A DNA stretch of 64,000 nucleotides from NCBI GenBank assembly GCA_041649955.1, contig JBAZMD010000001.1, forward strand, positions 68,079 to 132,078. The letters run 5' to 3'. Shown here piece by piece: positions 1 through 64,000 of the stretch. This DNA comes from Patescibacteria group bacterium (GTDB lineage Bacteria > Patescibacteriota > Patescibacteriia > UBA2591 > JAQUPP01). Made by a program: the position numbers and the translations under genes. The notes beneath the pieces are model-generated. The model was not told the DNA's origin and did no database searches. It saw only the letters and a program-made list of their open reading frames with translations. How positions within the stretch are numbered: position 1 is the first letter of the stretch; each line of letters starts with the position of its first letter.

Positions 1-91
1 AGGCCGCCACCAAACCGAATCCGGCCGTAATTAAAGAAGATAATTTTTCTAAAATTTCCAACTTGAGTGATTTTTGATTTTGTTTAGACAT
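1..91 (-). CDS. Small hypothetical protein, first 30 codons only (continues past left edge)
   Basis: ATG at 89-91 (minus) overlaps the alr stop by 8 nt. Reads MSKQNQKSLKLEILEKLSSLITAGFGLVAA, with a hydrophobic segment starting at the window edge. Confidence 0.4.
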   Translation of the reverse strand, partial: MSKQNQKSLKLEILEKLSSLITAGFGLVAA

Positions 92-1199
92 ATTTTCTCG
101 AAATTAATGAATTAATTCTGCAAACTGTTTCGTAATTAATAGTGCCTATTTTCTTGGCCAAATCATCAACTGTAATTTCATTTTTATTTTGTCTGCCGAT
201 TAAAACCACTTCTTCACCTTCTTTGATATCCGGTATTTTACTGACATCAACCATTGTTAAATTCATGCAGATTCTTCCGCGAATCGGGCAATATTTGCCG
301 CGAATTAAAACTTGGCCGCAGTTTGAAAGATGGCGATCATAACCGTCAAAATAACCGATTGGCAGAACAGCCAATTTTGTCGCCTTGTCTGTTTGATAAG
401 TTCTGTCATATCCGACAAAAGTTCCGGCCGGCACATTTTTAATTTGAATAATTTTTGTTTTCCACGATAAAGCCGGCTCAAGTTTGATTTTTTTCTTTTT
501 AGCCGATAATTCAGTATTGTTTGAAGGATAAAGGCCGTACATGCCAAGACCGACTCTGACTAAATTAAAAAATGTTTTTGAATTATTCATTGTTGAAGCC
601 GAACAACCGCTGTGAACCAAAGGTATTTTGATGCCGAAAAATCGCAACAGAGATAATATTTTTTGAAATTTTTCAGTTTGTTGATTGGTATAAGATTGGT
701 CTTTTGATTCCGATTCGGCATAATGAGTAAAAATTCCGACAATATTCAAGTTCGGCAAATTCTTAACATTTTTTATAAAATTAACCGCTTCTTCGGTGGA
801 GACACCTATTCTTGTCGCGCCAGTGTCAATTTTAATGTGGATGTTAACTTGCTTTTTAGAAAGATTGGATAAAAACTTTGCCTGCTCAAAAGTATAAACC
901 GGAAAATCTATATTTTGTTTAATCGCCTCTTTCACTTGATCTGTCATTTCCCAATAAGATAAAATAAAAATCGGGGCTTTGATTTTCGCCCGCCTAAGCA
1001 TCAGTGCTTCGTCTAAATTAACCACGCCCAGCCAATTAGCCCCTGATTTTAAGGCAATTTTGGCTATTTCAACCATTCCATGGCCGTAAGCATTGCTTTT
1101 AACCACAGCCATTAATTTCACTTTTGGGCCGATAATTTTTCTGAATTGGCCGAGATTATGTTTAATTGCCTGTTTTTTAATTTCAATCCAAGTGAACAT
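84..1199 (-). CDS. alr: Alanine racemase
   Basis: 371-aa ORF with the PLP-lysine motif VVKSNAYGHG near the N-terminus. Alr-like length and C-terminal beta domain. Confidence 0.9.
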   Translation of the reverse strand: MFTWIEIKKQAIKHNLGQFRKIIGPKVKLMAVVKSNAYGHGMVEIAKIALKSGANWLGVVNLDEALMLRRAKIKAPIFILSYWEMTDQVKEAIKQNIDFPVYTFEQAKFLSNLSKKQVNIHIKIDTGATRIGVSTEEAVNFIKNVKNLPNLNIVGIFTHYAESESKDQSYTNQQTEKFQKILSLLRFFGIKIPLVHSGCSASTMNNSKTFFNLVRVGLGMYGLYPSNNTELSAKKKKIKLEPALSWKTKIIQIKNVPAGTFVGYDRTYQTDKATKLAVLPIGYFDGYDRHLSNCGQVLIRGKYCPIRGRICMNLTMVDVSKIPDIKEGEEVVLIGRQNKNEITVDDLAKKIGTINYETVCRINSLISRKYV

Positions 1200-1230
1200 A
1201 CCAAATTTGTCGAAATTTATGAGTTAAGAA

Positions 1231-1383
1231 GTAGCGAAATAAATTTCGCTACAAATTTGAGTACCCCGTCTCCAAACCTGTCAACAAAATAAATATTGTT
1301 AATGTAAATAAGCCGCAGGCGTTACCGTGAGTTAAATTCACGATTATCTCAAAATTTTATTCGGGTTTGGGGCGTGGGTTAAC
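1231..1383. repeat. Intergenic repeat family B, copy 1
   Basis: Hairpin gtagcgaaat-aa-atttcgctac, C-rich block tgagtaccccgtctccaaacct, core aataagccgcaggcgttacc, and G-rich end ttcgggtttggggcgtgggtt. Confidence 0.7.
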
Positions 1384-1412
1384 GTGTCTATATTTTATCA
1401 GAAATAAACGAT

Positions 1413-1440
1413 TTGACAAGTATAAAATTTTTGCTATAAT
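1413..1440 (+). promoter_or_regulatory. Sigma70-type promoter for the 58-aa + strand gene
   Basis: TTGACAagtataaaatttttgcTATAAT (extended -10 TGc). Confidence 0.7.
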
Positions 1441-1465
1441 AAATTTGAAATAAAGGAGGTGAAAA

Positions 1466-1642
1466 ATGATAGGCGGTATAATTCTTGTGGTAATTGGTTT
1501 TATATTATTTGAAGTTAGTTTTAGTTGGGATTTAAAAAATCTTGGTTCATTAAATCTCAATTTAATACAAGATTACGGGCCTCCAATAACAATAATATGC
1601 GCAGGCGCCATGATCTTAATAGGAATAAATAAAATCTTCTAA
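1466..1642 (+). CDS. Small two-TM membrane protein (58 aa), below the ORF-track cutoff
   Basis: ATG 1466 is preceded by AAGGAGG and by a TTGACA-N16-TGcTATAAT promoter. Reads MIGGIILVVIGFILFEVSF...ITIICAGAMILIGINKIF and is followed by a hairpin plus T-run. Confidence 0.6.
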   Translation: MIGGIILVVIGFILFEVSFSWDLKNLGSLNLNLIQDYGPPITIICAGAMILIGINKIF

Positions 1643-1663
1643 AACTTTACCACTAAAATACAA

Positions 1664-1700
1664 AATAAGCATCCATTTAATATCGGGTGCTTATTTTTTT
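1664..1700. terminator. Bidirectional intrinsic terminator (58-aa + gene and serS)
   Basis: Hairpin aataagcatcc...gggtgcttatt flanked by an A-run and a T-run. A second hairpin atcccgca...tgcgggat lies at 1701-1734. Confidence 0.6.
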
Positions 1701-1744
1701 ATCCCGCACCTTCCTAATAAAAAAGATGCGGGATTTATTCTATT

Positions 1745-3073
1745 TTATTTCTTTTCAATTTTTGAAAAACCGCAATATTTTTGCAAGACTTCTGGAATCA
1801 AGATTGATCCGTCTTTTTGCTGATAATTTTCCAAAACAGCCAAAATCATTCTTCCCAAAGCCACGCCGGTATCATTAACAGTATAACAATATCCTTTTTC
1901 ATTATTATTTTTTTGATAGCGAATATTCAATCTTCTGGCTTGAAAATCAGTCGCGTTGGTGTCAGTCATTGTTTCCATAAATTCATTGGCCGCTATTCTC
2001 CAAGTTTCAACATCATATTGCTTGTGACTGGCGGCATAACCGGCATCACCGGTGCATTTTTGAATCACCCGATAAGGCATTTTAAGTTGTTGCAGCAACC
2101 ATTCATTAATAGACACCAATTCTTCAAAAATTTCATCTGCTTGCTCGGGAAGGCAAATAACGTCCATTTCCAATTTATCAAATTGATGGACTCTTTTTAT
2201 TCCGTGAACGTCTTTTCCCCAAGAACCGACCTCGCTTCTAAAACAAGAAGACAGAGAGCACATTTTAAAAGGCATATCTTTTTCTGAAAATCTTCTATCC
2301 ATTCCGTAGCCGAAAAGTGACGGCTCGGAAGAACCGACTAAAAATAATTTATTTTTATCTTCCACGTTTTCATCGCTGATTTTATAAACCTGATCATATC
2401 CTTCGGGAAAATGGCTGGTGCCAAAAAGCACTCTTTCTTTAACCATCAAAGGCACAACCATTGGCATGAACTTTCTTCTTAAAAGTTCTTTGAATAACAA
2501 ATCAATAATCGCAAATTGCAAAATAACCGCTTCTTTTTTTAAGTAACAAAATCTTGAACCCGAAGTCAGGGCGCTTTGTTCTACGTCAATAATATCCAAA
2601 TCTTTGCCCAATTCAATATGATCCTTGCCCGGAAAATCAGATTTCGGCATCTGAGCAACGACTTCAAATCCTTTTCCCAATAAAGATTTATCTAAATATC
2701 CTTTTTCCGGAGTCCAGACTCTGACATCAATATTATCGTCTTCGCTTTTGCCGATTGGCGTATCTTCGCTCATCAAATTGGGAACCCAAACAGCCAATTT
2801 GTCCATTTTAGTTTTAATTTCTTCAAGTGATTCTTCTGTGGTTTTTAATTTTTCTTTCAATTCTTTTCCTTTGGCTCTTATCGCTTCATCTTTACCGGCA
2901 GTTAAATTATTTCTCTCAGCGCGAATATTTTCCACTTCTGTTAATTTTTTTCTGTATTCTTCGTCCAATTCCAATAACGCATCCACATCAGCTTTTTGCA
3001 AATCCATTTTTCGATTGATAATATTTTGCTTGATTTTTTCTTTGTTTTCTCTGATGAATTTAATATCTAACAT
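1745..3073 (-). CDS. serS: Seryl-tRNA synthetase
   Basis: 442 aa. N-terminal coiled-coil arm followed by a class II core (RVHQFDKLE, TGVALGRMILAVLENYQ). Confidence 0.95.
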   Translation of the reverse strand: MLDIKFIRENKEKIKQNIINRKMDLQKADVDALLELDEEYRKKLTEVENIRAERNNLTAGKDEAIRAKGKELKEKLKTTEESLEEIKTKMDKLAVWVPNLMSEDTPIGKSEDDNIDVRVWTPEKGYLDKSLLGKGFEVVAQMPKSDFPGKDHIELGKDLDIIDVEQSALTSGSRFCYLKKEAVILQFAIIDLLFKELLRRKFMPMVVPLMVKERVLFGTSHFPEGYDQVYKISDENVEDKNKLFLVGSSEPSLFGYGMDRRFSEKDMPFKMCSLSSCFRSEVGSWGKDVHGIKRVHQFDKLEMDVICLPEQADEIFEELVSINEWLLQQLKMPYRVIQKCTGDAGYAASHKQYDVETWRIAANEFMETMTDTNATDFQARRLNIRYQKNNNEKGYCYTVNDTGVALGRMILAVLENYQQKDGSILIPEVLQKYCGFSKIEKK

Positions 3074-3100
3074 AATGATTAAAAAAAATTATACATTTAT

Positions 3101-3270
3101 AGCGAAATTAGCTCGAACGAAGTCGCGGAAAAGCCTTAGAAAATTAAGGAGTTTTATTGAAAAATTCATCTGTTTGACGACCTCTTCGGGAGGAGTTATG
3201 AATTTTTCAAAATAAAACGAGTATAATTTTCAAGGTTTTGGAGCGCTGGAGTGAAAGCGAAATTCGCGGC
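3101..3270. repeat. Intergenic repeat family A, copy 1 (abuts the lysS stop)
   Basis: About 170 nt, near-identical to 38613-38781. Contains gtcgcggaaaagccttagaaaattaaggagttttattgaaaaattcatctgtttgacgacc..ggaggagttatgaatttttca.aataaaacga.tataattttcaagg.ttt.gagcg. Confidence 0.8.
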
Positions 3271-3273
3271 TAT

Positions 3274-4734
3274 TTATAATTTGGGGCGCAAAATTGGGAA
3301 TAAAATAACTTCCCGAATATTGCAAGTATTGGTTAAAATAAGAGCCAATCGATCAATGCCAATTCCTTCGCCGGCTGTGGGCGGCATGCCGTATTTTAAA
3401 GCTTTAACGAAATCTTCATCAAGACCTTGCGCTTCTTGGTCCCCTTTTTCGCGCAGTTTATCTTGCTCGTCAAATCTTGATTCTTGATCCAAAGGATCGT
3501 TTAATTCTGAAAAAGCATTGCAAATTTCCATTCCGGCCACCAATAGTTGAAATCTTTCCACATAATTCGGATTATCAGGGCATTTTTTGGCCAATGGCGA
3601 AAGTTCAATCGGATGATGAATTAAAAAAGTCGGATTAATAAGTTTCGGCCTGACGCGCTCTTTAAAAAGTTCATCTAAAATTTTTCCTCTGTCCCATGAT
3701 TTTTCAACTGTTATGCCAAGTTTTTTCACTTGTTCAATCAATCCTTTTAAATCGCGGTATTCTTCAATATCAAGGCCTGTTTCATTTTTAATCGCTTGCC
3801 TGAATTCCAATCGCGGATAAGGCGGTTTGAAATTCAAAGTATTATTTTGATATTCAATGGTCAGTTTTCCTTCCAAATTAGACAACAAATATTCAAATAA
3901 TTCTTCGGTCAGTTTCATTAAAACATTATAATCGGCATAGGATTGATAAAATTCTATTTGGGTAAATTCAGGATTGTGAGAAGCATCAATGCCTTCATTG
4001 CGGAAACATTTTGCAATTTCATAAACTCTTTCAAATCCGCCGATAATCAATCTTTTTAAATAAAGTTCCGGCGCAACTCTTAAATATAAATCAATATCCA
4101 AAGCGTGATTATGAGTGACAAACGGCCTGGCAATTGCTCCGCCGGCTATTGCTTGAAGAACAGGCGTGCTGACTTCCATATAATCCCGCTGATTGAAAAA
4201 ATCTCTGATTAATTGTATCATTTTCGTCCTTTTGACAAAAATATCTCTTACTTCTTGATTGGCAATTAAATCCAAATATCTTTGACGATATCTTGTTTCC
4301 ACATCAGACAAGCCGTGCCATTTTTCAGGAAGCGGTAAAAGAGCCTTGGATAAAAGTTTCCAACTCGTCGCTTTAATTGTTTTCTCGCCTCTTTTGGTAA
4401 TAAAAAGATGACCCTTGATTTCCAAAAAATCGCCGACATCAATATTTTCATTAAAAAACTGATATTCTTTTTCTCCAACATTATCTTGAGCGAAAAAAAT
4501 CTGAAAACGGCCGGTTCCATCTTCCAGATTGGCAAAACACGCCTTGCCGTGAAGCCGCAATAAAACCAAGCGTCCGACTAAACTTACCAAAATTTCTTTT
4601 TCCGATAATTTATCAAAATCATCAATCGCTTGTTTTACGGTATGAGACCTCTCGGATAAAGCCGGATACGGATTAACTTGGCTTGATTTAATTTTTTCTA
4701 ATTTTTCTATTCTTGATTGTTCTTCGTTAGTCAT
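3274..4734 (-). CDS. lysS: Lysyl-tRNA synthetase, class II
   Basis: 486 aa. OB-fold N-domain and class II motifs (CFRNEGIDASHNPEFTQIEFY, GEGIGIDRL). Confidence 0.95.
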   Translation of the reverse strand: MTNEEQSRIEKLEKIKSSQVNPYPALSERSHTVKQAIDDFDKLSEKEILVSLVGRLVLLRLHGKACFANLEDGTGRFQIFFAQDNVGEKEYQFFNENIDVGDFLEIKGHLFITKRGEKTIKATSWKLLSKALLPLPEKWHGLSDVETRYRQRYLDLIANQEVRDIFVKRTKMIQLIRDFFNQRDYMEVSTPVLQAIAGGAIARPFVTHNHALDIDLYLRVAPELYLKRLIIGGFERVYEIAKCFRNEGIDASHNPEFTQIEFYQSYADYNVLMKLTEELFEYLLSNLEGKLTIEYQNNTLNFKPPYPRLEFRQAIKNETGLDIEEYRDLKGLIEQVKKLGITVEKSWDRGKILDELFKERVRPKLINPTFLIHHPIELSPLAKKCPDNPNYVERFQLLVAGMEICNAFSELNDPLDQESRFDEQDKLREKGDQEAQGLDEDFVKALKYGMPPTAGEGIGIDRLALILTNTCNIREVILFPILRPKL

Positions 4735-4761
4735 AAATTTATGGTTAAAATAGATGTAATT

Positions 4762-4790
4762 ATTATAACATTATTATAAAATATTATCAA
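4762..4790 (-). promoter_or_regulatory. Promoter for lysS
   Basis: TTGATAatattttataataatgtTATAAT, read on the minus strand, directly after the greA terminator. Confidence 0.6.
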
Positions 4791-4795
4791 CAACT

Positions 4796-4823
4796 AAAAA
4801 TGACCCTTTAAAGGGTCATTTTT
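4796..4823. terminator. Bidirectional intrinsic terminator after greA
   Basis: aaaaaTGACCCTTTAAAGGGTCAttttt. Confidence 0.75.
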
Positions 4824-4841
4824 ATTGATAAAATAATTATT

Positions 4842-5300
4842 TTATTTAATTTCAATAATTGTAAAAGTCGTAAGACCGGTTGGAACCTGAAATTCCACTT
4901 TTTCATTAAGTCTCTTATTTAAAAGGGCTTGCCCTAATGGAGACTCATAGGAAATTCTGCCTTGCGCCGGATCTGATTCTTCACTGTCCACGATCATGAA
5001 AGTCTTAAAATCATCTTTAATTTTAAGTTTGACCGTTGAACCTATTCTAACCACATCTTTATTTTTCTGATGGCTGTCAATAATTTCAACATTTCTCAAT
5101 AAATTTTCCAGTCTTATTATCTCATTTTCTACCCATCCCTGCTCTTCCTTAGCTGTCGTATATTCCGCATTTTCGCTTAAATCACCCAGTTCTTTGGCAG
5201 CACGAATCCGGTCCGCAACTTGCGGCCTTCTTACGCTTCTTAATTCTTCCAATTCTTGTTCAATTTTTTTTCGCCCTTCAGGCGTTAAGAAAAATGTCAT
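4842..5300 (-). CDS. greA: Transcription elongation factor GreA
   Basis: 152 aa. N-terminal coiled coil (GDLSENAEYTTAKEEQ) plus a GreA/B C-terminal domain. Confidence 0.9.
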   Translation of the reverse strand: MTFFLTPEGRKKIEQELEELRSVRRPQVADRIRAAKELGDLSENAEYTTAKEEQGWVENEIIRLENLLRNVEIIDSHQKNKDVVRIGSTVKLKIKDDFKTFMIVDSEESDPAQGRISYESPLGQALLNKRLNEKVEFQVPTGLTTFTIIEIK

Positions 5301-5316
5301 ATAGATTCATTATTAT

Positions 5317-5380
5317 TTATTGTTTGTTACTCCATTCATTCCCGCCGCTACACGGCGGTATTTCTGGAGACAAACAATAA
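5317..5380 (-). promoter_or_regulatory. Long imperfect hairpin in the greA 5' leader
   Basis: Arms ttattgtttgttactcca (5317-5334) and tggagacaaacaataa (5365-5380) enclose the GC hairpin ccgccg-ctaca-cggcgg (5342-5358). No U-run follows. Confidence 0.5.
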
Positions 5381-5420
5381 AATTAAAAAAACACCGAGTT
5401 AATTGGTATTAGTTTATATT

Positions 5421-5448
5421 ATTATAGCAGGTATCCTGCAAAAGTCAA
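5421..5448 (-). promoter_or_regulatory. Promoter for greA
   Basis: ggggatTTGACTtttgcaggatacctgcTATAAT. Confidence 0.65.
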
Positions 5449-5480
5449 ATCCCCTTGTGGAAAACTTTTTACTCCAAATA

Positions 5481-7406
5481 TTATTTTTTCTTTTGTTCCG
5501 CCCACCAAGATAAAATTTCTTTGGCAGCCGGTGCGGCAAAAGACGAACCTTCACCCCCATTTTCCACTAAAATAGTCAAAGCTATTTCCGGATTTTCATA
5601 AGGCGCAAAGCAAGTAAACCAAGCGTGATTGCCCTTACCTTCTACCTGAGCCGTGCCGGTTTTACCGGCGACTTGAATCGGCAGAGTATTTAAACTGCGA
5701 GCGCTGCCCGTCGTGATAGTCTGGCGCATTCCTTCTCTGACTAATTCCAAATATTTTGCATCAATAAAATTTTCTCTGATAATTTGGGGATGAATAATTA
5801 TTTTTTGGCCGGTTTCCGGATTATCAATTTCTTTGACCAAGCGAGGTTGAAAAAGAGTTTTGCCATTGGCGATTGCCGCCGTATAATTCGCCACTTGAAT
5901 CGGCGTTACCAAAATATTGCTCTGACCAATAGACAAATGATAAGTGTCGCCGATGTACCACGGTTCTTTTATAACATTTTCTTTATAAGCGGGAGTCAAT
6001 AAAAAACCGGTTGCCTCGCCTTTTAAATCAATGCCTGTCTTGCTGTTTAAACCGAAAAGTTCGGCATATTGAATAATTTTTTCCGGCCCAAGGCCTTCAA
6101 AATTTCCAAATCCTCCGCCAATATAATAAAAGAAAGTATTTACCGATTCGGCTAAAGCTTTTCTAAAATCAGTCACACCGTGCCCGCCTGTTTTCCAATC
6201 ACCGAAAAACCACTGTCCGATTCTTACTCCTCCGGTAGAAAGGATTGTTGTTTTCTCGTTGATAATGCCTTCGGCAAAAGCAGCGGCTATTTCAATCGGC
6301 TTAAAAATTGAACCGGACGGATATTGGCCGCTGATCGCCCTGAAAAATAATGGTTTGGATGGATCTTCTATTAAGGTTTTGAAATCACTGGCGCTTGCTT
6401 GAATAAAAATATTATTATCAAAAGTCGGCCAGCTGACAATAGCTAAAATCTCGCCGTTTCGCGGATCTATTGCTACGGCTGATCCGGCACGAGCGCCGGC
6501 AGCTTTAATATAATGGCTTAAAACATCAGTAACTTTTTTTTGCAAACTCGCGTCAATGGTTAAAATCAAATCTTGCCCGGTTTGAGGCGTTTTTTGGCTG
6601 GCGATTCTTTTTTCTCTTCCAAGCGAATCAACTTCAATATTTTTTTCTCCATTCTCTCCTTTCAAAATATTTTCGTAATTTAATTCCAATCCTGTTTTGC
6701 CGAGAGAATCAGTCATTGAGTATTCTTTATTATCAGCCAATTCTTCCGGAGTAATTTTACCCATATAGCCGATAACATGCGAAAAATACGTGGGATCCGA
6801 ATATTGCCTTTTCGGTTCTATGTTTACGGAAACGCCGGGCAGTTCTTCCAATTTTAATTTTATCGCTTCTTCATAACTCAAATTATCTTTTAAAATAATA
6901 GGATATATTGATTGATTGGGCTGTTCAGCCGTAAGCTTGGATAATTCCTCTTTAGTTGAATTTTCCAATGATTCTCCCAAAAAAGATAAAATTTTGTTAA
7001 CAATTTCTATTCTCGTTTCTTTATTTTTAGGCAAATCCAAAGGCGTTATTATCAAAGAAAAATTCGGCATATTTTTAACCAAAGGCGTCTGATAACGGTC
7101 ATAAATAAGCCCTCTGTCCGCTTTAATTGTTTCAACGCGGATTCTGTTGCCCTCGGCCATATTTCTGAATTCATGTCCGGAAAAAACTTGAAGCCAAAAA
7201 ATCCTGCCGAATACTATGGTTAAAATCGCAATCATTAAAAAAATAAAAATATTGAGAGATTTTTTCTCCATAGGCAAAACTATCGGCCCGGCCCAATTTT
7301 CTTCCGGCGGCCAATAATTGCCCGCGTATCGGCGCTGATTAAACCCTTCTAATTTTCCATCTCTGATATTTTTGTCTTCTTGTTTAATTTTAAACGGATC
7401 ATCCAT
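5481..7406 (-). CDS. mrdA: Penicillin-binding protein 2 (elongation transpeptidase)
   Basis: 641 aa with an N-terminal TM. Transpeptidase motifs SxxK (SIFK), SxN (SVN) and KTG (KTGTA). Lies directly downstream of mreC-mreD. Confidence 0.85.
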   Translation of the reverse strand: MDDPFKIKQEDKNIRDGKLEGFNQRRYAGNYWPPEENWAGPIVLPMEKKSLNIFIFLMIAILTIVFGRIFWLQVFSGHEFRNMAEGNRIRVETIKADRGLIYDRYQTPLVKNMPNFSLIITPLDLPKNKETRIEIVNKILSFLGESLENSTKEELSKLTAEQPNQSIYPIILKDNLSYEEAIKLKLEELPGVSVNIEPKRQYSDPTYFSHVIGYMGKITPEELADNKEYSMTDSLGKTGLELNYENILKGENGEKNIEVDSLGREKRIASQKTPQTGQDLILTIDASLQKKVTDVLSHYIKAAGARAGSAVAIDPRNGEILAIVSWPTFDNNIFIQASASDFKTLIEDPSKPLFFRAISGQYPSGSIFKPIEIAAAFAEGIINEKTTILSTGGVRIGQWFFGDWKTGGHGVTDFRKALAESVNTFFYYIGGGFGNFEGLGPEKIIQYAELFGLNSKTGIDLKGEATGFLLTPAYKENVIKEPWYIGDTYHLSIGQSNILVTPIQVANYTAAIANGKTLFQPRLVKEIDNPETGQKIIIHPQIIRENFIDAKYLELVREGMRQTITTGSARSLNTLPIQVAGKTGTAQVEGKGNHAWFTCFAPYENPEIALTILVENGGEGSSFAAPAAKEILSWWAEQKKK

Positions 7407-7429
7407 AAAAAATACTTTTTATTACTGTT

Positions 7430-7930
7430 TTATTTTTGACGCAAAGTTTTAATAATTGAATATCCAATGATTATCGCCAAGCTATTTGCCAAAACAGACC
7501 AACCAAAATTAAACCAATAAAATTTGTCCATCACCACCATAAAATCCTGAAAATTCAAAAAATAAGCCAGCCAAACAATAATTAAAATAATGGCTTGATA
7601 AGCAAGATTGCATAAAATCGCCACAATTAAAACGCTGTTTGTGGACATTTGGCTGAATTCCTTGATAATTTTATAAGAAATAACCAGAATCAATAGAAAA
7701 GTCAGAAAAAAAATGCCCGGCTTAAAAATGGAATATAAATCAAATAAAATGCCGCTTGCCAATGCGACCAAAAGGGCGAATTTAAATTTATTAAAAATAA
7801 GCAAAAGAATCATTAAAATCAAAGTCAGATTTAAATATTTTAAAACCGGAGATTTAAATAAAAAAGAAATCTGTAAAATATTTAAACAGATTATTAACAA
7901 AAACAGTAAAATAAGTTTCAGTTTAGCCAT
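7430..7930 (-). CDS. mreD: Rod shape-determining protein MreD (polytopic membrane protein)
   Basis: 166 aa, all hydrophobic helices. Sits 8 nt after mreC, the canonical mreD position. Confidence 0.6.
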   Translation of the reverse strand: MAKLKLILLFLLIICLNILQISFLFKSPVLKYLNLTLILMILLLIFNKFKFALLVALASGILFDLYSIFKPGIFFLTFLLILVISYKIIKEFSQMSTNSVLIVAILCNLAYQAIILIIVWLAYFLNFQDFMVVMDKFYWFNFGWSVLANSLAIIIGYSIIKTLRQK

Positions 7931-7938
7931 AAATTACA

Positions 7939-8742
7939 TTATGGAAGATTTTTTAATATTATTGCCGCAACTCTCAGATCCGAAAGAGATTTGGGCGATT
8001 TGATAACCGCTTCTTGAAAAACAGCATTTGGTTTTTTGTTAATTTCGGCTATTTCGCCGATTATTAGTCCTCTCCTGATATTTTCTTCCAAACCCGAAGT
8101 GATAATAATATCCCCTGTTTTTATCGGTTTATCAAGTGGAATGTAATTCATTTTCATAGTTAAACCGTATTCTCCCTGCACTATTCCGGAAACTGAATTC
8201 GGACTCTCGCCTTTTATGATAATATCAGCGGTAATTTGCGAATGGCTGTCAAAAACCGGCTGTAAAAACGAGAGATAATCTTCAACTTTTATTATCGTAC
8301 CGACCAAGGTTCCATTTTCATCAACAACCGCCAAACCGACATTTACGCCGTCTTTTTCGCCTTTATCAAGTAGAAACCATGTATAACCGGTTTCTATTCT
8401 TTTGCCGACAATATTGGTCAAAATAAATGAATTCTTGGAATTATCCAAAAAATTCAAATGATTTTTCAGAACTTGATTTTCCGTTTGATATATTTGGAGC
8501 TTGGCATTTTCGGTTTTAAGATTATTTATTTCTTTTTCCAATACCGATTTATCATTCTGCCAATTTTGACATTCAATAAAATTTTTTGGATGGCCTGAAA
8601 TTTTATAAGACAATTTTTCAAATGGCGTTAATAAGAAAAAAAGAGCGCTTTTTCCTCCATTGGAAAAAGCGAAAAAAAGCAAAACTATTACTATAAAAAA
8701 AATAACCACTCTTTTTTTAATGATTAAATCATTTATGGACAT
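7939..8742 (-). CDS. mreC: Rod shape-determining protein MreC
   Basis: 267 aa. N-terminal TM, coiled coil (LKTENAKLQIYQTENQVLKN) and C-terminal beta domains. Confidence 0.8.
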   Translation of the reverse strand: MSINDLIIKKRVVIFFIVIVLLFFAFSNGGKSALFFLLTPFEKLSYKISGHPKNFIECQNWQNDKSVLEKEINNLKTENAKLQIYQTENQVLKNHLNFLDNSKNSFILTNIVGKRIETGYTWFLLDKGEKDGVNVGLAVVDENGTLVGTIIKVEDYLSFLQPVFDSHSQITADIIIKGESPNSVSGIVQGEYGLTMKMNYIPLDKPIKTGDIIITSGLEENIRRGLIIGEIAEINKKPNAVFQEAVIKSPKSLSDLRVAAIILKNLP

Positions 8743-8759
8743 ATTGATTATTTAAAGAT

Positions 8760-10340
8760 TTATTCTGATTCATTTTCATCAATAATAGAACCATCCGGAA
8801 AAGTTTCGGTTGTTGGAATTTCTATCACATTTTCCCATTTATAACCCAATTTTTCAAAAATTTCTCCTGATTTAAAAACTCTTTTACTGCCATTTTCAAT
8901 CAAATAAACCATAGCACTATCCGGATATTTTATTAAAGTTCCATTTGGCCTTGACGAAACCGGAGCGATAAATTGAAAACTATTGATCAACATTTTGAAA
9001 GTAGTCTTAAAATTCGCTTCTTTTTCAGTGCCGACATTATATGAAATCACATAAACATTTTCGCCCTTGGAAATATAAATCGTCAAATGATCCGAACTCC
9101 AAAGAGCCGGCTGATTATTGACAATAACGGCAGTTAATGAACTTTTTTCAGTTGTCGGCGATTGTTTTGAATACCAATCAATCAAAGACAATTGATCGGG
9201 ATTCTTTTCTGCAGTCGCGCTGAAAAATTCTCCGGTATTAGTAATCACTAAAACCTCTTCATTATTGGTTTCCGGAATTGCTCTGGTTATCCATGAAGAC
9301 GGATAGAAAAAACTGTAAGAAAAAGTGGAATTAGTATAAATATTGATCAAACCGGCGGCTGAAAGCTTATTCTCGCCCGTTTGCAGCGGATCGGTTAAAT
9401 TGGCTATTTCTTGGCCGTCGCTAATGCCATCGCCGTCAGTATCAGGATTATTAACGCTGGTGCGATAGATAGTTTCTTCCGTGTCGGTCAAACTGTCTTG
9501 ATCCGAATCAACAGTGGAAGAAATTTGCGGCGCTATTTGAAATATTTCCGTTTGAGGAATTGCCTTGCTTTTTGAAACAATTAAAGCAAAAGTGTCGGAC
9601 GGCAAAAGATCCAATTGAGCAATAATTAAATTATTTTCCACGTCTTGCGTACTTGATAAAGGAGTCCAAATATTATCTTTCAAATAGCCCAAAACAATAT
9701 CATTTTCCCAATTGCTTTCAACAATTTTATTATGATAAAAAGCTCTTAAGGTTGCTGATTTTTGCAAAATAAGATTAGTGGATTGAATTTTATAAGTCCC
9801 TCCAATAACCTTGTAATCATTGAATGTATTTTCATTGGTTATCGGCTCCGAGATTAATTCAATTTTTAAATTCTGGTCAACGGCTCCGGCAGGCAGATAA
9901 AATTCCAGCCAAGAAACAGTTTCGCCCGTTTGATCTTTTATCTCGGCTTTCAAAGTTTGTTCAATTGAAACATTCGCAGCCGGAACAGAGGGAGAATTAT
10001 TTTCTTCGGGCTGAGTAATGGCAGGAATTTGAGTGACAACCGGAATATTAGGATGGTAATTGGTGATCCAAAAATAAAACGCAAAACCTCCGCCGACAAT
10101 AATAATTAGAAGGCATAAAATTAAAATAAGAGATTTATTTTTATCTTTTTTGGACAATTTACGCTGAGCTTTGCGAAATTTCTCCGGCATCACATAAATC
10201 ATTTCTCCAGTGGTTCCATATTGAGTCACTTCTTCAATAATTTCCTTTTTAGCCGCAGGAGGAGGATTAGCAAAAATATCCTGCACCGCAGAAGCGTCTG
10301 TTTTTTGAGATTCCGGTTGTATAGGTGTTTCTTCTGGCAT
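8760..10340 (-). CDS. Membrane-anchored surface protein with a TSP3-type Asp-rich repeat and a C-terminal ~55-aa module shared with the 2308-aa protein
   Basis: 526 aa with a single TM (LILILCLLIIIVGGGFAFYFWI) and the repeats DSDQDSLTDTEE and [12 protein letters not shown]. The C-terminus RPNGTLIKYPDSAMVYLIENGSKRVFKS...GYKW resembles the tail of ORF 30882-37808. Confidence 0.7.
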   Translation of the reverse strand: MPEETPIQPESQKTDASAVQDIFANPPPAAKKEIIEEVTQYGTTGEMIYVMPEKFRKAQRKLSKKDKNKSLILILCLLIIIVGGGFAFYFWITNYHPNIPVVTQIPAITQPEENNSPSVPAANVSIEQTLKAEIKDQTGETVSWLEFYLPAGAVDQNLKIELISEPITNENTFNDYKVIGGTYKIQSTNLILQKSATLRAFYHNKIVESNWENDIVLGYLKDNIWTPLSSTQDVENNLIIAQLDLLPSDTFALIVSKSKAIPQTEIFQIAPQISSTVDSDQDSLTDTEETIYRTSVNNPDTDGDGISDGQEIANLTDPLQTGENKLSAAGLINIYTNSTFSYSFFYPSSWITRAIPETNNEEVLVITNTGEFFSATAEKNPDQLSLIDWYSKQSPTTEKSSLTAVIVNNQPALWSSDHLTIYISKGENVYVISYNVGTEKEANFKTTFKMLINSFQFIAPVSSRPNGTLIKYPDSAMVYLIENGSKRVFKSGEIFEKLGYKWENVIEIPTTETFPDGSIIDENESE

Positions 10341-10351
10341 AGTAAAATTAT

Positions 10352-10951
10352 TTACTTTAATTTATCAATTTCTTTTTGTAAATTCAATAACTTAGCATTT
10401 GGATTGGAATTATTCGGATCGGTATTATTTTTAATTTCTTGTCCGTCACTGATGCCGTCACCGTCAGTATCAGGTTTTAAAGGATTTGTTAAATAAACCT
10501 TAACTTCTTCTCTATCAGAAAGACCATCGTTGTCAGTATCAGATTTATTTTTATCAGTGCCCAAGGTAGTTTCTTCTTCATCAGTTAAACCGTCTCCATC
10601 AGCGTCAGGAGCCATTTCAATCGGTTTGGTAATAATTATCGGTGATATCTTGTTATCTTCCGGATTTATTTGAGGCTGACCGGTTTGATTGAGTTTTTTT
10701 ATTTTCGCCTGTTCTGTTAAACTTTTGATTTTAGGCAAAGCGTAATAATAAACTCCCGCTCCGACAATCGCAATAATGATAATAATCAAAATAACGCGAA
10801 TAAAATTTTTATTGATTTTCTTGCGATTTGATGATGAATTGCCGGAATTTTTATTTTCATCAGAAATAAAATTTTTACGTTCAACGTCTTCAAAAATATC
10901 TTCCACTTGGTTAGCGGAGTTTGGATTTAAATTTTTTATTTCGTCTGGCAT
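10352..10951 (-). CDS. Membrane-anchored protein with three TSP3-type calcium-binding-like repeats
   Basis: 199 aa with a single TM ([20 protein letters not shown]). Repeats are [24 protein letters not shown] and [12 protein letters not shown]. Confidence 0.7.
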
Positions 10952-10986
10952 AATAAATTATATTTTATAAATTTATAAAAATTCTA

Positions 10987-13900
10987 TTATTGCAAAACAC
11001 TGCCGCCTATTTCACTAGTCCATGGATCATTTTTTGTTTTCTCAATAATCGGACCATAAACAGAATTAAAACATTTAAAAGCATCTGAATTATAGCCGAA
11101 TAATTTTTGCTGGCATTTAGTCGTCCAGCCACATAAATAGTGAGTTTCACAAGTATTTCTATCCATACCACCGCAATTTGCCTGCCATTTTGAAGAATCT
11201 GTTTCAAAATTCAGATATAAACGATAATCGTCTTCACTTATGGACACATACTGATAGACAGATGAGCCAACCGGACATTCATATTTACTTGTACTTTGAT
11301 TATAACAGGTTCCGCCGCATTGGCTAGTATCGCTGCAACCGGCGCAATAACCGCTTGTCGGGTTTGAAAATTGATTAGTCGGATCATTCGGCATACTGGA
11401 AATAAATTGCCCTTGAGGATTTTTCCAAGAAGGCCATTTGGAAACGGTCATTCCTTTTATAAAACTGCCTGATTCAAGTTTCGGATAATAACCATTAGTT
11501 GATTTATAATCTGTCAGTTTTTGGTTTATTGTTTTTAAATCATAAAGACGGAATAAATCTCGCTGAATTTTTTGCTGTTCATCAGTAGTTTTATTTGTGT
11601 TAAATTGCCAATTATTAACCAATTGATTAAAAATATCAATTGTCTCAGATTTAGCGCTATCAGAATACGAGATAAGATAAATTAAACCCTCAATTTTTCC
11701 GTCATCTTTAACATTTGTTGCCCCCACATAAACCGTTCTCCCCTCTTTTACCGCTTGATAACCATTAACAATAAACGATGTCGGTGAACCGGGGTTTGGC
11801 ACATTTTTCTTATACCATTCAAAAGGAGTAAGATAATCTGGATTTTTCAAAACCTTAAGACCGATCACGTCATTGTTAGCATTATTGGTAAAAAGAAATT
11901 CTTTAACTACATTTGATTTCGTAGTATCGGTTGCAATAAGAGATGGTAAGGATGGAAAATTTTGATATTCAGTCGGTTGCGCTCCTTTTTCCAATTGAAT
12001 ATTAGTCATATGGATTACATCTTCTTTTGTGGAAGCAGTCCATAATATCCCAACCTTAATTGCGGTATCATCAGGTCCGGTGGTAAAAGTATTGGAAATT
12101 TTAGCCAAAGCGCCAGTAGAAATCGCGTTTCCGGGCCAAACTAAATTATAATATGAAGAAGCAATCTTACTTTGAACATAAATGTATGCCAAAGACGTCC
12201 CTGTTCTATTTACTAACATGGATAGAGTATACTGCGTATTTGGAGAAACCTTAATCCAATTTGTTGATATTACTCCGGGAGTGCTTTTGGATTGCTTATT
12301 CGTGACTTTTAAAACATTATAATTAGATTGTTTAACAGTTGAAATGTCTACGCTTTGATTTTTACTCCAACCATTTGTGCCATCAAACATAGCACCGTTA
12401 AAAACTAAATTTTTCTCTAAATTTCCACGGCAATATTGCAATCTAAAATGAGTTTCTGAATCTGTAAATCCCCCTTGTATCCACGGAAATTCACAAAGAA
12501 AAACTTTGGCTTGTGCCATGGCTGAAAAGCTTTTACCAATATCTGATTTGGAAGTATCGGCTGTAATCTTAGCTGTAACTTTAATCTGCGAATCACCGTT
12601 TTGATTTTGGGCCGTGGCCGTTTGCGATGAATTAGCGCTGATTGGAACTAAAACCACGTTGGGTTTTGAAGAATCCCAAGACCAAGTCCAATTATAATCA
12701 GAAACGCCGTGAATCTCGGCTCCTTTATTATCAAGAGCTTTTGTTGAAAATTTTATTGTTGAATCTTTCTTATAAAACTCCACTGATGCTGGAGAAATAA
12801 TTTTTGGTTTTCCCGGATCTGTATTTACAGGATTAACTTTTTCATCCACTTCTTCGGCGGTTATTTCCACTTTGCTTAATTTGCAAATATCCGCACCAGT
12901 GGTAAATGTCCAAGAATTATTTTCCGCCATCTCAATGCCATATTTGCTTTTTACGATATTTTCTTTACCGGCAATTTCTTCTTTACCGGAAATTTCTACT
13001 TGATAAGTGCAAGCGCCGCTGGCATCTAATAAGCCTAAACCGGAATTTAAATAAACAATGGTTTGTTTTGTGGTATTATTATCAACCGCGGAAATATCCG
13101 CTTTTAAATCATAAATAACTGTTTTTCCCGCTTCAGCTTTTTTCAGAAAAATATTTTTTAAACTATTAAAAAATCTGACAAAAATATTATTTTTCTCCAA
13201 ACTGGCTGTAGCAGGACAATATTTATACAATTTAATTGTATCTGAATTAAGCGTGGATTTGTCCATTAATTGGTCAAAAGTGGCGTAAATTACGGTATTG
13301 CGGCAAACATTACCATTAGGATAACTATTCACTACTGTCGGCTGAGTAGCGACGACTAGATGGGAACTGTCGGAAATCGGTTGTTCACCTTTTGAAGTGG
13401 TAATTGTCGTGCTCACTGTAATATCTGTTTCACCTAAATTTTTACCTTTAACAGTCGCACTCTCGTTTGGCGTACCGACAAATTCAGCGATGTTCGGCGG
13501 ATCAGCGTCACCGTCGTCCCATGACCAAGAATATTTGCTTGATTCCAAATAATTACAATTTGAAGTATAAATTTGAGGAGTGTAAACTTTGGTTTCATTT
13601 TGTAAAATTTGGTTTGTACCCGCGGAATCAAGACAAATTTTATTCAAAGGACAATCATCATTATTCGCGATAAACATCCAAGTATAATCATCTCCTTGAA
13701 CGCCATTTTTGTCTCCATCCAGTTCCAATCCGAATTTATCTTTTATGCCGTTTGATCCGCTTTTTAAAATTATGCGGTAAATTTTATTTTTTTCCAAAGA
13801 AGCAGCAGGTTTGAAATAAAAGCCATTTTTTTCAATCGTAAAAGTGCCGAGAGCTATATTACTTGTCTCATTGTCCGGACATCCAGAATTATTAAAATCA

Positions 13901-16900
13901 CTAGTGCCGCATTTTTGAATTATTATATTTTTATTGGCAGCAGTATCAGTATTATTGGTGGTATCAATCACTACTTCCCGATTAAATCGAGCCCTGATTT
14001 GCGCTTGAGTGCAAGCGTCAGTAGATTGACTGGATGGCGAAGGTGATTGATCTCCCAATTTGCATTCACTGCAACCAGATTCTTCAGATACTTGCGGCGG
14101 TCCGCCCGGAGAAACTGTCAATAAAGCGCAAGTGCGCGGCTCTGTATAAGTACATACATTATCGCCCGTCGAAGCCATAATTAAAGATTGACCAAAATCT
14201 TTGGGTTTAGCAATTGTAGATAAACCGCTTGATGGTGAAATTGTGGCAATATTTGTTTTTGCGGAAGTCCAATTAAAACTATCCACGCAAATCTGGCGGC
14301 CATTTGAATCTAAAGCTGAAGCACCAAATGTCGGTGTTTGATTTAATCCATTAACTGTTAAATCAGTCGGAATAACTTTTATTGTTGTGATACGACATGT
14401 TCCATCTCCGGTAGTAAAATCCCAAGCAGTATCGTTCATAGAAACTCCCATTTTACTTATAGCTCCGCTTCCATATATTCCTCCCTTGACCCATATTTTA
14501 TAAGTAGAATTTGGATTTAGTTGACAGCCGGAAGGATAAAAATCAGTAGTTGTTTCTTTCTTAATATTATCATCAACGCTGGTGATTCTGCCCTTAACTT
14601 GATGAGGAGCTAAAATATCTTCTTCGGTTAAAGCTTTATTATAAATACGAACTTCGTCAATAACGCCTCTAAAATTAGAGTAATAGCATGATCCAAATTT
14701 TGGATCTGGACAGAGAGAATCTGCGTAAGATTGCCGGCCGATTACCAAATTGCCGGCATTGACTAAAGATTTTTCTCCAAATGTTTTTAGTTGAATACCG
14801 TCTAATTTTCCATTAACATAAATTTTAAGATTTTCTCCGTCATAAGTTGCTGTAATGCGATAAAAAACATCTTCTGATAACCATGTTGAACCGCGTACAT
14901 TAGTAAGATCAGGATGTATTCCAGTTCCCACTACGAAACCCGGCTGCCATTGACCGGTGTTTGGGCCTTTTCTATATAAATCCAATACATAGTTATTTCT
15001 TGCCGTCATACCCTCATCCCCTTTGGCTAAAATAACCAGTCTGCCCTTGTCAGGATCAGTAGAAGTGTCTTTTTTAATTTTTATAAAAACATCTAATGTT
15101 AATTTTTGCAAATCTAAAGAAGAACTATCAGGAATAGTTATATAATCACCATCGTCGCCTAGAGCACCATCAAATTCTAAAGCTTTTCCAAATTTTCCAT
15201 TAACCCAAGCTGCTCCGGAAATTGTTCCGTCATTTAACCCTTTCGCATCTTCAACGATTAATCCTGCTCCTTTGTTAAAATGCCAAAGCGCTACCATTCC
15301 TTCTTCAAAATTAGTTTCATAACCCGGATCAACATCAGAAGACAATAATTTGATATTATCATTTAAAGAATTATGATCCATTAAATCATCGAAGGTCATT
15401 GAAACTGACGCATTTTTACAAACATTAATTTCTCCATCAGCGGGTGATTTGCTTGCATTTATTATAATTGGTTGAGGATAACAGCATTTATTCGGATCTA
15501 AGATACCGCAACCGGCGCCGGTACCGCATTGAGCATCATTTTTGCAACCGCAACAGAGACCGCGAGGATTATCCTCTGGACCCTTACAATTACCTTGATT
15601 GGCTAAACAAGTTAAACCGACAGCGCAAGAATTCTGTTGTTTAGGATTGCAGCAACAACGACAAGTGTCAGCACCGCTTAAACATTTATAAGGCGCTGAA
15701 CAACTGCCTGAATTATTCGGACAAGATACATCTTGGCATTTATCTCCGGGTTTTGGCGCTCTATGTAAAACTTCAAAAGGCAAACTATTGCTTGTCCCGC
15801 TGGAATTTTTTACCACCACATTACCCTTTTGAGCGTCAGCCGGCACAAAGACTTCTATAATTTGCGTATCAGACCAATTTGCATCTAAAAAATCAGCAAC
15901 TACTTGATTATAAAAAATTATTTTGCTGCCGTCATTTTTTGTACCGAATCTTAAACCATTAAAACTGACTTTTGTTTCGCTTGGATCGCCTTTTGGATAA
16001 CCGCTGGAAGGATTAATTGACAAAAGACACGGACCGGATGATTCACTATTATCATTAACCAAAAATTTATCCCAACTCACAGTTTCTGATTTGCTGGCAT
16101 CTCCATCATAAGTAATCCCCACTTTAACGCCCAATGAATCCGAAATATCAGTTGCCGGATCGCCAAAAACCGCAGGAATAACCGTGGTAATAAAATCCGG
16201 ACCGGATGATTCTACGATTGCATTTATTGGCCCATCTTCTCCATTTGGTCGGGACTCAGCAGGCGGAATAACCGGATATTTATCATCAAATTGAAATTTA
16301 GTTATAGTCGCCGGACGATTAGTGGTGCCAGTAAAACAGCGGCCAAAAACAGTTACGCAACTTTTTCGTGAACCGGAATCGGGCGTTACTTTATAAATTA
16401 CCGGCGAACAAGCGCATTTGGTCAAATCAGTGGTTGTAAAATCCCAATCTTTGCCGAGTTTATTTTGATCAACATCCATTATTAAATCAGTAGTTGCGCT
16501 GATATAATAAGAAGTGCCGACAGTCAAATTATTATTTAATTTAATTTCAAAAACCTTAAATTGAGTGGAAATATTTTCAATATCAGCGTCAATAACTTTA
16601 ATTTTTCCAATCGTATTTTTGCCATCTTCGGTCGTGACGGATGCTTCAATTTCTTTCGGTTTAATAGAGCCTTGGAAAACAATATTTTTTCCGATTTTAC
16701 CCTGAATCGTTACCGTATTATCGTACATACTGGTGGCGAAGCTGACGCCAATCGGTTCGTCCGGACAAACATTTTTATCCTTTGGCCAATAATCGCTGAT
16801 CCCCGGAACAATATCATTTGTTTCAAATTTCCAAGATTGCGGCGCAGCCATTGGATTACCGCATAAATCTTTAACATTGGCCACGGTGATTTTATACCAA

Positions 16901-18165
16901 GTAAACGGATCAAGTAAATTAGGATTGCTTAAAGAAACAAAAAATCCTTGATATTTATCTTTAACAATTAATATTCCATTAATTGCCGTGCCGGATTCAG
17001 CATCTCGAGAAGCTAATTTTTCTATTGTAAAACTTGTGGAAATTGGATGTCCGTCAGCATCAGCCACTGTATCAAAATCTATACTTTCGTTAAAATTCAA
17101 ATCAATAATCGGCGCTCGAGAAACCCATTGATTTGGCTTTGCCGAATCAATAGTCGGATAAGTTTTATTCAAATAAGGCGCTTCTGTGTCTACGATATTA
17201 TTAGTTTCAAAATCCCAAATAACAGTATCAGCGTTTTTTGAGCAATGATATTTTGGATTAAATCCGTTACTGCAGCCATATAAAGGAAGACTGGGAATAT
17301 AAGTATCTTTAATTGATTTTGGGACAATAACATTATATTTAGTATCCGAGTCCCATATAGTTTTAGGAGTAAATAAAACCGAACTGCCTGAAATTTTCCA
17401 AGTTCCTTCAATAGCTTTTTTATCCGCATCAGTGGCTTTAACAACTTTCAAAGTTTCGTCGGTTATTACCGCGTTTACCTCATTAGAATTTAAATTATGA
17501 TTAAAAACTGGTTTTATCTTGCTGCAGCGATAAACTTTCGCATTTGGATTTTCAACTATATTCTCTGTACTGAAAGCAGCTTCGCCGCTCTTTAAAAGTA
17601 AAGACATTGAATCGGAAGAAAAATAACAAGTATCTTCTGCTGGAATAGTACATTCGCAATTCTCATCAAATTTCATGCCTATACCATTGCCGCAGCAAGA
17701 ATCCGGCTTGCAGCACTTGCTTCCTACGCAATAAGTTGAAGGTTCGGTCACCTCCGAAAGTTTACTCATAATAAAGCTGGCAATGGCGTAAGCTAAAACA
17801 ATAATTAAAATGCCGATAATGCCGGCAATCATCAATTTTTTGGCTCCGGCAATTTTAGTTTCATCTCCACCCGAAGTCATCCATCTAAAACCGCCCATAA
17901 TTATAATAACCGCCGCCGCCAATCCGAGCACGCCTAAAACAATTCTCATTATATTACCCATGGCAGAAGGGAGGTCAGTGTTTCCATAAGTCGCATGAGT
18001 GCGAAAATTTTCCAAACCGTTATTCATTTCTTGCGCATTGGTTAAAGCCGGATTTAAAACAAAAAATAAAAATCCGGATGCCATCAATAAACATAAAAAA
18101 CCTAAAAATATATTTTTTTTAAATTGTTTTTTTTCCGCCATCCGGCGAATTATTTCAATTTTCAT
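10987..18165 (-). CDS. Giant (2392 aa) surface protein with an N-terminal TrbC/VirB2-type pilin-like two-TM anchor, then Ig-like, IPT/TIG, Cys-rich, LamG and CBM-like domains
   Basis: One uninterrupted ORF. Residues 1-140 carry a TM, a loop and a second TM with GGFRWMTSGGDETKIAGAKKLMIAGIIGILIIVLAYAI. Later come SbsA/Big-type repeats (...WYKITVANVKDLCGNPM), IPT-like segments, Cys-rich blocks (CRCCCNPKQQNSCAVGLTC), LamG-like (LWHFNKGAG...ALEFDG...VRIYNKAL), Big_2-like repeats, a CBM4/9-like block and a Cys-rich C-terminus. Confidence 0.85.
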   Translation of the reverse strand: MKIEIIRRMAEKKQFKKNIFLGFLCLLMASGFLFFVLNPALTNAQEMNNGLENFRTHATYGNTDLPSAMGNIMRIVLGVLGLAAAVIIIMGGFRWMTSGGDETKIAGAKKLMIAGIIGILIIVLAYAIASFIMSKLSEVTEPSTYCVGSKCCKPDSCCGNGIGMKFDENCECTIPAEDTCYFSSDSMSLLLKSGEAAFSTENIVENPNAKVYRCSKIKPVFNHNLNSNEVNAVITDETLKVVKATDADKKAIEGTWKISGSSVLFTPKTIWDSDTKYNVIVPKSIKDTYIPSLPLYGCSNGFNPKYHCSKNADTVIWDFETNNIVDTEAPYLNKTYPTIDSAKPNQWVSRAPIIDLNFNESIDFDTVADADGHPISTSFTIEKLASRDAESGTAINGILIVKDKYQGFFVSLSNPNLLDPFTWYKITVANVKDLCGNPMAAPQSWKFETNDIVPGISDYWPKDKNVCPDEPIGVSFATSMYDNTVTIQGKIGKNIVFQGSIKPKEIEASVTTEDGKNTIGKIKVIDADIENISTQFKVFEIKLNNNLTVGTSYYISATTDLIMDVDQNKLGKDWDFTTTDLTKCACSPVIYKVTPDSGSRKSCVTVFGRCFTGTTNRPATITKFQFDDKYPVIPPAESRPNGEDGPINAIVESSGPDFITTVIPAVFGDPATDISDSLGVKVGITYDGDASKSETVSWDKFLVNDNSESSGPCLLSINPSSGYPKGDPSETKVSFNGLRFGTKNDGSKIIFYNQVVADFLDANWSDTQIIEVFVPADAQKGNVVVKNSSGTSNSLPFEVLHRAPKPGDKCQDVSCPNNSGSCSAPYKCLSGADTCRCCCNPKQQNSCAVGLTCLANQGNCKGPEDNPRGLCCGCKNDAQCGTGAGCGILDPNKCCYPQPIIINASKSPADGEINVCKNASVSMTFDDLMDHNSLNDNIKLLSSDVDPGYETNFEEGMVALWHFNKGAGLIVEDAKGLNDGTISGAAWVNGKFGKALEFDGALGDDGDYITIPDSSSLDLQKLTLDVFIKIKKDTSTDPDKGRLVILAKGDEGMTARNNYVLDLYRKGPNTGQWQPGFVVGTGIHPDLTNVRGSTWLSEDVFYRITATYDGENLKIYVNGKLDGIQLKTFGEKSLVNAGNLVIGRQSYADSLCPDPKFGSCYYSNFRGVIDEVRIYNKALTEEDILAPHQVKGRITSVDDNIKKETTTDFYPSGCQLNPNSTYKIWVKGGIYGSGAISKMGVSMNDTAWDFTTGDGTCRITTIKVIPTDLTVNGLNQTPTFGASALDSNGRQICVDSFNWTSAKTNIATISPSSGLSTIAKPKDFGQSLIMASTGDNVCTYTEPRTCALLTVSPGGPPQVSEESGCSECKLGDQSPSPSSQSTDACTQAQIRARFNREVVIDTTNNTDTAANKNIIIQKCGTSDFNNSGCPDNETSNIALGTFTIEKNGFYFKPAASLEKNKIYRIILKSGSNGIKDKFGLELDGDKNGVQGDDYTWMFIANNDDCPLNKICLDSAGTNQILQNETKVYTPQIYTSNCNYLESSKYSWSWDDGDADPPNIAEFVGTPNESATVKGKNLGETDITVSTTITTSKGEQPISDSSHLVVATQPTVVNSYPNGNVCRNTVIYATFDQLMDKSTLNSDTIKLYKYCPATASLEKNNIFVRFFNSLKNIFLKKAEAGKTVIYDLKADISAVDNNTTKQTIVYLNSGLGLLDASGACTYQVEISGKEEIAGKENIVKSKYGIEMAENNSWTFTTGADICKLSKVEITAEEVDEKVNPVNTDPGKPKIISPASVEFYKKDSTIKFSTKALDNKGAEIHGVSDYNWTWSWDSSKPNVVLVPISANSSQTATAQNQNGDSQIKVTAKITADTSKSDIGKSFSAMAQAKVFLCEFPWIQGGFTDSETHFRLQYCRGNLEKNLVFNGAMFDGTNGWSKNQSVDISTVKQSNYNVLKVTNKQSKSTPGVISTNWIKVSPNTQYTLSMLVNRTGTSLAYIYVQSKIASSYYNLVWPGNAISTGALAKISNTFTTGPDDTAIKVGILWTASTKEDVIHMTNIQLEKGAQPTEYQNFPSLPSLIATDTTKSNVVKEFLFTNNANNDVIGLKVLKNPDYLTPFEWYKKNVPNPGSPTSFIVNGYQAVKEGRTVYVGATNVKDDGKIEGLIYLISYSDSAKSETIDIFNQLVNNWQFNTNKTTDEQQKIQRDLFRLYDLKTINQKLTDYKSTNGYYPKLESGSFIKGMTVSKWPSWKNPQGQFISSMPNDPTNQFSNPTSGYCAGCSDTSQCGGTCYNQSTSKYECPVGSSVYQYVSISEDDYRLYLNFETDSSKWQANCGGMDRNTCETHYLCGWTTKCQQKLFGYNSDAFKCFNSVYGPIIEKTKNDPWTSEIGGSVLQ

Positions 18166-18187
18166 AAAAAAATTTTAGGTTTAAATT

Positions 18188-18643
18188 TTAGATATTATTT
18201 AATTGTTCTTTGACTATTTGGCTGACTTGATTGCCGTCCGCTTTGCCCTTGGTTTGTTTCGCCACCAAGCCCATTACTTTGCCGAAATCCGAAGGACCGT
18301 TGGCATTGATTTCTTTAATAACATTTAAAACTATTTCTTTCACTTGATCGCCCGATAATTGTTCGGGCATATATTTAAAAAGTATTTCCAATTCTTTTTT
18401 TTCTTTGGCGGCTAATTCCGGCCGATTCCCCTTTTCATATAATTCTATCGCCTCTTTGCGTTTTTTTATTTCTCCGCCGACAATATCAACAGCCAGTTCA
18501 TCGGTTAATTCTTGTTTCTTGGGTCTTAATTCAATAGCTTTATACGCCAAGGCGGATTTTAACATACGCAAAACAGCCTTCGTGTCTTCCTCTCCTTCAC
18601 GCAAGGCTTGTTTAAAATCTTTTTCAATACGTTCGAGCAACAT
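18188..18643 (-). CDS. yqeY: GatB/YqeY domain protein
   Basis: 151 aa with a YqeY-like pattern (LRMLKSAL, GEIKKRKEAIELYEKGNRPELAAKEKKELEILFKYMPEQLS, GKADGNQVSQIVKEQL). Confidence 0.85.
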   Translation of the reverse strand: MLLERIEKDFKQALREGEEDTKAVLRMLKSALAYKAIELRPKKQELTDELAVDIVGGEIKKRKEAIELYEKGNRPELAAKEKKELEILFKYMPEQLSGDQVKEIVLNVIKEINANGPSDFGKVMGLVAKQTKGKADGNQVSQIVKEQLNNI

Positions 18644-18815
18644 ATTTACCTCATTGGGGCGAGGATTATGTCGCTAAGAAAAGTGTCTTCCGCCAAAGGG
18701 CGGATAAACTCCGGGCGAGTAGTTCGCCAGCTGGGGCGGAGAGCCCGAGAGCCAAGCGACAATTTTCCCGCTGGGAAAATTGATCGTGTCTTTTCGTGCG
18801 ACTAATCCGAACCTT
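18644..18815. ncRNA. GC-rich multi-hairpin element filling the rpsU-yqeY spacer (candidate structured RNA, class unknown)
   Basis: Closing stem ggattatgtcgc (18663-18674) with gcgactaatcc (18798-18808). Inner hairpins are ccgcc-aaag-ggcgg, gcga-gtagt-tcgc, gggc-ggaga-gccc, and a perfect 10-bp caattttccc-gct-gggaaaattg. Confidence 0.45.
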
Positions 18816-19034
18816 TTACTTAATTTTACCAAGTTTTCTTAAATATTCCATTTTCTCGCGAGACGATTTTCTGCACAAAGCGCTTGCTCTGCGAAGAAGC
18901 TTGCTTTGCGGTTTAACATAAAATTGGCCTTTTTTGGCAAGGTCAAGCACGCCGCTTCTTTTAATGCGTTCGCTGAATCTTCTTAAAAAAATATTTAAGG
19001 ATTCGTTTGGTTTTCTTTTAAGTTCAATACTCAT
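18816..19034 (-). CDS. rpsU: 30S ribosomal protein S21
   Basis: 72 aa and basic, with an S21-like sequence (NESLNIFLRRFSERIKRSGVL...RRASALCRK). Confidence 0.9.
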   Translation of the reverse strand: MSIELKRKPNESLNIFLRRFSERIKRSGVLDLAKKGQFYVKPQSKLLRRASALCRKSSREKMEYLRKLGKIK

Positions 19035-19041
19035 ACTTTAT

Positions 19042-19069
19042 ATTATAATATATAATAATTAAAAAGCAA
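19042..19069 (-). promoter_or_regulatory. Promoter for rpsU (near-leaderless)
   Basis: ggggcTTGCTTtttaattattatatatTATAATataaagtATG. Only 7 nt separate the -10 box from the ATG. Confidence 0.55.
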
Positions 19070-19222
19070 GCCCCACCACATGGAAATTATTGTTTTTCTG
19101 TAAAATTACGATTTAATAAGTATAAATTAAAAAAAATATTTTAGTTAGATATTTGAAATTATTAAGCATATAAAAAAACAAGAGAACAGTAATTTTAATA
19201 ATTTCCTTGTGGTGGGGCAAGC
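19066..19222. repeat. MITE-like hairpin element with a C-rich and a G-rich arm, full-length copy
   Basis: Arms gcaagccccaccacatggaaattatt and aataatttccttgtggtggggcaagc. The AT-rich interior is homologous, in inverted orientation, to 54813-54962. Confidence 0.75.
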
Positions 19223-19256
19223 CTATTCTAACACATATTTTTATAGACGGGAAGAA

Positions 19257-20864
19257 CTACAAATTGCTATTTTTCTCTTGATAATATTTCGCTATATTGG
19301 CGCAATGAGTGGCTATTCCTCCCAGATTAACCAAAATATCATTAAAAATCGGGCCGTCGGCCGCATTGCATTCTCGGCGGTAAAATCTCTCCAAATGTTT
19401 TTCTTTTGCCGTAATTATCATTTCTTTTATTTTTTCATTATGTCTTAAAATTTTTTCCGCTAATTCTTGATTGGGCATTTCAATTAAAATAATCAAATCT
19501 TTAATGATTTTATCCAAAAATATTTTTATGTCTTCTATTTCTTGCTTGGCCGCTTTGGAAAATTTCACTTTGCATTGAATGCGATATTTGGCCAATTCAA
19601 CCAAATTTATAATATGATCGCCTATTCTTTCTATGTCGTCAACTATGCTTGAACATTGAATCAGTTGGGCGGCATTTTTTTGAGTTAATTTATTCTTGGG
19701 TATTTTATCTATAAAATTCATTACTTCTTTTTGAAGATTATCAATAACCAATTCCAAATAATTCAAATTTCTGTATCCCCTTTCGCTAAAAACGGAAATT
19801 ATTTTAAAAGCTCTTTTAAACATTTCTTCAGTTAACTGCACTCCTCTCTTCAATTCTTTTTGAACCGCTTCCAATGCCAGGGACGGTTCTTTTAAATATT
19901 GCTTGTCTAAAAATTCCGACCAAAGCGGCAATATTTTTTCCTGACCTGGAATTACTTTTTCCAATAATTTAGCAAATGGTTTTATTAAAAAAATAAACAA
20001 GCAGGCTACTAAAATACTGAAAAAGAAATGGCTGTTTACGATTTGTTGGGCAGTATTGCCGGTCAAATGTTTTATAAAATTGACATAATAATTAAGAAAC
20101 GGAAAAAGAAGAATAACAGTTATGGATTTAAAAAATATATTGGCAATGCCAGTTCTTCTAGCGTTTATTCCCCCTCCCAAACTGAATAAAAACGGTATTA
20201 TTGTCGCGCCGATATTGGCACCTAAAATTAAAGGCAAACCGACTTCAAGAGTTATCAAAGATTGCTGGCCTAAAAGAACAAGAATACTGGTGACAATTGA
20301 GCTGGATTGAATGAGAATTGTCGCCGCAATTCCGATTAATATGCCCAAAACAGGATTTTTTATGCTTTGAAAAAAATTTAAAAAATCTTGATTTCCTTTT
20401 AAAGGAATAATGACGTTGTTAATCAAATTCAGACCGAAAAAAATAAGACCGAAATAAAAAATTACCTTGCCGATGTTCTTGAGTTTTTCCGTAGGCGCGA
20501 CGAGCCAAAATATCATGCCGATAATCAAAAAAATCGGCGCGATATTCATAATATTGAAAGCAACCAATTGGGCAGTAAGAATCGTACCGATATTAGCGCC
20601 CAAAATTATACCCAATGAATTTTCAACACTGATAACTCCGGCGCTGACTAAACCAATGGTGATAAAAATAATCGTCGCACTGCATTGAAAAATTGCCGTG
20701 GAAACAGCGCCGAGCCCCATTCCGTAAATCGGTTTTTGTGACAAATATTTAATGTATTGGCGGATTCTGGAATTAAAAACCATTTGCATCCGATAACTTA
20801 ATCGGATCATGCCGAACAACACGAACATTAAGCCCGTTAAAAATAAAATAATTTCTTGAGCCAT
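19257..20864 (-). CDS. Na+/phosphate symporter (NptA type) with a C-terminal PhoU-like domain
   Basis: 535 aa. Duplicated Na/Pi-cotransporter repeats (two GANIGT motifs, QSSS) and a C-terminal helical PhoU-like part (IERIGDHIINL). Confidence 0.85.
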   Translation of the reverse strand: MAQEIILFLTGLMFVLFGMIRLSYRMQMVFNSRIRQYIKYLSQKPIYGMGLGAVSTAIFQCSATIIFITIGLVSAGVISVENSLGIILGANIGTILTAQLVAFNIMNIAPIFLIIGMIFWLVAPTEKLKNIGKVIFYFGLIFFGLNLINNVIIPLKGNQDFLNFFQSIKNPVLGILIGIAATILIQSSSIVTSILVLLGQQSLITLEVGLPLILGANIGATIIPFLFSLGGGINARRTGIANIFFKSITVILLFPFLNYYVNFIKHLTGNTAQQIVNSHFFFSILVACLFIFLIKPFAKLLEKVIPGQEKILPLWSEFLDKQYLKEPSLALEAVQKELKRGVQLTEEMFKRAFKIISVFSERGYRNLNYLELVIDNLQKEVMNFIDKIPKNKLTQKNAAQLIQCSSIVDDIERIGDHIINLVELAKYRIQCKVKFSKAAKQEIEDIKIFLDKIIKDLIILIEMPNQELAEKILRHNEKIKEMIITAKEKHLERFYRRECNAADGPIFNDILVNLGGIATHCANIAKYYQEKNSNL

Positions 20865-20872
20865 AAAAAAAT

Positions 20873-21265
20873 TTATATCTCCGGTTTTACAACAATATAT
20901 TTGCCGATCTTATCCAAAATATCGGTCAAATGAACATTAGATTTAATCAAATAATCCACTGCCCCGAGCGCCTTGCCCTTGGCCACTTCTTTATCCTGTC
21001 CGAGATTTGAAAGAATAACCACCGGAATCGTACTGCCTACCGGGTCATATCTTAATTTTTCCAAAACCTCGAAACCGTTCAATTTCGGCATTGAGAGATC
21101 AAGTAAAATAAGATCCGGTTTTTCTTTAATAGCCAAATTAAGCGCTCGTTCGCCGTCTTCGGCTTGAACCACATTGTAACCGGCACTTTCAATCATGCTG
21201 GCTAAAATACCGCGCATGTCCGGTTCGTCTTCGGCAATTAAAATTTTTTTAATTGTTTCTGCCAT
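20873..21265 (-). CDS. Stand-alone response-regulator receiver protein (no output domain)
   Basis: 130 aa. ILIAEDEPD acidic pocket, phospho-acceptor context LILLDLSMPKLNG, and conserved K in VDYLIKS. Confidence 0.9.
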   Translation of the reverse strand: MAETIKKILIAEDEPDMRGILASMIESAGYNVVQAEDGERALNLAIKEKPDLILLDLSMPKLNGFEVLEKLRYDPVGSTIPVVILSNLGQDKEVAKGKALGAVDYLIKSNVHLTDILDKIGKYIVVKPEI

Positions 21266-21296
21266 AATTTAAAATTAATTAATTAATTAATATATT

Positions 21297-23756
21297 TTAT
21301 TTACTAATCGGCAAGGTGAAACAAAAAGTCGTGCCTTTATTTTCTTCGCTTTCAAACCAAATTTTTCCGCCGCTTACTTCCACTAACCCCTTGGCTAAAT
21401 AAAGTCCAAGACCGGTTCCCGGTTTTTGGCTAACATTATCAGCTCTGAAAAATCTGGAGAAAATTTTTTCTTGCTGGGATTTTGGTATACCCATACCCTG
21501 ATCGGAAGTTTGATAAAGTATTTCTTCTCCTTTTTGTTCAATTTTTATTTTTATTTCCGAATTATCCGGAGAATATTTAATGGCATTATCCAATAAAATA
21601 ATAATCACTTGGCGAATTTTCTCCTCGTCAATTTTAACTTTCGGTAAAAGAACTGGCGGTTTTTCCACATTTAATTTAATATTTTTCTTTTCCAAATACG
21701 GTTTATATTCGTCCAAAATAGAATTCACTAATTCTTCAATTTGTTTTTCTTCTGTTTTAAAAACCAATCTGCCTGCATCAAGCCGCGAAACATTAAGCAG
21801 ATCATTGACCAATTCCACCATCCTTTCGCTTCCGCGATGAATTCTCTCAACTTCTCCTTTTTCTTTGTCGTCTAATTTTTTACCAAGTGTTTGAAGCAAG
21901 GCTTCCGCCCCCCATTTAATAATAGTCGCCGGCGTTCTGAGCTGATGAGAAGCCAAAGAAATAAATTGAGATTTAAGTTTGTCAATTTCTCTCTCTCGAG
22001 TAATATCGCGCAATACTACCACTCCGCCGATAATTTGGCCATTTTCATCTTTCAAGGGCGCGGCTGAACTGGCAATCGGCACCTCTTTTCCGTCGCTGGT
22101 AAACAAAATAGATGGATCAATCAAATTGGTTAATTTTCCGCTTACTAAAGCTTGACTGATAAAATCTTTATTTTCCGTTTTATCTTCTTCTTTAAAAATT
22201 TTAAGAATTTGATCATAGGGCTTACCTAAACAATCTTTCTCCAGAAAACCCGTGATTCGCGTGATAGCCGGATTAATAAGAGCCAATCTTTTTTCCGAAT
22301 CAATCACAAAAACGCCGTCACCGATGCTGATTAAAATTGTTTCCAATCTGTTTTTTTCTTGTTCAATTTCCGCTTTGGCTATTCTCAATTCTTCGGTTCT
22401 TTCTTTTACTTTTTGTTCCAAAGTTTCATAATAAGCCCTCAATTTCAAAGTCATCTGATTAAAACTGTCGGCCAATTGTTCAATTTCGTCGCGGGTATTT
22501 ATTTTTATTTGATAAAATAAATTTCCTTTGCTGATTTCTTCCGCGCCTCTGGTTAATTTTTTAATCGGCGCGCTGATTGCTCTAGAACTGAAAAAAGCCA
22601 AAATAATCAAAATGATTGCCAAAACCAATAAAACAATAAAAATAAAATTTTTGGTATTTTGAGCGCTAGCAATTACCTCATTTACCGGAACCACTAATCC
22701 CAAACTCCAACCCGTATCTTTAATTGGATAATAAGCGATATATTTTTCTGATTGGTTGAATTTAATTGTTTCAATGCCGTTCTTGCCTTTAATCATGGAC
22801 ATTACCGCGTATTTCAAATCAGGATTGGAAGTTTCCAGCAAACTTGATTTTCTGATTTCGGAAATTCCCAATTGTTCGTCATTTATTCCCAAATCAGCCT
22901 GAGCTCGCACCGGCAAGCTTATTAATCTGGCTTCTTTGTCAATCATAAAAGCATAACCGGTTTTCCATAATTTAATGTCCAAAATGCGATTAGTGATATC
23001 TTCCAAAGTCAAATCAATGCCGGTTAACATTTTCATTTTATCATTTTGATAAACCGGGGCCAAAGCTGAAATCATCAAGCCATGACCGGTTACGTCAACG
23101 TATGGCGGCGTCCATTTGGCAAGTTTATTCGGATTGTTAATCTCGGTTAAATCATCCCAAAACGGAGCGGCTACGCCATCTTTATTGGCATCAGCCGGTA
23201 AAACATCCATGGCAAAACCGCCTTGATTATCAGGATTAGGATCGGAATTCGGATAAAAACGATACCAGCAATATTTATTGCCGATAATATAAATATTATC
23301 AGTATTCGGATTTTCATTTTTTATCGTCGGAAAAATAAAATCCAAATCAGCTGATAAATTCAAATCATTTTTTACTTGGTCATCAAGCGGACACCAATTA
23401 AAAACAATGACTGATGAAACTTCGTCGGCCGAATTTCCGTATTGCCCTTCCGGTCCTCTAAATAAACTGTCTGTTGACCAATAGTCCGGATGATAAAAAA
23501 GATCCGGGTTATTGAAAACATTGGTGGCAAAATCAGCCAAATTTTTGCTGGCCGAACTCACTTTTGATAATGATAAATTAATTTTATCAGCCTCGCTCTG
23601 TGAAAGACTTTTCAAGCGATTGGTGGCTTCATTCTCCAATTCTGTCGTTGTTTTGGAAATGGAAATAAAACCGATCAAAGCAATCGGCAATAAAGCAAAA
23701 AGGGTAAATATTAAAATCAATTTAATATTAAGCCCGAATTTAAACTTCTTTTTCAT
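21297..23756 (-). CDS. Sensor histidine kinase (Cache-like periplasmic domain, HAMP, PAS, HisKA, HATPase)
   Basis: 819 aa. Two TMs flank a ~330-aa extracytoplasmic domain. H-box SLASHQLRTP, N box LLDNAIKYSP, and G boxes DQGMGI and GTGLGL. Confidence 0.9.
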   Translation of the reverse strand: MKKKFKFGLNIKLILIFTLFALLPIALIGFISISKTTTELENEATNRLKSLSQSEADKINLSLSKVSSASKNLADFATNVFNNPDLFYHPDYWSTDSLFRGPEGQYGNSADEVSSVIVFNWCPLDDQVKNDLNLSADLDFIFPTIKNENPNTDNIYIIGNKYCWYRFYPNSDPNPDNQGGFAMDVLPADANKDGVAAPFWDDLTEINNPNKLAKWTPPYVDVTGHGLMISALAPVYQNDKMKMLTGIDLTLEDITNRILDIKLWKTGYAFMIDKEARLISLPVRAQADLGINDEQLGISEIRKSSLLETSNPDLKYAVMSMIKGKNGIETIKFNQSEKYIAYYPIKDTGWSLGLVVPVNEVIASAQNTKNFIFIVLLVLAIILIILAFFSSRAISAPIKKLTRGAEEISKGNLFYQIKINTRDEIEQLADSFNQMTLKLRAYYETLEQKVKERTEELRIAKAEIEQEKNRLETILISIGDGVFVIDSEKRLALINPAITRITGFLEKDCLGKPYDQILKIFKEEDKTENKDFISQALVSGKLTNLIDPSILFTSDGKEVPIASSAAPLKDENGQIIGGVVVLRDITREREIDKLKSQFISLASHQLRTPATIIKWGAEALLQTLGKKLDDKEKGEVERIHRGSERMVELVNDLLNVSRLDAGRLVFKTEEKQIEELVNSILDEYKPYLEKKNIKLNVEKPPVLLPKVKIDEEKIRQVIIILLDNAIKYSPDNSEIKIKIEQKGEEILYQTSDQGMGIPKSQQEKIFSRFFRADNVSQKPGTGLGLYLAKGLVEVSGGKIWFESEENKGTTFCFTLPISK

Positions 23757-23780
23757 GCTTTAATTATACAATAATTCGGA

Positions 23781-23820
23781 TAAAATAAAAGGCCTGCTTT
23801 GATAACTTCTCAAAGCAGGC
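23781..23820 (-). terminator. Intrinsic terminator after the PLP-enzyme gene
   Basis: Stem gcctgctttga/tcaaagcaggc, followed on the minus strand by cttttatttta. Confidence 0.7.
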
Positions 23821-23838
23821 TCTAAAAATGTAAATTCC

Positions 23839-25290
23839 TTATTTCACCGTCTCAATCACATCCAAAATCTTTTCCAATTCTTCTGGAGATTCATTGCCTC
23901 CGGCAATACGAATCATATCGCCAAAAACACCAACTCGGGTTTTTTCAAAAGCGAAACTGCCGCCGTATTCAACTAATCCTTTTAAACCGCCTTTTTCCAG
24001 CTTGTCCGCTGTTTCCCAAGCATTTTCACATTGGATGTAAAAAACAGCTGTCGCTCCATCGGGTAAATTCTTTTCCGTGTATTCATAATTGGGATGAGTC
24101 GGTAAATTGGGATGAGAAACAGCTGTAATTCCCATTCTTCCGATTGCTTTGGAGAAGCCCTGAGCTAAAATTTTGGTATTACTAAGGATTTGCTTATTGC
24201 GGATATTAAATTCTTTTTTGGTCGTTTCCGGCAAACGCGCTTCTGAACTTTTTGGCGGATATGTACCTTCTCTCATTCTCTCAATTTCAAGCTCAAGTAA
24301 TTTGTTAGGATCATTGCTATATGCCACACCTATTGTCGTCTTGTCTTTGGCAAAAAATTTAGTTCCCGAATCAACGACTAAAACCGACGCTTTAGTTTTT
24401 TTAATTTCTTGAGGCAAATTAAGATTTGTTTCAGTTGGCAAAGTATTATCCAAAATTAGAGTCATCGGCATTTCCCTTTTAGCCAGCCAAACCGTATCAA
24501 ATAAAGACTTTAATTCCAAAAGTGCACCTCGACGATCCTCGCTAATCATAATTGCCTCTTCTTCTAAATCCCGCAGTAAATCCTTTAGCGGCATATAACT
24601 TTGTTCTTTATTAATTTTTCGAGCAGTTCCCTCAAATTCTTTGACTAAATTTTCTAATTTGGCTTTTTGCTCAGGGCTATATTTTTCGCCTCGTCCAGCT
24701 CCTTCCCAATCGCCGGCTGTCAGCCAGTCACGAATCCAATCTTTATGAAACAATTGTTTCTCAATCAAGGTTGGCAGATTTAAATCTTTTTGATATTTTT
24801 CATTCATCTCTTCTGTTTTTTCAAAAAGATTTTTCAAATCAACCACCGGCATATCCTGAGCATTACCGACTGTTTCGGTAAAAATCGCTTTCGGACGATA
24901 CTGGTCAATCAATTTGTTCAGTTCGTCTTTTTCTCCGCTTTTAATCGGAATACATTTGACGCCGCGAATCATCAAATCTTTTTCAATAAAATTTTTTGAT
25001 TCGCCATAAGTTGAAGGACTGTAAAGTAAAACATCACCTTTGGTCAAATGCAAACTTTCTATGGCGCCATTAACTGCCGCCATACCGTCATTATAAAGTA
25101 AAACCTTGTCTGCACCAATTTCTTGGGCAACCTTCATCTGGCGTTCTCTTAAAGCGGGATAATCATAACGGGCATAAATCTCTACCGGTTCACCTTTTCC
25201 ATATTTTTCAAAAGCATCCTTCCACTCACCAAGGGTTTCATAAGTACCGGTAACGTCTAAATTTTTTTCACCAAATTTTTCTCTTTCCAT
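23839..25290 (-). CDS. PLP-dependent enzyme of the Cys/Met-metabolism (gamma-family) type with a large internal insertion
   Basis: 483 aa. N-part YARYDYPALRE...DGMAAV...TETVGN, and a putative PLP-Lys in VVDSGTKFFAK. A >100-aa charged helical segment lies between these blocks. Confidence 0.65.
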   Translation of the reverse strand: MEREKFGEKNLDVTGTYETLGEWKDAFEKYGKGEPVEIYARYDYPALRERQMKVAQEIGADKVLLYNDGMAAVNGAIESLHLTKGDVLLYSPSTYGESKNFIEKDLMIRGVKCIPIKSGEKDELNKLIDQYRPKAIFTETVGNAQDMPVVDLKNLFEKTEEMNEKYQKDLNLPTLIEKQLFHKDWIRDWLTAGDWEGAGRGEKYSPEQKAKLENLVKEFEGTARKINKEQSYMPLKDLLRDLEEEAIMISEDRRGALLELKSLFDTVWLAKREMPMTLILDNTLPTETNLNLPQEIKKTKASVLVVDSGTKFFAKDKTTIGVAYSNDPNKLLELEIERMREGTYPPKSSEARLPETTKKEFNIRNKQILSNTKILAQGFSKAIGRMGITAVSHPNLPTHPNYEYTEKNLPDGATAVFYIQCENAWETADKLEKGGLKGLVEYGGSFAFEKTRVGVFGDMIRIAGGNESPEELEKILDVIETVK

Positions 25291-25343
25291 AATTTTTTCC
25301 TCCTTTTTTTCCCATTATATAATGGGCTAACCTTTATAATTAA

Positions 25344-25372
25344 ATAATAGCAAAAATTTTGATTTTTGTCAA
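25344..25372 (-). promoter_or_regulatory. Conserved promoter module (PLP-enzyme gene)
   Basis: ggggaTTGACAaaaatcaaaatttttgcTATTAT. Confidence 0.7.
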
Positions 25373-25376
25373 TCCC

Positions 25377-26237
25377 CTATTTTTGTTCTTCTTGCTTCCT
25401 AGATTGTACAATTATAGCTTTTTCTACTAGTTCAATATCATTAGGAAGTTTCTTCGCTTCAAAGTCGCCATTATTATCTTGTGAACTAATTTTTTCATAA
25501 AGTAACTTTAATCTATTTTGTTTTTCATCAGTAAGATTCCAACCTTTTTTGAAATCTTCCGTAGATAAAGGGATGTCATATCTGTATAAAATTTCGTTTT
25601 TAATAAAACCGGCATTTTTTAATAATTCTAATAAGGCTTGTTCATCTGTGATAAATTTTTCAACTGCTACTTTTTCTGCAATAATCTTTTCCCTTTCTGT
25701 ATAAAGATAATTAGTCATTTGATTATTTCGAACGGCCGGTGAAACTAAAGCGGATAAAATAAGCTTGCCATCATTTTTTAAAACCCTATTCACTTCTGAT
25801 AGAGCTTTTATCTGTAAGGGTTTTGGAAGATAATCTAAAACCTGTTTTATGGTAATTATGTCGACTGATTTATCATTCAGGGGAATGTCAATAATATCCC
25901 CTGGAAGTTTATCATAACCCTTTTTATCAGGAATCTCATTAAGCATGTCTAGATTCCTGTCAATAAAAATTGTTTTAATGTTAATTCCTTTGTCTTTTAA
26001 TTTCTTCTCAAATTCTTTATTAAAAAAATCCCCGCATATTCCGGGACCGCAACCAATATCAGCTAAAATAATTTCTTTTTTCTTAGCTATTTCTTCAAGA
26101 TCTAAACCGCGAAACATATTCTCTAATACGTCTTCTCTGGCCTGATAACCACGCAAGGATTCTCTATAATTTTTTATCCTCCAAGTATCTCTTGAAACAA
26201 TGTCGCCAGTTGAAACTCCTTTTTCAATATTTGTCAT
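25377..26237 (-). CDS. Class I SAM-dependent methyltransferase
   Basis: 286 aa. Motif I ILADIGCGPGICG, then FIDRN and DIITIKQVLDYL. Confidence 0.8.
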   Translation of the reverse strand: MTNIEKGVSTGDIVSRDTWRIKNYRESLRGYQAREDVLENMFRGLDLEEIAKKKEIILADIGCGPGICGDFFNKEFEKKLKDKGINIKTIFIDRNLDMLNEIPDKKGYDKLPGDIIDIPLNDKSVDIITIKQVLDYLPKPLQIKALSEVNRVLKNDGKLILSALVSPAVRNNQMTNYLYTEREKIIAEKVAVEKFITDEQALLELLKNAGFIKNEILYRYDIPLSTEDFKKGWNLTDEKQNRLKLLYEKISSQDNNGDFEAKKLPNDIELVEKAIIVQSRKQEEQK

Positions 26238-26266
26238 AATTTTGATTATATTTAAAAAAAATTAAG

Positions 26267-26614
26267 CTATTTTGAACCGGAATTTAATAAATTTTCAATT
26301 ATAGATAATTTATCTCCTGAAATATTCTTTAAAATTTTTGAGAAATAGTCAGTAGTAACATCATTTGTAACTTTTTTAGTTATGGCTTTAATTTCTTTTT
26401 CAGAATAATTTTCTTTAAGAAAATTATCTATTTCTTCATAGTTGAAATTTCCGTCCTTTGATTTATAACCTTTTTCTGTTAATGCTTCAACAATAATATT
26501 GGTTGATATTAAATCTCCCAATTTCTTTACGCTATTATTAATTTCGCTTTCCGAAAATTCAAGCACATTAAGAATTTTATAAATCTTTTCAATTTCTTCA
26601 GCGGCTATATTCAT
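26267..26614 (-). CDS. Hypothetical protein (115 aa)
   Basis: ORF tightly spaced with its neighbours (25-29 nt gaps). No motif recognised. Confidence 0.55.
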   Translation of the reverse strand: MNIAAEEIEKIYKILNVLEFSESEINNSVKKLGDLISTNIIVEALTEKGYKSKDGNFNYEEIDNFLKENYSEKEIKAITKKVTNDVTTDYFSKILKNISGDKLSIIENLLNSGSK

Positions 26615-26639
26615 ATATTTGTAATGACTAAAAAATTTA

Positions 26640-27065
26640 TTATATTTTTTTTGATTTTTCCATTTTAATTTCTCTGTCCAATTTGATACGTTGAATTGCG
26701 CTCTTTATCCCCTCTGAAAAAATGAGTATTCCCATTCCTGTAACGGATATAGCAAGGGTTTCTGCTGCATGAATTTCCCCTCTTGTTAATGCTTGTCCCA
26801 TAATATTTATCATTTGTTCCTGATTTAAAAATGCTATTCTGGACATTTCTAAACCAGCAAGCGTACTAAGGGTTCCGAAAAATTTAGCAGCCGTATCTTC
26901 CAATTCATGAGGTCTGAGAATATTTAAAACATTTTTTATTTTATCAAAGACAGATTTTTGTTTTTCTTCAAAAAAATCCTTACTTAATTTTTCTGGATTT
27001 TTTTCTTGATCTATTTGTTGTTCCGGAGTTAGTATCTCTTCTGGAATTGGTTTTTCTCCGTTCAT
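26640..27065 (-). CDS. Hypothetical protein (141 aa)
   Basis: ORF with SD GAGGT and a conserved promoter module upstream (27126-27154). No motif recognised. Confidence 0.6.
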   Translation of the reverse strand: MNGEKPIPEEILTPEQQIDQEKNPEKLSKDFFEEKQKSVFDKIKNVLNILRPHELEDTAAKFFGTLSTLAGLEMSRIAFLNQEQMINIMGQALTRGEIHAAETLAISVTGMGILIFSEGIKSAIQRIKLDREIKMEKSKKI

Positions 27066-27125
27066 ATATTTACCTCATTAAGATTGTTTTTAAACAATCT
27101 TTTAATTGATTATTTATCTATTTTC

Positions 27126-27154
27126 AGAATAGCATATTTTAAGGAATTTGTCAA
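27126..27154 (-). promoter_or_regulatory. Promoter module (operon 27065 to 25377)
   Basis: TTGACAaattccttaaaatatgcTATTCT. Confidence 0.65.
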
Positions 27155-27196
27155 TTAACCGTTCAGTTAACGCTAAGGAATGACAATTTCAACTGT

Positions 27197-28054
27197 CTAC
27201 TTTTTAATCTTTAAAATATAAATTGGCATAAATTCCGTATAAGTCCAACGAGGAGCTTCTACAATTGCTTTAATGGCAAAATATTTTTTAAGCATATTCT
27301 CAAATTCTTTTTTAAAAAAAGTAATATGAATGATTTTACCACCGTGTTTCTCTATATTGTGTATTTTCCAAACATCTTCTTTTCTAAGTTTTATTTCCCC
27401 TTTTTCCAAGGCAGGATTAAAAAGATCAAACATTTTTTTCACAGACCATTCTTTCGTTTTTTCGTTGTATATTTTTTTCTTCCATTTTGTATAGTATCCT
27501 AGGGCAAACCAAAACATAAGCCAAGTGGTTTTTTTCTGATTATATTGTTTTTGAAAATAAGAAAAATTTTCTTGCGGTTTCTCCGGCAAATAAATAAAAT
27601 TGCGCGTAATAAAATATCCATCGGGTTTTAAAAGTTTGTTGATGTTTTTTAATAATTCAGGATGAAGTTTAACCGGTATATTATTAAGAGAAGCATCAGC
27701 AAGTACTGCGTCAAAACAATGCTCCGGCAAAAATTGTACCATTTTTAACCAATCGCATCTCATCATTAAATTCTTATCATCGTCTCTAAATTTCATTGTT
27801 TGATACATTGATTCAATGACATTAAAACTTATATCAATTGCTAAAGTTTCGCAGCCCAAACCAATGGCCATGTCTCTTAATTCCGGCGTAGCGCCCAAAA
27901 CTAAAACACGCGGATCCTTTTTTCCCTTAATGGCTAATTTCAAATATTTTTTATAAATATCTAATTCTTCTTTTATCGGCGCTGAAGACCCTTCCCGCTT
28001 AGCGCGGGAAGAAGCTACTTTTTTTATATCCCAACGTGACAATATTGTTTTCAT
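27197..28054 (-). CDS. SAM-dependent methyltransferase, paralog family LG.TPE.RD (copy 1 of 3)
   Basis: 285 aa. Motifs VLVLGATPELRD, AIDIS, VLADASLNNIP, LLKPDGYFITR and tail KKYFAIKAI. Clearly homologous to ORFs 38786 and 39646. Confidence 0.75.
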   Translation of the reverse strand: MKTILSRWDIKKVASSRAKREGSSAPIKEELDIYKKYLKLAIKGKKDPRVLVLGATPELRDMAIGLGCETLAIDISFNVIESMYQTMKFRDDDKNLMMRCDWLKMVQFLPEHCFDAVLADASLNNIPVKLHPELLKNINKLLKPDGYFITRNFIYLPEKPQENFSYFQKQYNQKKTTWLMFWFALGYYTKWKKKIYNEKTKEWSVKKMFDLFNPALEKGEIKLRKEDVWKIHNIEKHGGKIIHITFFKKEFENMLKKYFAIKAIVEAPRWTYTEFMPIYILKIKK

Positions 28055-28095
28055 ATTATTATTTATTATTTTAAACTTTTTTAGTCTTTAATTTA

Positions 28096-28123
28096 AAAAT
28101 AGCAAAATTTAGTCTTTTGTCAA
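28096..28123 (-). promoter_or_regulatory. Promoter module (methyltransferase 27197-28054)
   Basis: TTGACAaaagactaaattttgcTATTTT. Confidence 0.6.
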
Positions 28124-28133
28124 TGATAAAAAT

Positions 28134-28181
28134 GTAAAAAAAAGAGGCCAGATGTTTCCAATGTTGAAAAACACCTGGCCT
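28134..28181 (-). terminator. Intrinsic terminator after the 78-aa gene
   Basis: Stem aggccaggtgttt/aaacatctggcct, followed by a T-run. Confidence 0.7.
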
Positions 28182-28196
28182 GGCAAGGGTTAATTT

Positions 28197-28433
28197 TTAA
28201 GCCCATCTTATTGTGGATCCAATTCTGAATCCACATTCTTCCGCTACTGCAGTCGCCTTTTGAAACTCTTCGTTAAATTTTTGTGCTTGAACAAGATCCT
28301 GATTATCACATGCATTCCGAACTTTAAGAGCCATTTCTTTTAATTTCTGTATAACTCTTCCACTGGCACTATTCTGAGGCCAAATTCCAAAGACGGAATG
28401 AAAATTCTTTATATTTAAATAAATTTTTTTCAT
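28197..28433 (-). CDS. Hypothetical small protein (78 aa)
   Basis: Has its own promoter module, SD AGGAGGAAAG and a downstream hairpin terminator. Confidence 0.6.
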   Translation of the reverse strand: MKKIYLNIKNFHSVFGIWPQNSASGRVIQKLKEMALKVRNACDNQDLVQAQKFNEEFQKATAVAEECGFRIGSTIRWA

Positions 28434-28540
28434 CTTTCCTCCTTTTTCCCTTGTTTTTCAAGGGAATTTCTGAAAAATTTGATTTCTTGTTTTTAAACCC
28501 TTGTTATTAAATTACAAAGAACTTTATCTTTTATGTTAAA

Positions 28541-28569
28541 ATAATAGCATATTTTTTGATTTTTGTCAA
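28541..28569 (-). promoter_or_regulatory. Conserved promoter module (78-aa gene)
   Basis: ggggTTGACAaaaatcaaaaaatatgcTATTAT. Confidence 0.7.
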
Positions 28570-28580
28570 CCCCTTTATTA

Positions 28581-28611
28581 AAAATTCAAAAAGGCGAGAA
28601 TTAATCTCGCC
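28581..28611 (-). terminator. Intrinsic terminator after the Q-rich protein gene
   Basis: ggcgaga-attaa-tctcgcc, followed by tttttgaatttt. Confidence 0.7.
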
Positions 28612-28639
28612 TTTTTGCTTATCTAAAACCCTATATAAT

Positions 28640-30037
28640 CTATTGAGTTTTTTCTTCGTCTGTAGTCGAATCGGTGTTTTGAGTACCGAATTTCTTATCC
28701 ATTAATTGATTGAGTTTGTCTATCTTTGATTGAATAGTAGGATCTATGTTTGTTCTGTTTTTAGTGGCATAATTCATCACTTTGTTTAATTCATTACGGA
28801 CATCATTGATACTCTGGCAAGCGTCTCTGTAACCTTGATTTTCAACAGATTCAATAATCGGATCAATAATCTCTTGAATGGATTGTTTTATTTCCGGATC
28901 TTTCACTCTTAAAAGTTGTTTACTGATATCTTTAAAAGAAGTTACCACGCAATAAATATCACCCGGGTGCATACCTTCGCGCATTGGCGTTAAAGCTTCC
29001 ATTGCATCTTCTATTTCACCGGCTTGATATTTAGTATTGGCTTCAGTTAAAGCGGTTCTTACCTCAACAACATCGGCTTTAATTTTTTCCATATCCAAAC
29101 CTATTTTCTGATAATTTTTATTGACAACCAACTTCTCCGTTTTTTTAAGCTGAGTTTCTATTTGTTTGGTTTCTTTCGGAAATTCAACTTTCATTCTTAT
29201 TTCATTAAGAGTTTCCCAAAGTTGAGCGTCATAAAATTCTTGCATTGCTTCACGTTGAGTCATATCTGTCGGCGGAGTTTTAATATTTTGAGCAAAGATG
29301 TCTAATTGACTATTAATTTCTTGTAATTTAGCTCCTTCTTCGGATAAATTCGGTAATTTTTTCAAAGCAGTGGTTAAAGTTTTAATCTGCTTTTTCATGT
29401 CTTTTATCTGTTTGGTTACTCCTTTAATTTCTTGAGGGTCTACAAAATCGTTTTGATCTTGTCCTTCTTCATTCTGATCCTGATTCTGATTTACCTGAAC
29501 CTGTTTTGGTTGAGTTTGATTTGGTTTAATTTGATTTGATTGAGTGTTGTTCATCGGTTGAGGCATTTGTTGATTTTGCATCGGTTGTCCGGGTTGAGAT
29601 GTCTGTTGGCCTTCGCCTCCTGAAGTTGTTTGTCCGGGTTGTCCTGGCTGATTGATAATTATTTTCTGGCCTTGATTTTGTCCTTGATTCATTGGCTGAT
29701 TCGGCTGATTTCCATTTTGATTAAAATTCATTCCCGGCTGTTGGGTACCATTCATTGGTTGACTTTGCATTGGTTGTCCAGGCTGAAAATTTTGCTGATT
29801 GTTTGGTTGATTATTGGGTATTTGTTGGCCTTCATTTCCTTGCAAAATTTGTCCTTGCTGATTTTGCATTGGTTGATTAATAATTGTTTTCTGCTCCTGA
29901 TTTATCGGGGGCAAGGGTGATAAAATCTCAGCATTTTGAGCAATAGTCCGGCTAATTAAAACCGCGCCCGCGGCTATAGAAGCCAAACCGATCGCTAAAG
30001 GAATTTGAATAAAAGCTTTTTTGTTGTTGATTTGCAT
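28640..30037 (-). CDS. Membrane-anchored Q/N/P/G-rich low-complexity protein with a coiled-coil C-terminal half
   Basis: 465 aa counted from ATG 30037 (MQINNKKAFIQIPLAIGLASIAAGAVLI). A ~170-aa QPGQPMQNQ-type tract is followed by a heptad-rich region. The 56 extra upstream codons in the ORF track overlap mpg and were trimmed. Confidence 0.7.
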   Translation of the reverse strand: MQINNKKAFIQIPLAIGLASIAAGAVLISRTIAQNAEILSPLPPINQEQKTIINQPMQNQQGQILQGNEGQQIPNNQPNNQQNFQPGQPMQSQPMNGTQQPGMNFNQNGNQPNQPMNQGQNQGQKIIINQPGQPGQTTSGGEGQQTSQPGQPMQNQQMPQPMNNTQSNQIKPNQTQPKQVQVNQNQDQNEEGQDQNDFVDPQEIKGVTKQIKDMKKQIKTLTTALKKLPNLSEEGAKLQEINSQLDIFAQNIKTPPTDMTQREAMQEFYDAQLWETLNEIRMKVEFPKETKQIETQLKKTEKLVVNKNYQKIGLDMEKIKADVVEVRTALTEANTKYQAGEIEDAMEALTPMREGMHPGDIYCVVTSFKDISKQLLRVKDPEIKQSIQEIIDPIIESVENQGYRDACQSINDVRNELNKVMNYATKNRTNIDPTIQSKIDKLNQLMDKKFGTQNTDSTTDEEKTQ

Positions 30038-30125
30038 AAATTTATTATTATTTAATATATTTAGAAACCTTTCTATATTTAATAGTAACCCAAAACAAAA
30101 CATTTGACAAGTGGATAAGGGTGGG

Positions 30126-30668
30126 CTAATTTTTAAGCGAAAATCTCCATTTTTTGTTTGCCCAATAAGGTCCGGCATAATCAATCCCAACTCTCTTAGT
30201 CGCAAAAATGCGGGATTTATTTATTTTTTCTCCTCTGTCTTCCAACCAAAATCTTTTGCTTTCAATAACATCTTCGCCGTAAAATGATTTGTCCAATTTT
30301 AAATATCTACAAAGTTTTCCCGGCCCGGAAGTTAAATTTTTTTCTTTAGAAGCTAGAGCGCGAATTAAAACGCATTCCGGCTTGCCTGATTTAGAAGTAG
30401 TGATATTCAATTGCCAATACATGCCATAAACCAAATAAATATAAATATGCCCGCCCTTGAAATATTCAGCAATATTTCGAGAAGTCATTCGATTGTTATA
30501 AGCATGGCAAGCTCTGTCTTTTGGGCCGACATAAGCTTCTGTTTCAATAATTTTTCCTTCTAATTTTTTATTGCCGATTTTTCTGACAATATATTTCCCC
30601 AATAATTCCTTGGCTACTTTTAAAGTCGGCCGAGTATAAAAATTTCTGGTTAATTTTTTTATTTTCAT
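30126..30668 (-). CDS. mpg: 3-methyladenine DNA glycosylase (AAG/Mpg family)
   Basis: 180 aa. Motifs ETEAYVGPKDRACHAY and YIYLVYGMYWQLNI, typical of Mpg. Confidence 0.85.
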   Translation of the reverse strand: MKIKKLTRNFYTRPTLKVAKELLGKYIVRKIGNKKLEGKIIETEAYVGPKDRACHAYNNRMTSRNIAEYFKGGHIYIYLVYGMYWQLNITTSKSGKPECVLIRALASKEKNLTSGPGKLCRYLKLDKSFYGEDVIESKRFWLEDRGEKINKSRIFATKRVGIDYAGPYWANKKWRFSLKN

Positions 30669-30817
30669 CCCTCACCCTTCGACGATAATATTCGCCCTCG
30701 TATTTTCCAATTGCCTTTTATAAAATAAAAATAAATTTTCTTGAATCCAGATTAAACTGAATAAATTAGTAAAGACAGGCTCGTATTTGGAAAATAACAT
30801 CGTCGAAGGGTGAGGGA
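30668..30817. repeat. Perfect 19-nt inverted repeat spanning the mpg ribosome-binding region
   Basis: tccctcacccttcgacgat (30668-30686) pairs with atcgtcgaagggtgaggga (30799-30817). A second tier pairs tattttccaa with ttggaaaata. Confidence 0.7.
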
Positions 30818-30823
30818 TAAACT

Positions 30824-30856
30824 AAAGCCCTAGCTTTTTAATTAAGCTAGGGCTTT
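30824..30856 (-). terminator. Hairpin terminator after the 2308-aa gene
   Basis: aaagccctagct-ttttaatta-agctagggcttt. Confidence 0.6.
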
Positions 30857-30881
30857 AAAATTAATATCCTATTCTAACAAT

Positions 30882-33800
30882 TTATTTCGCGGCTAAGAAT
30901 TTCGGCGTGACTAAATTCTCGGCAAAATCTGAAATTGTTCCGCCGTCAGAATAAGTTTCAGCCTTAGAAATAGTCATTACCGGCACTTTGCTGTAACCAT
31001 TGTTGGTTAAAGCTTTGGCGGATAATTTATATTTCTTGCCGTTCTGAATCAGATAAATCTGAGAAGTTCCCGTGTATTTAACCAATGTTCCATTAGGATG
31101 TTTAGTCGTGGAATCAATCGTATCGCCTAAAGGATAATTGAATTTGGATAATAAATCATCAGGCACCCAAGTCACCAATTTCCATTTCGGATCATTGAAA
31201 AGTTTCTGATAAATCGCTGAAGATTTAACCGGTCTCAATTTGCCGTCAGAAACCATGAATACTGCCGAAGCGCTTAAACCGTGAAGCGATGTAGTCTTGC
31301 CTCTGAATAATGAACCGTCGCGGAATGTCATTGCTACGCCTTCAGAATATTTCGCAAATTCTTCAGAAGTAACCTTCTTGACTGTTGAGAAATTGGATGG
31401 ATAACCCCAAGAGAGATAAACATTAAGATGCGGGAAAACGTGCGCCTTGCCGTCCAAAATCATATAAACCGCGCCTGGTTGAGCAGTACAAGTCGGACAA
31501 ATAACCAAATCTCTATTTTTGAGATTATAAGTTATAACTTCTGCTGTTTCTTCTGATTCAGAAATAATTATTGCTGAAATTATTGAAGAGAGATTAAAAG
31601 TCTTATCTCTGAAACGGATATAAACCACTTTTTCTCCCTTACCAACTGGTAGTAACCAAGAACGAGTAGCTTGATACGGTTCCCAATTAATACCGACAAA
31701 ATCAATCGTATTACTAATCATCATTTCCGCGGCATCAGTAGCAGTAATGTTTAAAGTAACATTTCTGGAAGTAGTTTTCGCGGCACCACTATTTATCTTT
31801 AAGGATAAATCTTTTGGACCAAGATTACCTGCATTGCCACCACCTCCTGAACTGCCACTCATTGGGGTCGAATCTCCGCCAGCAGTAACAAACTTTCCTC
31901 CGGTAATACCGCCAGGTGTAAAATGGTTTGTGGTAACAATTATAACATTATTAGTTGCATCGCGAACCACTGATTTATAATTTTCCCAAGTGTTTGTGGT
32001 GTCATCAAAATATTTTGGCGTAATATCAGCTTCAGTATATCCATAATCTGTAATTAAATCCGGATCATAAGGGAATGTAATCTTTACGTCATTATCAAAT
32101 TGAGTGATTTCTTGACCAGTAGAGTCCTTAGCCGTGAAATCATAGTTAACGCCAAGCGGTTTATCTTTAGCATCCGGTTTCACTGATACCGTAGTTTGAT
32201 TTTCATCACCAACAGTCGGCGTAATAGTTACGGTAACTGTGCCACTGCTGGCTAAAGCTCCGGCTGGAATTTCAAGCGTCAGACCATTTGTAAGTTCAAT
32301 AGTTTTACTGTCTGAAGCGTTGAAAGTCGTAGTTTTAGCTTCAGGAACGGCAAGACCTGTGGTAACAAGAGTTAAATTCTTAGTTTGAGCGCCTGCTACG
32401 GTTATAACTTCAGTCGCAGCGCTTTCATAAAGGACTCCATCAATTTTGGCCGTGGCCTTAACATACCATGTTTCACCGGACTTAACTTTTAAAGTATAAG
32501 TTCCGTCAGAAGCCATTGTACCGGTTCCCTTATCCTCAGACCAAGCTTGTATCATTGCTTGTTTTCTAACGCTGTCTAAAGTAACCTCACCGGTGATAGT
32601 GGCATCTGATAAACTGAATTGAAGATCCTTACCTGTTACATTGGAATCGCCAACCGTCACACTGAGTAATGGCGGGTTAATCAAATCTCTCGCATCCCAA
32701 GGAGGAATACCGGCACCAATTTTGAAAGTACCACTGGTAACATTTAAAGTATAAGTGCCGTCATTTCCGGTAAAAGTACCAACACCCAAACCGCCCGGAC
32801 CCTTAAAATCATTTTTGGTCGTTTCATCACCAAAGTCAGCATAGACCCAAACTCCACTCATACCAACATCATCCGGATCCGTGATTGTACCGCTGATTGT
32901 TTTATCAAGTTTTTTAAGTTGGAAATTACGAGTAGTTGTACTATCGGCAATAACGGTTGATTTTACGTCTTCGGCTACTATTTTGTATTTATCATTATCA
33001 TCTCCAAAATTCATCATCGGATCAATAAAAGCGTCAACGTACCAACTGCCTGCTGAAACTTTTAATGAATATTTATCATTAACACTGCTTGGAGCAAATT
33101 CTGTTTGCGACCAGCCGCCATTTTCTTTATCACCATTGATAAAAGCGCGAACTCCTGTCACAACCGTATCTGTTCCTGCAGTATAAGAACTATCGCTATT
33201 AGTATCAAGATAAAATTTACCTTCAATCGTAGCATTATTCGGTGCCACCACTAAATCAATTTCTTTACATCCGGTTGTTTCGTCAGTACAAGTATCGCTT
33301 TCACCAACAGTAACAGTTTTAGTTACGGTTAAAGTATATTTAGAACCCGGAGGCGTATTTAAACCTAATTCATAACTGCCGAGCGGAACTTTAATTTCAG
33401 TATAACCATTAGCTAATCCTCCGCCGGCAAAACCACCTTTATCCATACCTGCTCCCATTGCTCCGCCGCCACCGCTGCCGCCACCTACAGCTGTTCCACC
33501 ACTACCTGCATCGCCGCTTCCACCTGCCATCATTTTCGGATCACCGAAATCAATAAAATCATTTACTGTCGGATCCGTATCTTTAACCCAAACTCCACCC
33601 CAAATATCGGAAACACGATTACCGTCAGCATCCACTACATTTACTTTAAGCAGACCATCGGCTACCTTTAATAAAAAGTCATTATTATCAGAAGTTTGAT
33701 TGGCGGTTATTGTTACTTGTTGCGGACCACCTTGATAAATATATTGAGTTGACATTGGCATAATCATTACGCCCCAATTTCCTTCACTGACAGTTAAATC

Positions 33801-36800
33801 AAATCTGCCGGTATTAGAATCTGTTTGTGTATTAGCCCAGCCCGGTCCATTCATTTGCCAAGCATTAACCATCACACTGCCAATTGCATTACCGGCCGAA
33901 TCTGTAACCGTTCCTTTAATATGAGCATTCTTTGCTGTTAAAATAAGTGTGCCTGCGTCAGTTGTTTGTTCAGAAATAGCTTTGATTTTAACCGGAGTGG
34001 AACCGCCATAACTCTGACCTTGTTCGCCCCAGTTTGGATTAGCCACCAAATCATAAGTACCAGCTGGAACTTTAAAAGTAAAACGTCCATCAGAATCAGT
34101 ATTGGCACCATTGCCACCACCCATCATACCGCCGCTATTGGCCATTACCCAAGAATTGGCAATTGCCGTAGCACCGGTTGGATCTTTAACTAAACCTGTA
34201 ATAATAGCATTGGCCACTTGAACTTCAAAATCCAAACCAGCATCAAGTATAGTAGCGCCTCCCGGACAATTTCCCACTGTACCGCGGCATTCCGTGCTGC
34301 CATCTTCGGTAAAAGTAGTTCTCTTTGGAGATTCATTATAAACCCAATCAGGTTGACCCATGCTCCAATCAGGATTTACACTTAACCACCAGCCGCCGCC
34401 GGCAAGTTTTAAAGTATATTCACCACTTGAATTTGTTAATGTTTCAAAATGTCCACCTCCCATATCGCGATTAGCTTGAACGCGGGCATTAGCGACTAAT
34501 GCACCGCTGCCCTTTTTAGTCACTGTACCGGTTAAAGTTTTTGTTGGGACAGTTAAGGTAATTAAATTATTTGCCTGAGCCACATTGGCCACTTTAACTG
34601 TGCCTACGTCATCAGCAACATCAACGGTTAATCCGCTTGGTTGAATCCAAGCTTTTTCACCGCCCCAAGGCAAATTGATTTCCATGGATAATCCGGTGGC
34701 ATTGGTTAAACCGCCGATTCGGAAATAACCTTGATCATCAGTTGAAGCACCACCCTGATTTTGCCACATTTGATCATGAATCATAATCCAAGACCATTGG
34801 ACAGGTTGATCATCCGCAGTTCCGGCAACTTCATCCGCACCCGGATTCATTACTCTTCCGGTAACTTGCGGCGTACCAAGTATGAGTTTACCGCCGGTTC
34901 CATAAGTCACACCTAAATCTAAATTAGAAGTTCCGGCAGCTACGGCAGAGGAAATTGTAATATTAGAATATTTTTTTGTTGAATAATTACGATAAACAGC
35001 TTGTTCTTCAGGCGTCCCCCAACGTGGAGCTTCAATTTCTAAAGCATAAGTTCCTGCTGTCACACCACCAAAAGAGAATTGACCGTTCTGATTAGTGTTT
35101 GTGCCATACCAACCACCCGTAGTACCGCCTTGCATTGGTCCTTCAATATGGAAATTAATCCAAGCATTAGCCACAGTTGTAGTAGTATTTGGAATAACAA
35201 CCGTACCGCTAATATTCGGAGTGCTTAAAATTATATTTTTGGTTCTGCTTGATTGAGAACTGGTAACTGTAACATTCTGAACAAGTTTTCTCCCGCAAGT
35301 AATATTTCCGCAACCATTCCAAGGATTTGCTTCCACTTCATAAGTACCAATAGTCACACCGCCAATGGCATAATTTCCATTAGCATCTGTTTGTGACCAT
35401 TGAGAACCGGACATTGAACCTTGTGATCGCATATTAATACCAACATTAGTTGCACCGATATCAGGATAACCCACCGGATCATCGCATTCAGCTTGAGTCA
35501 CAGTTGAATTGTCGTCATGTTTCGGTTTGCAAACACGACCGGTTAAACCATTAACTGTCGGGTCGCTTAACAAAACAAGTAAACTATTATTAGCAATTGT
35601 CAAAGCAGTACCCGGATCTGATACCTCGGTAATAGTAGTTCCGGCAACACTTACTACCATGCCTTGCGGCGCAGCATAAAGACTGCCGTATTGAGTATTG
35701 ACATTAAAATTCCAGCTGCCCGTAGGAACATTTAAACTAAATGTTCCATCACTTTGAGCACTGGCGCCATAACAACTACCGGCTGATTGATAAGGACAAA
35801 AATCAATCCAAATTCCGCTTTGTCCGGTTGTACCGGTTGGATCTTTAACTACACCAGTAACATTGGGTGCTGATAAAGTAAATGCGTCATCATCAACGCT
35901 ATCAAGAGTGTCAGCTTGATCTTTTAAATCATTAGAAGTAGTTGAAGTAATGGAAACTGAAAAATTACCGCTGGCACAAGCACTGCCGCTCGCCGGTTGA
36001 ATTCGAAGATTATAAGTACCAAGTGCCACGCCACCAAGAGAAAAATTACCACTATCATCAGTATTTACACCATACCAAGAACCATCTTTATCCATATTTA
36101 TCCAAGCGACGGTTGTTACACCACCGCATTTTACTTTTCCAAAAACATTTGGCAAAGCAAAAGTTTTATTTCCCAAATCAGTAATTTGTCCATCCGTAAC
36201 ATCAATGGCAAATTCAGCAGTTCTTGTTCTTGGATAACTTCTAAAGTCGCCGCTGTATGGCGGCTCAATTTCTAAAATATAATGAGTACTGTCTGTCACT
36301 CCGCCAAAATAAACTATGCCATCAGCATCGGTCTGTGCCCATTGATTGTAAGACCAATCCATAGTATGAAGACCAATATTGGCATAAGGCACTGGCAAAC
36401 CAGGCTGAGGATTACTTGCCGTAGCAGTATCACCTAAAGTACCAGGAGCCTTAATCGTTACTTTAACATTTTGAGCGGATAAATTGATATTAATGCCGGT
36501 TGCAGTTTGACCTGAAGTTAAACATTGAGAAGTTCTAACGCTTTTATATTGTAAAACTCTGTCTTGATAATCTTTGGGTCTGGCTTCAATTTCATAACAT
36601 TGGCTGCTGGTATCATTTGGAACATAAAGTTTCCATGTTCCGTTTGGACCGGTTGTTGTTCTTTGCTCATAGTCCCAAGTATAAGGACGAGCAACCACTT
36701 CTACGCCTTCCAATAATGTTGCGCCACTGGGAGATTTAACCGTACCGGAAAGAGTGGCTGTTCTAAAAGCTTGGGTGGCTAGTGTTGCCACTGAACCCAC

Positions 36801-37808
36801 CGTAGCTGTTTGACTGCTTAACTTGGAGGGCGCCACATAAGTCGCGCCGGCCGGGGTGCTGAATTGTATATTATAACTTCCGGTCGCACTTAATAATAAA
36901 GCATATTTGCCATTGGAATGAGTTTCCCCAAGCACGACATTTCCCATTTGTCCGGGCGTAAAAGATTCAACCTGGACTCTATCTATGTCACCGGCCGTAT
37001 CTGAGGTAAGACTACCTATAAATATGCCTTGCGTGCTATTCCAAATTATAAATGGTCGTGAATCTGAAACACGACGCGTATTCAAATCACTAATTATTAT
37101 ATCTACGCGGCCGTTTAATCCGGTTGGAATTGTAGCCGTAAGTTCAGTAGCTCCGGCAGTTGCAGGCGTGGATGTTACACTTCCTCCGTTAAAATTCCAA
37201 TATATTTCTGTTGCGTCAGTTGAGGTGGAATAATTAGAACCGGTAATCGTTACTGTATCGCCGACATTGCCGCACGGATAACCATTGCAAAGATCAGACT
37301 CAGTAGTATTGGTTATATAATTGATAATCGGATCAATAGAAGCGCTAACAGTATTGTTGGCAGTAAAATCTTCTATAGTTTGAGTTCCTGCTAAATTTTT
37401 AATATCTCCGGCTGTCATCTGCCAAGTTTGTCCTTCGCTTAATTTTAAATTTTTTAAACCGTAAATTCTTAAACGATAATCATTCTCGCCCGCCTGAATA
37501 CTTTGAGTTGACATATCATAAGGACTGAATCGACTTAATGTTCTGTCTGTTAATCCCGCTCCTGTTTCAAAAATAAAATTACGCAAATCTGTCGCGTAAT
37601 TGGTTGCACTTCCTGCTTCGGTTGTTGAAGATGGGGTTGTTTCTGCGGAAAATTGTCCGTTGAATGTAATTTCCGCTGAAGTTGTCGAGACCGTAATATC
37701 GGTCACGGCTATTGGTGCTAATGCACTCACTGATGTGGACAGCCCCATTGACCACAACATGGTCGTGGCTGTCACAAAAATTGAAAAAAACTTTTTTGTG
37801 TTGTTCAT
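30882..37808 (-). CDS. Giant (2308 aa) secreted surface protein made of a dozen or more prealbumin/CarboxypepD_reg-like beta-sandwich repeats, Gly-rich linkers and three C-terminal ~55-65-aa modules
   Basis: Signal peptide MNNTKKFFSIFVTATTMLWSMGLSTSVSALA. Recurrent units such as ITGLVKDPTGATAIANSWVMA...TDSDGRFTFKVPAGTYDLVANP. Gly tracts (GGSGGGGAMGAG, SGSSGGGGNAG). C-terminus HPNGTLVKYTGTSQIYLIQNGKKYKLS... Confidence 0.85.
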   Translation of the reverse strand: MNNTKKFFSIFVTATTMLWSMGLSTSVSALAPIAVTDITVSTTSAEITFNGQFSAETTPSSTTEAGSATNYATDLRNFIFETGAGLTDRTLSRFSPYDMSTQSIQAGENDYRLRIYGLKNLKLSEGQTWQMTAGDIKNLAGTQTIEDFTANNTVSASIDPIINYITNTTESDLCNGYPCGNVGDTVTITGSNYSTSTDATEIYWNFNGGSVTSTPATAGATELTATIPTGLNGRVDIIISDLNTRRVSDSRPFIIWNSTQGIFIGSLTSDTAGDIDRVQVESFTPGQMGNVVLGETHSNGKYALLLSATGSYNIQFSTPAGATYVAPSKLSSQTATVGSVATLATQAFRTATLSGTVKSPSGATLLEGVEVVARPYTWDYEQRTTTGPNGTWKLYVPNDTSSQCYEIEARPKDYQDRVLQYKSVRTSQCLTSGQTATGININLSAQNVKVTIKAPGTLGDTATASNPQPGLPVPYANIGLHTMDWSYNQWAQTDADGIVYFGGVTDSTHYILEIEPPYSGDFRSYPRTRTAEFAIDVTDGQITDLGNKTFALPNVFGKVKCGGVTTVAWINMDKDGSWYGVNTDDSGNFSLGGVALGTYNLRIQPASGSACASGNFSVSITSTTSNDLKDQADTLDSVDDDAFTLSAPNVTGVVKDPTGTTGQSGIWIDFCPYQSAGSCYGASAQSDGTFSLNVPTGSWNFNVNTQYGSLYAAPQGMVVSVAGTTITEVSDPGTALTIANNSLLVLLSDPTVNGLTGRVCKPKHDDNSTVTQAECDDPVGYPDIGATNVGINMRSQGSMSGSQWSQTDANGNYAIGGVTIGTYEVEANPWNGCGNITCGRKLVQNVTVTSSQSSRTKNIILSTPNISGTVVIPNTTTTVANAWINFHIEGPMQGGTTGGWYGTNTNQNGQFSFGGVTAGTYALEIEAPRWGTPEEQAVYRNYSTKKYSNITISSAVAAGTSNLDLGVTYGTGGKLILGTPQVTGRVMNPGADEVAGTADDQPVQWSWIMIHDQMWQNQGGASTDDQGYFRIGGLTNATGLSMEINLPWGGEKAWIQPSGLTVDVADDVGTVKVANVAQANNLITLTVPTKTLTGTVTKKGSGALVANARVQANRDMGGGHFETLTNSSGEYTLKLAGGGWWLSVNPDWSMGQPDWVYNESPKRTTFTEDGSTECRGTVGNCPGGATILDAGLDFEVQVANAIITGLVKDPTGATAIANSWVMANSGGMMGGGNGANTDSDGRFTFKVPAGTYDLVANPNWGEQGQSYGGSTPVKIKAISEQTTDAGTLILTAKNAHIKGTVTDSAGNAIGSVMVNAWQMNGPGWANTQTDSNTGRFDLTVSEGNWGVMIMPMSTQYIYQGGPQQVTITANQTSDNNDFLLKVADGLLKVNVVDADGNRVSDIWGGVWVKDTDPTVNDFIDFGDPKMMAGGSGDAGSGGTAVGGGSGGGGAMGAGMDKGGFAGGGLANGYTEIKVPLGSYELGLNTPPGSKYTLTVTKTVTVGESDTCTDETTGCKEIDLVVAPNNATIEGKFYLDTNSDSSYTAGTDTVVTGVRAFINGDKENGGWSQTEFAPSSVNDKYSLKVSAGSWYVDAFIDPMMNFGDDNDKYKIVAEDVKSTVIADSTTTRNFQLKKLDKTISGTITDPDDVGMSGVWVYADFGDETTKNDFKGPGGLGVGTFTGNDGTYTLNVTSGTFKIGAGIPPWDARDLINPPLLSVTVGDSNVTGKDLQFSLSDATITGEVTLDSVRKQAMIQAWSEDKGTGTMASDGTYTLKVKSGETWYVKATAKIDGVLYESAATEVITVAGAQTKNLTLVTTGLAVPEAKTTTFNASDSKTIELTNGLTLEIPAGALASSGTVTVTITPTVGDENQTTVSVKPDAKDKPLGVNYDFTAKDSTGQEITQFDNDVKITFPYDPDLITDYGYTEADITPKYFDDTTNTWENYKSVVRDATNNVIIVTTNHFTPGGITGGKFVTAGGDSTPMSGSSGGGGNAGNLGPKDLSLKINSGAAKTTSRNVTLNITATDAAEMMISNTIDFVGINWEPYQATRSWLLPVGKGEKVVYIRFRDKTFNLSSIISAIIISESEETAEVITYNLKNRDLVICPTCTAQPGAVYMILDGKAHVFPHLNVYLSWGYPSNFSTVKKVTSEEFAKYSEGVAMTFRDGSLFRGKTTSLHGLSASAVFMVSDGKLRPVKSSAIYQKLFNDPKWKLVTWVPDDLLSKFNYPLGDTIDSTTKHPNGTLVKYTGTSQIYLIQNGKKYKLSAKALTNNGYSKVPVMTISKAETYSDGGTISDFAENLVTPKFLAAK

Positions 37809-38054
37809 AGTTTTTCTAAAAAATAAATTTAATAAAAATATATTTAAAATTTCTAATTAGTAAAAACTCCCCCTATCTAAATAATCTTATTTTAATTTAC
37901 GAGTGAGTGAAAGAAAAGCAAAATTAATTTACTTTTTCAAATGAAGAAAATATAAAATTTAATGTCTTTTTATTATAACACTTTAAAAAATGAAAGGGTG
38001 GGGATGGTTGTGGATAACTTCCAAGGTTATCAAAAATTGCGAGTTTAAAAAACA

Positions 38055-38202
38055 AAGCAATTTTTGCTATAACCTTGAGAATCCCGCTTCAAATCTCTGA
38101 ATAAAATTGGTTTAAAAACCAAAGTAAGCCGAAGGCGTTTCCGCGGGATAAATTAAATTATTTTTAAAAAACTTTTTTTGGATTTGAGGCGTGGGTTACC
38201 GT
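38055..38202. repeat. Intergenic repeat family B, copy 2
   Basis: ttgagaatcccgcttcaaatct ... gtaagccgaaggcgtttccgcggg ... ggatttgaggcgtgggttacc. Confidence 0.7.
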
Positions 38203-38225
38203 AAATTTTAGTCCCCTTTTATTAG

Positions 38226-38253
38226 TTGACACATTTTTTAAATATGCTATTAT
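38226..38253 (+). promoter_or_regulatory. Promoter module in + orientation (AsnC-type mini-gene)
   Basis: TTGACAcattttttaaatatgcTATTAT. Confidence 0.7.
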
Positions 38254-38299
38254 ATATAAATAATTATTTTAAAAATCAAAATAATTAAAAGGAGGAGAA

Positions 38300-38542
38300 A
38301 TGGAAAAAGTAGAGGCTCATGTCTTTTTAAAAGTAAAAACTTCGGAAGAGGCAGCGGAAAAAATATTGAAAACATTACGCTCTATTGAAGGAGTGGTTAG
38401 GGCGAATATGGTAACGGGGATTTACGATATGATTGTCAATGTTAAGAGTGAAAATCTCAAAACGCTGGGAGAACTTATTGCATGTAAAATCAGTAATATA
38501 GAAAATGTAATATCCAGTATTACCTGTATTGTTGTAAAATAG
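38300..38542 (+). CDS. Stand-alone Lrp/AsnC-type ligand-binding (RAM-like) domain protein
   Basis: 80 aa. AHVFLKV...IEGVVRANMVTGIYDMIVNVKSENLKTLGELI pattern. Has its own promoter, SD GGAGGAG and a hairpin terminator. One of only three + strand genes. Confidence 0.65.
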   Translation: MEKVEAHVFLKVKTSEEAAEKILKTLRSIEGVVRANMVTGIYDMIVNVKSENLKTLGELIACKISNIENVISSITCIVVK

Positions 38543-38554
38543 CCCAGACAAAAA

Positions 38555-38588
38555 AGGTCCTGCAAGAAATTGCAGGCCTTTGATTTTT
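38555..38588 (+). terminator. Intrinsic terminator after the AsnC-type mini-gene
   Basis: aggtcctgcaa-gaaa-ttgcaggcct, followed by ttgattttt. Confidence 0.7.
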
Positions 38589-38612
38589 AATCCTTCATCC
38601 CTCCACGCTTGT

Positions 38613-38781
38613 GGCGAAATTCGCCTGAACGATGTCGCGGAAAAACCTTAGAAAATTAAGGAGTTTTATTGAAAAACTCATCTGTTTGACGACCTATTTG
38701 GGAGGAGTTATGAATTTTTCAGAATAAAACGAATATAATTTTCAAGGATTTAGAGCGTTGAGTGAAGGTGAATTTTGCAAC
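38613..38781. repeat. Intergenic repeat family A, copy 2 (abuts the methyltransferase stop)
   Basis: See copy 1. Starts with the palindrome ggcgaaattcgcc. Confidence 0.8.
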
Positions 38782-38785
38782 ACTT

Positions 38786-39640
38786 TTATTTTTTTCTTAA
38801 TTGATAAATGGTGTAGAATTTGGAAAAAGCGGGATGTTTAACCGGCTCTTTTATTTTTTTAACAATCGTAAAATATTTTTTAACCAGCCGGTCAAACATT
38901 TTTTCCGGCAGCATAGTAACGCGATGCGGCTGATTGTAAAAATCAAAAGTCATTAAATCATATTCTTTTTGAGTGATTTCTTTGTTTTTTAATTTCTCGC
39001 CTAAAAACAGATTAAATTTGTTCATCTCGGTAGTGTATTCTTTCTTGTTGTAAAATCGCGGATCTGAATAAGCGCAGCTTTCCCAAATATAAATTTTATT
39101 ATTCAATGATTTGAAATAATTCGGCTGGCGCTTGCATTTTTCAATCACGCTTTCCGCGGTCTGCAATATCGGACTCGCGTTGGTAACGGTAATAATCAAT
39201 TCTCCTCCCGGTTTCAGAATAGTTTTCATTGCCTTAAAAAATTGTTCGTACAACTCAAGATTGACCAAATTATTGGTTACGGCATGGCCGATAATGCAAT
39301 CAAATGTTTTGGGAAGAAAATATTTTGTCGCTTCTGTCCAAAGACCGTTGGTTATTTTTTCTTTGCTTTCTATTTTTTTTAAACCGTTCATTGTTTCAAC
39401 CATATTTTGGCTGAATTCCAAAAGCGTGACCTTAAATTTCATTTTTGCCAGACAATCCCGAATGGCCGGCGTACAGCCTAAAACCAAGGCCTTATTGCCT
39501 GATTTCTTTTTAATGATTTTTAAAATTTTAGCGCAAGCGGCAATATGCTTTTTTGAAGGCACAAAAGGCGGCGGAATTTTGGCATAGGTTTGAGTATACC
39601 CTTCTTGCCACACTTTTTTATTTATTGCTTCTTTTTCCAT
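38786..39640 (-). CDS. SAM-dependent methyltransferase, paralog family LG.TPE.RD (copy 2 of 3)
   Basis: Motifs ALVLGCTPAIRD, LLEFS, ILKPGGELIITV and tail KKYFTIVKKI. The start is set at ATG 39640, 5 nt after the upstream stop. The ORF-track start at 39673 would overlap the upstream gene by 28 nt. Confidence 0.7.
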   Translation of the reverse strand: MEKEAINKKVWQEGYTQTYAKIPPPFVPSKKHIAACAKILKIIKKKSGNKALVLGCTPAIRDCLAKMKFKVTLLEFSQNMVETMNGLKKIESKEKITNGLWTEATKYFLPKTFDCIIGHAVTNNLVNLELYEQFFKAMKTILKPGGELIITVTNASPILQTAESVIEKCKRQPNYFKSLNNKIYIWESCAYSDPRFYNKKEYTTEMNKFNLFLGEKLKNKEITQKEYDLMTFDFYNQPHRVTMLPEKMFDRLVKKYFTIVKKIKEPVKHPAFSKFYTIYQLRKK

Positions 39641-39645
39641 GTTAG

Positions 39646-40479
39646 TTATTTTTTTAAAAAATAAATTGGGCATTGGTGAACAAAAGGATGATCTGTACCG
39701 TATTTAACGGCAGAAATCTTGAAATATTTTTTCATCATTTTCTCCCCTTCTTTTTCCGGCAGAGTCCACCAAGTTTTGCCCAACGGCCATTGTTGATGAA
39801 AAATCTTAATCAATTTGGCTATTTGCTTTTTTCTGGCCGCGTTCTTTTCATCTTGCCAAGATTTTTTAAGCGCTGAACTGATGCCGTCCGTACTCGTACT
39901 ACTGTCTTTTGCTTTCCAAACAACAAATAATCCGCCATAAGCAAATTCACTGATACTTTCTTGATTAAATTTTTTCTTAATCACGAGATTAATAAATTCT
40001 TGAATTGATTTTTTGGGAAAAATAGGAAAAAGATGGCGGGTAATAAAACAACCGCCCGGCTTTAAAACCTCTCTGATTTTAGCCAAAAATTTCGGCTGTA
40101 ATTTAATCGGAATATTACAAATAACAAAATCTCCCAGAACAAAATCATAATAATTTTGAGCCACGGGCATAGTCAGCCAGCCGGCCTTAATCCAAGTTTC
40201 CTTGTCTGCATTTTTTTGATATTTCACCCATTTGGTCATAGCCATTAGCATATCCAAACTAATATCAACGCAAGTCACTTCTGCTTTTTGGCGATGCACC
40301 AAGTCGCGAAATTCGGGCGTTCCGCCTAAAATCAAAATTTTAGCCGGTTTTTTATGTTGAGCAATGAATTTTTCTATAATCTGGCATTCGCTTTTTGACG
40401 GCCGGTTGGGCGGAGTATAAACTTGCCATTGATGTGCCATTTTTTGCGCGTGATAATAAGCTACTTTTGGTTCTGCCAT
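39646..40479 (-). CDS. SAM-dependent methyltransferase, paralog family LG.TPE.RD (copy 3 of 3)
   Basis: 277 aa. Motifs ILILGGTPEFRD, CVDIS, VLKPGGCFITR and tail KKYFKISAV. Confidence 0.75.
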   Translation of the reverse strand: MAEPKVAYYHAQKMAHQWQVYTPPNRPSKSECQIIEKFIAQHKKPAKILILGGTPEFRDLVHRQKAEVTCVDISLDMLMAMTKWVKYQKNADKETWIKAGWLTMPVAQNYYDFVLGDFVICNIPIKLQPKFLAKIREVLKPGGCFITRHLFPIFPKKSIQEFINLVIKKKFNQESISEFAYGGLFVVWKAKDSSTSTDGISSALKKSWQDEKNAARKKQIAKLIKIFHQQWPLGKTWWTLPEKEGEKMMKKYFKISAVKYGTDHPFVHQCPIYFLKK

Positions 40480-40494
40480 AATTGTCGATTTAGA

Positions 40495-40658
40495 TCCGCC
40501 AACTGGCGGAGAAATAAATTTTCGCTACAATTTATGAGCACCCTGCTTCAAACCTCTAAACAAAATCAGTTCAAAGATAGCGTAAGCCGAAGGCGTTTCC
40601 ATGAATTAAATTAATTATTTTTTCACGAACCTTCTTCGGGTTTGGGGCGTGGGTCGCC
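40495..40658. repeat. Intergenic repeat family B, copy 3
   Basis: ttcgctacaatttatgagcaccctgcttcaaacct ... gtaagccgaaggcgtttcc ... ttcgggtttggggcgtgggtcgcc. Confidence 0.7.
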
Positions 40659-40669
40659 ATAAAATAATT

Positions 40670-41506
40670 TTAATTATATTTTTGAAGAATAAAATAAAAA
40701 TATTTTCTTTTTCCATTTTTAAATGAATTGCATAACTCTGAATCTTTAACTCCCGCGAATTGCTTGCCGAGATTTTGCAAAAATTTCGGCAAAAATTGCC
40801 TAACAAGTTTCATCCTTCTTTCATTATCCAAATTCAATGCCCTAAAAACATTTTCCGTTATATCTTCTTTTTTTATTATTTTCAATTTTGATTTATTAAT
40901 GGAGTCAAAAAAAGATTGAATTAATTCCCGGCTTCTGAAATCGGCGAATAAAAAATATCCTTTAGGTTTTAATATTCTTTTCGCTTCCTGTAAAAATTTA
41001 TTAAAATTAGGGTAAGAATGAGAAGATTCTATGTTTATCGCCGCGTCAAAACTTTCATCTTCAAAAGGAATTTTTATGGCGTTTCCGTATTCAAATTTTA
41101 AATTTTTTTCATAATGATGCTCTCTGTCAAATTTTATTTCTGCTTTGGAATTATCTATGCCGACGATCAGTTTGGGCTTGAAATATCTGGCAATGAAAGA
41201 AGTTCCGCCGCCCTTCCCGCATCCTACTTCTAAAACTTTTTTATCTTTTATATTAATAGAACTCACTACCTTATGATACAACTGGGCGCAATATCTGTTT
41301 TCTTCATCAATTTTTTCCAATCTTAATTTTTCCCGGTATTGATATCCGTAATTCAAAAAAATCACCTCTCCTTTTGAATCAATTTTTGAAAGATGATTAT
41401 ACCACTTATTCACCACTAAAGACTGGCCCTTAAGATAAATCTTGTTGACTAAATTAAAAAAATTTAATATCTTTATTAATTTTTTAATCCAATCTTTCTT
41501 CGTCAT
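40670..41506 (-). CDS. Class I SAM-dependent methyltransferase (Methyltransf_11-like)
   Basis: 278 aa. Motif I VLEVGCGKGGGTSFIA, then VGIDNS, FDAAINIESSHSY and ILKPKGYFLFADF. Confidence 0.8.
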   Translation of the reverse strand: MTKKDWIKKLIKILNFFNLVNKIYLKGQSLVVNKWYNHLSKIDSKGEVIFLNYGYQYREKLRLEKIDEENRYCAQLYHKVVSSINIKDKKVLEVGCGKGGGTSFIARYFKPKLIVGIDNSKAEIKFDREHHYEKNLKFEYGNAIKIPFEDESFDAAINIESSHSYPNFNKFLQEAKRILKPKGYFLFADFRSRELIQSFFDSINKSKLKIIKKEDITENVFRALNLDNERRMKLVRQFLPKFLQNLGKQFAGVKDSELCNSFKNGKRKYFYFILQKYN

Positions 41507-41513
41507 ATATTTT

Positions 41514-42962
41514 TTATTTTCGCCCTCTTTTAATTATTATAACCTTCCCGTGTGTTGCGTCAACTTCTATCAAATCACCGTCTTTCAAAACCTTAGTGGC
41601 GATTTTGGTGCCGATAATACACGGCTTTCCCATTTCACGGGCAATGATAGCCGCATGACAAGTTAATCCGCCATCATTTGTAATTATTGCTTTAGTTTTT
41701 GAAATTGCCCCCATAAAATCTGGAGTTGTCATAAAAGTAACAAGAATTTCTCCTTTTTTCATTTTAGATATTTCGGCCGCATTTCTGATAATTCTAACTC
41801 TACCCTTAACATAACCGGCCGAGGCTGACACACCTTTAATAATCCGTATTAAAGAATCTTTAACAATTTTATTCTTGGGTATAAAAATTTTTATTTTTCC
41901 TTTATGTAATCTTATAAAATAATTATTGTTTCTTTTTTTAAGCTCGGGGGTGGAAATTAAAAGTTTTCCAATTTTTAAACTGGCAATTAATTCATCTGAA
42001 GTCAAATTAGTTAAATCAGTATAATCAACAGAAAGTCGCTTGCCAACTTCTGAAAAAAAGAATCTCATTAAGTATTCCGAGTTTTCTATGAAAGAAAGCA
42101 TTTCTGTTCTATAAAAAGACAGATTAGCTAAATCTTTAAATAATTTTTTTGTAATTTTATCAATTGCATATTTTTTATATAATGCCTTCTTGTCAGAAGC
42201 TAAATCAATTTTCATTTTGGGATAATTTTTTTTCTTTAGAGCAATTTTTATTTCCTCAATGGTGTCTATAATTGTAGGGTATTTATCAGTAGTAAAAAAG
42301 ACACAACCCATTCTCACATATTTTTGATGAAATTTATTTATTATTTTTTTTAGTCTTTTGGGGGAATTATCAATTATTTCATTCAATTTTCTATTAAACA
42401 ATTTTTGGTATTTCGCTCTTCTGATAAAATTAACGATTTTTTGCAAATCATCCTGCTTTTTTTCGATATAATTTTTTCTAGAGGACTGCATTAATATCCC
42501 AAATTCTTCATCTTCTTGTTTTTTATTAACAACTGATAGCAAATTTTTAGTAAGTGCATCAATGCTAAAATTTCCTGTATACACATAACCTATAAAACGC
42601 GCATAATAATCTGTCCAAGCTGTAAATAATTTTATCAATTTTCTATTTGAATACTTCTCTATTTTATAGGAGCTGACCTTTTTACTGAATTTATATAATT
42701 TCCTTCCATATTTTTTGTATTCAGCAAAAAGTTTTTTTAATTTACCATTTTTAATATTCTTCAATATTTCATGATGCGCAACCTCTATATCTTCTAACCC
42801 AAAATAAGCTTGAGCTTTAATCTGACTATTTATATATTTATAATCTTGGATTATCCTGCTATGCAAGGGTGTTTTAGAAACATAACCCGCTAAGGCGTAT
42901 TTAGTGGCTATATATCTGGGAAGCAGAGGTAGGGCCTTTTGTGTTGTAGCTATCCATTTCAT
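41514..42962 (-). CDS. Unknown ~370-aa N-domain fused to a C-terminal PEP-utilizer mobile (swivel phospho-His) domain, paralog C
   Basis: 482 aa. C-terminus GEILVTFMTTPDF...GGLTCHAAIIAREMGKPCIIGT...DGDLIEVDATHG. Confidence 0.8.
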   Translation of the reverse strand: MKWIATTQKALPLLPRYIATKYALAGYVSKTPLHSRIIQDYKYINSQIKAQAYFGLEDIEVAHHEILKNIKNGKLKKLFAEYKKYGRKLYKFSKKVSSYKIEKYSNRKLIKLFTAWTDYYARFIGYVYTGNFSIDALTKNLLSVVNKKQEDEEFGILMQSSRKNYIEKKQDDLQKIVNFIRRAKYQKLFNRKLNEIIDNSPKRLKKIINKFHQKYVRMGCVFFTTDKYPTIIDTIEEIKIALKKKNYPKMKIDLASDKKALYKKYAIDKITKKLFKDLANLSFYRTEMLSFIENSEYLMRFFFSEVGKRLSVDYTDLTNLTSDELIASLKIGKLLISTPELKKRNNNYFIRLHKGKIKIFIPKNKIVKDSLIRIIKGVSASAGYVKGRVRIIRNAAEISKMKKGEILVTFMTTPDFMGAISKTKAIITNDGGLTCHAAIIAREMGKPCIIGTKIATKVLKDGDLIEVDATHGKVIIIKRGRK

Positions 42963-42980
42963 AATTTAATTTTAAATTAT

Positions 42981-43925
42981 TTACAAAGTCGTAATCGGCC
43001 TACTTTGTACGATATAGAACTTTTTATTTTCCAAAGCCCACTCAATATCGCAGGGAAATTTATAATGTTTTTCAATTTGAGCGCACAATTTAGCCAATTC
43101 AATAATTTGTTTGTTGTTGAATTTTTGTTTAGCACGCAATTTATTCGGCACTTTTACCCATTCGCTGCCAATGCCTGATTTTTTCTGAACAATCATTTTT
43201 TCTTGCTCTGAAATATTAATATCAATAATTTTCCATGTTTTTTTATTAATCACATAACTGTCAGGCGTAATATGTCCGCCGACAATCGCCTCTCCCAAAC
43301 CCCAACCGGCTTCAATAATCAGCTGGTTTTTATCTTTTGTAACAGGATGAGTGGTAAAACAAATGCCTGAAATTTCCGATTGAATCATTTTCTGAATTAC
43401 CACGGCCACGGAAACTTTTGATTTTCTCATTCCTTGTTCCCGGCGATAAACAATTGCTCTTTGAGTAAAAAGCGAAGACCAGCAATCTTTAACTCGACCT
43501 AATAAATTCTGCCGAGTTGTATTGAGATAACTTTCCAGTTCTCCGGCCCATGAAGCGACTGACGAATCTTCGGCTGTCGCGCTGCTCCGAACCGCCACAT
43601 GTTTTGCTTTTAATTTATCAAAATCAATTAAAATTTCTTGCTGTAAATCTTTAGGCATTTTTGCGTCATGAATTAAATCGCGAATTAATTTTGATGCCTG
43701 ATCAACCGAATTAACATCTTTATAATTCACTTTATTTAAAGCCGATTCAATTTCAACATCTATATCAGTTTCTGTTAAAAATCTTTCAAAGGCATCAGCC
43801 AAAACCACAAATCCCGGCGGCACTTGAATTCCCGCTTGTGTCATTTCTCCCAACGACGCCCCCTTGCCTCCGGCAATTCCAACATCTTTTTTTGATAATT
43901 GTTTAAAATTTTTAGTAAATTTCAT
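42981..43925 (-). CDS. Stand-alone PPDK_N / PpsA-type ATP-grasp nucleotide-binding domain protein
   Basis: 314 aa. Motifs GGKGASLGEM, VAVRSSATAEDSSVASWAGE and DIEWALENKKFYIVQSRPITTL. It has no swivel domain and no PEP/pyruvate domain. Confidence 0.85.
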   Translation of the reverse strand: MKFTKNFKQLSKKDVGIAGGKGASLGEMTQAGIQVPPGFVVLADAFERFLTETDIDVEIESALNKVNYKDVNSVDQASKLIRDLIHDAKMPKDLQQEILIDFDKLKAKHVAVRSSATAEDSSVASWAGELESYLNTTRQNLLGRVKDCWSSLFTQRAIVYRREQGMRKSKVSVAVVIQKMIQSEISGICFTTHPVTKDKNQLIIEAGWGLGEAIVGGHITPDSYVINKKTWKIIDINISEQEKMIVQKKSGIGSEWVKVPNKLRAKQKFNNKQIIELAKLCAQIEKHYKFPCDIEWALENKKFYIVQSRPITTL

Positions 43926-43945
43926 ATATTTTTATTTTAATTTAT

Positions 43946-45397
43946 TTATTTATTTTTTAAAATTTTGACTAATCCATGATTTGCATTAACTTCCACCAAA
44001 TCACCGTCTTTCAAAACCTTAGTGGCAATTTTGGTGCCAACCAAGCACGGAATCCCTAATTCCCTTGAAACAATAGCCGCGTGGCAAGTTAATCCTCCTT
44101 CGTCGGTAATAACCGCCCCTGCTTTTTTTATTGCCACAATAAATTCAGGCGAAGTCATTGGGGCAACCAAAATTTCACCTTGCTTCATTTTATTTAGATT
44201 ACGGGGTGTTAATAATATTCTGACTCTTCCCTGAATTTTACCGCAACCGGCGCTGACAACCATACCATTTATTATCCCAGATTCTCTATTGACTTCCTTT
44301 TTCAAGAAAGGCCTGATTAAATTTATCTGTTTTTTCCCGCTCTTGAGAGTCAAAACATTTTTATAATAATGAATTAAGGCAAATTTTTTTCTATTTGCTA
44401 TTTCTTTAGAAGATACTTTTGCGCCATTTTTTAATAATTTGATAATTTCATTCGGCCAATAAAACATTAAATCGGAAAAATTAATTTTTTTTCTTCTGGA
44501 AATCTCTTTCAAGAATAAATCAACATAATGATTGGCGATAAAAATTTCTTTTTTCCTCGTATCCTGCCACCAGATTGAAGCCGAAAGCCTTTTAACTGTC
44601 TTAATGGTTTTTGCGTTAAGTTTATATTTTCTGAATAATTGATTTTTTTGAAAAATTATTTTTCTCGGCAAATTTTTGATTTCCTTTATTTTTTGATTAA
44701 CTTGCCTGATGCCTGATAATATTTTTTTAAAATACTCCGCTTTCAATTGTTTTTGTTCAAAATAACTGTTTCTAATCCAAAAATATCGTCGGATATGTTT
44801 TTCAATCAATTGATCAAATTTTTTTGTTCCCTGATATTTTTTTATTTCCAATAAATCCAATTCTTCTTTTTGATAAAAAGAAAGATTTTCCGGAGCGGCT
44901 AATTTTTCAAGGGCTGAAATAAATTCTTTTTGGTTGTCAATTTGCTTGGATAATTCTTCTTTTAAAATTTCTTCACCGCCCAAATTGGCAAGTTCCGGAA
45001 CTAATCCCACTCCCCAAAAATTTATATACAAATTGTGCCATTTATTGTAAGTATCGGCGAAGGCCTTATCAGTCAATAAACCGAGAGATTTTTCTGAAAT
45101 TTTCGTCTGGAAATTTTTTAATTTATTCAAGGCTTTTTTATAATCAGCTTGAACTTTTTTAAAATTTAAATCATTCAAAATCCATGTATTAAAATGTTTT
45201 CTTCCGGCTGTCCTGACATTTTTTTCATCGGAAATAAAAGTCATTTTATCTTTTGTAAAATAAAACAAAATCTCGGGCCAGTGATATTTGTAATAACGGG
45301 GCAAGTTCGTGGCAATCCCTATCATAAAATAGGATATATAAATCATTCTCCCGTCAATCGGTCCCCAAATCCAAAGTTTTTTTTGTGAATTAATCAT
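43946..45397 (-). CDS. Unknown ~370-aa N-domain fused to a C-terminal PEP-utilizer mobile (swivel phospho-His) domain, paralog B
   Basis: 483 aa. C-terminus GEILVAPMTSPEF...GGLTCHAAIVSRELGIPCLVGT...DGDLVEVNANHG. Confidence 0.8.
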   Translation of the reverse strand: MINSQKKLWIWGPIDGRMIYISYFMIGIATNLPRYYKYHWPEILFYFTKDKMTFISDEKNVRTAGRKHFNTWILNDLNFKKVQADYKKALNKLKNFQTKISEKSLGLLTDKAFADTYNKWHNLYINFWGVGLVPELANLGGEEILKEELSKQIDNQKEFISALEKLAAPENLSFYQKEELDLLEIKKYQGTKKFDQLIEKHIRRYFWIRNSYFEQKQLKAEYFKKILSGIRQVNQKIKEIKNLPRKIIFQKNQLFRKYKLNAKTIKTVKRLSASIWWQDTRKKEIFIANHYVDLFLKEISRRKKINFSDLMFYWPNEIIKLLKNGAKVSSKEIANRKKFALIHYYKNVLTLKSGKKQINLIRPFLKKEVNRESGIINGMVVSAGCGKIQGRVRILLTPRNLNKMKQGEILVAPMTSPEFIVAIKKAGAVITDEGGLTCHAAIVSRELGIPCLVGTKIATKVLKDGDLVEVNANHGLVKILKNK

Positions 45398-46868
45398 TGT
45401 TTAAATGTTTTAAAATTTTAACAATTCCCCTGTTCGCATCCACCTCCACCAAATCCCCGTTACGTAATGTCCCTGTTAAACCGTGAATTCCTACTATACA
45501 AGGTGTTTTCAACTCTCGCGAAACAATGGCCGCATGAGAAGTGATACCACCCCTTTCGGTTAAAATCGCTTTTGCTTGCTTCATAAGAAAGATATAATCC
45601 GGCGTAGTGTGGGAGGCAACCAATATAGCTCCCTTTTTAAATTTAGAAAAATCTCTTTCTGATTTTATAATTAAAACTTGGCCGATAACGTTTCCAGGAT
45701 AAACGGCTGCCCCGCAAAGAACCTTTTTCTTTTCTTGGCGCAATAAAATTGATCTTATTTTCAGAGCTGACTCACCTTCTAATAATGAGTAATCTTTATC
45801 AATCCCCAAAAAGATAATGGTGGATTTTTGTCTTTTTTTAATAAGATTTAAAAAATTATTTTTATTTTTTAAATTTATCTGCAACTGCTCTTCCCAAGTT
45901 AACCATCTGAATTTTTCGTAATCCAGCGCATAATTTTTTGCCACTCTTTTAAGCCAAGTCTTAATGGGTATTGTTGTTTGTAAATTAAAAGCTTTTCTTT
46001 GGTCTCTTAATTTATACAGAATATCAAGAAAATTAATCAATTTTTTAATATTTTCAGGTTTTGTTTTTAAAATTTTTCTCTTCTTTTTTCTTTGTTTTTC
46101 CGAACATTTTATTTTTTCCCACTCATTTTTAAAATTCTGTGCCAAATCTATACCATGTTCTATAAATAAAATTTCTTTTGGCAAAGCGTGCGACTTAAAA
46201 TTTAAAAATACCCAACCCCATTTTTGAGCGTGAAAAATAATTTTTTTACTTAAAATCTCATATTTTGCCAAATCTCGTACTCCGCTTTTTAGCTTTTTAA
46301 ATTCTTCAGACGGCAAACTTTTAATCAATTCTAATAAATTTTTATGTTCTTCCATTACAAAAGAGTCCTGTAAGGGCGTCATCAGCAACATTAATTCTTT
46401 CTCGTCTTTAATGGTTTCTTTGATTTTTATTTCCAAATATTTTTCAACAGCTTCACAGGTATTCATTAATAAAGCCATCCACTTCTGAATAACTTCTACA
46501 AAATTCGTATATATTTTTTTGTCTATCTTTGCTGATTTTTCTAATCTATCAAGAGCTTGCCAATTTTTTTTCGTCAGATTAATAAATTCTTTTTCTAATT
46601 GAATTGGATTATTCTTATATTTCAAATAAAATACCTGGCCCAATTTTAATAATGATTTTTTATCCAAACAATAATAAAAAGAATCTTTGTCATAAATTTG
46701 AATTAATTTAGCGCAGATTCCAAACATTTTTTTCTGAAGAGTACAGCTTCTCTTAAAACCCAAGTCCGTCCACCAAAAAAAATCAGCGTCATATTTGCCG
46801 ATTTCAAGATCGTCTTTTATCTTTTTTATTTTATTGATAAAGCTAGACACAAGTTTCTTTTCGGACAT
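45390..46868 (-). CDS. Unknown ~380-aa N-domain fused to a C-terminal PEP-utilizer mobile (swivel phospho-His) domain, paralog A
   Basis: 492 aa. C-terminus GAILVASHTTPDY...GGITSHAAIVSRELKTPCIVG...NGDLVEVDANRG. Overlaps the next gene by 8 nt. Confidence 0.8.
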   Translation of the reverse strand: MSEKKLVSSFINKIKKIKDDLEIGKYDADFFWWTDLGFKRSCTLQKKMFGICAKLIQIYDKDSFYYCLDKKSLLKLGQVFYLKYKNNPIQLEKEFINLTKKNWQALDRLEKSAKIDKKIYTNFVEVIQKWMALLMNTCEAVEKYLEIKIKETIKDEKELMLLMTPLQDSFVMEEHKNLLELIKSLPSEEFKKLKSGVRDLAKYEILSKKIIFHAQKWGWVFLNFKSHALPKEILFIEHGIDLAQNFKNEWEKIKCSEKQRKKKRKILKTKPENIKKLINFLDILYKLRDQRKAFNLQTTIPIKTWLKRVAKNYALDYEKFRWLTWEEQLQINLKNKNNFLNLIKKRQKSTIIFLGIDKDYSLLEGESALKIRSILLRQEKKKVLCGAAVYPGNVIGQVLIIKSERDFSKFKKGAILVASHTTPDYIFLMKQAKAILTERGGITSHAAIVSRELKTPCIVGIHGLTGTLRNGDLVEVDANRGIVKILKHLNND

Positions 46869-46872
46869 ATTT

Positions 46873-47787
46873 TTATGGTTGTAAAATATCTTCTGTTCGG
46901 CCGTTAATGGAAATAGTCACATTTTGAACGGTCGGAAATTGTTTTAATGTTTCAATAATTTGGGCTCTGATGGCTGATACTTTACAAGAACCGCCGACTT
47001 GAAATTCCAATTGCTTGTCAAAATCAACTTTTGCCGTTCCATTGTTAATGGTCAATTTTTGAATTTTTACGCCCGAATTGATACTGGAAAAAAATCCTTG
47101 CGCTTTTTCCGCTTCAGTCGCTCCTTTTAATAATTCTTCCAAAGCAGCCCGGCCGATTGCTTCTGTTTTAATTATTTTTCTTTCAACCGGAAAAACTTTA
47201 TTGCAGGAAATTTCCGGATCTAATTTATTATTATTGAAATAAACTTTTATTGTCGTCATTTCAGTTGGATTGATAACAACCGGCACTCGCAATTCATCGG
47301 CATTTTGCGGCAAACCCGAAGGATTATCTTTTTCTAAAATTAAAATACCTTTAGTTTCGATTGGTGCGTTAAATTGCAAGGTGGCCGTGAAAGGCACAAA
47401 ATTTTCCGTCATCCAATCGCTTTTGGCCTGAGCAATTCCTTTGGCAATTTCTGCACCCGAAGAATCCAAAAGTTTAATTGGAAAACTTGCTTCAAAAAAC
47501 CAATTTCCTCTCGCCTCGCCTTCAATTTCCAAAGGACTGGAAATAATTTCATCCGGCTGAGGTTTTGTCACTTTTATATCAGCGGTTTTATTTTCTGTCT
47601 GTTGATTATTTTTTACAGCACTATTGCACGATTGAGTCGGCATTGACGCGCTGGGATTTCCATGTTTTATCCATTGGCCGTTTGAACAAATCCAATTATC
47701 TTCCGGTCCGCCGATTAAAAATCTTAGAACTAAAACAATAATTACTAAAATCAACGGGCTTAATATTATTAATCTTTTTTTTATCAT
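46873..47787 (-). CDS. Membrane-anchored protein with an Ig-like (Gmad2-type) domain and a GerMN-like domain
   Basis: 304 aa. N-terminal TM, then SPLEIEGEARGNWFFEASFPIKLLD (Ig-like) and VYFNNNKLDPEISCNKVFPVER...LTINNGTAKVDF (GerMN-like). Confidence 0.65.
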   Translation of the reverse strand: MIKKRLIILSPLILVIIVLVLRFLIGGPEDNWICSNGQWIKHGNPSASMPTQSCNSAVKNNQQTENKTADIKVTKPQPDEIISSPLEIEGEARGNWFFEASFPIKLLDSSGAEIAKGIAQAKSDWMTENFVPFTATLQFNAPIETKGILILEKDNPSGLPQNADELRVPVVINPTEMTTIKVYFNNNKLDPEISCNKVFPVERKIIKTEAIGRAALEELLKGATEAEKAQGFFSSINSGVKIQKLTINNGTAKVDFDKQLEFQVGGSCKVSAIRAQIIETLKQFPTVQNVTISINGRTEDILQP

Positions 47788-47813
47788 ACTTATCAGCTTA
47801 TCTACTTATTAAC

Positions 47814-48086
47814 TTATCTACTTACCCAAAAAATGTCAGCTTCTTTTTCCATTTTATCCAATCTGGTGTAATAATCCGGAAATTCGTTTAAGTGCGCCAA
47901 AGCAATTTTACCGGTGGTTGTCAAATCATCATTGGTCACATTGGTGTGATCGTCACGTAAGCCGTGTTCTAGTTCCACATCCATTCCCATTCTAAATTGC
48001 TCAACATCAAATTTAGTCCAATCAATACCCAATGACTCGCCTATTTGCTTGGCTTCTTCAATTGTAAAACTTTTTCTTAATTCCAT
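47814..48086 (-). CDS. Small conserved hypothetical protein (90 aa)
   Basis: ORF with motifs MGMDVELEHG and IALAHLNEFPDYYTRL. The -10 box lies 6 nt from the ATG and there is no SD, so it is a leaderless candidate. Confidence 0.6.
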   Translation of the reverse strand: MELRKSFTIEEAKQIGESLGIDWTKFDVEQFRMGMDVELEHGLRDDHTNVTNDDLTTTGKIALAHLNEFPDYYTRLDKMEKEADIFWVSR

Positions 48087-48092
48087 GTTTTT

Positions 48093-48121
48093 ATCTTACA
48101 CTAAAAATCAACGACAGTCAA
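48093..48121 (-). promoter_or_regulatory. Promoter for the 90-aa gene, leaderless geometry
   Basis: TTGACTgtcgttgatttttagtgTAAGATaaaaacATG. Confidence 0.55.
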
Positions 48122-48123
48122 TT

Positions 48124-48186
48124 TTTTAAAAATACAAAGAGCGAGTCATCCCCAAAGGGGGCCCCTTGGGCTTGACTCGCTCTTTG
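48124..48186 (-). terminator. Very strong two-tier hairpin terminator after the RRM gene
   Basis: A 14-bp outer stem caaagagcgagtca/tgactcgctctttg encloses a GC inner stem, followed by tattttt. Confidence 0.75.
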
Positions 48187-48210
48187 CTAAACGAATTTAC
48201 GTTCTGTGGA

Positions 48211-48561
48211 CTAATTGTCCCGTCCGTATCCGCCTCTGCTTCCACCGCCGTATCCACCGCGGCTTCCGCCACCACCACCAAATCCTCTTCCACCACCGGT
48301 TCTTGGTCTTTCTTCTCTTGGTCTAGCTTCGCTGACCTTAAGATTGCGGCCGTCGATTGGTTGGTTGTTGAACATTTCAATGGCTTTTGCGGCTTCGTCT
48401 TCTGTGGACATTTCCACAAAACCGAATCCTTTGCTTCTACCGGAATATTTATCGGTAATAATACTCGCTGAGACAACTGTTCCGGCCTGGCCGAAAGTTT
48501 CTTTCAATTGATCGTCAGTGAGATTATATGATAAATTTCCGATGTAAAGTTTCTTTTCCAT
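48211..48561 (-). CDS. RRM-type RNA-binding protein with an RGG/GYGG tail
   Basis: 116 aa. RNP2 LYIGNL and RNP1 KGFGFVEM. C-terminus GGGRGFGGGGGSRGGYGGGSRGGYG. Confidence 0.9.
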   Translation of the reverse strand: MEKKLYIGNLSYNLTDDQLKETFGQAGTVVSASIITDKYSGRSKGFGFVEMSTEDEAAKAIEMFNNQPIDGRNLKVSEARPREERPRTGGGRGFGGGGGSRGGYGGGSRGGYGRDN

Positions 48562-48700
48562 ATAACTCTAACATTTTATGCGCGGGTAAGTTTTAACACT
48601 TATAAGCGCAACTCTTTTAAATTAATTTTCCCTGAACTCGACCGCGCATCATATTTAGATGCGTAATATTAAATTATATTAACTACAGGGCTACTTTTCC

Positions 48701-48728
48701 AATATATACCTTTTTAGATAATTGTCAA
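48701..48728 (-). promoter_or_regulatory. Promoter for the RRM protein gene (about 135-nt structured leader)
   Basis: TTGACAattatctaaaaaggtaTATATT. Confidence 0.6.
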
Positions 48729-48763
48729 AAAAAGTTATTAACAGCTTTTACATCATTTATTTG

Positions 48764-48799
48764 TACACTTATTTTTCACGGCCGTGTAAAATAAGTGTA
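48764..48799. repeat. 36-nt near-perfect palindrome between a terminator and the RRM-gene promoter
   Basis: tacacttatttttcacggccgtgtaaaataagtgta, with one central mismatch. Confidence 0.7.
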
Positions 48800-48802
48800 T
48801 AT

Positions 48803-48840
48803 TCCAAAAAATTCGAGAGAGTAGGTTTCGTCTACTCTCT
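48803..48840 (-). terminator. Intrinsic terminator after the ABC operon and HExxH mini-gene
   Basis: agagagtag-acgaaac-ctactctct, followed by cgaatttttt. Confidence 0.7.
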
Positions 48841-48874
48841 AAATACAGAGATTTGATTTTAAAATTTAGTTTTT

Positions 48875-49225
48875 TTATTTATCTCTTTGTAAAAATATTT
48901 TTTCTAAATCAGCCACTGTTTTCTCTAAAAGGTCAAAATAATGATTCTTTTTTTTATTGTTAATTTCTTTTTCGCAAAAGGTGTCATATTTCCATAAAAG
49001 AAGATGAATTAGCTCGTGTAAAATAATAGTATTATCTTTACCTGTTTTTTCTTTGGTGATTAAAATAATTGCTGATTTATTTTTTAAATTAATCTTAATA
49101 TCACCTGATTGTACAAAATCAGTTCTTTTAAAGTCAACTAATTTAACTTTTAATTTCCACTGGCTTAATTCAAAAACTCTTTGCCAGTATTTTAAATATT
49201 GATTTATTTTTTCTAATCTATCCAT
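48875..49225 (-). CDS. Small HExxH-motif protein (putative minimal metallopeptidase-like)
   Basis: 116 aa with IILHELIHLLLW. Last gene after the ABC permease (24-nt gap). Confidence 0.5.
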   Translation of the reverse strand: MDRLEKINQYLKYWQRVFELSQWKLKVKLVDFKRTDFVQSGDIKINLKNKSAIILITKEKTGKDNTIILHELIHLLLWKYDTFCEKEINNKKKNHYFDLLEKTVADLEKIFLQRDK

Positions 49226-49249
49226 ATTTTCAAAAACTAAATAAAGGAT

Positions 49250-50491
49250 TTACTCATAACGCAAAGCTTCAATCGGATTTTTCAAAGATGCTCGGCGAGC
49301 CGGATAAATTCCAAAAACTAAACCGACAAAAGCCGACACTCCCAAACCAAGTAAGGCGCCGGAAACAGGAAAAGCAAAAGTCCAATTCAAAGCCATTATT
49401 TTTGACAAAATCAATGAAATCAAAAACGAAAAACCCGCTCCCAAAAGAATGCCGATGATTCCGCCGATAATGGTCAGCATCATAGATTCTATTAAAAACT
49501 GGCTTAAAATATCCTGATTGGTCGCGCCCAAAGCTTTGCGCAAACCGATTTCGTGAGTTCTTTCCGTTACCGAAACCAACATTATATTCATAATTCCGAC
49601 CCCGCCGACAATCAGAGAAATAGCGGCCATGGCTGTCAAAAAAAGAGTCAAGGTATTCATTACTGTTCCAACCATTTCCATTACTTGAGCTTGGGTTTCA
49701 AGAAAAAAATCGTCTTTGTCCGGATCGGTAATATTGTGATTATTGCGCAAAGTTATTTTAATATCTTCTATCGTCCGATCAACATTTTTTTCTTCATCAA
49801 CTTCCACGACAAGACGATTATAATATTTAATGCCGAAAATATATTGCTGAGCGGTTGAATAAGGAACGATTAAAGCGTCGTCAAAACTGATAAAAGAAAA
49901 TTGTCCTTTTTTCGGAAGAACGCCGATAATGCGCAAATTCTGATTTTTAACTTTTATTTTTTGGCCCAAAACTTGTTCGTCAGTTTCAAATAATTTTTCT
50001 TTTATTTTTGAACCGATAATCACTACGGCTGATTTGGAAGCGATTTCTTCGTCAGTAAAAAGGCGCCCTTCTTCCGGATAAATATCATAAATTTGAGCGA
50101 AAAAATTATTAACGCCGAAAATCGTAGTTTGATGAATTTTATTTTCCCGAGTGGCCGATTCCGAACCGAAAACTATGGGCATAATTTTGGCCAGATGCGG
50201 CACGTTTGATTTTTTTTGCAAATCTTCCACATCTTTATTTTTTAACGAGTCGGTAAAAGTGTTAAGCGAATCAGTCATACCGCTGGGCTGGCGGCCCGGA
50301 GCAATGGCAATCGTTTTGGAACCCATGCTTTGAATCTGCCCTAAAATTAAATTTTGCGCCCCTCTCCCCAAAGACATGACCAAAATAATAGCCGTAATGC
50401 CGATGACAATACCTAAAATAGTCAAGAATGATCTTGATTTATTTGTTTTCAATCCGGTTAAAGATGTTTTGATGCTGTATTTTATGTTCAT
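49250..50491 (-). CDS. ABC transporter permease, MacB/FtsX type
   Basis: 413 aa. TM1, a ~230-aa periplasmic domain and three C-terminal TMs. FtsX-like motif LRKALGAT. Confidence 0.85.
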   Translation of the reverse strand: MNIKYSIKTSLTGLKTNKSRSFLTILGIVIGITAIILVMSLGRGAQNLILGQIQSMGSKTIAIAPGRQPSGMTDSLNTFTDSLKNKDVEDLQKKSNVPHLAKIMPIVFGSESATRENKIHQTTIFGVNNFFAQIYDIYPEEGRLFTDEEIASKSAVVIIGSKIKEKLFETDEQVLGQKIKVKNQNLRIIGVLPKKGQFSFISFDDALIVPYSTAQQYIFGIKYYNRLVVEVDEEKNVDRTIEDIKITLRNNHNITDPDKDDFFLETQAQVMEMVGTVMNTLTLFLTAMAAISLIVGGVGIMNIMLVSVTERTHEIGLRKALGATNQDILSQFLIESMMLTIIGGIIGILLGAGFSFLISLILSKIMALNWTFAFPVSGALLGLGVSAFVGLVFGIYPARRASLKNPIEALRYE

Positions 50492-50494
50492 GAT

Positions 50495-51214
50495 TTATTT
50501 GCTAAACGAATCCGTAGCTCGACGAGGAGCGCTAACCATTTTATCACTGTCAATTTGCCCATCCAACATATGAATAATTCTCTGAGCGTGTTCGGCCGTT
50601 TGAGTTTCATGGGTGATTAAAATAATTGTCTTGCCTTCTTTCTCATTTAATCGCTGAATGATTTCCATAATAATTTGTCCTGATTTTGAATCAAGATTGC
50701 CGGTCGGTTCATCGGCAAAAATAACTTGCGGATTATTAATCAAAGCTCTGGCAATGGCCACTCTTTGTTTTTCTCCGCCGGAAAGCTGCGAAGGCAAATG
50801 ATTGATTCTATGTGAAAGCCCGACTGACTCAATCGCCTTTTTCGCCATTTCATTCCAAAGCGATTCTTTAACATCGGAATAAAGAAGGGGTAATTTTACA
50901 TTTTCCAAAACAGTAGTTCGGCTGAGCAAATTGAAAGTCTGAAAAATAAATCCCATTTTTTTATTTCTGACCATGGCTATTTCTTTTTGCGAATAATCGC
51001 TGAATGGTTTTCCGTCAAAATAATATTCGCCGCCGGTCGGTTCATCTAAAAATCCCAAAATATGAAGCAAGGTTGATTTCCCCGAACCCGATGGTCCCAT
51101 TATCGCCACAAATTGACCCTCTTCTATTTTAAAAGAAGTATCAATCAAGGCCGGCGTTTCCACGCTGTCCGTATGATAAATTTTTTCCAAATTTTTAACT
51201 TCAATTAAAGACAT
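50495..51214 (-). CDS. ABC transporter ATP-binding protein (MacB/LolD-like)
   Basis: Walker [11 protein letters not shown]-loop, signature [15 protein letters not shown], and Walker [13 protein letters not shown]. Confidence 0.9.
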
Positions 51215-51220
51215 ATTAAA

Positions 51221-51341
51221 ATTTCTAATTTTTAATTTCTAATTGACCTAAATAAATCCCAATGACCAATCAATTCTCAATTTCTAATTTGGGATTTGGA
51301 GCTTGGGTCATTATTTAGAAATTAGGTTAATTAGGTCAATT
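51221..51341. repeat. Intercistronic repeat cluster between hlyD and the ABC ATPase gene
   Basis: ATTTCTAATT at 51221, 51235 and 51280, plus an inverted copy near 51316. Inverted arms aattgaccta/taggtcaatt and aatgacc/gggtcatt. Confidence 0.6.
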
Positions 51342-51348
51342 TATGTTA

Positions 51349-52983
51349 TTACTTCTGCGAAGTAATAACCTTGTCTCCTTCATTAAGTCCTTTAATAATT
51401 TCTATTTCTCCTTCCGAACCGCGCATTCCGGTTTCCACTTCAATTTCTTTAAATCCATCACCATCAACAATCTTTACTATTTTTTTGCCGTCTTTATCAA
51501 TAATCGCTCTTTGCGGAACGGCAATAACATTTTCATGTTGAGCGGCAATAATATCAATATTGGCTGTCATTCCGGACTTAACTCTTTCATCTTCATTTTT
51601 AAATTGAAAATTTGTTTTGTAAGTTGAAACTCCCTCAACCATTGTTTCAGCCGGATCAATTTTTACCAATTCGGCCTGCCAAACAACGCTTGCGCCATAA
51701 GCGTCAAGAGTCACATTAGCCAGATTGCCGATTTTAACTTTGGCAATATCCGCCTCGGGAATATTTGTTTCAATTTCAAAATTTTTATCGCTCATTATTC
51801 CAACCATCACGGTATTGGCCATAACAAATTCTCCTACTTTGGCTTCTTGTTTAGTGATCACGCCTGCAATCGGCGAACGCAAAATTAGTTTTTCCATTTG
51901 AACTCTGGTATTTTCCACGCTTGCTTCAGCTTGATTAATTTTTGCTTGCTGCGAAACAACATTGGCCTCGGCTTGTTTTACTTGAAATTTTTGAGAATCA
52001 ATTTGTTCTTTAATTGTTCCCGCCTTGCTTAAAATAAGCTCTTGCTCCGCCAAATTAAGACTTGACTGAGCGGTTTTAAGTCCTTCTTCCGCGGCGCTTA
52101 AATTAACGACTGCCGTATTCATATTTGTTCTGGCGATTGAAGTATTTGATTTATAAGTATCAATTGTCGTTTGTGAAATTCCTGAAATCGCCGGCGTTAA
52201 ACCGTTAACCACATTGGCGATTTGTTCTAGAAAAGAATTGATTTGATCTAAGTTTTTTTCAGCCTGAGATGAATAAATATCAAAATCGCTTGAAGCGGAA
52301 ATTTTATTTAAAGAATCATTCCAATCAATCAGCATATTTTCAATTAACATCCTGTCTTGTTCAAGTTTTATTTCTAAACTGAAATTATTCAATGAAAAAT
52401 TAAATTGCGGATCTGAGGTAGTCGGATCATCAAACATTTGGTCAATTTTATTTTTAATTGAATCATCTGATTTTGTGTAAGCATCTTTTAATTTATCAAT
52501 CAAATCGTTTTTGGCGTTTGCCAAAGATATTTTGGCATTTGCCACTTTGATTTCTTGAACCTGAATTTCTTCTATTCTTGTGCCGCTTTCCATTTCAGTC
52601 AATTTTGATTTTTGCGAGTCAAGCGCGGCTTGATATTGACTAAGCTGGGCTTGGGCACTTTCCAAATTGGCTTGGTTTTGATGAAGTTCGGTTAAAACTT
52701 CCGTACTATCAAGTTTAACCAATACTTTTCCTTTTTCTATTTTATCGCCGATTTTTACGTTAATTTCAATTACTTTGCCGTTTTTTTCAAAAGCCAGATC
52801 AACTGTTTCCACGGGCTTAATATGACCGGTAACACTGACTTCTTGAATAATATTTTGCTTGCTCAGTGTTATGGATTCAAATTGCTGTTTCTGCGGCCGG
52901 CGCGAAATAATAAAACCGCCGATCGCCAAAATAATAATGACTATTAAAATGATTAATTTTTTGTTTAATTTGGGTAAATGCAT
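51349..52983 (-). CDS. HlyD/MacA-type periplasmic adaptor with an unusually long coiled-coil hairpin
   Basis: 544 aa. N-terminal TM, lipoyl-like segment (GKVLVKLD), ~300 aa of heptad-rich sequence and a beta-barrel C-terminus. Confidence 0.8.
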   Translation of the reverse strand: MHLPKLNKKLIILIVIIILAIGGFIISRRPQKQQFESITLSKQNIIQEVSVTGHIKPVETVDLAFEKNGKVIEINVKIGDKIEKGKVLVKLDSTEVLTELHQNQANLESAQAQLSQYQAALDSQKSKLTEMESGTRIEEIQVQEIKVANAKISLANAKNDLIDKLKDAYTKSDDSIKNKIDQMFDDPTTSDPQFNFSLNNFSLEIKLEQDRMLIENMLIDWNDSLNKISASSDFDIYSSQAEKNLDQINSFLEQIANVVNGLTPAISGISQTTIDTYKSNTSIARTNMNTAVVNLSAAEEGLKTAQSSLNLAEQELILSKAGTIKEQIDSQKFQVKQAEANVVSQQAKINQAEASVENTRVQMEKLILRSPIAGVITKQEAKVGEFVMANTVMVGIMSDKNFEIETNIPEADIAKVKIGNLANVTLDAYGASVVWQAELVKIDPAETMVEGVSTYKTNFQFKNEDERVKSGMTANIDIIAAQHENVIAVPQRAIIDKDGKKIVKIVDGDGFKEIEVETGMRGSEGEIEIIKGLNEGDKVITSQK

Positions 52984-53001
52984 ATTTTATTTATTTGTTA
53001 A

Positions 53002-53238
53002 TTATTTAATTAATTCTGTTAATTTATCAAGTTTTTTATGAAACACGGAAACAATCTTGCCGAATTGATTGCTCGGAATAAGAATTATTGTTTCTGCCGG
53101 AGTCAAAAAAGCCACCAGCTTATCGCCGCTTTTTATTTTCAATTTTTTGCGGATTTCGGCCGGAACTACAATCTGTCCCCGTTCGCCGACTGTGGCGGTA
53201 TCAAAACAAATTATGCTTTCAAAAAAATCTTTTTTCAT
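53002..53238 (-). CDS. AbrB/SpoVT-family DNA-binding protein
   Basis: 78 aa with the swapped-hairpin motif GERGQIVVPAEIRKKLKIKSGDKL. Lies 18 nt upstream of hlyD. Confidence 0.8.
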   Translation of the reverse strand: MKKDFFESIICFDTATVGERGQIVVPAEIRKKLKIKSGDKLVAFLTPAETIILIPSNQFGKIVSVFHKKLDKLTELIK

Positions 53239-53288
53239 AAATTTTTATATTAAATAATATGATTTATATGATACTTCATACAAATCAT

Positions 53289-53316
53289 ATTATAGCTAAT
53301 CTAAAATCTTCGTCAA
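53289..53316 (-). promoter_or_regulatory. Promoter for the abrB-hlyD-ABC operon
   Basis: gtgggggTTGACGaagattttagattagcTATAAT. The -35 box is embedded in the arm of an inverted repeat. Confidence 0.65.
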
Positions 53317-53436
53317 CCCCCACACCAAACTTAGCGCTTGATTTACATATTATAAAAGTCGTAAGACGGAAGCCGCTTCGCTCTTATCTCTTCATATTAA
53401 AAAAGCCTTACGTTGAGTTGTGGTGTGGGGGTCAAC
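53311..53436. repeat. Inverted repeat with C-rich and G-rich arms around the abrB promoter region
   Basis: cgtcaacccccacaccaaac (53311-53330) pairs with gttgtggtgtgggggtcaac (53417-53436). An internal cgtaag/cttacg pairing is also present. Confidence 0.6.
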
Positions 53437-53464
53437 CCCTCTGTGGACAAATTACAAATAACTC

Positions 53465-53507
53465 TAACAAAATAAATAGGGGTGAGAGAACTTGTCTCAC
53501 ACCCCCC
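53465..53507 (-). terminator. Intrinsic terminator closing the orphan transcript
   Basis: ggggtgtgaga-caagt-tctctcacccc, followed by tatttatttt. Confidence 0.6.
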
Positions 53508-53693
53508 TGGAGGATAACAGTGTATAAAGCTGTTATATCGATATTAGTGTTTTAAGGCGGTATTCCCCTATAATGGGACATGAGGACCTCCTATTTTTAG
53601 CAATTTAGGTAGCGCTCAAATTTGATCCCTTTCAGGATCTGGCTAGCGCTAAGCCATTGCTTTCATAAAAACCACCTCCTTTATATTATGATA
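53465..53693 (-). ncRNA. Candidate ~225-nt small transcript (promoter to terminator, no real ORF)
   Basis: Bounded by the TTGACA-N16-TATACT promoter and a hairpin plus U-run. Contains several hairpins (gatcc-tgaaa-gggatc, ataacag...ctgttat, AGCGCT palindromes) and two SD-led micro-ORFs (MKAMA at 53649-53666, MSHYRGIPP at 53552-53581). Confidence 0.4.
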
Positions 53694-53699
53694 TAAACG

Positions 53700-53727
53700 A
53701 GTATATCACATTTTAAAATTTTGTCAA
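53700..53727 (-). promoter_or_regulatory. Orphan promoter with no protein gene downstream
   Basis: TTGACAaaattttaaaatgtgaTATACT. Confidence 0.6.
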
Positions 53728-53733
53728 CTCTTT

Positions 53734-54135
53734 TTATTTAATTTTATCCACATTTCCATTGAGAATAATCGGTTTCATCGCTTCTATTTCATCCGTATAA
53801 TTCATTTTGGGAATCTGGTTTAATAAAAATATCTTTTTATTCAAGATATGCGCAAAAGCCATTTCTATCAAACTATTGCCGCCGATATAATTTTTAATAC
53901 CTTGCTTGTCTTTATTAATAACCAGTATCGCGTCGCACTTTTTTATTTCTTCAAAATATTCTTTAAAAACATCACCTTCAATTTTTGACCATTTATCTTC
54001 ATGATTAACTTCACCCTCGGCGTATTTTAAAATATCCTTTGGTGCAATCGCAATTAATCCTTTTGCTTCAAGGATTTTTTGAGTTTCCAATATTTCTTTT
54101 GAAAAGGCAATACTGCCGCAAATCGCAATTTTCAT
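53734..54135 (-). CDS. Small Rossmann-like protein, possibly nucleoside 2-deoxyribosyltransferase-like
   Basis: 133 aa counted from ATG 54135 (MKIAICGSIAFSKEILETQKILEAKG...). The -10 box is 6 nt from the ATG. The 32 extra upstream codons in the ORF track run through a long inverted repeat and were trimmed. Confidence 0.55.
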   Translation of the reverse strand: MKIAICGSIAFSKEILETQKILEAKGLIAIAPKDILKYAEGEVNHEDKWSKIEGDVFKEYFEEIKKCDAILVINKDKQGIKNYIGGNSLIEMAFAHILNKKIFLLNQIPKMNYTDEIEAMKPIILNGNVDKIK

Positions 54136-54141
54136 ATTTTT

Positions 54142-54169
54142 AGTATAATATTTTTTAAAATTATGTCCA
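54142..54169 (-). promoter_or_regulatory. Promoter for the 133-aa gene, leaderless geometry
   Basis: ggggTGGACAtaattttaaaaaatatTATACTaaaaatATG. Confidence 0.55.
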
Positions 54170-54230
54170 CCCCACCACCAAGAAATTATACTTCGCGTTA
54201 AAAAAATATAATTTCTAGGTGGCGGGGTCA
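54166..54230. repeat. Miniature (65-nt) member of the same hairpin family
   Basis: tccaccccaccaccaagaaattata ... tataatttctaggtggcggggtca. About 19 of 21 arm positions are complementary. Confidence 0.65.
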
Positions 54231-54274
54231 ATAAAAAAAATTGGGTGCAGACTAGTCAAACTAGTTCTGCACCC
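54231..54274 (-). terminator. Intrinsic terminator after the 137-aa gene
   Basis: gggtgcagaactag-tttg-actagtctgcaccc, followed by a T-run. Confidence 0.75.
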
Positions 54275-54281
54275 TGATATG

Positions 54282-54695
54282 TTATATACTCGCTATTTGG
54301 ATATTTAGCTCTTCCTGTTGTCTTCTTAGTGTGTCTCTAGCTTGAAAAACTAGAGAATTCTTATCTTCAATTCTAACCTTATTCAAAGATAAAGTTGAAG
54401 AGTTCTCAACAGAATTGACCGGTTTTACTATATTCACCTTTAGAATATTGAATTCGATTTTTCCAATCTCTTTTTTTACCGGTTTTACTAAAACCTGCGA
54501 AACTAATTCAACGGGCTGAGCAACGGTAGATAAATCATTATTACTTATCTCTATACTCATCGGCAATACTTCTGGCATTGTTGTTACCTTGCTTACAACC
54601 GGTGTAAATTTGTTTTCCAAATTTGTAGTAGAAGCATAAGCTCCTATGGCAGTAAACACAACAACAACTAACAGAATTTTTTGAAATTTATTCAT
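54282..54695 (-). CDS. Hypothetical secreted or membrane-anchored protein (137 aa)
   Basis: N-terminal hydrophobic helix KILLVVVVFTAIGAYA. SD GGGAGG, promoter module and terminator present. Confidence 0.6.
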   Translation of the reverse strand: MNKFQKILLVVVVFTAIGAYASTTNLENKFTPVVSKVTTMPEVLPMSIEISNNDLSTVAQPVELVSQVLVKPVKKEIGKIEFNILKVNIVKPVNSVENSSTLSLNKVRIEDKNSLVFQARDTLRRQQEELNIQIASI

Positions 54696-54784
54696 TTAAG
54701 ACCTCCCGTCTTATTAGTTTTGCGAATCCTTTCTTTTTAGCCCGGATTCGCTTCGGCTATTTACAAAGAACTATTGTGTTATAT

Positions 54785-54812
54785 ATAATAGCATATTTTT
54801 GAATTTTGTCAA
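54785..54812 (-). promoter_or_regulatory. Conserved promoter module (137-aa gene)
   Basis: gagggggTTGACAaaattcaaaaatatgcTATTAT. Confidence 0.7.
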
Positions 54813-54962
54813 CCCCCTCACATGTGGAAAACCATAAAGGGCATACTGTCTTTCGTTTTTTTATATATACACTGATTTTATCTTATCTATATGCTTATTT
54901 TTAACTTTATGCCTATTAAACTGTAATTTCCAAGAAAGACAATGGTTTTCCTTGTGAGGGGG
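54813..54962. repeat. MITE-like hairpin element with a C-rich and a G-rich arm, full-length copy (opposite orientation)
   Basis: Arms ccccctcacatgtggaaaaccat and atggttttccttgtgaggggg. Interior blocks match the reverse complement of the 19066-19222 interior. Confidence 0.75.
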
Positions 54963-54977
54963 CCAAGAGCAAATTTG

Positions 54978-55008
54978 GGGATAAATAAAAGGGGCGATTT
55001 CTCGCCCC
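54978..55008 (-). terminator. Intrinsic terminator after the 147-aa gene
   Basis: ggggcga-gaaa-tcgcccc, followed by ttttattt. Confidence 0.7.
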
Positions 55009-55029
55009 CCGTTTAAATACTTACTATTC

Positions 55030-55473
55030 CTATTCTTTTAGCTTCTTCATCCATGCCTTTAAACATTCTTCTACTTTTGGAAAGTCCTGAAACGTTGTGT
55101 TATCAGGACAGGAGATAATAATGACCATACTCTTACGTTCTATGACCGGATGCACCAGAACGCACATATCTTCCATGTCAAAGATGTTAAATTGATCATT
55201 ATCAATATCCCCAACATTTACATATGAAGCTGTCTTCCTGTGCTGCTTATACTGAAAAGTAAGAATAATGCCGGTATCTCGCGCAACTTTAGGATTTAAA
55301 ACTTCATAATCCATTATCTCTTCAATTTTCTCGGCTCCATAGAACATCAACTTGCCCACTTTTATTTTCCGCTGCTCTAATAAAATATATTTAAGCGCGG
55401 GAATATTATTCAGCTCCTCATCTATCTTTTCCGAATCTACTAATACATTATTCACTGCTGTTGTTGCGCCCAT
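55030..55473 (-). CDS. Hypothetical protein (147 aa)
   Basis: SD AGGGGGGG, promoter module and terminator present. No motif recognised. Confidence 0.6.
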   Translation of the reverse strand: MGATTAVNNVLVDSEKIDEELNNIPALKYILLEQRKIKVGKLMFYGAEKIEEIMDYEVLNPKVARDTGIILTFQYKQHRKTASYVNVGDIDNDQFNIFDMEDMCVLVHPVIERKSMVIIISCPDNTTFQDFPKVEECLKAWMKKLKE

Positions 55474-55527
55474 TATTGCCCCCCCCTTTTTTTTCTATTC
55501 AACGAACTTTAATTTTTATATGTTTTA

Positions 55528-55555
55528 ATTATAGCATATTTTTGATTTTTGTCAA
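55528..55555 (-). promoter_or_regulatory. Conserved promoter module (147-aa gene)
   Basis: TTGACAaaaatcaaaaatatgcTATAAT. Confidence 0.7.
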
Positions 55556-55585
55556 TAGATTGAAAAAAGGCGCTTAATTATTTAA

Positions 55586-55795
55586 TTAATACGCCTTCTT
55601 ATTCATACAGGCCTCCAAGATTTCTCTGAATGTCCTTTTATCCGATTTATCCGCATTGGGACAATGAGAAATTGGTTCTATTGGTAAAATTCCTAATCCC
55701 CTTAAAGTTTTCCTAACCTCATCCGCTTTAATCGCAGAATTGGGATTAGTAGGAATCTGCCAATAACCTGGATGGTTATTATCAAAAATGTCCAT
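55586..55795 (-). CDS. Hypothetical small protein (69 aa)
   Basis: SD AAGGAGG lies 4 nt before the ATG, with a promoter-like element upstream. Confidence 0.55.
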   Translation of the reverse strand: MDIFDNNHPGYWQIPTNPNSAIKADEVRKTLRGLGILPIEPISHCPNADKSDKRTFREILEACMNKKAY

Positions 55796-55815
55796 TTTTC
55801 CTCCTTTATATTAAT

Positions 55816-55843
55816 AGCATAGCATAAAATTGAGAAATGTCAA
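55816..55843 (-). promoter_or_regulatory. Promoter-like element (69-aa gene)
   Basis: TTGACAtttctcaattttatgcTATGCT. The choice of -10 box is ambiguous. Confidence 0.45.
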
Positions 55844-55897
55844 GATAGTTAAATTTAACTGTAATTTTCAGAAAAATAATAATCCCCATATGGGGAC

Positions 55898-55926
55898 TTG
55901 ACAAAAATCGGAAAATATGATATTTT
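55898..55926 (+). promoter_or_regulatory. Conserved promoter module in + orientation (158-aa gene)
   Basis: tccccatatggggacTTGACAaaaatcggaaaatatgaTATTTT, preceded by a 14-nt palindrome with a C arm and a G arm. Confidence 0.7.
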
Positions 55927-55996
55927 AAATGTATATAAATCAGTTATTTGAAAACCAAAAAAAAGTAAGAAGTAAAGAAAGAAGGAGGAGGTGAAC

Positions 55997-56473
55997 ATGT
56001 TTAATTTATTGGTGGCAGCAATGCTTATAGCCGCTCCCAAGACATATACAGTTCAAGGGGGTCCGGGACTTAGTTGCGACGGTTTCATATTTAGGGGTTC
56101 GGTAGACTACGGAAAGGTTGGTCTACAAATTTCGGAGTCCATATATTACAACATCGAGAAGAGTTACAACTTTCTTCACAGAGCAGAGTTCAGAACACTG
56201 CTTACCGGGACTGATTGTGACTATTTCTTTGTAGGGGGAGCTATCAATGAAACCAAAGGAAAGATTCCTACTACTGGTGTGGGAATAAGTGCCGGAGTGG
56301 GAGGTAGATTCACTTCTTGGTTCATTATAGAAGTGGGTCTTATCTGGGAAGTGTTCGGGGAATTCGGCGGAACATACAAATATGTATGTGACCGCAATTC
56401 ATTTGATAACTCATCCAGTAATAAATCAAAGTACGGTTGCATTTTCAATGTAACTGTTCCTCTGATAAGGTGA
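55997..56473 (+). CDS. Hypothetical secreted Gly-rich beta-type protein (158 aa)
   Basis: ATG 55997 follows GGAGGAGG. Signal-like MFNLLVAAMLIAAP. The same promoter module is present in + orientation, with a strong hairpin terminator downstream. Confidence 0.6.
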   Translation: MFNLLVAAMLIAAPKTYTVQGGPGLSCDGFIFRGSVDYGKVGLQISESIYYNIEKSYNFLHRAEFRTLLTGTDCDYFFVGGAINETKGKIPTTGVGISAGVGGRFTSWFIIEVGLIWEVFGEFGGTYKYVCDRNSFDNSSSNKSKYGCIFNVTVPLIR

Positions 56474-56481
56474 GAATTTTA

Positions 56482-56529
56482 GGGCCTTAGTCTATACACA
56501 TAATAGTATAGATTGAGGCCCGTTTTTTT
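56482..56529 (+). terminator. Intrinsic terminator after the + strand 158-aa gene
   Basis: gggccttagtctatac...gtatagattgaggccc, followed by gttttttt. Confidence 0.7.
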
Positions 56530-56570
56530 ATCTAAAAAGCGTAATGGGCGACAGATTTTCTGTCGCCCAT
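56530..56570 (-). terminator. Hairpin terminator after the Cys-rich 131-aa gene
   Basis: atgggcgaca-gaaaatc-tgtcgcccat, followed by tacgcttttt. Confidence 0.6.
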
Positions 56571-56573
56571 TGA

Positions 56574-56969
56574 TTATATTTGACATCCGGGATATCGCTC
56601 TGTGGGGATTCTTTCCCCGCCATTGTGATTTTGCGTCATTGCAATCTTTCGTTCAATGTTATCGCACCTTATACATTGAACACTGCCAAGTTTTTGAACC
56701 AATCGCAGAAATATACAGCAATCTTTCCCTCTGCCTCCTCCGCATTTTTTGATGTCGGTGATCTTTATTTCTTTTTCAAGTTCTATAACTTTCAGTTCAT
56801 CAGTTTTTACCGCTATTGCCGCAATAATGCCATCTCCAAAAAACAACACCGCTGTTTCGTCCAAATTGCAATGAGAAAATACACCTTGTATCGGACCTAC
56901 TAAATTACCACAACTGATACCTTCCATTCCTTTATAGGATACTACTGTTTGTTTCGGAATTTGTTCCAT
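56574..56969 (-). CDS. Hypothetical Cys-rich protein (131 aa)
   Basis: SD GGAGGTGGG. C-terminal Cys pattern KKCGGGRGKDCC...CIRCDN...PGCQI. No family recognised. Confidence 0.6.
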   Translation of the reverse strand: MEQIPKQTVVSYKGMEGISCGNLVGPIQGVFSHCNLDETAVLFFGDGIIAAIAVKTDELKVIELEKEIKITDIKKCGGGRGKDCCIFLRLVQKLGSVQCIRCDNIERKIAMTQNHNGGERIPTERYPGCQI

Positions 56970-57034
56970 TCATCCCACCTCCTTTTAAAAGATGCTTTTA
57001 AATCCTTAATTATTAGATTTAATTTGTTACTATT

Positions 57035-57063
57035 ATTTAAGCAAATTTTTTGATTTTTGTCAA
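57035..57063 (-). promoter_or_regulatory. Conserved promoter module (Cys-rich 131-aa gene)
   Basis: ggggTTGACAaaaatcaaaaaatttgcTTAAAT. Confidence 0.65.
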
Positions 57064-57078
57064 CCCCTATTACAAAAA

Positions 57079-57825
57079 TTATTCTTTGACCAATTCAACA
57101 GACAAGCTTTCAAGAGGGATTCCTTGATATTGCTTTTTGCTTATCTCTTTATTTTCCAATAAAATATTGGCAATAAATCCCACTTTTTTTATTTTATTCA
57201 AATAATCTTCTTTTAATAACGCTCCTGCCACGCAACCGGATAATAACTCTTCATTATTTCTTTGCTCGTCCGATAATTCTTTTAATAAAACAATATCAGA
57301 AACATACATTCTGCCTCCTCTTTTCAAAACCCTATAAGCTTCTTTAAACGTTTTTTCTTTATCCGGAGTAAGATTTATGACGCAGTTTGTTATTATAACA
57401 TCCACGGTATTGTCTTTAATCGGCAGATTTTCTATTTCTCCTAAAATAAATTCTAAATTTTTTAAATTATTATTTTTGGCGATTGATTTTGCTCTTTCAA
57501 CCATTGCCTCGGTCATATCTATTCCGATAACTTTGCCGTTTTCACCAACTTTTTTTGCGGCCAAGAAACAATCAATACCAGCCCCTGATCCCAAATCCAA
57601 AACCGTATCCCCTTCTTTTATCTTGCTTAGAGCTACCGGATTCCCGCAGCCAAGACCAAGATTCGCGCTCCCTGCTACTTTGAGATCATTTTCCGAATAT
57701 CCTATATCTTTTGAAATATTAACGCCTTTTCCGCAACTACAGCTGCAACCGCATTGAGAACCGCTCTTCGCCAATTCTTCATATTTACTTTTTACGATTT
57801 GTTTTATATCTTTAGAATTTTTCAT
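57079..57825 (-). CDS. arsM: ArsM-like SAM-dependent methyltransferase (arsenite/thiol methyltransferase layout)
   Basis: 248 aa. N-terminal Cys cluster SQCGCSCSCG, then GLGCGNP and motif I VLDLGSGAGIDCF. Confidence 0.7.
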   Translation of the reverse strand: MKNSKDIKQIVKSKYEELAKSGSQCGCSCSCGKGVNISKDIGYSENDLKVAGSANLGLGCGNPVALSKIKEGDTVLDLGSGAGIDCFLAAKKVGENGKVIGIDMTEAMVERAKSIAKNNNLKNLEFILGEIENLPIKDNTVDVIITNCVINLTPDKEKTFKEAYRVLKRGGRMYVSDIVLLKELSDEQRNNEELLSGCVAGALLKEDYLNKIKKVGFIANILLENKEISKKQYQGIPLESLSVELVKE

Positions 57826-57899
57826 AATTTAATTTTGCTTATAATATTTTATATTTTTAGTATAGCAAATTTAAATAAAAAAATATAGCAGCTTGTTTT

Positions 57900-57938
57900 G
57901 AATAAATTTTAAATGGGGAAAAGCTTTTGCCTTTCCCC
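57900..57938 (-). terminator. Hairpin terminator after the 140-aa gene
   Basis: A 10-bp stem ggggaaaggc/gcttttcccc with an AAAA loop. Confidence 0.6.
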
Positions 57939-57952
57939 ATTTCCTTCAATTA

Positions 57953-58375
57953 TTATTTTCTAAATGTCAGAGAAGAGAAGAAAGCAGGCAAGGCCTCAAT
58001 AATACGGCGCCGAAAATCAGCCTCTACTTCTAAAAATGGTTTCTCTTCTTGGATAGCCACTTTTAACATCCCGAATGTATTACCAATTAGAGCTCGGTGA
58101 CCCATTTCGTCTTCTACTTCCTTAAGTTCATCCTGATATTTCTGAAGTCCTAATTTGATGCTCATTACCAAACCATCTATCCTGGCAGGCTGATTTGAGA
58201 ATTTAACAATTTGCAAGACCTGGTATATATGTTTTAAGGTATCTTCCTGAATCCGCTTAACTTCTACTGTATAAAAATTACTATTTTTTTGGGCTAACCT
58301 TAATACATCTTGTTCTCTTTCCAGAATTTCTTTTATCTCTTCCCACTGTTTTTGATAAAGAACTTCTTTGCTCAT
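57953..58375 (-). CDS. Hypothetical helical protein (140 aa)
   Basis: Start moved to ATG 58375, 6 nt after GGGGGTG. The ORF-track GTG at 58384 abuts the SD. Promoter and terminator present. Confidence 0.6.
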   Translation of the reverse strand: MSKEVLYQKQWEEIKEILEREQDVLRLAQKNSNFYTVEVKRIQEDTLKHIYQVLQIVKFSNQPARIDGLVMSIKLGLQKYQDELKEVEDEMGHRALIGNTFGMLKVAIQEEKPFLEVEADFRRRIIEALPAFFSSLTFRK

Positions 58376-58405
58376 TTCAATCACCCCCTTTTTTTAATTA
58401 TTTAA

Positions 58406-58434
58406 AATATATCATAATTTTTACTTTTTGTCAA
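58406..58434 (-). promoter_or_regulatory. Promoter module (140-aa gene)
   Basis: TTGACAaaaagtaaaaattatgaTATATT. Confidence 0.65.
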
Positions 58435-58475
58435 GACATTTTTGAATAATAAAAAAAGATTTAAAGAATCTAGTT

Positions 58476-59066
58476 TTATACAGTGGCATCTCTCCTTTCT
58501 TTCACAAATCCTATCCGCTTGTTTTGTGCTGTCATTTTTATAAAGTAAGCGAGCGTTTTTTTATACATATCCATATGGTGCTGTTTGCGATCCTCAATAT
58601 ATGCAATTCTAATGCGCCGATATGAGAGCGGAAATGCTTGAAAATATTTCCAAGCATTCTTATTCCTCCGCAACGCCTTATAAATATCTTTGGGAACTGC
58701 AAATTTATTAGTTTCATCTATTTTCGGATTGAATGCATGCGCGATAGCTTTAAGTCCATATTTTGTCATCTTTTTTTCTTTTATGAGCTCATATATGCGC
58801 TCTCTATTCATCTGCGAAAGCCCGCTTCTTGATTTGCGCGGTGAAAAACGTTGCGCAAAACGCTCTTTGTCAATCTTTTTAACAGTGCTGTCAATCCACC
58901 CATAGCAAAGAGCTTCCAGGACCGCATCGTCATATGAAATACGAGGTTTCCCGGTTTCTTTGCGATAATATATAAGCCATATTTCTTTTTGGTTTTTATG
59001 ATTTTTTATCAGCCATTTCCGCCAATTTTTCCTATTGGTTACGTAAAGTGTATTTTTAATTTCCAT
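58476..59066 (-). CDS. YdeI/OmdA-family protein
   Basis: 196 aa with WRKWLIKNHKNQKEIWLIYYRKETGKPRISYDDAVLEALCYGWIDS. Extended -10 (TGaTATTAT) lies 6 nt from the ATG with no SD. Confidence 0.7.
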   Translation of the reverse strand: MEIKNTLYVTNRKNWRKWLIKNHKNQKEIWLIYYRKETGKPRISYDDAVLEALCYGWIDSTVKKIDKERFAQRFSPRKSRSGLSQMNRERIYELIKEKKMTKYGLKAIAHAFNPKIDETNKFAVPKDIYKALRRNKNAWKYFQAFPLSYRRIRIAYIEDRKQHHMDMYKKTLAYFIKMTAQNKRIGFVKERRDATV

Positions 59067-59072
59067 ATTTTT

Positions 59073-59081
59073 ATAATATCA
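59073..59081 (-). promoter_or_regulatory. Extended -10 element for the ydeI-like gene, leaderless geometry
   Basis: TGaTATTATaaaaatATG, with no convincing -35 box. Confidence 0.4.
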
Positions 59082-59103
59082 TTTTTTGTTCAAAAGTACC
59101 AGA

Positions 59104-59140
59104 TTTAAAAAAAATCAGGGGCGAACATAAGTTCGCCCCT
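59104..59140 (-). terminator. Intrinsic terminator after the 585-aa gene
   Basis: aggggcgaac-ttat-gttcgcccct, followed by gatttttttt. Confidence 0.75.
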
Positions 59141-59156
59141 TTATAATTCTCTCCTT

Positions 59157-60914
59157 TCATTTAAGATTATCGTTTATCGCTTTATAAGCCTTTTGAATAT
59201 TCCAGCCATCTCTATTACAGAGATGGTAAACAAAATTGTGGAGTTCTTTAAGATCGTATTCATCGTAGATAGAAATAAGCTTTCGAGTAAGAACAAAAAG
59301 ATGTTCTGCTATCAAATCATTGTCTGTCCTTTTTGTATCCACGTGAAGTTTCCCGCTTTCTGTGACCGTGATAATACTTGCGGCCATCAGCTTATTCAAA
59401 ATTCCCATGCATTCGTTGACGTATGGAGCCACGGTTGGATTATTAAAATTACTCTGTTCCAACATTCTGATTAAGTGAGAAATAATCATGGCAGCAAGAC
59501 TTGAGAAAGCTTCTTTTCTAATTTCATCACTGAGCGAACCATTTTCAATTGCCTGACGAACCCCTTCAATATCAAGCAGTGTTGCTTTCATTTCCTCAAC
59601 CTTTGACTTATTATCGCCAAAGACCTCAATTAAACGTTCATTAATACAGAAACAATGTCCAAATTCGTGGCCAAAGACGTCCAAGTAAGCGAATTCTTCT
59701 TTCAAAAATTTCATGGCCCAAGTTGAACTTTCCGGGTCAAGCACTTTTTGAATAAGACTCTGAAATCCGTGAAAACGCTGTTTCATGGATTCTTGATCTA
59801 AAAAAACTTTCATTCCCAGTGCTTGCGCTTCCGGATAATTTGGCACTGACTGACCGGCTAAACGAAAATCAATATTGGAACCGCTAGCCAAAATAGTCAG
59901 AAAAACTCCCACATCAGTTCTCTTAATCTTTTCAACGGCCCTTGGGTCAAATTTCTTTGCGAGATCGCTCATTTCTTTGCGCATAAGACCCAATTCTTTC
60001 GCATGACAACCTGTTCGCCATAATAAACGGTATTCCGGCGCTACGCGAATTGGAACCTCATAATCACTTTCCATCATATGAACAGGAATAAGACGACGGT
60101 CAGAACTGATTTCTATCCATTTTTTATCAACTTCTATCCAAAGAGTTTCCATTTGTTCCAAATCCTTATTAATCAAAGCAGTGCGAAGTGCTAAAAAATA
60201 TTCCCGATAATCAGTATCATCCGGCAAATTCTTTGCCAGTTGTTTTAGAATCTTGGCAATTCCATTAATTTCAATCGGAAACATCTCGACAAGCGGAATT
60301 TGTTTTGCCTTTTCAATTTGCTTTGCAGTAAGCGGTTTGGTATAAGGATTATTTGGACCCCTGGCAAGTACTGAATACTTATCGGTTTTCCCAAATTTTT
60401 GAATCAATTCCTTAAGTTCATCCGCACTCAACTTGCTTGTCCGAAACGGAATGACAACCCATTTCCACCACTTGCTGAAAAGATCATCAAAAAGCGTGCC
60501 TATTTTGTATCCGGCCTCGGCAATAAAATTTTCTTCATCAAACGCCAAAATATTAGGGCATGCCATACAGACATCTTTTAGGGCTGCGTGAATCGCATCC
60601 TGACATGGACGGACGACCAGCGAATAAAAAAATGACAACTTAACGGCGTCATCTTTTGGCAGTTGAGCACCTGCCGTATTGGTTCTTCTGGCCGCGTATT
60701 CCACTGCCAAATCAACCGGCACATTGAAATCAATTGCAATTATAATTTTTGCAATTTGATTTCTGATTTTCTTATCATTTATAAGAAAATAGTCAACACT
60801 GTCCATCATTTCCTTGAGTACCTCTGTGGGTTCTGACAAAATAAATTCTTTCGGCCTTTCTTTCAAAATCTCAATTAACTCCGCAGAGTATTCCTTTGCT
60901 TTTTTCAAATCCAT
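59157..60914 (-). CDS. Large hypothetical protein with an HEFGH (HExxH) zinc-peptidase-like motif
   Basis: 585 aa. DVFGHEFGHCF, with VEEMKA about 20 aa downstream. SD AAGGAGGTGGGAG. Uses a TGA stop. Confidence 0.6.
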   Translation of the reverse strand: MDLKKAKEYSAELIEILKERPKEFILSEPTEVLKEMMDSVDYFLINDKKIRNQIAKIIIAIDFNVPVDLAVEYAARRTNTAGAQLPKDDAVKLSFFYSLVVRPCQDAIHAALKDVCMACPNILAFDEENFIAEAGYKIGTLFDDLFSKWWKWVVIPFRTSKLSADELKELIQKFGKTDKYSVLARGPNNPYTKPLTAKQIEKAKQIPLVEMFPIEINGIAKILKQLAKNLPDDTDYREYFLALRTALINKDLEQMETLWIEVDKKWIEISSDRRLIPVHMMESDYEVPIRVAPEYRLLWRTGCHAKELGLMRKEMSDLAKKFDPRAVEKIKRTDVGVFLTILASGSNIDFRLAGQSVPNYPEAQALGMKVFLDQESMKQRFHGFQSLIQKVLDPESSTWAMKFLKEEFAYLDVFGHEFGHCFCINERLIEVFGDNKSKVEEMKATLLDIEGVRQAIENGSLSDEIRKEAFSSLAAMIISHLIRMLEQSNFNNPTVAPYVNECMGILNKLMAASIITVTESGKLHVDTKRTDNDLIAEHLFVLTRKLISIYDEYDLKELHNFVYHLCNRDGWNIQKAYKAINDNLK

Positions 60915-60986
60915 CTCCCACCTCCTTGTGGTTAAATTTAATTTTTTTCAATGAACAACTATTCCTCCTTTAATTTAATTATTTAT

Positions 60987-61015
60987 ATATTAATTTATTT
61001 TTTGGAAAATGTCAA
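60987..61015 (-). promoter_or_regulatory. Promoter (585-aa HExxH gene)
   Basis: TTGACAttttccaaaaaataaatTAATAT. Confidence 0.6.
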
Positions 61016-61077
61016 TATCAAAAAAAGACATTATTACTGCAGGTATTATTGATTGCACGAAAACCATTTGAATAAAT

Positions 61078-61114
61078 TTTGAATAATAATACCGGGTTAA
61101 TCGCTTAACCCGGT
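61078..61114 (-). terminator. Hairpin after the 130-aa gene (weak U-tract)
   Basis: accgggttaagcgattaacccggt. Confidence 0.45.
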
Positions 61115-61130
61115 AAATACTTATTTTTTA

Positions 61131-61523
61131 TTACGCCCACCTGAAAGCGGAATTTTCCAACTTCGCAATATCCTCTTTTGAGAGAACGGTCATAACCGGT
61201 CTTTCACCCCAATCAGGATTAGAAATACTGAGATATTCCAGAGAAATAGCCTGCTTACTATCGGGACTAACGAGAAGCGGCAATTCTTTTATCTCATTCC
61301 TTGTTTTCGGAAGTTTTTTAAGCACTTCCGGAAATAAACTGCAATCAGCGCAGAAAAACGGCTCATGCGACTTATGACCATTAAGCTTTACAAGAGCAGG
61401 AAGGAAACTTCCCATACCGTGTTTTTTCTCTATCAATCCACCTTTGACAATCCTCCAGCCATTAAGCTTTACGCCCTGCAATTCGCCTAATTTTTTAGGG
61501 TACTCATTTTTTAAATTTTTCAT
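61131..61523 (-). CDS. Hypothetical protein (130 aa)
   Basis: SD GAAGGAGG, promoter 61545-61573 and a hairpin downstream. Confidence 0.6.
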   Translation of the reverse strand: MKNLKNEYPKKLGELQGVKLNGWRIVKGGLIEKKHGMGSFLPALVKLNGHKSHEPFFCADCSLFPEVLKKLPKTRNEIKELPLLVSPDSKQAISLEYLSISNPDWGERPVMTVLSKEDIAKLENSAFRWA

Positions 61524-61544
61524 CTTTACCTCCTTCTAGATAAA

Positions 61545-61573
61545 AAGATAACATAAAAATATTTTTTTGTCAA
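61545..61573 (-). promoter_or_regulatory. Promoter (130-aa gene)
   Basis: TTGACAaaaaaatatttttatgtTATCTT. Confidence 0.6.
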
Positions 61574-61589
61574 TATCAAAAAAAGCCCT

Positions 61590-61943
61590 CTATGAAGGCT
61601 CTTTTTTAAAAATTTGCTTTTGTGCCAACAATAAACTTATTAATACTAAAATATTTAAAATCAGAGAAATGACATCAAAAATACCGACTTCATCTGTTAT
61701 TGATAATATTGCGTTAAATAGGGAGAAAATAATTGAGAATACGAAAATTATTTTAATTCTTTTTATTAATCCAAAAAGCGCAATGGCAAAAAATAAGGGT
61801 TCAAGAAATAATAATATTTTAAGTATTAAATAATTTTCGTAGGAAGCAAATTTAAAAAATGAAAAATAAACGGCGATTATGCTCCAAAAAATAATGCTTA
61901 TTATCAGAAGTATCTTGCATAAAATTAAAGGAAAAAATTTCAT
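61590..61943 (-). CDS. Hypothetical polytopic membrane protein (117 aa)
   Basis: Four hydrophobic helices. Lies 17 nt downstream of the previous membrane-protein gene. Confidence 0.55.
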   Translation of the reverse strand: MKFFPLILCKILLIISIIFWSIIAVYFSFFKFASYENYLILKILLFLEPLFFAIALFGLIKRIKIIFVFSIIFSLFNAILSITDEVGIFDVISLILNILVLISLLLAQKQIFKKEPS

Positions 61944-61960
61944 AATTTTAACTTTCGGCT

Positions 61961-62299
61961 TTATTTTTTTCTAAAAACTTTAATTTCTGAAAGATATTTT
62001 CTGCTCAAAAAAAGAGCGCCCAGTATAATAGCCGGAATAGATATGATCATTGATTCAAAACGGGAAAGAATAAGCATCAATAATCCAATGATAAGAAAAA
62101 TAAATCCTCCCAGTCGCTCATGTTTCCATGCAACGATAATCAGTATAAGCAAAGCAAATGACGGCAATAAATGCATAAAAAGAGGTAGAATAACTCTCCA
62201 GCCGCTGTATTCAGAAAACACATCAAGCGAAAACAAAGATAAAAATACGACAAATCCAATGCTTAAAATTCTCGGCAGCCAATAAATAATTTTATTCAT
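61961..62299 (-). CDS. Hypothetical polytopic membrane protein (start uncertain; the ORF extends to 62434)
   Basis: From ATG 62299 it reads MNKIIYWLPRILSIGFVVFLSLF... with four TMs. Upstream in-frame codons overlap a promoter-like TTGTTA-N16-TATGAT (62334-62361) and lie only 33 nt from the terminator of the preceding gene. Confidence 0.5.
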   Translation of the reverse strand: MNKIIYWLPRILSIGFVVFLSLFSLDVFSEYSGWRVILPLFMHLLPSFALLILIIVAWKHERLGGFIFLIIGLLMLILSRFESMIISIPAIILGALFLSRKYLSEIKVFRKK

Positions 62300-62467
62300 A
62301 TGATTAATATATTTATTTATAAAGATTGATTTAATCATAGCAAAAATGGAAAAAATAACAAGGTGAAATAAAATAGCGAATCTACGTTTGGTATTATAAA
62401 TTTTAATTATTCCATTCCTACAATTTGGCCTCATTTGGAAACCGCGGCTTTAATTTAATAAAGATTA

Positions 62468-62501
62468 AAAAAACCGCCCTAATTTTCATTAGTGGCGGTT
62501 T
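62468..62501 (-). terminator. Intrinsic terminator after the 80-aa membrane gene
   Basis: aaaccgccactaa-tgaaaa-ttagggcggttt, followed by ttttt. Confidence 0.7.
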
Positions 62502-62515
62502 AAATTCGAATTTAA

Positions 62516-62758
62516 TTACATTTTAAGAAATGTCCATCCATACTTTACAAACATGCCTATCATAGCCAGGATACTTCCAAAAACCATTCCGATTCCGGCG
62601 ATACAGGTAACATTGAATGATTGATGAAATTTGGCCCAATCTTTTATAATTGGCCAGTAGCTCCCTTTTACTCCGTCTGTGAACATTGAGATAGCGAATA
62701 CTATGAATGAAAGTATCAGTATACCCAAACCCATCTTAACGAGAAAAAAATTAGTCAT
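62516..62758 (-). CDS. Hypothetical small membrane protein (80 aa)
   Basis: Start set at ATG 62758 after AAGGGGGAG (MTNFFLVKMGLGILILSFIVFAI...). The upstream ORF-track codons cover the promoter module at 62815-62843. Confidence 0.6.
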   Translation of the reverse strand: MTNFFLVKMGLGILILSFIVFAISMFTDGVKGSYWPIIKDWAKFHQSFNVTCIAGIGMVFGSILAMIGMFVKYGWTFLKM

Positions 62759-62814
62759 CTCTCCCCCTTTATTGCTTTTTAAAAAACTATTGTTAGTTTT
62801 TATATTATATTTAA

Positions 62815-62843
62815 ATAATAGCACATTTTTCACTTTTTGTCAA
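62815..62843 (-). promoter_or_regulatory. Promoter module (80-aa membrane gene)
   Basis: TTGACAaaaagtgaaaaatgtgcTATTAT. Confidence 0.65.
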
Positions 62844-62862
62844 GTGTAATTATCTCTAATTT

Positions 62863-62892
62863 TAAAAAATAACCGCTTAAATAAACGGTTAT
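62863..62892 (-). terminator. Intrinsic terminator after tRNA-Gln
   Basis: ataaccg-tttatttaag-cggttat, followed by ttttt. Confidence 0.65.
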
Positions 62893-62896
62893 TTTT

Positions 62897-62970
62897 TGGC
62901 TGCGGGAGATGGATTCGAACCATCATAGCCAGCTCCAAAGGCTGGAGTCCTACCATTAGACGATCCCGCA
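62897..62970 (-). tRNA. tRNA-Gln (anticodon UUG), CCA encoded
   Basis: A 74-nt cloverleaf read by hand. Acceptor TGCGGGA/TCCCGCA (U1-A72), D arm GTCT-AATGGTA-GGAC, anticodon stem CCAGC/GCTGG with loop CTTTGGA, variable CTAT, T arm GATGG-TTCGAAT-CCATC, then G-CCA. Confidence 0.9.
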
Positions 62971-62979
62971 ATATATATT

Positions 62980-63234
62980 TTATATTATTTTATTTTTAAG
63001 TATTCTTTTACCTTTCGCGGTCTTATAAAATCTTTCCATTCTATAAGCTTCATATTTATCAGGGTAATTTTCAAAATAAATTAACTTTATCGGCAACCTA
63101 CTACGAGTAGAAAAAACTTTTTTACTTTTATGTTCTATTAATCTCTTCTGTAAATTAGAAGTACAGCCTATATATAAATTATCATCTTTTAGACTTCTTA
63201 AAACATAGATTGTATGCATTGTTTTATTTACCAT
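62980..63234 (-). CDS. Small GIY-YIG nuclease-family protein
   Basis: 84 aa with IYVLRSLKDDNLYIGCTSNLQKRLIEHKS...YENYPDKYEAYRMERFYK. The start could also be the Met at 63219. The start codon lies inside a duplicated tRNA D-loop sequence. Confidence 0.8.
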   Translation of the reverse strand: MVNKTMHTIYVLRSLKDDNLYIGCTSNLQKRLIEHKSKKVFSTRSRLPIKLIYFENYPDKYEAYRMERFYKTAKGKRILKNKII

Positions 63235-63318
63235 TAGCCTCGCCCGTAGGCAGTAGCCTACTGGCTACGGCCGTCTCACCCGTAGGTTACGACCGAGGGA
63301 GGGACGATCCCGCAATAT
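63229..63318 (-). repeat. Duplicated 5' fragment of tRNA-Gln split by a 66-nt GC-rich insert
   Basis: ATATTGCGGGATCGTC (63303-63318) equals 62959-62974, and TAATGGTA (63229-63236) equals 62951-62958. Between them lies 63237-63302, GC-rich with hairpin gtagcc-agta-ggctac and two copies of cccgtagg. Confidence 0.8.
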
Positions 63319-63325
63319 TCAAATT

Positions 63326-63353
63326 ATTATAACAAATTTTAAAAATTTGGCAA
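63326..63353 (-). promoter_or_regulatory. Promoter feeding the pseudo-tRNA 5' fragment, the GIY-YIG ORF and tRNA-Gln
   Basis: TTGCCAaatttttaaaatttgtTATAATaatttgaatATTGCGGGATCGTC. Confidence 0.6.
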
Positions 63354-63354
63354 A

Positions 63355-64000
63355 TTATTTACCTCGCCATTTCCAAAAATATTTAATCCCGCTGGCAATA
63401 TGAATCCATGTAATTTTAGATAATAAAGTCGGACTAGTGCTGCGTTCCGCAGAAAGCCGCTGATGGAAATGATACATATGAGCTTCGGGAAAATAATAAA
63501 CTTTTTTGCCGAATTTCCAAATCCGCCGCGCCAAATCAGTGTCTTCAAAATAAAGAAAAAATCTTTCATCAAAATAATTAATTTTTTCCAAAACTTCTTT
63601 TTTAATCATTAAGGCCGCGCCCAAAAGCCAATCCACTTCTTTTGTTTCATTGTGTTGCCAATCTGACATTAAATATCTGCCTAATTTCTTTTTCAAAAAA
63701 GGAAGTTTTCCTAAAAAAGTTCGGCGGAGAATCGGCATATACCAACAAGGAAATTGACAGCTGGAATACTGGATTGTTCCATTGGGATTTAATAGTTTGG
63801 GTCCGACCATCGCCGCTTCATTATTTTCTTCTAAAAATTTATAAAGTTTTTCCACTGAATCTTTTAAAACAATCACGTCCGGATTTAAAATTAAAACATA
63901 TTTTCCCTGAGCCAATTTAATCCCCTGATTATTCGCCCGGGCAAAACCATAATTCTTATTATTTAAAATAACCCTAAGTTTTAAAGACGGCATATTAAGT
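63355..64000 (-). CDS. Family 2 glycosyltransferase (5' end outside the window)
   Basis: NKNYGFARANNQGIKLAQGKYVLILNPDV...FFLYFEDTDLARR. The frame stays open upstream of the first Met to the window edge. Confidence 0.8.
   Translation of the reverse strand, partial: LNMPSLKLRVILNNKNYGFARANNQGIKLAQGKYVLILNPDVIVLKDSVEKLYKFLEENNEAAMVGPKLLNPNGTIQYSSCQFPCWYMPILRRTFLGKLPFLKKKLGRYLMSDWQHNETKEVDWLLGAALMIKKEVLEKINYFDERFFLYFEDTDLARRIWKFGKKVYYFPEAHMYHFHQRLSAERSTSPTLLSKITWIHIASGIKYFWKWRGK

Follow-up and report, generated by a model that had tools for sequence, protein, structure and literature searches.

Promoters of the sigmaA type in low-GC Gram-positive bacteria, such as Bacillus subtilis, are known for an extended -10 element, the '-16 region', of the form TRTGn-TATAAT. 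Phage 'morons' and the cassettes of flexible islands are units of promoter, ORF and terminator, while the integron Pc/attI platform presents a fixed promoter ahead of exchangeable coding sequences. Described systems also include promoter-bearing MITEs, such as the Correia elements of Neisseria, as well as the palindromic elements of the REPIN/RAYT and IS200/IS605-derived types.

The stretch of DNA analysed here (the window, 64,000 nucleotides) belongs to the chromosome of a tiny uncultured bacterium of the Patescibacteria (CPR). In the window, about 21 promoters of the sigma70 type that have an extended -10 were counted, six of which share the sequence TTGACA-AAAATCAAAAA-(A)TATGC-TATTAT. As in the sigmaA promoters, nearly all promoters here exhibit TTGACA, a spacer of 16-17 bp, T-17, T-15, G-14 and a TATAAT-like -10, the differences being the patescibacterial host, the extra C-13, the run of G ahead of the -35 and the discrete sub-class with AAAATC and a leader box. 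The resemblance to morons and cassettes lies in the monocistronic units with their own promoter and terminator, one of which (57953-58434) is present or absent between strains; unlike phage morons, however, there are no phage genes nearby, and the core copies keep the promoter and change the ORF. With the integron platform the locus shares, as a functional analogy only, the fixed promoter and the exchangeable coding sequences, whereas the window holds neither an integrase nor attC-type core sites, each gene has its own promoter and the divergence is gradual. The palindromes found here are short, hairpin-forming, strain-polymorphic and TTGAC-flanked, like the elements of target-specific HUH transposases, but, unlike promoter-bearing MITEs, they sit against the -35 and carry no promoter.

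Sequence and promoter sample

Two assemblies made independently of each other, ENA ERZ27247363 and Logan SRR8542065, contain the window sequence at 100% identity, and an assembly artefact is therefore ruled out. The promoter sample consisted of 21 sequences from the window and 31 from relatives and other related Patescibacteria contigs; the contigs of the relatives were located via the module pattern and the pattern-matching sites were removed, so that the comparison profile is biased against the module. In the window, TTGACA-N16-18-TATNNT was observed at 15 sites (0.76 expected), the 17-mer TTGACAAAAATCAAAAA with at most two mismatches at 7 sites (0.50 expected, shuffle maximum 3) and GGGGTTGACA at 3 sites (0.03 expected).

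The six core copies and their leader box

The six core copies located by the initial annotation were all found, in the same places and orientations, and are designated below by the coordinate of their 5' end:

25344..25372, minus strand: core copy, GGGGA-TTGACA-AAAATCAAAATTTTTGC-TATTAT; promoter of the PLP-dependent enzyme gene 23839-25290
28541..28569, minus strand: core copy, GGGG-TTGACA-AAAATCAAAAAATATGC-TATTAT; promoter of the 78-aa ORF 28197-28433, with a 107-nt leader
54785..54812, minus strand: core copy, GGGGG-TTGACA-AAATTCAAAAATATGC-TATTAT; promoter of the 137-aa protein 54282-54695
55528..55555, minus strand: core copy, TTGACA-AAAATCAAAAATATGC-TATAAT; promoter of the 147-aa ORFan 55030-55473
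57035..57063, minus strand: core copy, GGGG-TTGACA-AAAATCAAAAAATTTGC-TTAAAT; ahead of the 131-aa Cys-rich ORF 56574-56969
55898..55926, plus strand: core variant, GGGGAC-TTGACA-AAAATCGGAAAATATGA-TATTTT; promoter of the 158-aa protein 55997-56473

Copy 55555 has 12/12 hexamer matches plus TG, the 137-aa protein begins with an N-terminal hydrophobic segment, and a hairpin, CCCCATATGGGG, lies immediately upstream of the plus-strand variant. Two of the five copies originally described as nearly identical deviate from the others, copy 57063 by its off-consensus -10 (TGC-TTAAAT) and copy 25372 by TTTT in the spacer's right half. As originally stated, the genes downstream have no relation to one another (no paralogs by BLASTP), although to call them small does not suit copy 25372, which drives a 483-aa PLP enzyme.

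The likeness of the six copies is far above chance and also above the general promoter profile of the lineage. Five copies with at most one mismatch were seen among the 21 promoters, against about 0.12 expected by hand calculation from the frequencies in the 31 promoters; in column shuffles the pairs with at most one mismatch, numbering 11, compared with 1.5 expected, none of the 5000 shuffles reaching 11. Within the six, there is less variation in the left 16 nt than at the positions -19 to -16.

The similarity reaches beyond the extent originally described, since a leader box, AGTT(C/A)(T/G)TTG(T)AA (sub-family consensus AGTTyTTTGTAA), is found 12-19 nt past the -10 in four of the six copies:

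28512..28523, minus strand: leader box AGTTCTTTGTAA, 17 nt past the -10 of promoter 28569
54761..54772, minus strand: leader box AGTTCTTTGTAA, 12 nt past the -10 of promoter 54812; kept in the relatives L034 and L114
55498..55508, minus strand: leader box variant AGTTCGTTGAA, 19 nt past the -10 of promoter 55555
55942..55953, plus strand: leader box variant AGTTATTTGAAA, 15 nt past the -10 of promoter 55898

Copies 28569 and 54812 thus have GGGG, the module and AGTTCTTTGTAA in common ahead of unrelated genes, and a chance origin of their shared box is unlikely. The box represents the main evidence of descent beyond functional elements, albeit it could be functional itself. Judged by sequence, the copies form a discrete sub-family of promoter plus leader, about 65 nt long, set apart only by AAAATC after the -35 and by the leader box.

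General promoter design of the lineage

The promoters of the lineage appear to share an information-rich design, which begins with a G-rich stretch directly ahead of the -35, goes on with TTGACA and an A/T spacer, whose A-tract occupies about -22 to -18 and is followed by T-17, T-15, G-14 and C-13, and ends with TATwAT and an A/T discriminator. It is represented in the window by the following sites:

1413..1440, plus strand: general-design promoter, TTGACA-N16-TGC-TATAAT
4762..4790, minus strand: lysS promoter, TTGATA-N17-TGT-TATAAT
5421..5448, minus strand: greA promoter, GGGGAT-TTGACT-N16-TGC-TATAAT
27126..27154, minus strand: general-design promoter, spacer AATTCCTTAAAATATGC
28096..28123, minus strand: general-design promoter, spacer AAAGACTAAATTTTGC
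38226..38253, plus strand: general-design promoter of the gene for an 80-aa Lrp/AsnC ligand-domain protein
53289..53316, minus strand: promoter of the AbrB-family gene, GGGGG-TTGACG-N16-TATAAT; its -35 adjoins a palindromic insertion element
53700..53727, minus strand: general-design promoter, spacer AAATTTTAAAATGTGA
55816..55843, minus strand: general-design promoter, spacer TTTCTCAATTTTATGC, divergent from promoter 55898
58406..58434, minus strand: promoter of the cassette gene 57953-58384
61545..61573, minus strand: general-design promoter
62815..62843, minus strand: general-design promoter, spacer AAAAGTGAAAAATGTGC
63326..63353, minus strand: general-design promoter, TTGCCA-N16-TGT-TATAAT

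Among the looser versions given in the initial annotation, those at 1413, 27126, 28096, 38226, 53700, 58406, 61545 and 62815 were retained, whereas the one at 60987 is without TGn and has a poor -10 (TAATAT); similar promoters absent from that list are located at 4762-4790, 5421-5448, 48701-48728, 53289-53316, 55816-55843 and 63326-63353. Every curated site faces, 9-107 nt downstream, an ORF preceded by a Shine-Dalgarno sequence, and an independent scan ranked the identical sites at the top and placed a terminator behind each small gene. The same design was found 4 nt upstream of an Rfam match to RNase P RNA in this organism's flanking DNA, and ahead of a probable tRNA gene, judged by eye, in the relative L095. 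From this anatomy we infer that the sites are genuine promoters of the housekeeping sigma factor (sigma70/sigmaA type).

In the 21 window promoters, T-17 is present in 18, T-15 in 18, G-14 in 19 and C-13 in 13, and at spacer positions 8-11 it is A that occurs, in 16-18 of them; the sub-family shares its A-tract (-22 to -18) with the promoters in general, and the GGGG, too, belongs in part to a G-rich feature of general occurrence. The spacer's right half (T-17, T-15, G-14, C-13), seen in nearly all promoters here, is the known -16/extended -10 element, and its conservation is explained by this sigmaA-type element. The consensus of the 31 promoters outside the window, not chosen by the search pattern, is, however, AATTTTAAAAA and not AAAATCAAAAA. 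The proposal that the spacer is conserved beyond the need of sigma70 stands for the near-identity of the copies, which exceeds the profile of the lineage; about half of that conservation falls within sigma recognition, because TnTGC and the A-tract are common to most promoters here.

Distribution and strain comparison

All six copies lie within two flexible islands, at 25.3-28.6 kb and 54.8-57.1 kb, and only before single-gene (monocistronic) units, with no copy of the sub-family in 35 kb of housekeeping DNA (window 1-25 kb and 10 kb more of flank). One spacer for every promoter, which would have indicated mere compositional bias, was not what was found: promoters in this housekeeping DNA show no AAAATC, and those of RNase P RNA, lysS and greA, although presumably strong, are without the signature. 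Outside the window, the module gave 5 single matches in 185,579 species genomes and 116, mostly single, in a metagenome collection, at least 8 of the latter coming from this one clade. The same sequence was found as single promoters in unrelated bacteria and phages, and the identical 17-mer occurs twice each on the contigs L031 and L011, which do not otherwise resemble the window at the nucleotide level (for L031 there is a distant match between proteins); convergence on the sequence is therefore possible. The Patescibacteria contig L066 possesses its own house-style promoter-leader family ahead of unrelated small genes.

The module-bearing genes proved to be variable between related genomes, with a between-strain dS of 0.8-3.2 compared with 0.18-0.42 for the neighbours; their coding sequences thus diverge 3-10 times more than the neighbours, the promoter remaining almost constant. 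At copy 54812 the promoter and about 220 nt upstream are about 96% identical in L034 and L114, the coding sequence only 31-64%. The copies 54812, 55898 and 57063 are kept at orthologous sites in genomes that have diverged by about 9%, copy 55898 being represented by AAAATCAAAAAATA in L034 and copy 57063, in L034 and L065, having AAGAAC in place of GGGG. The ortholog of copy 25372 in L124 has kept the -35, the -10 and the leader, with the spacer AAAAGCCTAATTTTTGC, and the region 25.3-28.6 kb is missing in this relative between the corresponding flanking genes. Where the spacer of copy 55555 has the module signature, its orthologs in both L034 and L114 have TTTTTTGAAAA(A), and both differ by a 7-nt block and unrelated upstream sequence; this is a junction of recombination within the promoter. 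The unit 57953-58434 (promoter, ORF and terminator) is wholly missing in L034 and L065, its slot in L114 being occupied by a different unit. The divergence rises gradually, with no fixed crossover point.

Palindromic elements adjoining the -35

Short, dispersed and hairpin-forming palindromic elements of the form CCCC...GGGG, polymorphic between strains, were identified, their ends differing between copies yet staying complementary:

53317..53430, minus strand: 114-nt element (CCCCACACC...GGTGTGGGGG) with TTGAC direct repeats, adjoining the -35 of promoter 53316
54813..54962, minus strand: 150-nt element (CCCCCTCACAAGG...CCACATGTGAGGGGG), left flank TTGGC, right flank TTGAC
54170..54227, minus strand: short element (CCCGCCACC...GGTGGTGGGG) between TTGAC and the -35 (TGGACA) of the promoter for gene 53734-54135
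19071..19217, minus strand: element of the same family (CCCCACCACAAGGAAATTAT...) with CTTG repeats, adjoining a TTGCTT -35-like hexamer upstream of 18816-19034

L034 is without the first of these and has the clean empty site GGGGTTGAC; at the site 54170..54227, versions of 71 and 133 nt are present in L034 and L114. For promoters 53316 and 54812, at least, the GGGG is the end of a palindromic element set exactly against the -35, the GGGGG of core copy 54812 being provided by the right end of 54813..54962. No transposase was seen for these elements.

Evaluation of the alternatives

The palindromes raise the question whether a small mobile element, MITE or Correia-like, contains the module as its outward-facing promoter and takes it along when it moves. 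They adjoin the -35 in 9 of 10 examined cases, TTGAC-flanked and polymorphic between strains, and one provides the GGGGG of copy 54812; the single clean comparison of filled and empty states, however, has the spacer and the -10 in both, the promoter being therefore the target and not the cargo, and copies 25372, 28569 and 57063 are without an upstream palindrome, so that we regard this origin as very improbable. The portable module suggested originally did not find support either, since the module has no terminal repeats, the copies share nothing upstream of the GGGG, and the best-resolved cases keep the promoter while the coding sequence is replaced; the module itself is not a mobile element. 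A shared operator, with AAAATCAAAAA, possibly together with the leader box, as the site of one regulator overlapping the core promoter and co-repressing accessory genes, seems rather unlikely, despite several observations in its favour. The candidate sites are a TTGA-N6-TCAA dyad (FixK/FNR-like), found 9 times against 2.2 expected and in 6 of the 9 cases within promoters, or an A-tract to which the AbrB-family protein would bind (53002..53238, minus strand; 78 aa; TIGR01439, with 52.8 bits where the cut-off is 28.3). This protein, which has no toxin partner, is the sole candidate for a promoter-binding regulator noticed in the window. The uniform left 16 nt, the second common box at +12 to +19 in 4/6 copies and the alternative allele of the 55555 orthologs, TTTTTTGA, which is the reverse complement of TCAAAAAA, point the same way, as does WAWWTTTWCAAAAAAW, once proposed as the consensus of chromosomal AbrB sites (PMC3025583), although according to the same source no consensus explains AbrB binding adequately. 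Against an operator, the promoters do not agree in the right half-site (A and T each occupy spacer position 7 in 9/21), the window encodes no CRP/FNR-type protein, and a site centred near -28 of a consensus promoter could only repress; moreover, the orthologs of 25372 (L124) and 55555 (L034, L114) are without the signature while the remaining promoter is kept, and so easy a loss of AAAATC argues against a strongly constrained operator.

Pure convergence, by which the strongest promoters of the genome, aided by A-rich composition, would each have been selected to one RNA polymerase optimum with neither copying nor a regulator, is likewise given a low probability. Most module positions are the majority states of the general profile, and the occurrence in unrelated bacteria and phages, as well as twice each on L031 and L011, agrees with it. 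Sigma70 is reported to sense the spacer sequence (PMC3130263), which can thus matter to RNA polymerase, and a degree of spacer conservation is compatible with the absence of a regulator; that system, however, concerns single positions near -18 in E. coli, and the 11-nt near-identical block seen here does not follow from it. Convergence is further opposed by the 31 independent promoters, in which the prevailing bases at spacer positions 3, 4 and 6 are not those of AAAATC, by position correlations exceeding the profile in the column shuffles, by the presumably strong promoters of RNase P RNA, lysS and greA without the signature, and by the leader box common to 28569 and 54812.

Significance of the sub-family

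The promoter-like anatomy and position, the sub-family structure, the restriction to accessory islands and the contrast between conserved promoter and hypervariable cargo are established at the level of sequence comparison. Overall, the impression is of a bacterial promoter family that is unusually uniform but ordinary in other respects, and of no new kind of element. The reading we favour, with a probability that is evenly poised, is a strong promoter-leader unit, copied or homogenised within the genome as a genuine sigma70-type sub-family before strain-variable accessory genes, even though the retention at three orthologous sites and the uniform left 16 nt fit a constraint by an operator or RNA polymerase contact equally well as copying. 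Most likely, the sub-family arose through copying or recombination of the promoter-leader unit within the genome, which would also keep it uniform (concerted evolution), selection for strong constitutive expression probably acting alongside. The sub-family may thereby serve as a fixed expression socket, behind which the coding sequences would be swapped by recombination between strains.

Cellular origin of the window and identity of the promoters

The window (GC content ~0.35, with nearly all genes on the minus strand) is cellular DNA rather than phage. A phage origin was rejected, given that no nucleotide match was found among 50,697 phage records, that viral contigs yielded ten single matches to the promoter pattern and that housekeeping genes are present. 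The genes encode, among others, alanine racemase (alr), SerRS (serS), LysRS (lysS), GreA, PBP2, MreC and a histidine kinase, as well as two proteins of ~2,300 aa with Ig-like, lectin-type and other β-sandwich repeat domains, one of them having a T4SS-pilin-like N-terminus; the nearest relatives of the LysRS, at 98–99% identity, are Patescibacteria. An independent assembly from ENA (ERZ27247363) contains the 48.4–60.1 kb part with 100% identity, and a 912-bp piece of the window was found again in a Logan assembly (SRR8542065), so that the repeats of the window are not an assembly artefact. When the window was searched with Rfam, the tRNA-Gln alone reached the gathering threshold; at 62897–63234, on the border of the small-gene island, this tRNA is next to a GIY-YIG-like protein of 84 aa. 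Genes for class-I SAM methyltransferases (three) and PEP-utilising/PPDK-domain proteins (four) are clustered at 38786–46868, and three more methyltransferases are encoded at 25377, 27197 and 57079.

The module consists of TTGACA, an AAAATC-type spacer and (A)TATGC-TATTAT, and its six core copies are designated here by their first base: 25372, 28569, 54812, 55555 and 57063 on the minus strand, and 55898 on the plus strand. The coordinates and strands assigned to them in the initial annotation (25344–25372, 28541–28569, 54785–54812, 55528–55555, 57035–57063 and 55898–55926) were confirmed, and the pattern TTGACA-N16-18-TATNNT is enriched (15 observed vs 0.76 expected). In the window, TTGACAAAAATCAAAAA with up to two mismatches was observed seven times (0.5 expected) and GGGGTTGACA three times (0.03 expected). 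The positions of the listed sites hold, with some corrections to the details: copy 57063 deviates in having TTAAAT as its −10, the site at 60987, listed as a TGn-type promoter, has no TGn, and the gene behind copy 25372, described as small, encodes a 483-aa PLP enzyme. The list was, moreover, incomplete, six additional promoters of the same design having been found.

The identification of these sites as promoters is supported on the basis of annotation, not of mapped transcription starts. Each of the curated sites is oriented towards an ORF that lies 9–107 nt downstream and has a Shine-Dalgarno sequence, and an independent consensus scan placed the same sites at its top, along with 19 terminator-like hairpins (6.7 expected); since such hairpins follow each small gene at 53–63 kb, each of these genes is taken as its own transcription unit. 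A −35 near TTGACA and a −10 near TATAAT, 16–18 bp apart, are present in five of the six core copies (the exception being 57063), and the TGn of the extended −10 is seen across the 21 curated window promoters (G-14 in 19, T-15 in 18). Judging from these elements, the core copies fit among the sigma70/sigmaA extended −10 promoters, a type that is itself already known. On contig L136, which provides 10 kb of the same organism's flanking DNA, a TTGACA-N17-TGC-TATTAT promoter ends 4 nt before the match to RNase P RNA (7495–8021; Rfam RF00010, 101.8 bits), a gene well suited to anchoring the promoter model. In a relative, the same design lies just upstream of a putative tRNA gene, recognised by eye.

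A discrete sub-family within the general design

It had been claimed that the conservation of the spacer goes beyond the needs of sigma70 recognition, which proved right for one part of the spacer and not for the other. In the profile of the 21 window promoters, T-17 is found in 18, C-13 in 13 and A at spacer positions 8–11 in 16–18; T-17/T-15/G-14/C-13 together with the A-run represent the extended −10 or '−16 region' plus an A-tract, shared by nearly all promoters, housekeeping ones included. The same general pattern is shown by 31 promoters of related contigs, not chosen by the search pattern, the left-spacer consensus of which is AATTTTAAAAA, not AAAATCAAAAA. Five window promoters are at most one mismatch away from AAAATCAAAAA, compared with ~0.12 expected among 21 (a hand calculation from the related-contig frequencies), and 11 promoter pairs differ by no more than one mismatch vs 1.5 expected from column shuffling, a number reached in 0 of 5,000 shuffles. 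Owing to this excess over both the profile and the shuffles, the module is a discrete sub-family, neither mere compositional bias nor a spacer common to every promoter.

The sub-family extends beyond its initially drawn limits into the leader, where four of the six core copies carry the box AGTT(C/A)(T/G)TTG(T)AA 12–19 nt past the −10; when both strands of the window are counted, a loose form of it has just 12 matches. A role of the box as an antisense or bidirectional promoter was rejected, as it fits copy 54812 (plus-strand TTTACA-N18-TATAAT) and fails at 28569, where the spacing is too long. The 107-nt leader of a 78-aa ORF (28434–28540, minus strand) contains CAAGGG...CCCTTG...CAAGGG, alternative hairpins being possible immediately upstream of the Shine-Dalgarno sequence; it is without an Rfam match and may be a regulatory leader.

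Location of the core copies and comparison with relatives

All six core copies are found at 25.3–28.6 kb and 54.8–57.1 kb; 1–25 kb of the window and a further 10 kb of flanking housekeeping DNA contain none. In the first region (25300–28640), bounded by a 521-aa protein and the gene for the PLP enzyme, three module-type promoters accompany five small genes, of which two encode methyltransferases and three hypothetical proteins. It is missing from the contig L124 of an 81%-identity relative, between the giant surface protein and the genes for the PLP enzyme and histidine kinase; in its place (6851–10000), L124 encodes a 403-aa protein and a member of the sigma70 family. The second region, adjacent to the tRNA-Gln, is made up of consecutive small hypothetical genes.

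The genes behind the module are unrelated, as had been proposed: they are not paralogs and have no BLASTP similarity to each other, which rules out tandem gene duplication as the source of the promoter likeness. A homolog search with the 147-aa protein behind the perfect copy 55555 returned that protein as the sole match. The genes also vary, as suspected, between close relatives (contigs L034, L114 and L065, ~87–93% nucleotide identity to the window), their orthologs sharing 26–77% amino acid identity vs 91–100% for neighbouring genes. For 54282–54695, 55030–55473, 55997–56473 and 56574–56969, compared with L034 and L114 (~90%-identical genomes), dS is 0.8–3.2 vs 0.18–0.42 in the neighbours, i.e. 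3–10 times higher. As synonymous divergence is raised too, these appear to be replaced alleles, not merely fast-evolving proteins, which points to allelic replacement behind conserved promoters. Signal-peptide-like N-termini were noticed in two of the four module genes and in an extra gene found in L034 and L114 only.

At 54812, three genomes are ~96% identical over the promoter, the preceding ~220 nt and ~35 nt at the start of the leader, beyond which the divergence climbs gradually into the CDS. On L034 and L114, the orthologs of 55555 carry TTTTTTGAAAA(A) where the window has AAAATCAAAAA, together with unrelated upstream sequence; they retain TTGACA and the −10, the first leader bases being retained in L034 only, a pattern suggestive of a recombination junction inside this promoter. 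Copy 55898 has GG against AA in its ortholog, the ortholog of 57063 retains the module with GGGG changed to AAGAAC, and that of 25372, on L124, differs solely in the ATCAA core, where it has AGCCT. The AAAATC signature, missing from the orthologs of 25372 and 55555 and kept at those of 54812 and 57063, is hence not rigidly conserved at orthologous sites. The promoters would seem to mark an exchangeable part of the genome.

At one slot, a whole unit is present or absent:

57883–58468: cassette slot, corresponding to L034 9717–9738, L065 1590–1611 and L114 5326–5741

The promoter–ORF–terminator unit concerned (57953–58434) has a looser promoter; neither L034 nor L065 contains it, and L114 carries a different, unrelated unit on the opposite strand. 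A homolog of its ORF occurs on another Patescibacteria contig, L066, behind a similar promoter and leader, and a promoter and leader similar to those of the unit are also found on L009. Self-contained promoter–ORF–terminator units, with terminators after each small gene, recall moron-type or flexible cassettes, and the presence or absence of whole units is seen for 57953–58434; the core copies, instead, keep the promoter and swap the ORF. Integron-like or site-specific cassette boundaries were rejected, the 57953 indel having neither TTGAC nor core-site (GTTRRRY-type) boundaries. An integron cassette array is not matched either, each gene having its own promoter and the scanned window proteins containing no integrase domain.

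Palindromic elements abutting the −35 hexamer

Of the 21 window promoters, 7 have a G-run no more than 7 nt ahead of the −35, and such runs are also common in relatives; in part, the GGGG is therefore typical of the lineage as a whole. In several promoters, a palindromic element also terminates in it:

53317–53430, minus strand: palindromic element, a 114-nt hairpin-forming insertion, CCCCACACC...GGTGTGGGGG, with TTGAC direct repeats on both sides
54813–54962: element of the same architecture, giving the GGGGG of core copy 54812
54170–54227, 19071–19217 and 30669–30816: elements of the same architecture
L034 ~5935–6005; L054 ~1750–1861; L059 ~2953–3210; L114 ~30–140 and ~1266–1399: elements in relatives

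Outside the window, six more elements were seen in L034, L054, L059 and L114. The family is characterized by CCCC...GGGG palindromes of 60–150 nt flanked by TTGAC-type direct repeats; the element ends vary among copies yet stay complementary, and a central GCGAAG is common to several. By our own count, nine of ten independent elements abut a −35 hexamer with a correctly spaced −10. The right flank of the 53317–53430 element is the −35 of the promoter of an AbrB-family gene, and L034 has the clean empty site, GGGGTTGAC, revealing an insertion polymorphism between the window and L034. No palindrome is present upstream of the GGGG of copies 25372, 28569 and 57063.

The elements appear to be MITE/REPIN-like, and the promoter is probably their target, not their cargo. 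A hairpin, a fixed short flanking target and strain polymorphism, as known from REPIN/RAYT or IS200/IS605-type elements, were all found for the CCCC...GGGG hairpins; no transposase for them, a cognate HUH (Y1) one included, was seen in the window.

Two further features were recorded. A dispersed intergenic repeat of ~170 bp, with copies 90–94% identical and internal inverted repeats (GCGAATTTCGC ends), gave no Rfam match (window 3040–3300 searched) and is probably another MITE:

3100–3270 and 38614–38794; L009 ~10831–11014; L095 ~7076–7227: copies of the ~170-bp repeat

At 53440–53700 (minus strand), a putative transcript of ~200 nt from the promoter at 53727 has only mini-ORFs (MKAMA*, then a 9-codon ORF), ends in a terminator-like hairpin (53482–53500) and is 93% identical in L034.

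Distribution elsewhere

Among 185,579 species, each represented by one genome, the strict module gave five matches, single and in unrelated taxa. The looser pattern was found in 116 stretches of the metagenome collection, nearly all with one copy per contig and from very diverse organisms; at least eight of them are from the clade of the window (samples Ga0265297 and Ga0172379), and a related genome in Ga0265297 has at least six further copies on separate contigs. L066 possesses, at 160–4100, its own near-identical promoter–leader family before four unrelated small genes, with a 'house style' of TTGACA-AGAG(C/T)(C/T)A... and the leader ATTAATAAT. A greater likeness of promoters within than between genomes would be the expectation of concerted evolution by copying or conversion; co-adaptation with a genome-specific factor could be an alternative source of it. 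The 15 best-ranked of 2,071 full-text literature matches, obtained by loose term matching, contained nothing relevant on Patescibacteria promoters. Patescibacteria cannot be grown alone and, to our knowledge, almost nothing has been established experimentally about their transcription signals.

Interpretation

The explanation preferred here, with moderate confidence, is that a strong housekeeping-sigma promoter–leader unit owes its uniformity to copying or homogenisation inside this genome, and that it provides exchangeable accessory genes with a fixed expression socket. The sub-class of near-identical promoter–leaders appears to mark genomic DNA that is flexible and quickly replaced, and host-interaction genes may be among the genes located there.

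An operator shared by the copies, the other proposal of the initial annotation, seems unlikely. It is favoured by the left 16 nt being their most uniform part, by the enrichment of TTGA-N6-TCAA at promoters (nine sites vs 2.2 expected) and by the AbrB-family domain protein encoded nearby; however, the signature is lost at two orthologous promoters (25372 and 55555), and the right half of this FNR/FixK-type dyad, present in six promoters, is not conserved across the promoter population. No CRP/FNR-type regulator was found in the window, and likeness to an AbrB consensus was reduced to a lead, since the AbrB literature reports no adequate one (PMC3025583). Pure convergence on an RNAP optimum is judged just as improbable, the AAAATC being absent from the housekeeping promoters examined (RNase P RNA, lysS and greA) and the leader box being shared between copies. 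By far the least probable is a promoter carried inside a MITE/Correia-like mobile element. Many dispersed copies in one genome (six in 64 kb) would suit it, but terminal inverted repeats and a target duplication bounding the promoter are lacking; the boundary is at TTGAC, outside the spacer and −10, the copies share nothing upstream of the GGGG, and the comparison of filled and empty sites contradicts such cargo.

Two linked proposals for this lineage are likewise judged improbable. In the first, the uniform promoter–leader would be a socket for recombination as well as for expression: alleles of small proteins, divergent and in part secreted, would be exchanged while the promoter stays fixed, and the socket would be an integrase-free functional analogue of the integron platform. 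In the second, the MITE/REPIN-like palindromic family would be specific for the −35 hexamer (TTGAC) of such promoters, and each insertion would regenerate the −35, making promoters safe landing sites.

The variations that seem worth recording are the sub-family structure, its apparent confinement to the hypervariable cassettes of a CPR genome, and the palindromes abutting −35 boxes. The window gives a concrete, information-rich promoter model, usable to annotate transcription units in Patescibacteria genomes, and a small palindromic element with insertions exactly on −35 boxes. If socket and targeting are false, the finding is an ordinary strong-promoter family; if they are true, they would explain how accessory genes can stay strongly expressed while being exchanged, in a very small genome that has few regulators.

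Follow-up and report, generated by a model that had tools for sequence, protein, structure and literature searches.

An EccB-repeat-like module as a candidate cell-wall anchor of a giant surface protein in Patescibacteria

How a giant exported protein is kept on the cell that makes it is the question raised by a 2308-aa open reading frame in the 64,000-nucleotide stretch of Patescibacteria DNA analysed here (hereafter the window). Patescibacteria (CPR) constitute a large share of bacterial diversity and, to our knowledge, hardly anything has been established on how they display envelope proteins. Members of the Parcubacteria type are generally regarded as single-membrane cells with a wall, and the window encodes MreC, a PBP2-type transpeptidase and an alanine racemase, which indicates that this organism makes peptidoglycan. 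We consider it reasonably probable (about 60%) that a triple of small modules at the C-terminus acts as a non-covalent cell-wall anchor keeping a giant acidic fibre on the producer cell, a proposal in which we infer both the ligand and the binding to the cell's own wall. The gene is organized as follows.

30882..37808, minus strand: giant surface-protein gene, 2308 aa, with an ATG start (from the list of open reading frames)
37716..37808, minus strand: putative signal peptide, aa 1-31, cleavage ...SVSALA/PIA (sequence reading)
37017..37715, minus strand: N-terminal head, aa 32-264, including a weak match to IPT/TIG (aa 180-240)
32379..37016, minus strand: 15 CarboxypepD_reg or transthyretin-like beta-sandwich units, aa 265-1810 (PF13620 and self-profile)
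33396..33545, minus strand: Gly-rich tract 1, aa 1422-1471, with at least 11 Gly per 25-aa window
31917..32378, minus strand: beta-rich domain, aa 1811-1964, ending ...TTNHFTPGG, without a Pfam match
31821..31916, minus strand: Gly-rich linker 2, aa ~1965-1996, ahead of the C-terminal cassette (sequence)
31554..31820, minus strand: small domain, aa 1997-2085, without a Pfam match at E<=10
31326..31517, minus strand: module 1, aa 2098-2161 (profile E=2.3e-10; modelled as b-b-b-a-b-a)
31101..31325, minus strand: module 2, aa 2162-2236 (profile E=8.5e-8; modelled as b-b-b-a-b-a)
30933..31100, minus strand: module 3, aa 2237-2292, canonical and common to ORF 8760 (BLASTP; profile E=9.7e-21)
30882..30932, minus strand: C-terminal tail, aa 2293-2308, ...LVTPKFLAAK, a conserved short helix, plus the stop codon

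The start codon and the length of the frame are real, because the ortholog P0039 (2291 aa, 74.6% identity) can be aligned from residue 1. A syntenic locus in the Patescibacteria MAG STD1_195 (L001) is collinear across 6.7 kb at ~87% nucleotide identity. An exact match to the 2308-aa sequence was sought and is absent from the records. Judged by eye rather than with a dedicated predictor, the N-terminal stretch MNNTKKFFSIFVTATTMLWSMGLSTSVSALA/PIA looks like a Sec signal peptide, in agreement with a preliminary description of this locus; it is the sole N-terminal hydrophobic stretch, and the N-termini of homologs are alike. A scan of the whole sequence found no further hydrophobic or transmembrane-like segment. 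The protein also lacks LPxT[GAS] and NPxTG motifs as well as a hydrophobic segment at its C-terminus, which places it outside the sortase-anchored class. Given the lack of both a TM segment and an LPXTG motif, there is no alternative anchor to the one proposed here.

Between the signal peptide and the C-terminal cassette lies a long array of beta-sandwiches. Pfam PF13620 (CarboxypepD_reg) matches the protein with E=1.2e-40 and 138.1 bits (gathering cut-off 32.3), eight stretches being significant one by one, which establishes membership in this family. An iterated self-built profile resolves 15 units, in keeping with the earlier count of at least a dozen CarboxypepD_reg or prealbumin-like sandwiches. 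The units have a median pairwise identity of 21% (maximum 41%) and are divergent and of old origin. A tandem repeat was looked for in the array DNA and is absent, and no unit-sized indels occur relative to P0039 (largest gap 9 aa) or to L001 (collinear). Repeat-number variation, which had been raised as a possibility, is thus not seen between these relatives, and the array is old and stable; its candidacy as a contingency locus is ruled out on the same grounds. Nine close pairs of Cys residues in the array are consistent with extracytoplasmic disulfides.

The remaining parts of the body are less readily classified. In the head, Pfam TIG matches aa 180-240 with E=0.0063, which is under the curated cut-off. 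Both of the Gly-rich tracts noted previously are present: the first separates unit 11 from the core of unit 12, and at the second the identity with P0039 falls from 70-93% to 48-64%. The type of beta-rich domain found at aa 1811-1964 also stands before the triple in P0011-P0013, and the small domain at aa 1997-2085, which is probably Ig-like, accompanies the triple, being located directly ahead of it in P0002, P0010 and P0019 too. A stalk of beta-sandwiches is ordinary for a giant surface protein. With its signal peptide, long stalk and terminal anchor, the protein resembles other giant proteins with CarboxypepD_reg arrays, but its anchor would be the module triple rather than an LPXTG/sortase signal, SLH domains, a T9SS C-terminal domain or a TM helix.

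The three modules were delimited with a profile that was seeded only with the module of ORF 8760-10340, a second protein in the window, and was grown on database homologs with the 2308-aa protein excluded; its E-values are those after one round against a single target. This independent profile matches exactly three modules and no other region of the 2308-aa protein and, together with an AlphaFold2 model, it bears out the earlier observation of three tandem C-terminal modules of ~60 aa. Module 3 matches the C-terminus of ORF 8760-10340 by BLASTP (39% identity over 59 aa, E=2e-11), so the homology claimed for the last module is real. The preliminary description had allowed that this similarity might prove insignificant in profile comparison, and the profile value for module 3 shows the opposite. 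Compared directly, pair by pair, modules 1 and 2 show weak similarity to modules 3 and 4 (E 0.15 to 9e-6), and for this reason the membership of the first two is argued from profile and structure. This weakness speaks for reading the C-terminal resemblance as a matter of chance or composition, with no real domain behind it. However, such a reading is already refuted by the match between module 3 and ORF 8760, by the thousands of family members described below, and by the recovery of all three modules with an independent profile and confident models of identical topology; we give it practically no chance of being correct.

Module 2 is the most conserved part of the triple, with the motif WVPDDLLxKFxYPLG, and holds most of the invariant columns of alignment A1. 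A CPTC insertion in module 1 is lineage-specific, being present in L001 and missing from P0039. The 'L..L.TP' of the tail is conserved among triple homologs and corresponds to a helix (212-215) in the model of the triple. The triple is basic (pI 9.47, net +10), and the body is acidic (pI 4.45, net -84).

Within the window, only the 2308-aa protein and ORF 8760-10340 bear the module. The second protein has the following features.

8760..10340, minus strand: second module-bearing envelope protein, 526 aa (Pfam scan and sequence)
8781..8951, minus strand: single module, aa 464-520 of ORF 8760-10340 (profile E=4e-23)

ORF 8760-10340, which is 100% identical to a Patescibacteria MAG protein at NCBI (P0178), consists of a cytoplasmic N-terminus, a TM helix (aa 66-95), a TSP3 repeat, a weak PsbP-like region and the C-terminal module. 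One or two C-terminal modules are kept in 57 of the 59 members of its family. Because the protein already has a membrane anchor, its module (pI 5.2) is not needed for retention.

These two proteins represent a far larger group. Scanned directly against Pfam and NCBIfam to E<=10, the C-terminus gave no meaningful match. The module profile matches representatives of 4522 clusters (50% identity) at E<=1e-3, 1463 of them with E<=1e-10, with 1-17 copies per protein, and all informatively labelled sources are Patescibacteria. We therefore take the module to constitute a large independent domain family without a dedicated Pfam or NCBIfam model. An N-terminal hydrophobic export or anchor segment is present in 141 of the 163 Met-starting members, and the module mostly occupies one end, N- or C-terminal, of the exported proteins that carry it. 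Across genomes, triples occur either at the C-terminus of proteins of more than 2000 aa or just behind the signal peptide of ~1250-aa proteins, which are Thr/Ala/Gly-rich and Cys-poor and, by sequence, look like S-layer-type structural proteins.

Among 48 family members, fusions of the module to SpoIID (five), Amidase_2 (three), YkuD (one) and M23 (one) were found, and Amidase_2 and SpoIID domains recur alongside 7-8 consecutive modules in P0096, P0100 and P0091. Other partners include protease S8, CAP, PKD, FN3, SH3_3 and GT2 domains. Fusion of the module to peptidoglycan enzymes follows the classic layout of an enzyme joined to wall-binding repeats. The proposal that the shared module is an anchoring or targeting domain used across surface proteins is thereby supported in the form of a portable, predicted envelope-targeting domain, given the independence of the family, its terminal position in exported proteins, the peptidoglycan-enzyme fusions and a predicted fold like those of EccB and phage lysins.

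Structure prediction, suggested as a check in the preliminary description, gave confident models for the triple (pLDDT 93.6, pTM 0.87) and for the single module of ORF 8760 (pLDDT 87.8). The scores of the triple model indicate that the three modules form one defined unit, in which a predicted beta-beta-beta-alpha-beta-alpha fold recurs three times. The best PDB matches of the models are EccB repeats and the cell-wall-binding domains of LysIME-EF1, PlyCB and Lys170; in Foldseek, the best 11 matches are all EccB, with a lowest E of 2.6e-5. Repeats of EccB1 are described as 51-57 aa in length, with a 4-stranded sheet and two helices, and as PlyCB-like (PMC4769845). The module, as modelled, has the same sheet and helices in a unit of ~55 aa and by its structural matches belongs to the EccB-repeat or PlyCB-like fold class.

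At the level of sequence, the relationship to EccB (PF05108) is detectable and distant. P0038, which carries 17 modules, matches PF05108 with 39.3 bits (cut-off 27), the modules of three proteins align to one segment of that profile (positions 177-249), and 3 of 115 isolated single modules match it weakly. Neither window protein is matched by PF05108, with the C-terminus searched to E<=10, and profile searches against all PDB sequences with the single module (A4) and the triple (A2) returned only noise at E<=10. The relationship is one of remote homology of the repeat and not of family membership, and the module adds a new sequence variant to an already known class of folds. The earlier caveat that the module might belong to an already characterized wall-binding family consequently holds for remote homology and fold, and fails for family membership.

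The module shares its size, its secondary structure and a detectable sequence relationship with repeats R1-R4 of EccB, but the architectures differ. EccB is a single-pass membrane protein and a T7SS component with four repeats arranged round a central beta-sheet domain, whereas the Patescibacteria modules are free-standing tandem units that occur in many unrelated exported proteins. The EccB architecture (an N-terminal TM helix, the central beta-sheet domain and four quasi-twofold repeats; PMC4769845) is not found in the plain C-terminal tandem, which has no central domain, and a Pfam scan of 22 neighbouring ORFs in the window showed none of the T7SS genes EccC, EccD, MycP or WXG100.

An alternative explanation is that the modules serve as spacers or in assembly between proteins, much as the EccB repeats build the periplasmic part of the ESX machine, and that the triple docks the fibre on an S-layer lattice or a partner protein. 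EccB is the strongest structural and sequence link, and it has a demonstrated structural role in the ESX periplasmic assembly (PDB 7NPS and 7NP7). Its wall binding is unproven and stands as a hypothesis only (PMC4769845). Arrays of 8-17 modules exist and could serve as stalks. Furthermore, two triples fused to GT2 lack signal peptides and TM segments alike and would accordingly be cytoplasmic, and these would be easier to explain by a protein or lipid-linked ligand than by binding to the sacculus. However, the recurrent fusion to peptidoglycan hydrolases in a lysin-like layout would be unexpected of a pure scaffold, and the great diversity of partners suggests a generic envelope ligand over a specific protein partner. 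We regard a purely structural role as improbable.

The phage lysin domains provide the closest functional parallels. The PlyCB (4f87), LysIME-EF1 (6ist) and Lys170 (7d55) domains are attached to peptidoglycan hydrolases, as are the modules of many family members, and they act as multivalent assemblies on the wall. They differ from the module in having no detectable sequence similarity to it, and in achieving multivalency through rings of 4 or 8 separate chains, whereas the module proteins carry at least three modules in one chain. The ligand of PlyCB is a wall polyrhamnose (bioRxiv 10.1101/2021.03.19.436156). The LysIME-EF1 domain forms a tetrameric ring needed for lysis; recognition of the cell wall is proposed to lie with the flat, positively charged face of this ring (PMC7098653). 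Phage homologs were sought because they might be expected for a lysin wall-binding domain, and none turned up: the triple had no relative in IMG/VR by pattern scan, and tblastn of the module against 50,697 GenBank phages gave no match.

Since these nearest analogues attack a wall that is foreign to them, either from outside or during lysis, the module might likewise dock onto another cell, at its wall or a surface glycan, namely a cell that an episymbiotic CPR bacterium uses as host or prey, in which case the giant protein would be a secreted or tethered adhesin. The many Amidase_2, SpoIID and M23 fusions could attack host walls, the giant protein might be released given that it has no other anchor, and cultivated Patescibacteria are all reported to be obligate episymbionts (PMC12206443). 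However, SpoIID, YkuD and amidases equally belong to the normal housekeeping enzymes of the wall, and the S-layer-like ~1250-aa proteins bear the triple first after the signal peptide, where attachment to their own wall is expected. ORF 8760 is held in its own membrane with the module ~370 residues away, which fits the cell's own wall better. We judge docking onto a foreign wall to be unlikely, though it deserves serious consideration. Present data do not separate anchoring in the producer's own wall from targeting of another cell's wall.

Anchoring in the producer's wall would proceed as follows. The protein would be exported through its Sec signal peptide, and an acidic body of ~2000 residues, comprising the head, 15 transthyretin-like beta-sandwiches and two more beta domains, would jut from the cell. 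A Gly-rich hinge would join this body to the basic C-terminal cassette, in which three EccB-repeat or PlyCB-like modules are predicted to pack as one compact unit. The triple would then bind non-covalently to a glycan of the wall, which may be peptidoglycan or a wall-linked polysaccharide, and retain the fibre without a sortase signal or membrane anchor. Three fused modules would provide in cis the multivalency that related phage domains obtain through 4-mer or 8-mer rings. Through its single module, the membrane-anchored ORF 8760 would bridge membrane and wall.

In Firmicutes, three tandem SLH modules of ~55-60 aa form one compact unit that binds a secondary cell-wall polymer. The triple would play a part like that of these SLH domains in S-layer proteins, as a compact three-module unit at either terminus of surface proteins and wall enzymes. 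The likeness is one of functional analogy only, because SLH domains are helical and unrelated in fold, and neither module protein has a Pfam SLH match.

The module occurs on giant fibres, S-layer-like proteins and wall enzymes across thousands of protein clusters and, if it is a wall anchor, would be a simple marker by which to recognize the CPR surface proteome from sequence. A fluorescent version would be a candidate reagent to label or capture uncultured CPR cells, and the evolutionary link would bear on the function of EccB in mycobacterial type VII secretion. A broader projection, which we offer tentatively and would not bet on, is that the EccB-repeat-like module is the generic non-covalent wall anchor of Patescibacteria, a counterpart of SLH, LysM and CWB2. 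The triple would then mark the main wall-attached surface proteins of the Parcubacteria type, with one giant fibre carrying a C-terminal triple and one ~1250-aa S-layer-like protein carrying an N-terminal triple per genome. If true, this would give the first handle for finding CPR S-layer and surface-fibre proteins by sequence. It would also mean that the periplasmic repeats of mycobacterial EccB descend from an ancient wall-binding module, which would back the unproven contact between EccB and peptidoglycan. In the literature, we found no report tying Patescibacteria or CPR to PlyCB or EccB, and one paper on S-layer evolution mentions CPR in passing only.

Some observations count against the anchor reading, namely the window proteins' failure to reach any Pfam threshold for the module, the merely hypothetical wall binding of EccB, the cytoplasmic-looking GT2 fusions, a family that is not basic, an adjacency to mreC-pbp2 that is not conserved, and the lack of phage homologs. 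The idea that the modules are basic as a rule was rejected, because the family, unlike the studied triple, has a median pI of 5.4; any argument from charge is limited to the triple of the 2308-aa protein. ORF 8760 lies 17 nt upstream of mreC-(mreD?)-pbp2, and a functional tie to peptidoglycan synthesis on this basis was also rejected, because only one of four divergent loci keeps mreC downstream. In the other three, the relatives of ORF 8760 are followed by GT2/Wzy or by ybeY-ftsA-ftsZ. What is conserved across these loci is the upstream pair, a T4SS_pilin-like giant protein and a TSP3 protein.

The three tandem modules of ~60 aa that end the 2308-aa protein belong to an uncatalogued, very abundant domain of Patescibacteria, here fused as a compact triple. 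The protein overall is ordinary in kind: a giant surface fibre made of beta-sandwiches. Its gene model is sound, because the database homolog P0039 (2291 aa) matches it from residue 1 onward (74.6% identity) and the homologous locus L001, in the Patescibacteria MAG STD1_195, is collinear with the gene (~87% nucleotide identity over 6.7 kb).

Features of the large protein
30882..37808, minus strand: entire protein, 2308 aa (ORF call)
aa 1-31, minus: Sec-type signal peptide (...SVSALA/PIA; sequence reading)
aa 32-264, minus: head region; sole match IPT/TIG, below Pfam threshold
aa 265-1810, minus: CarboxypepD_reg / transthyretin-like beta-sandwich array (Pfam and self-profile)
aa 1422-1471, minus: first Gly-rich tract
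aa ~1965-1996, minus: second Gly-rich tract, the linker before the C-terminal cassette
aa 1997-2085, minus: small unassigned domain opening the C-terminal cassette
aa 2098-2161 (31326-31517), minus: module 1
aa 2162-2236, minus: module 2
aa 2237-2292, minus: module 3
after aa 2292, minus: short conserved tail closing the C-terminal cassette

The signal peptide, the dozen or more CarboxypepD_reg-type units and the two Gly-rich tracts proposed in the preliminary description were all recovered. Pfam CarboxypepD_reg matches at E=1.2e-40, with eight stretches significant on their own, and an iterated self-profile resolves 15 units. Their median pairwise identity is 21%, and the units are ancient. 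Variation in repeat number, proposed as a check, was not seen: a search for DNA-level tandem repeats in the gene found none and no unit-sized indel separates the protein from P0039 or L001, and therefore such variation is no feature of this gene. The 18 Cys residues fall into nine close pairs, which suits an extracytoplasmic location. A sequence scan beyond aa 1-31 found no further hydrophobic segment and no LPXTG-type motif.

As previously claimed, module 3 is homologous to the C-terminus (module 4) of the window's second module-bearing protein, ORF 8760-10340 (39% identity over 59 aa, E=2e-11). Because modules 1 and 2 resemble modules 3 and 4 weakly in pairwise comparison, an independent profile was seeded with the ORF 8760 module alone and grown on database homologs, with the large protein left out. 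After one iteration it matched that protein exactly three times (E 2.3e-10, 8.5e-8 and 9.7e-21) and found no module elsewhere in the window outside these two proteins. Modelled confidently by AlphaFold2 (pLDDT 93.6, pTM 0.87), the final 223 residues repeat the order three strands, helix, strand, helix three times over, and the high pTM implies that the modules would pack into one body.

No Pfam or NCBIfam model or PDB sequence matches the module directly. The best 11 Foldseek matches are exclusively chains of the type VII secretion (ESX) protein EccB (E down to 2.6e-5, probability ~1), with low TM-scores because the geometry between repeats differs. Among 115 single modules tested on Pfam, PF05108 (EccB) was the sole family matched by more than one; the 17-module homolog P0038 scores 39.3 bits (curated cut-off 27, E=4.2e-10), and modules in three proteins match the same segment, profile positions 177-249. 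We regard the module as remotely homologous to the EccB repeat and as part of the PlyCB-like fold class, with a predicted fold resembling that of a lysin wall-binding domain (CBD). Membership of the module-bearing proteins in the EccB family itself was rejected, since the TM helix, central domain and T7SS context are all missing, the last among the 22 neighbouring window ORFs scanned with Pfam. On a rival reading, the module may instead serve in protein assembly, as EccB does in the ESX machine; wall binding by EccB is speculation in the literature (PMC4769845).

Four lines of indirect evidence, namely fold relatives, peptidoglycan-enzyme fusions, exported terminal placement, and a basic triple in a protein lacking any other anchor, point to a module that would bind a cell-wall polymer, in agreement with the anchoring or targeting role first proposed. 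Those of its fold relatives whose function is known are wall-binding domains. The phage lysin component PlyCB binds streptococcal wall polysaccharide at its polyrhamnose backbone (bioRxiv 10.1101/2021.03.19.436156), and the CBD of LysIME-EF1 assembles into a tetrameric ring needed for lysis, whose flat, positively charged face was proposed by its authors to recognize the cell wall (PMC7098653). Whereas these phage domains achieve multivalency through rings of 4 or 8 subunits, the large protein would do so in cis, through three modules in one chain. Neither an IMG/VR pattern scan with the triple nor tblastn against 50,697 GenBank phages found phage copies of the module.

Among 48 members, fusions to SpoIID (5/48), Amidase_2 (3/48), YkuD (1/48) and M23 (1/48) occur, and P0096, P0100 and P0091 join runs of 7-8 modules to both Amidase_2 and SpoIID, matching the standard design of catalytic domains with wall-binding repeats. 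An N-terminal hydrophobic segment is present in 141 of the 163 Met-starting members, and modules favour the ends of exported proteins. The wall may be that of a host cell rather than the producer's. Two proteins from outside the window, P0026 and P0027, carry the triple joined to a glycosyltransferase family 2 (GT2) domain; since neither has a signal peptide or TM segment, their modules would be cytoplasmic, which is at odds with a wall anchor that acts solely outside the cell.

In the large protein, the triple (pI 9.47, net +10) contrasts with the body (pI 4.45, net -84). This charge argument is not general, because basic charge is not family-wide (median module pI 5.4; ORF 8760 module, 5.2). 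Since ORF 8760 is already anchored by a TM segment, its module would link the membrane to the wall and not serve as a means of retention. The layout of the triple parallels, by analogy and not homology, the triple SLH anchor on Firmicutes surface proteins. Peptidoglycan machinery (MreC, a PBP2-type transpeptidase and alanine racemase) is encoded within the window.

When 1.84 billion cluster representatives were searched exhaustively with the profile, 4522 proteins matched at E<=1e-3, or 1463 at the stricter limit of E<=1e-10, and the 177 family proteins retrieved carry 1 to 17 modules each. The triple recurs as a unit (45-60% identity) in Patescibacteria proteins, either joined to unrelated partners or alone behind a signal peptide. 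All 30 loci in species-representative genomes come from MAGs, and informative labels are Patescibacteria, Parcubacteria, Falkowbacteria or Jacksonbacteria throughout. Ten GTDB-representative MAGs with the Patescibacteria-type triple (L004, L005, L010, L012, L016, L017, L020, L022, L024 and L026) bear the title 'uncultured Gammaproteobacteria bacterium' (TPA assemblies), probably a default or mistaken label.

Two layouts dominate: a C-terminal triple on proteins of >2000 aa, and ~1250-aa proteins in which the triple immediately follows the signal peptide (L019, the 1243-aa ORF of STD1_195; L007, L015, L021, L023, L024 and L029). Several MAGs have one protein of each, the shorter class being accompanied by a giant protein that ends in the triple. 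The ~1250-aa proteins are rich in Thr/Ala/Gly/Val and poor in Cys, and the representatives scanned (P0050-P0065, P0077) contain no Pfam domain. Judging by composition and layout, they may be structural proteins of S-layer type, anchored by the triple.

From the second Gly-rich linker on (small domain and triple; aa ~1997-2308, window 30882-31820), identity to P0039 is 48-64%, versus 70-93% in the body; L001 shows no such drop (81-97%; body range 79-97%). It seems that the C-terminal cassette was either swapped or evolves independently. A CPTC motif (Cys2104/Cys2107), inserted in module 1 of the large protein and L001 and absent from P0039 and other triples, could represent a disulfide or a metal site peculiar to this lineage.

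ORF 8760 lies within a conserved three-gene envelope cassette at 8760-18165 (minus strand).

Genes of the envelope cassette
10987-18165, minus: giant protein, 2392 aa; VirB2-like T4SS_pilin N-terminus, Big_5, Laminin_G_3, CBM_4_9
10352-10951, minus: small TSP3-repeat protein
8760-10340, minus: TM/TSP3/PsbP-like/module protein

Its gene order is kept in four of four divergent Patescibacteria loci (L031-L034), one with two TSP3 genes; the genes downstream differ. ORF 8760-10340 sits 17 nt upstream of mreC-pbp2, an adjacency withdrawn as support for a wall role, as this neighbourhood is kept in one of four divergent relatives. Between mreC and the transpeptidase gene, in the position expected of mreD, is ORF 7430-7930 (minus, 166 aa, no Pfam match); L031 has an unannotated 186-aa gene in the equivalent place.

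The window has 35% G+C, with almost all large ORFs on the minus strand. Five methyltransferase paralogs flank the large gene (25377-26237, 27197-28054, 38786-39673, 39646-40479 and 40670-41506). Missing from L001, the closest relative, are the gene for methylpurine-DNA glycosylase (30126-30668) and ~1.7 kb of the SAM-methyltransferase region 25386-28588. ORF 28640-30205 (minus, 521 aa), without a Pfam match, is hydrophobic in an N-terminal segment and contains a long low-complexity region rich in Gln, Asn and Pro; its real start probably lies further downstream, because starting at the TTG gives an 80-nt overlap with the glycosylase ORF.

What the first reader, a model, noticed from the sequence alone, without database searches (positions are those of the whole stretch)
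41514..46868. Split RPH/PpsA-type phosphotransferase: one ATP-grasp protein and three paralogous 'unknown domain + swivel-His' proteins, with no PEP/pyruvate domain
**Seen in the sequence**
- Four adjacent, tightly spaced minus-strand genes (8-nt overlap, then 20-nt and 18-nt gaps).
- One is a 314-aa protein that is only a PPDK_N/PpsA ATP-grasp domain (GGKGASLGEM, VAVRSSATAEDSSVASWAGE, DIEWA...IVQSRPITTL).
- The other three (482, 483 and 492 aa) each end in a PEP-utilizer mobile domain with the phospho-carrier His (GGLTCHAAII/GGLTCHAAIV/GGITSHAAIV, then ..RE(M/L)..PC(I/L)(I/V)G).
- Each of those three has a different ~370-380-aa K-rich helical N-domain with no motif I recognise.
- No ORF in the window resembles the PEP/pyruvate-binding TIM-barrel domain, so this is not a PEP synthase or PPDK.

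**Established knowledge**
- Rifampin phosphotransferase and the YvkC-type enzymes have the order ATP-grasp (about 310 aa), substrate-binding domain (about 430 aa), swivel His domain (about 100 aa).
- Here that architecture appears cut exactly after the ATP-grasp domain, and the acceptor half is triplicated.

**Inference**
- One kinase module may charge three different swivel and substrate-binding subunits, giving a multi-substrate small-molecule phosphorylation system.

**Extra observation**
- Paralogs B and C share a 42-nt stretch that is identical except for one base (41571-41612 vs 43997-44038), although they are otherwise diverged at the DNA level. This suggests gene conversion or constraint on the last beta-strands.
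Basis: partly seen in the sequence, partly recalled or inferred. Interest (0 to 1): 0.8.

Follow-up and report, generated by a model that had tools for sequence, protein, structure and literature searches.

The report
One ATP module, several swivel-histidine kinases
Four adjacent genes in a Patescibacteria genome encode a rifampin-phosphotransferase-like kinase split into one ATP-binding protein and three different substrate-side proteins, and the same layout, with one to about ten substrate-side units, is widespread and apparently unstudied in ultra-small bacteria and archaea.

Summary
There are four tightly packed minus-strand genes. One is a 314-aa PPDK_N ATP-grasp protein (G). The other three (A 492, B 483, C 482 aa) consist of a ~370-aa helical N-domain plus a C-terminal PEP-utilizer swivel domain with the catalytic His. 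No PEP/pyruvate TIM barrel occurs in the window.

Split RPH-like dikinases are already known (PpsAB, CreHI, HpeHI), so the split itself is not new. What the literature library I searched does not describe is the one-to-many layout:
- This acceptor family has thousands of members in CPR bacteria and DPANN archaea.
- It forms arrays of 1 to about 10 anciently diverged paralogs.
- No locus has more than one ATP-grasp gene.
- Natural fusions carry one ATP-grasp plus 2, 3 or 8 swivel units.

A close relative keeps B and G but carries different cassettes in place of A and C. The homology breakpoints lie in the swivel-coding 3' ends, which explains the 42-nt identity.

The best reading is a hub-and-spoke dikinase. 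Substrates are unknown.

The parts
42981..43925 (-). G: stand-alone ATP-grasp (PPDK_N) subunit of 314 aa, the proposed ATP-binding 'charger'
   Evidence: - PF01326, E 2.4e-101.
- Aligns to positions 4-313 of the RPH model and 5-337 of the PEP synthase model.
- K21, R113 and E295 sit in the GGKGA, RSSA and DIEWA motifs. Their equivalence to RPH K22, R117 and E297 is inferred from position.
- The 120 best relatives are all PF01326-only proteins of 311-357 aa, 64-100% identical.
45390..46868 (-). A: acceptor enzyme of 492 aa. RIF-binding-domain-like N-domain (about 45729-46868) plus swivel domain (45426-45641). Catalytic His445 codon at 45534-45536.
   Evidence: - PF00391, E 8.7e-26.
- AF2 model: pLDDT 83.5.
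- No ortholog in the close relative L088.
43946..45397 (-). B: acceptor enzyme of 483 aa. N-domain (about 44267-45397) plus swivel domain (43973-44185). His439 codon at 44081-44083. Member of the most conserved subfamily.
   Evidence: - PF00391, E 1e-25.
- AF2 model: pLDDT 94.8, pTM 0.91.
- Relatives at 42-47% identity in CPR and DPANN loci, one per locus.
- 91% identical ortholog in L088.
41514..42962 (-). C: acceptor enzyme of 482 aa. N-domain (about 41847-42962) plus swivel domain (41547-41759). His436 codon at 41655-41657.
   Evidence: - PF00391, E 1.4e-24.
- N-domain is 23% identical to that of B, E 2e-9.
- Orthologs P0002 and P0003 are 39-46% identical.
- Carries YRTE where A has RDQRK and B has WQDTRK.
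- Its N-domain has no ortholog in L088.
43997..44038 (-). 42-nt tract in B that is near-identical to 41571-41612 in C
   Evidence: - 41 of 42 nt identical.
- 13 of 14 codons are identical inside the tract, against 25 of 52 elsewhere in the swivel region.
- 0 of 5000 synonymous-codon resamplings reach 42 nt.
41571..41612 (-). 42-nt tract in C, partner of 43997-44038
   Evidence: - Same evidence as for the tract in B.
- Similar or longer tracts between paralogs of one locus occur in L052 (135 nt), L023 (95 nt) and L014 (68 nt), always at the swivel 3' end.
40670..41506 (-). MT1: SAM-dependent methyltransferase of 278 aa, starting 7 nt after C. A possible partner, and a variable one.
   Evidence: - Methyltransf_31/11/25.
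- Best NCBIfam matches are phthiotriol/phenolphthiotriol dimycocerosates methyltransferase (237.7 bits, below the cut-off of 300) and fatty-acid O-methyltransferase Mtf2.
- Absent from the close relative L088.
39646..40479 (-). MT2: methyltransferase of 277 aa, from a family that recurs next to these kinase arrays
   Evidence: - Pfam match.
- Same family lies next to acceptor arrays in L024, L053 and L068.
- 82% identical ortholog directly after the array in L088, and paralogs after G in L089.
38786..39673 (-). MT3: methyltransferase of 295 aa, a paralog of MT2 that overlaps it by 28 nt
   Evidence: - Pfam match.
- Paralogous to MT2.
- 94% identical ortholog in L088.
- A terminator-like hairpin on the minus strand at 38559-38576 follows it.

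Best explanation
**Proposed system.** This is a hub-and-spoke version of the two-component RPH-type dikinase.

**Proposed mechanism**
- G binds ATP in its ATP-grasp cleft.
- The C-terminal swivel domain of an acceptor protein (A, B or C) docks on G.
- Its conserved His attacks the beta-phosphate of ATP. AMP and Pi are released and the His stays phosphorylated.
- The swivel domain then returns to its own RIF-binding-domain-like N-domain and passes the phosphate to a bound substrate, most likely a hydroxyl or similar nucleophile on a small molecule.
- One G serves all three acceptors.
- A, B and C belong to anciently diverged subfamilies, so they most likely act on different substrates. B is the conserved core member. 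A and C are strain-variable cassettes, exchanged by recombination within the conserved swivel-coding 3' ends.
- The downstream methyltransferases may act on the same molecules.

**Shown here**
- Domain identities and folds.
- Retention of the His.
- The 1:many gene ratio.
- The natural fusions.
- The age of the paralogs.
- The cassette turnover.

**Inferred**
- The chemistry, by homology to RPH, PpsAB and HpeHI.
- Sharing of G between acceptors.
- That the substrates are small molecules and differ between acceptors.
For: **Domains and folds**
- Domain assignments.
- All 277 swivel domains in the census keep the His.

**One G, many acceptors**
- The window holds one G and three acceptors and no other PPDK_N.
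- In 84 non-redundant loci there is never more than one G: 35 loci have one and 49 have none, many of the latter being truncated contigs. These sit beside 1-9 recognised N-domain units.
- Examples: L014 has 10 acceptor genes plus G, L017 has 8 plus G, and L006 (Woesearchaeota) has 5 plus G.

**Fusions that link G to the acceptors**
- P0033 (1794 aa) and P0067 (1836 aa) are PPDK_N followed by three (N-domain + swivel) units.
- L087 is G-Ns-Ns. L058 is G-N-s, the RPH domain order. L054 is a 3761-aa ORF with one G and eight swivel units.
- G is 61% identical to the P0067 N-terminus.

**Paralogs are old**
- 130 of 136 acceptors have their best hit in another locus rather than next door.

**Cassette turnover**
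- In L088, G is 96% and B 91% identical to the window's copies, but A and C are replaced. Homology resumes at window positions 45657, 44181 and 41684, which correspond to residues 404-426, at the start of or within the swivel domain.

**Mechanistic precedent**
- HpeHI, PpsAB and CreHI work this way. The components form no stable complex, a His mutant is inactive, and HpeH alone catalyses phosphotransfer between substrates (PMC12167813).
Against: - There is no biochemical evidence for this family and no substrate is known.
- 49 of 84 loci show no G within the sequence held, so G need not be adjacent. Some genomes might encode additional ATP-grasp partners elsewhere.
- I could not model a G-acceptor interface.
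- The accessory genes near the arrays do not define one pathway. They include HD, cytidylyltransferase-like, hexapeptide acyltransferase, His_Phos_1-like, HAD, MtxX-like, carbamoyltransferase-like and methyltransferase genes, each in only 4-6 of 84 loci.
- The swivel domains carry Thr at His-2 in 206 of 270 cases. That resembles PEP synthase. RPH and HpeH have Met there (PMC12167813), so regulation or partner choice may differ from the characterised two-component enzymes.
- C lacks the WQDxRK motif conserved in most members.
Confidence: 0.6

Rival explanations
1. The acceptors and methyltransferases form one pathway. They act on a single class of molecule and add phosphate-derived and methyl decorations to a cell-surface glycan or lipid. 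The C. jejuni O-methyl-phosphoramidate route is the analogy: an RPH-superfamily glutamine kinase works there with a cytidylyltransferase and SAM methyltransferases. The paralogs would be successive or alternative tailoring steps, and their strain-to-strain turnover would reflect surface variation.
For: - Methyltransferase paralogs directly follow the array in the window, in L088 and in L089, where six follow G. They also flank arrays in L024, L053 and L068.
- Cytidylyltransferase-like, hexapeptide acetyltransferase and HAD genes recur near arrays.
- NDP-sugar enzymes lie upstream in L004.
- Repertoires differ between close strains, as capsule and O-antigen loci do.
- The MeOPN pathway components are as summarised in bioRxiv 10.1101/2024.11.05.622173, which cites Taylor et al. 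2017.
Against: - No accessory family is present in more than about 7% of the loci sampled.
- No glycosyltransferase or transporter is consistently linked.
- The cytidylyltransferase here is the small PF01467 type. I did not test similarity to the Cj1416-1420 proteins.
- This rival keeps the same hub-and-spoke chemistry, so it concerns only the substrates.
Confidence: 0.2
2. It is a repertoire of xenobiotic- or antibiotic-inactivating kinases, like RPH itself. Each acceptor would neutralise a different host- or competitor-derived compound, with all of them sharing one ATP module.
For: - RPH is the closest solved structure.
- rph-like hits in CPR genomes have been counted as resistance genes (PMC8651080).
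- Cassette gain, loss and swapping between close strains is typical of arms-race functions.
- These organisms live as epibionts.
Against: - Identity to RPH is only 16-17%, and scores are far below the RPH equivalog cut-off (50-74 bits against 999).
- The B subfamily is conserved at 42-47% identity across CPR and DPANN and is kept between strains. That pattern looks like a core function.
- No resistance-type neighbours were seen, and there were no PADLOC hits.
Confidence: 0.12
3. The acceptors are phosphocarrier or regulatory proteins in a His-to-His phosphorelay, analogous to the PTS, and not enzymes with their own small-molecule substrates. A variant: only one of them partners with G.
For: - Swivel domains are shared with PTS Enzyme I.
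- The RIF-binding domain has HPr-like and EIIA-like subdomains (PMC4844700, Figure 3 legend).
- Some relatives carry extra swivel units, a receiver domain (P0021) or a weak HD-domain match below the Pfam cut-off (P0099).
Against: - Every extra swivel unit is preceded by about 240-370 residues, so each looks like a complete unit.
- The N-domain keeps conserved polar motifs, such as WQDxRK and a nearly invariant Arg, as expected of an active site.
- All characterised relatives with this fold are small-molecule kinases (PMC12167813, PMC4844700).
Confidence: 0.06
4. The four ORFs are an artefact: a frameshifted or misassembled single fused gene.
For: - Fused forms do exist elsewhere.
- The second assembly of this locus (L008) is 100% identical, so it may derive from the same reads.
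Against: - The gene order A-B-G-C does not match the fused G-first order.
- Each ORF is full length, with its own ATG and stop.
- Stand-alone G proteins of 311-357 aa and stand-alone acceptors of about 480 aa are the dominant forms among thousands of relatives.
- Diverged relatives (G 96%, 85% and 82% identical) keep a 314-aa G.
Confidence: 0.02

Closest known systems
Two-component small-molecule dikinases HpeHI, CreHI and PpsAB (phenylphosphate synthase)
   Same: - They have a separate ATP-grasp protein (HpeI, PpsB).
- They have an acceptor protein made of a RIF-binding-domain-like domain plus a C-terminal swivel His (HpeH, PpsA).
- The chemistry is ATP to AMP + Pi through a phospho-His.
- The two components form no stable complex (PMC12167813).
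- The window's G and A/B/C have the same two-part logic and the same folds.
   Different: - The known enzymes are 1:1 pairs in aromatic-catabolism clusters of Actinobacteria and Proteobacteria.
- Their acceptors are about 71 kDa, with Met at His-2.
- Here there is one ATP-grasp for three acceptors, and up to about ten in relatives.
- The acceptors here are about 480 aa and have Thr at His-2.
- No N-domain sequence match to any NCBIfam or PDB entry extends beyond the last ~150 residues.
- The hosts are CPR and DPANN, and the neighbours are methyltransferases.
Rifampin phosphotransferase (RPH) and the PRK06241 / YvkC-type single-chain enzymes
   Same: - The same three modules are present: ATP-grasp, RIF-binding-domain fold and C-terminal swivel His.
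- Some relatives of the window proteins are fused in the RPH order, for example L058 and P0141.
   Different: - The window system is split after the ATP-grasp domain.
- Identity to RPH is 16-17%.
- The N-domain is about 370 aa, against about 430 aa in RPH.
- Scores are far below the family cut-offs.
- The acceptor half is multiplied.
PEP synthase / pyruvate phosphate dikinase
   Same: The ATP-grasp and swivel domains are closest in sequence to PEP synthase. G scores 354.9 bits on model PRK06464, and the swivels give E 1e-31 to 1e-35 with the GGxT[CS]H motif.
   Different: - There is no PEP/pyruvate TIM barrel (PF02896) anywhere in the window.
- The swivel is C-terminal, not central.
- Public labels such as 'pyruvate, water dikinase' on these proteins are therefore misleading.
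PigC / RedH / HapC prodiginine ligases and Cj1418 L-glutamine kinase (fused RPH-superfamily enzymes)
   Same: - They have the same ATP-grasp and swivel modules. The NCBIfam PigC and RedH models match G and the swivels.
- They show that the fold can activate non-hydroxyl groups and can work in biosynthesis.
   Different: - They are single-chain enzymes.
- Matches to them do not extend over the N-domain.
- I did not test similarity to Cj1418 directly.

Membership tests
Two-component RPH-like small-molecule dikinases (PpsAB / CreHI / HpeHI) | Separate ATP-grasp subunit homologous to the RPH ATP-grasp domain | tested here: met
   G is PF01326 only and aligns to RPH model positions 4-313. PDB chain 9goj_A (387 aa, deposited as 'phosphoenolpyruvate synthase') matches at E 2e-51.
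Two-component RPH-like small-molecule dikinases (PpsAB / CreHI / HpeHI) | Acceptor subunit made of a RIF-binding-domain-like fold plus a C-terminal swivel domain with a conserved His | tested here: met
Two-component RPH-like small-molecule dikinases (PpsAB / CreHI / HpeHI) | One acceptor gene per ATP-grasp gene | tested here: not met
   The window has three acceptors per G. Related loci have 1 to about 10.
Two-component RPH-like small-molecule dikinases (PpsAB / CreHI / HpeHI) | Acceptor of about 71 kDa with Met at His-2, and about 45% identity among HpeH, CreH and PpsA (PMC12167813) | tested here: not met
   - The acceptors here are 482-492 aa with Thr at His-2.
- The unnamed NCBIfam PRK08296 models (about 570-630 positions, C-terminal swivel) match only over the swivel and score far below their cut-offs.
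- Direct alignment to the HpeH, CreH and PpsA sequences was not possible because those sequences were not held.
Two-component RPH-like small-molecule dikinases (PpsAB / CreHI / HpeHI) | ATP + substrate gives AMP + Pi + phospho-substrate through a phospho-His | not testable with these tools
   This needs an enzyme assay.
Rifampin phosphotransferase (RPH, NF041857 / PRK06241) | ATP-grasp, RIF-binding domain and swivel His in one polypeptide | tested here: not met
   They are separate ORFs with their own start and stop codons.
Rifampin phosphotransferase (RPH, NF041857 / PRK06241) | Score at or above the curated equivalog cut-off | tested here: not met
   Scores on NF041857 are 50-74 bits for the acceptors and 285.6 bits for G, against a cut-off of 999.
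Rifampin phosphotransferase (RPH, NF041857 / PRK06241) | Arg666 / Glu667 / Lys670 phosphotransfer residues on the apex helix (PMC4844700) | tested here: inconclusive
   A conserved WQDxRK motif (B residues 277-282; RDQRK in A; YRTE in C) lies about 25-30 residues before the segment that aligns to RPH from residue 699 onward. The tools give no model coordinates, so the residues could not be superposed.
PEP synthase / PPDK | C-terminal PEP/pyruvate-binding TIM barrel (PF02896) | tested here: not met
   It is absent from the four proteins and from every window ORF of 250 aa or more. The N-domains are helical and RPH-like.
PTS Enzyme I | Swivel His domain joined to an HPr-binding subdomain and a PEP-binding C-terminal domain | tested here: not met
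   Matches to Enzyme I models and structures cover only the swivel domain of about 80-105 residues.

The most novel reading that the evidence does not exclude
CPR bacteria and DPANN archaea share an undescribed modular kinase system. A single, highly conserved ATP-grasp 'charger' phosphorylates the swivel histidines of a strain-variable library of 1 to about 10 substrate-specific RPH-fold enzymes. The library is diversified by cassette recombination at the conserved swivel-coding ends. This would let minimal genomes phosphorylate many different scavenged or surface molecules with only one ATP-binding module.
Probability: 0.4. Interest if true: 0.8.

Novelty: new variant of a known kind. Interest (0 to 1): 0.68.

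Why it matters
**If one ATP-grasp subunit really serves many acceptor enzymes**
- It would be the first one-to-many case in the PEP-synthase/RPH swivel-kinase superfamily.
- It would be an economical way for ultra-small symbionts to run many phosphorylations from one ATP-binding module.

**Scale and annotation**
- The family is large.
- It is centred on the two big 'microbial dark matter' radiations and has no functional annotation.
- Its parts are labelled 'pyruvate, water dikinase' or 'PEP synthase' in public records. That can create false gluconeogenesis calls in metabolic reconstructions and false 'rph' resistance calls.

**Evolution and testability**
- Cassette swapping between near-identical strains marks these genes as a fast-evolving interface with the environment or host.
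- The natural fusions, including one ORF with one ATP-grasp and eight swivel units, give ready-made constructs for biochemistry.

Tried and rejected
**Searches that gave little or nothing**
- A word-indexed search with the C N-domain alone found only three proteins. The exhaustive profile search was needed to reveal the family.
- The N-domain profile found nothing among PDB sequences even at E 10. A full-length profile aligned RPH only from profile position 306. Homology of the whole N-domain therefore rests on the fold comparison.
- The afdb50 fold library was unavailable, so I could not look for annotated AlphaFold-database relatives.
- PADLOC has no model for the kinase parts. The methyltransferases hit only the generic methyltransferase region of mad2.
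- The viral contig scan gave one partial hit, so this is a cellular system.
- Literature searches for these arrays in CPR or DPANN found nothing specific. The nearest item is a resistome survey that counts 'rph' hits (PMC8651080).

**Analyses that did not settle a question**
- Clustering the neighbours of 84 loci to find a common pathway gave several recurrent accessory families, none in more than 6 loci. I do not name a substrate.
- No Shine-Dalgarno motifs lie upstream of the starts. The promoter and terminator scans are weak. Operon structure is inferred from spacing only.

**Readings considered and rejected**
- 'PEP synthase in pieces': there is no TIM barrel.
- 'Frameshifted fused gene': the gene order is wrong and stand-alone forms dominate.
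- 'Recent local triplication': the paralogs are older than the locus.

Full report
**1. Check of the observation**

The four minus-strand ORFs are exactly as described: A 45390-46868 (492 aa), B 43946-45397 (483 aa), G 42981-43925 (314 aa) and C 41514-42962 (482 aa). A and B overlap by 8 nt, and the next two gaps are 20 and 18 nt.

Domains:
- Pfam gives G one domain, PPDK_N (PF01326, E 2.4e-101).
- A, B and C have one domain each, the PEP-utilizer mobile domain (PF00391, E about 1e-25), at their C-termini. Nothing is significant in their first ~370 residues.
- NCBIfam aligns G to positions 4-313 of the 864-position RPH model and 5-337 of PEP synthase. It aligns the C-termini of A, B and C to the swivel segment of PEP synthase, RPH, PigC/RedH, pyruvate kinase and PTS Enzyme I. 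All scores are far below the family cut-offs.
- The catalytic His sits in GGITSH (A, His445) and GGLTCH (B, His439; C, His436).
- No ORF of 250 aa or more in the window has a PEP/pyruvate TIM barrel.

The 42-nt tract matches at 41 of 42 positions. Resampling synonymous codons 5000 times never produced a run that long; the maximum was 38 nt.

The record is a Patescibacteria MAG. NCBI names the proteins 'PEP-utilizing enzyme' and 'PEP/pyruvate-binding domain-containing protein'.

**2. What the N-domains are**

- B and C are detectably homologous in the N-domain (23% identity, E 2e-9).
- A is marginal in pairwise comparison. It aligns over about 450 residues with other family members.
- With a 108-sequence alignment, AlphaFold2 gave a confident model of B (pLDDT 94.8, pTM 0.91) and a good one of A (pLDDT 83.5). 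Both are mainly helical with two small beta-hairpin elements, followed by the swivel domain.
- The HpeH model behaved the same way in the published analysis (PMC12167813).

The N-domains are therefore homologues of the RIF-binding domain. They are not TIM barrels and not a new fold.

Sequence profiles reach RPH only from profile position 306, which corresponds to RPH residue 699. A conserved WQDxRK motif lies just upstream of that point, near where RPH has its phosphotransfer residues Arg666, Glu667 and Lys670 (PMC4844700). I could not superpose coordinates, so this equivalence is an inference. A has RDQRK at this position and C has YRTE.

**3. The family and its genomic pattern**

Size and distribution:
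- An exhaustive profile search with the N-domain alone found 2149 cluster representatives at E<=1e-3 and 551 at E<=1e-10. Most are 470-510 aa. A minority contain two or three units.
- A profile search of the 5.8-billion-protein set gave more than 5800 hits at E<=1e-20, with the candidate cap reached. They are named only 'PEP-utilizing enzyme', 'phosphohistidine swiveling domain-containing protein' or 'hypothetical'. They come from Buchanan-, Kuenen-, Uhr-, Falkow- and other CPR bacteria, and from Woesearchaeota, Nanoarchaeota, Ainarchaeum and other DPANN archaea.

I called ORFs on 84 non-redundant loci and scored them with my own HMMs for the N-domain and the swivel, and with G as a query:
- Recognised N-domain units per locus range from 1 to 9. 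One locus (L067) has swivel units only.
- L014 has ten acceptor genes and one G. L017 and L012 have eight plus one. L023 has at least nine. An archaeal locus has five plus one.
- No locus has more than one ATP-grasp gene.
- A shorter acceptor class also exists, about 240 aa plus the swivel.
- All 277 swivel domains keep the His.

**4. Evidence that G and the acceptors work together**

- Natural fusions exist. P0033 (1794 aa) and P0067 (1836 aa) carry one PPDK_N followed by three N-domain-plus-swivel units. G is 61% identical to the P0067 ATP-grasp domain.
- L087 is G-Ns-Ns, and L058 and P0141 are G-N-s, which is the RPH order.
- L040 and L082 are 1994-aa multi-unit proteins. L054 encodes a 3761-aa ORF with one ATP-grasp and eight swivel units.
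- Every fusion that contains an ATP-grasp domain contains exactly one.
- The 120 best relatives of G are all stand-alone proteins of 311-357 aa, 64-100% identical. The best relatives of B are mostly 40-50% identical.

I read the higher conservation of G as consistent with a subunit that must fit many partners. That is an inference.

**5. Age and turnover of the paralogs**

- Of 136 acceptors in multi-acceptor loci, 130 have their best match in a different locus. The paralogs are therefore old subfamilies, not local duplicates.
- B belongs to the best-conserved subfamily: at least 42% identity in nine loci, one copy per locus, in both CPR and DPANN.
- A close relative from the same sample (L088) has G 96% identical and flanks about 88% identical at the DNA level. 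It carries at least seven acceptors.
- L088 has orthologs of B (91%), MT2 (82%) and MT3 (94%), but none of the N-domains of A or C, and no MT1.
- DNA homology between the two loci breaks at window positions 45657, 44181 and 41684. These correspond to residues 404-426 of A, B and C, at the start of or within the swivel-coding segment.
- Near-identical tracts between paralogs of the same locus, always at the swivel 3' end, recur elsewhere: 135 nt in L052, 95 nt in L023 and 68 nt in L014.

The conserved swivel-coding ends act as sites of gene conversion and unequal crossing-over, and these events add, remove and swap acceptor cassettes.

**6. Neighbours**

- In the window, C is followed after 7 nt by MT1, whose best matches are mycobacterial lipid O-methyltransferases, below cut-off. 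MT2 and MT3 follow.
- The MT2/MT3 family recurs beside arrays in L024, L053, L068, L088 and L089. In L089 six paralogs follow G.
- Other recurrent neighbours, each in 4-6 of 84 loci:
  - HD phosphohydrolase
  - a small cytidylyltransferase-like protein
  - hexapeptide acyltransferase
  - His_Phos_1-like and HAD phosphatases
  - an MtxX-like protein
  - a carbamoyltransferase-like protein
- These suggest small-molecule or envelope chemistry but do not define a pathway.
- There are no PADLOC matches for the kinase parts, and the family is essentially absent from viral contigs.

**7. Mechanism**

By homology with RPH (PMC4844700) and with PpsAB, CreHI and HpeHI (PMC12167813), the most likely mechanism is as follows.
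- G binds ATP.
- The swivel His of an acceptor attacks the beta-phosphate, and AMP and Pi are released.
- The phospho-His domain swings back to its own N-domain and phosphorylates the bound substrate.

[quoted passage not shown] That makes sharing one ATP-grasp protein among several acceptors mechanistically plausible.

The steps shown here are the folds, the His, the gene ratios, the fusions and the turnover. The chemistry, the sharing of G and the nature of the substrates are inferred.

Rival readings differ mainly in the substrate. The candidates are a surface-decoration pathway coupled to methylation, a xenobiotic-inactivation repertoire, or a phosphorelay. An artefact is very unlikely.

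**8. Comparison with what is known, and novelty**

[quoted passage not shown] On that point the finding is not new.
- It differs from those enzymes in five ways:
  - the 1:many ratio
  - the smaller acceptors
  - PEP-synthase-like swivels, with Thr at His-2 in 206 of 270 domains
  - the host range
  - the gene context
- I found no paper in the library that describes these arrays. A CPR resistome survey only lists 'rph' hits (PMC8651080).
- I rate it a new variant of a known kind.

It is interesting because the family is very large, confined mainly to CPR and DPANN, mislabelled as PEP synthase in public records, and directly testable.

**9. Limits**

- No biochemistry was possible, and no complex model could be made.
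- The AlphaFold-database fold library was unavailable.
- The locus census is biased toward B-like sequences, because the scan patterns came from a B-centred alignment.
- Many loci are truncated contigs.
- The second assembly of this locus (L008) is 100% identical and may not be independent.

Noticed in passing
window 38590-38790 and 3102-3267: An intergenic repeat of about 170-180 nt has two copies, 89-90% identical. Each folds into a long imperfect hairpin (MFE -48.7 and -54.8 kcal/mol; z -3.3 and -4.8). There is no Rfam match. It also occurs in the relative L088 (12177-12347). It may be a MITE- or REP-like element.
   Followed up: partly
L088 (ENA ERZ27247363 k141_1232223), 1-12884: A close relative of the window locus (G 96% identical) carries at least seven acceptor genes instead of three and lacks MT1. 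The homology breakpoints lie in the swivel-coding 3' ends.
   Followed up: yes
L054 6266-17551; also L040 247-6231 and L082 6920-12904: These are giant fused ORFs. L054 encodes 3761 aa with one ATP-grasp and eight swivel units. L040 and L082 encode 1994-aa proteins with one ATP-grasp and three or four swivel units.
   Followed up: partly
related loci, e.g. L001 3417-4523, L050 1286-4439, L085 8314-11700: A shorter acceptor class has about 240 residues of unrecognised N-terminal sequence plus the swivel domain (about 340-390 aa in total). It is interleaved with the ~480-aa class.
   Followed up: no
window 10987-18165 and 30882-37808: Two giant ORFs lie in the window. One is 2392 aa, with Big_5, Laminin_G_3 and CBM_4_9 domains and a T4SS-pilin-like N-terminus. 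The other is 2308 aa, with CarboxypepD_reg repeats. They are probably large surface proteins.
   Followed up: no
window 27197-28054 and 25377-26237: Two further SAM methyltransferase genes lie away from the cluster. The one at 27197-28054 is a paralog of MT2 (31% identity over 267 aa).
   Followed up: partly
window 1-64000: 42 of the 48 ORFs of 120 aa or more are on the minus strand, and five of the six plus-strand ones lie inside longer minus-strand ORFs. GC skew is negative in all but one 2-kb block across the 64 kb.
   Followed up: no
L009 11458-12300; L039 7151-7969; L004 19306-20980: An unannotated family of about 276 aa is similar to methanogenesis marker Mmp4/MtxX (TIGR03270, up to 94.8 bits, below cut-off; PDB chain 9nzy_A, 'uncharacterized methyltransferase MTH_231'). 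It sits inside or beside some arrays. In L009 it lies between a B-type acceptor and G.
   Followed up: partly
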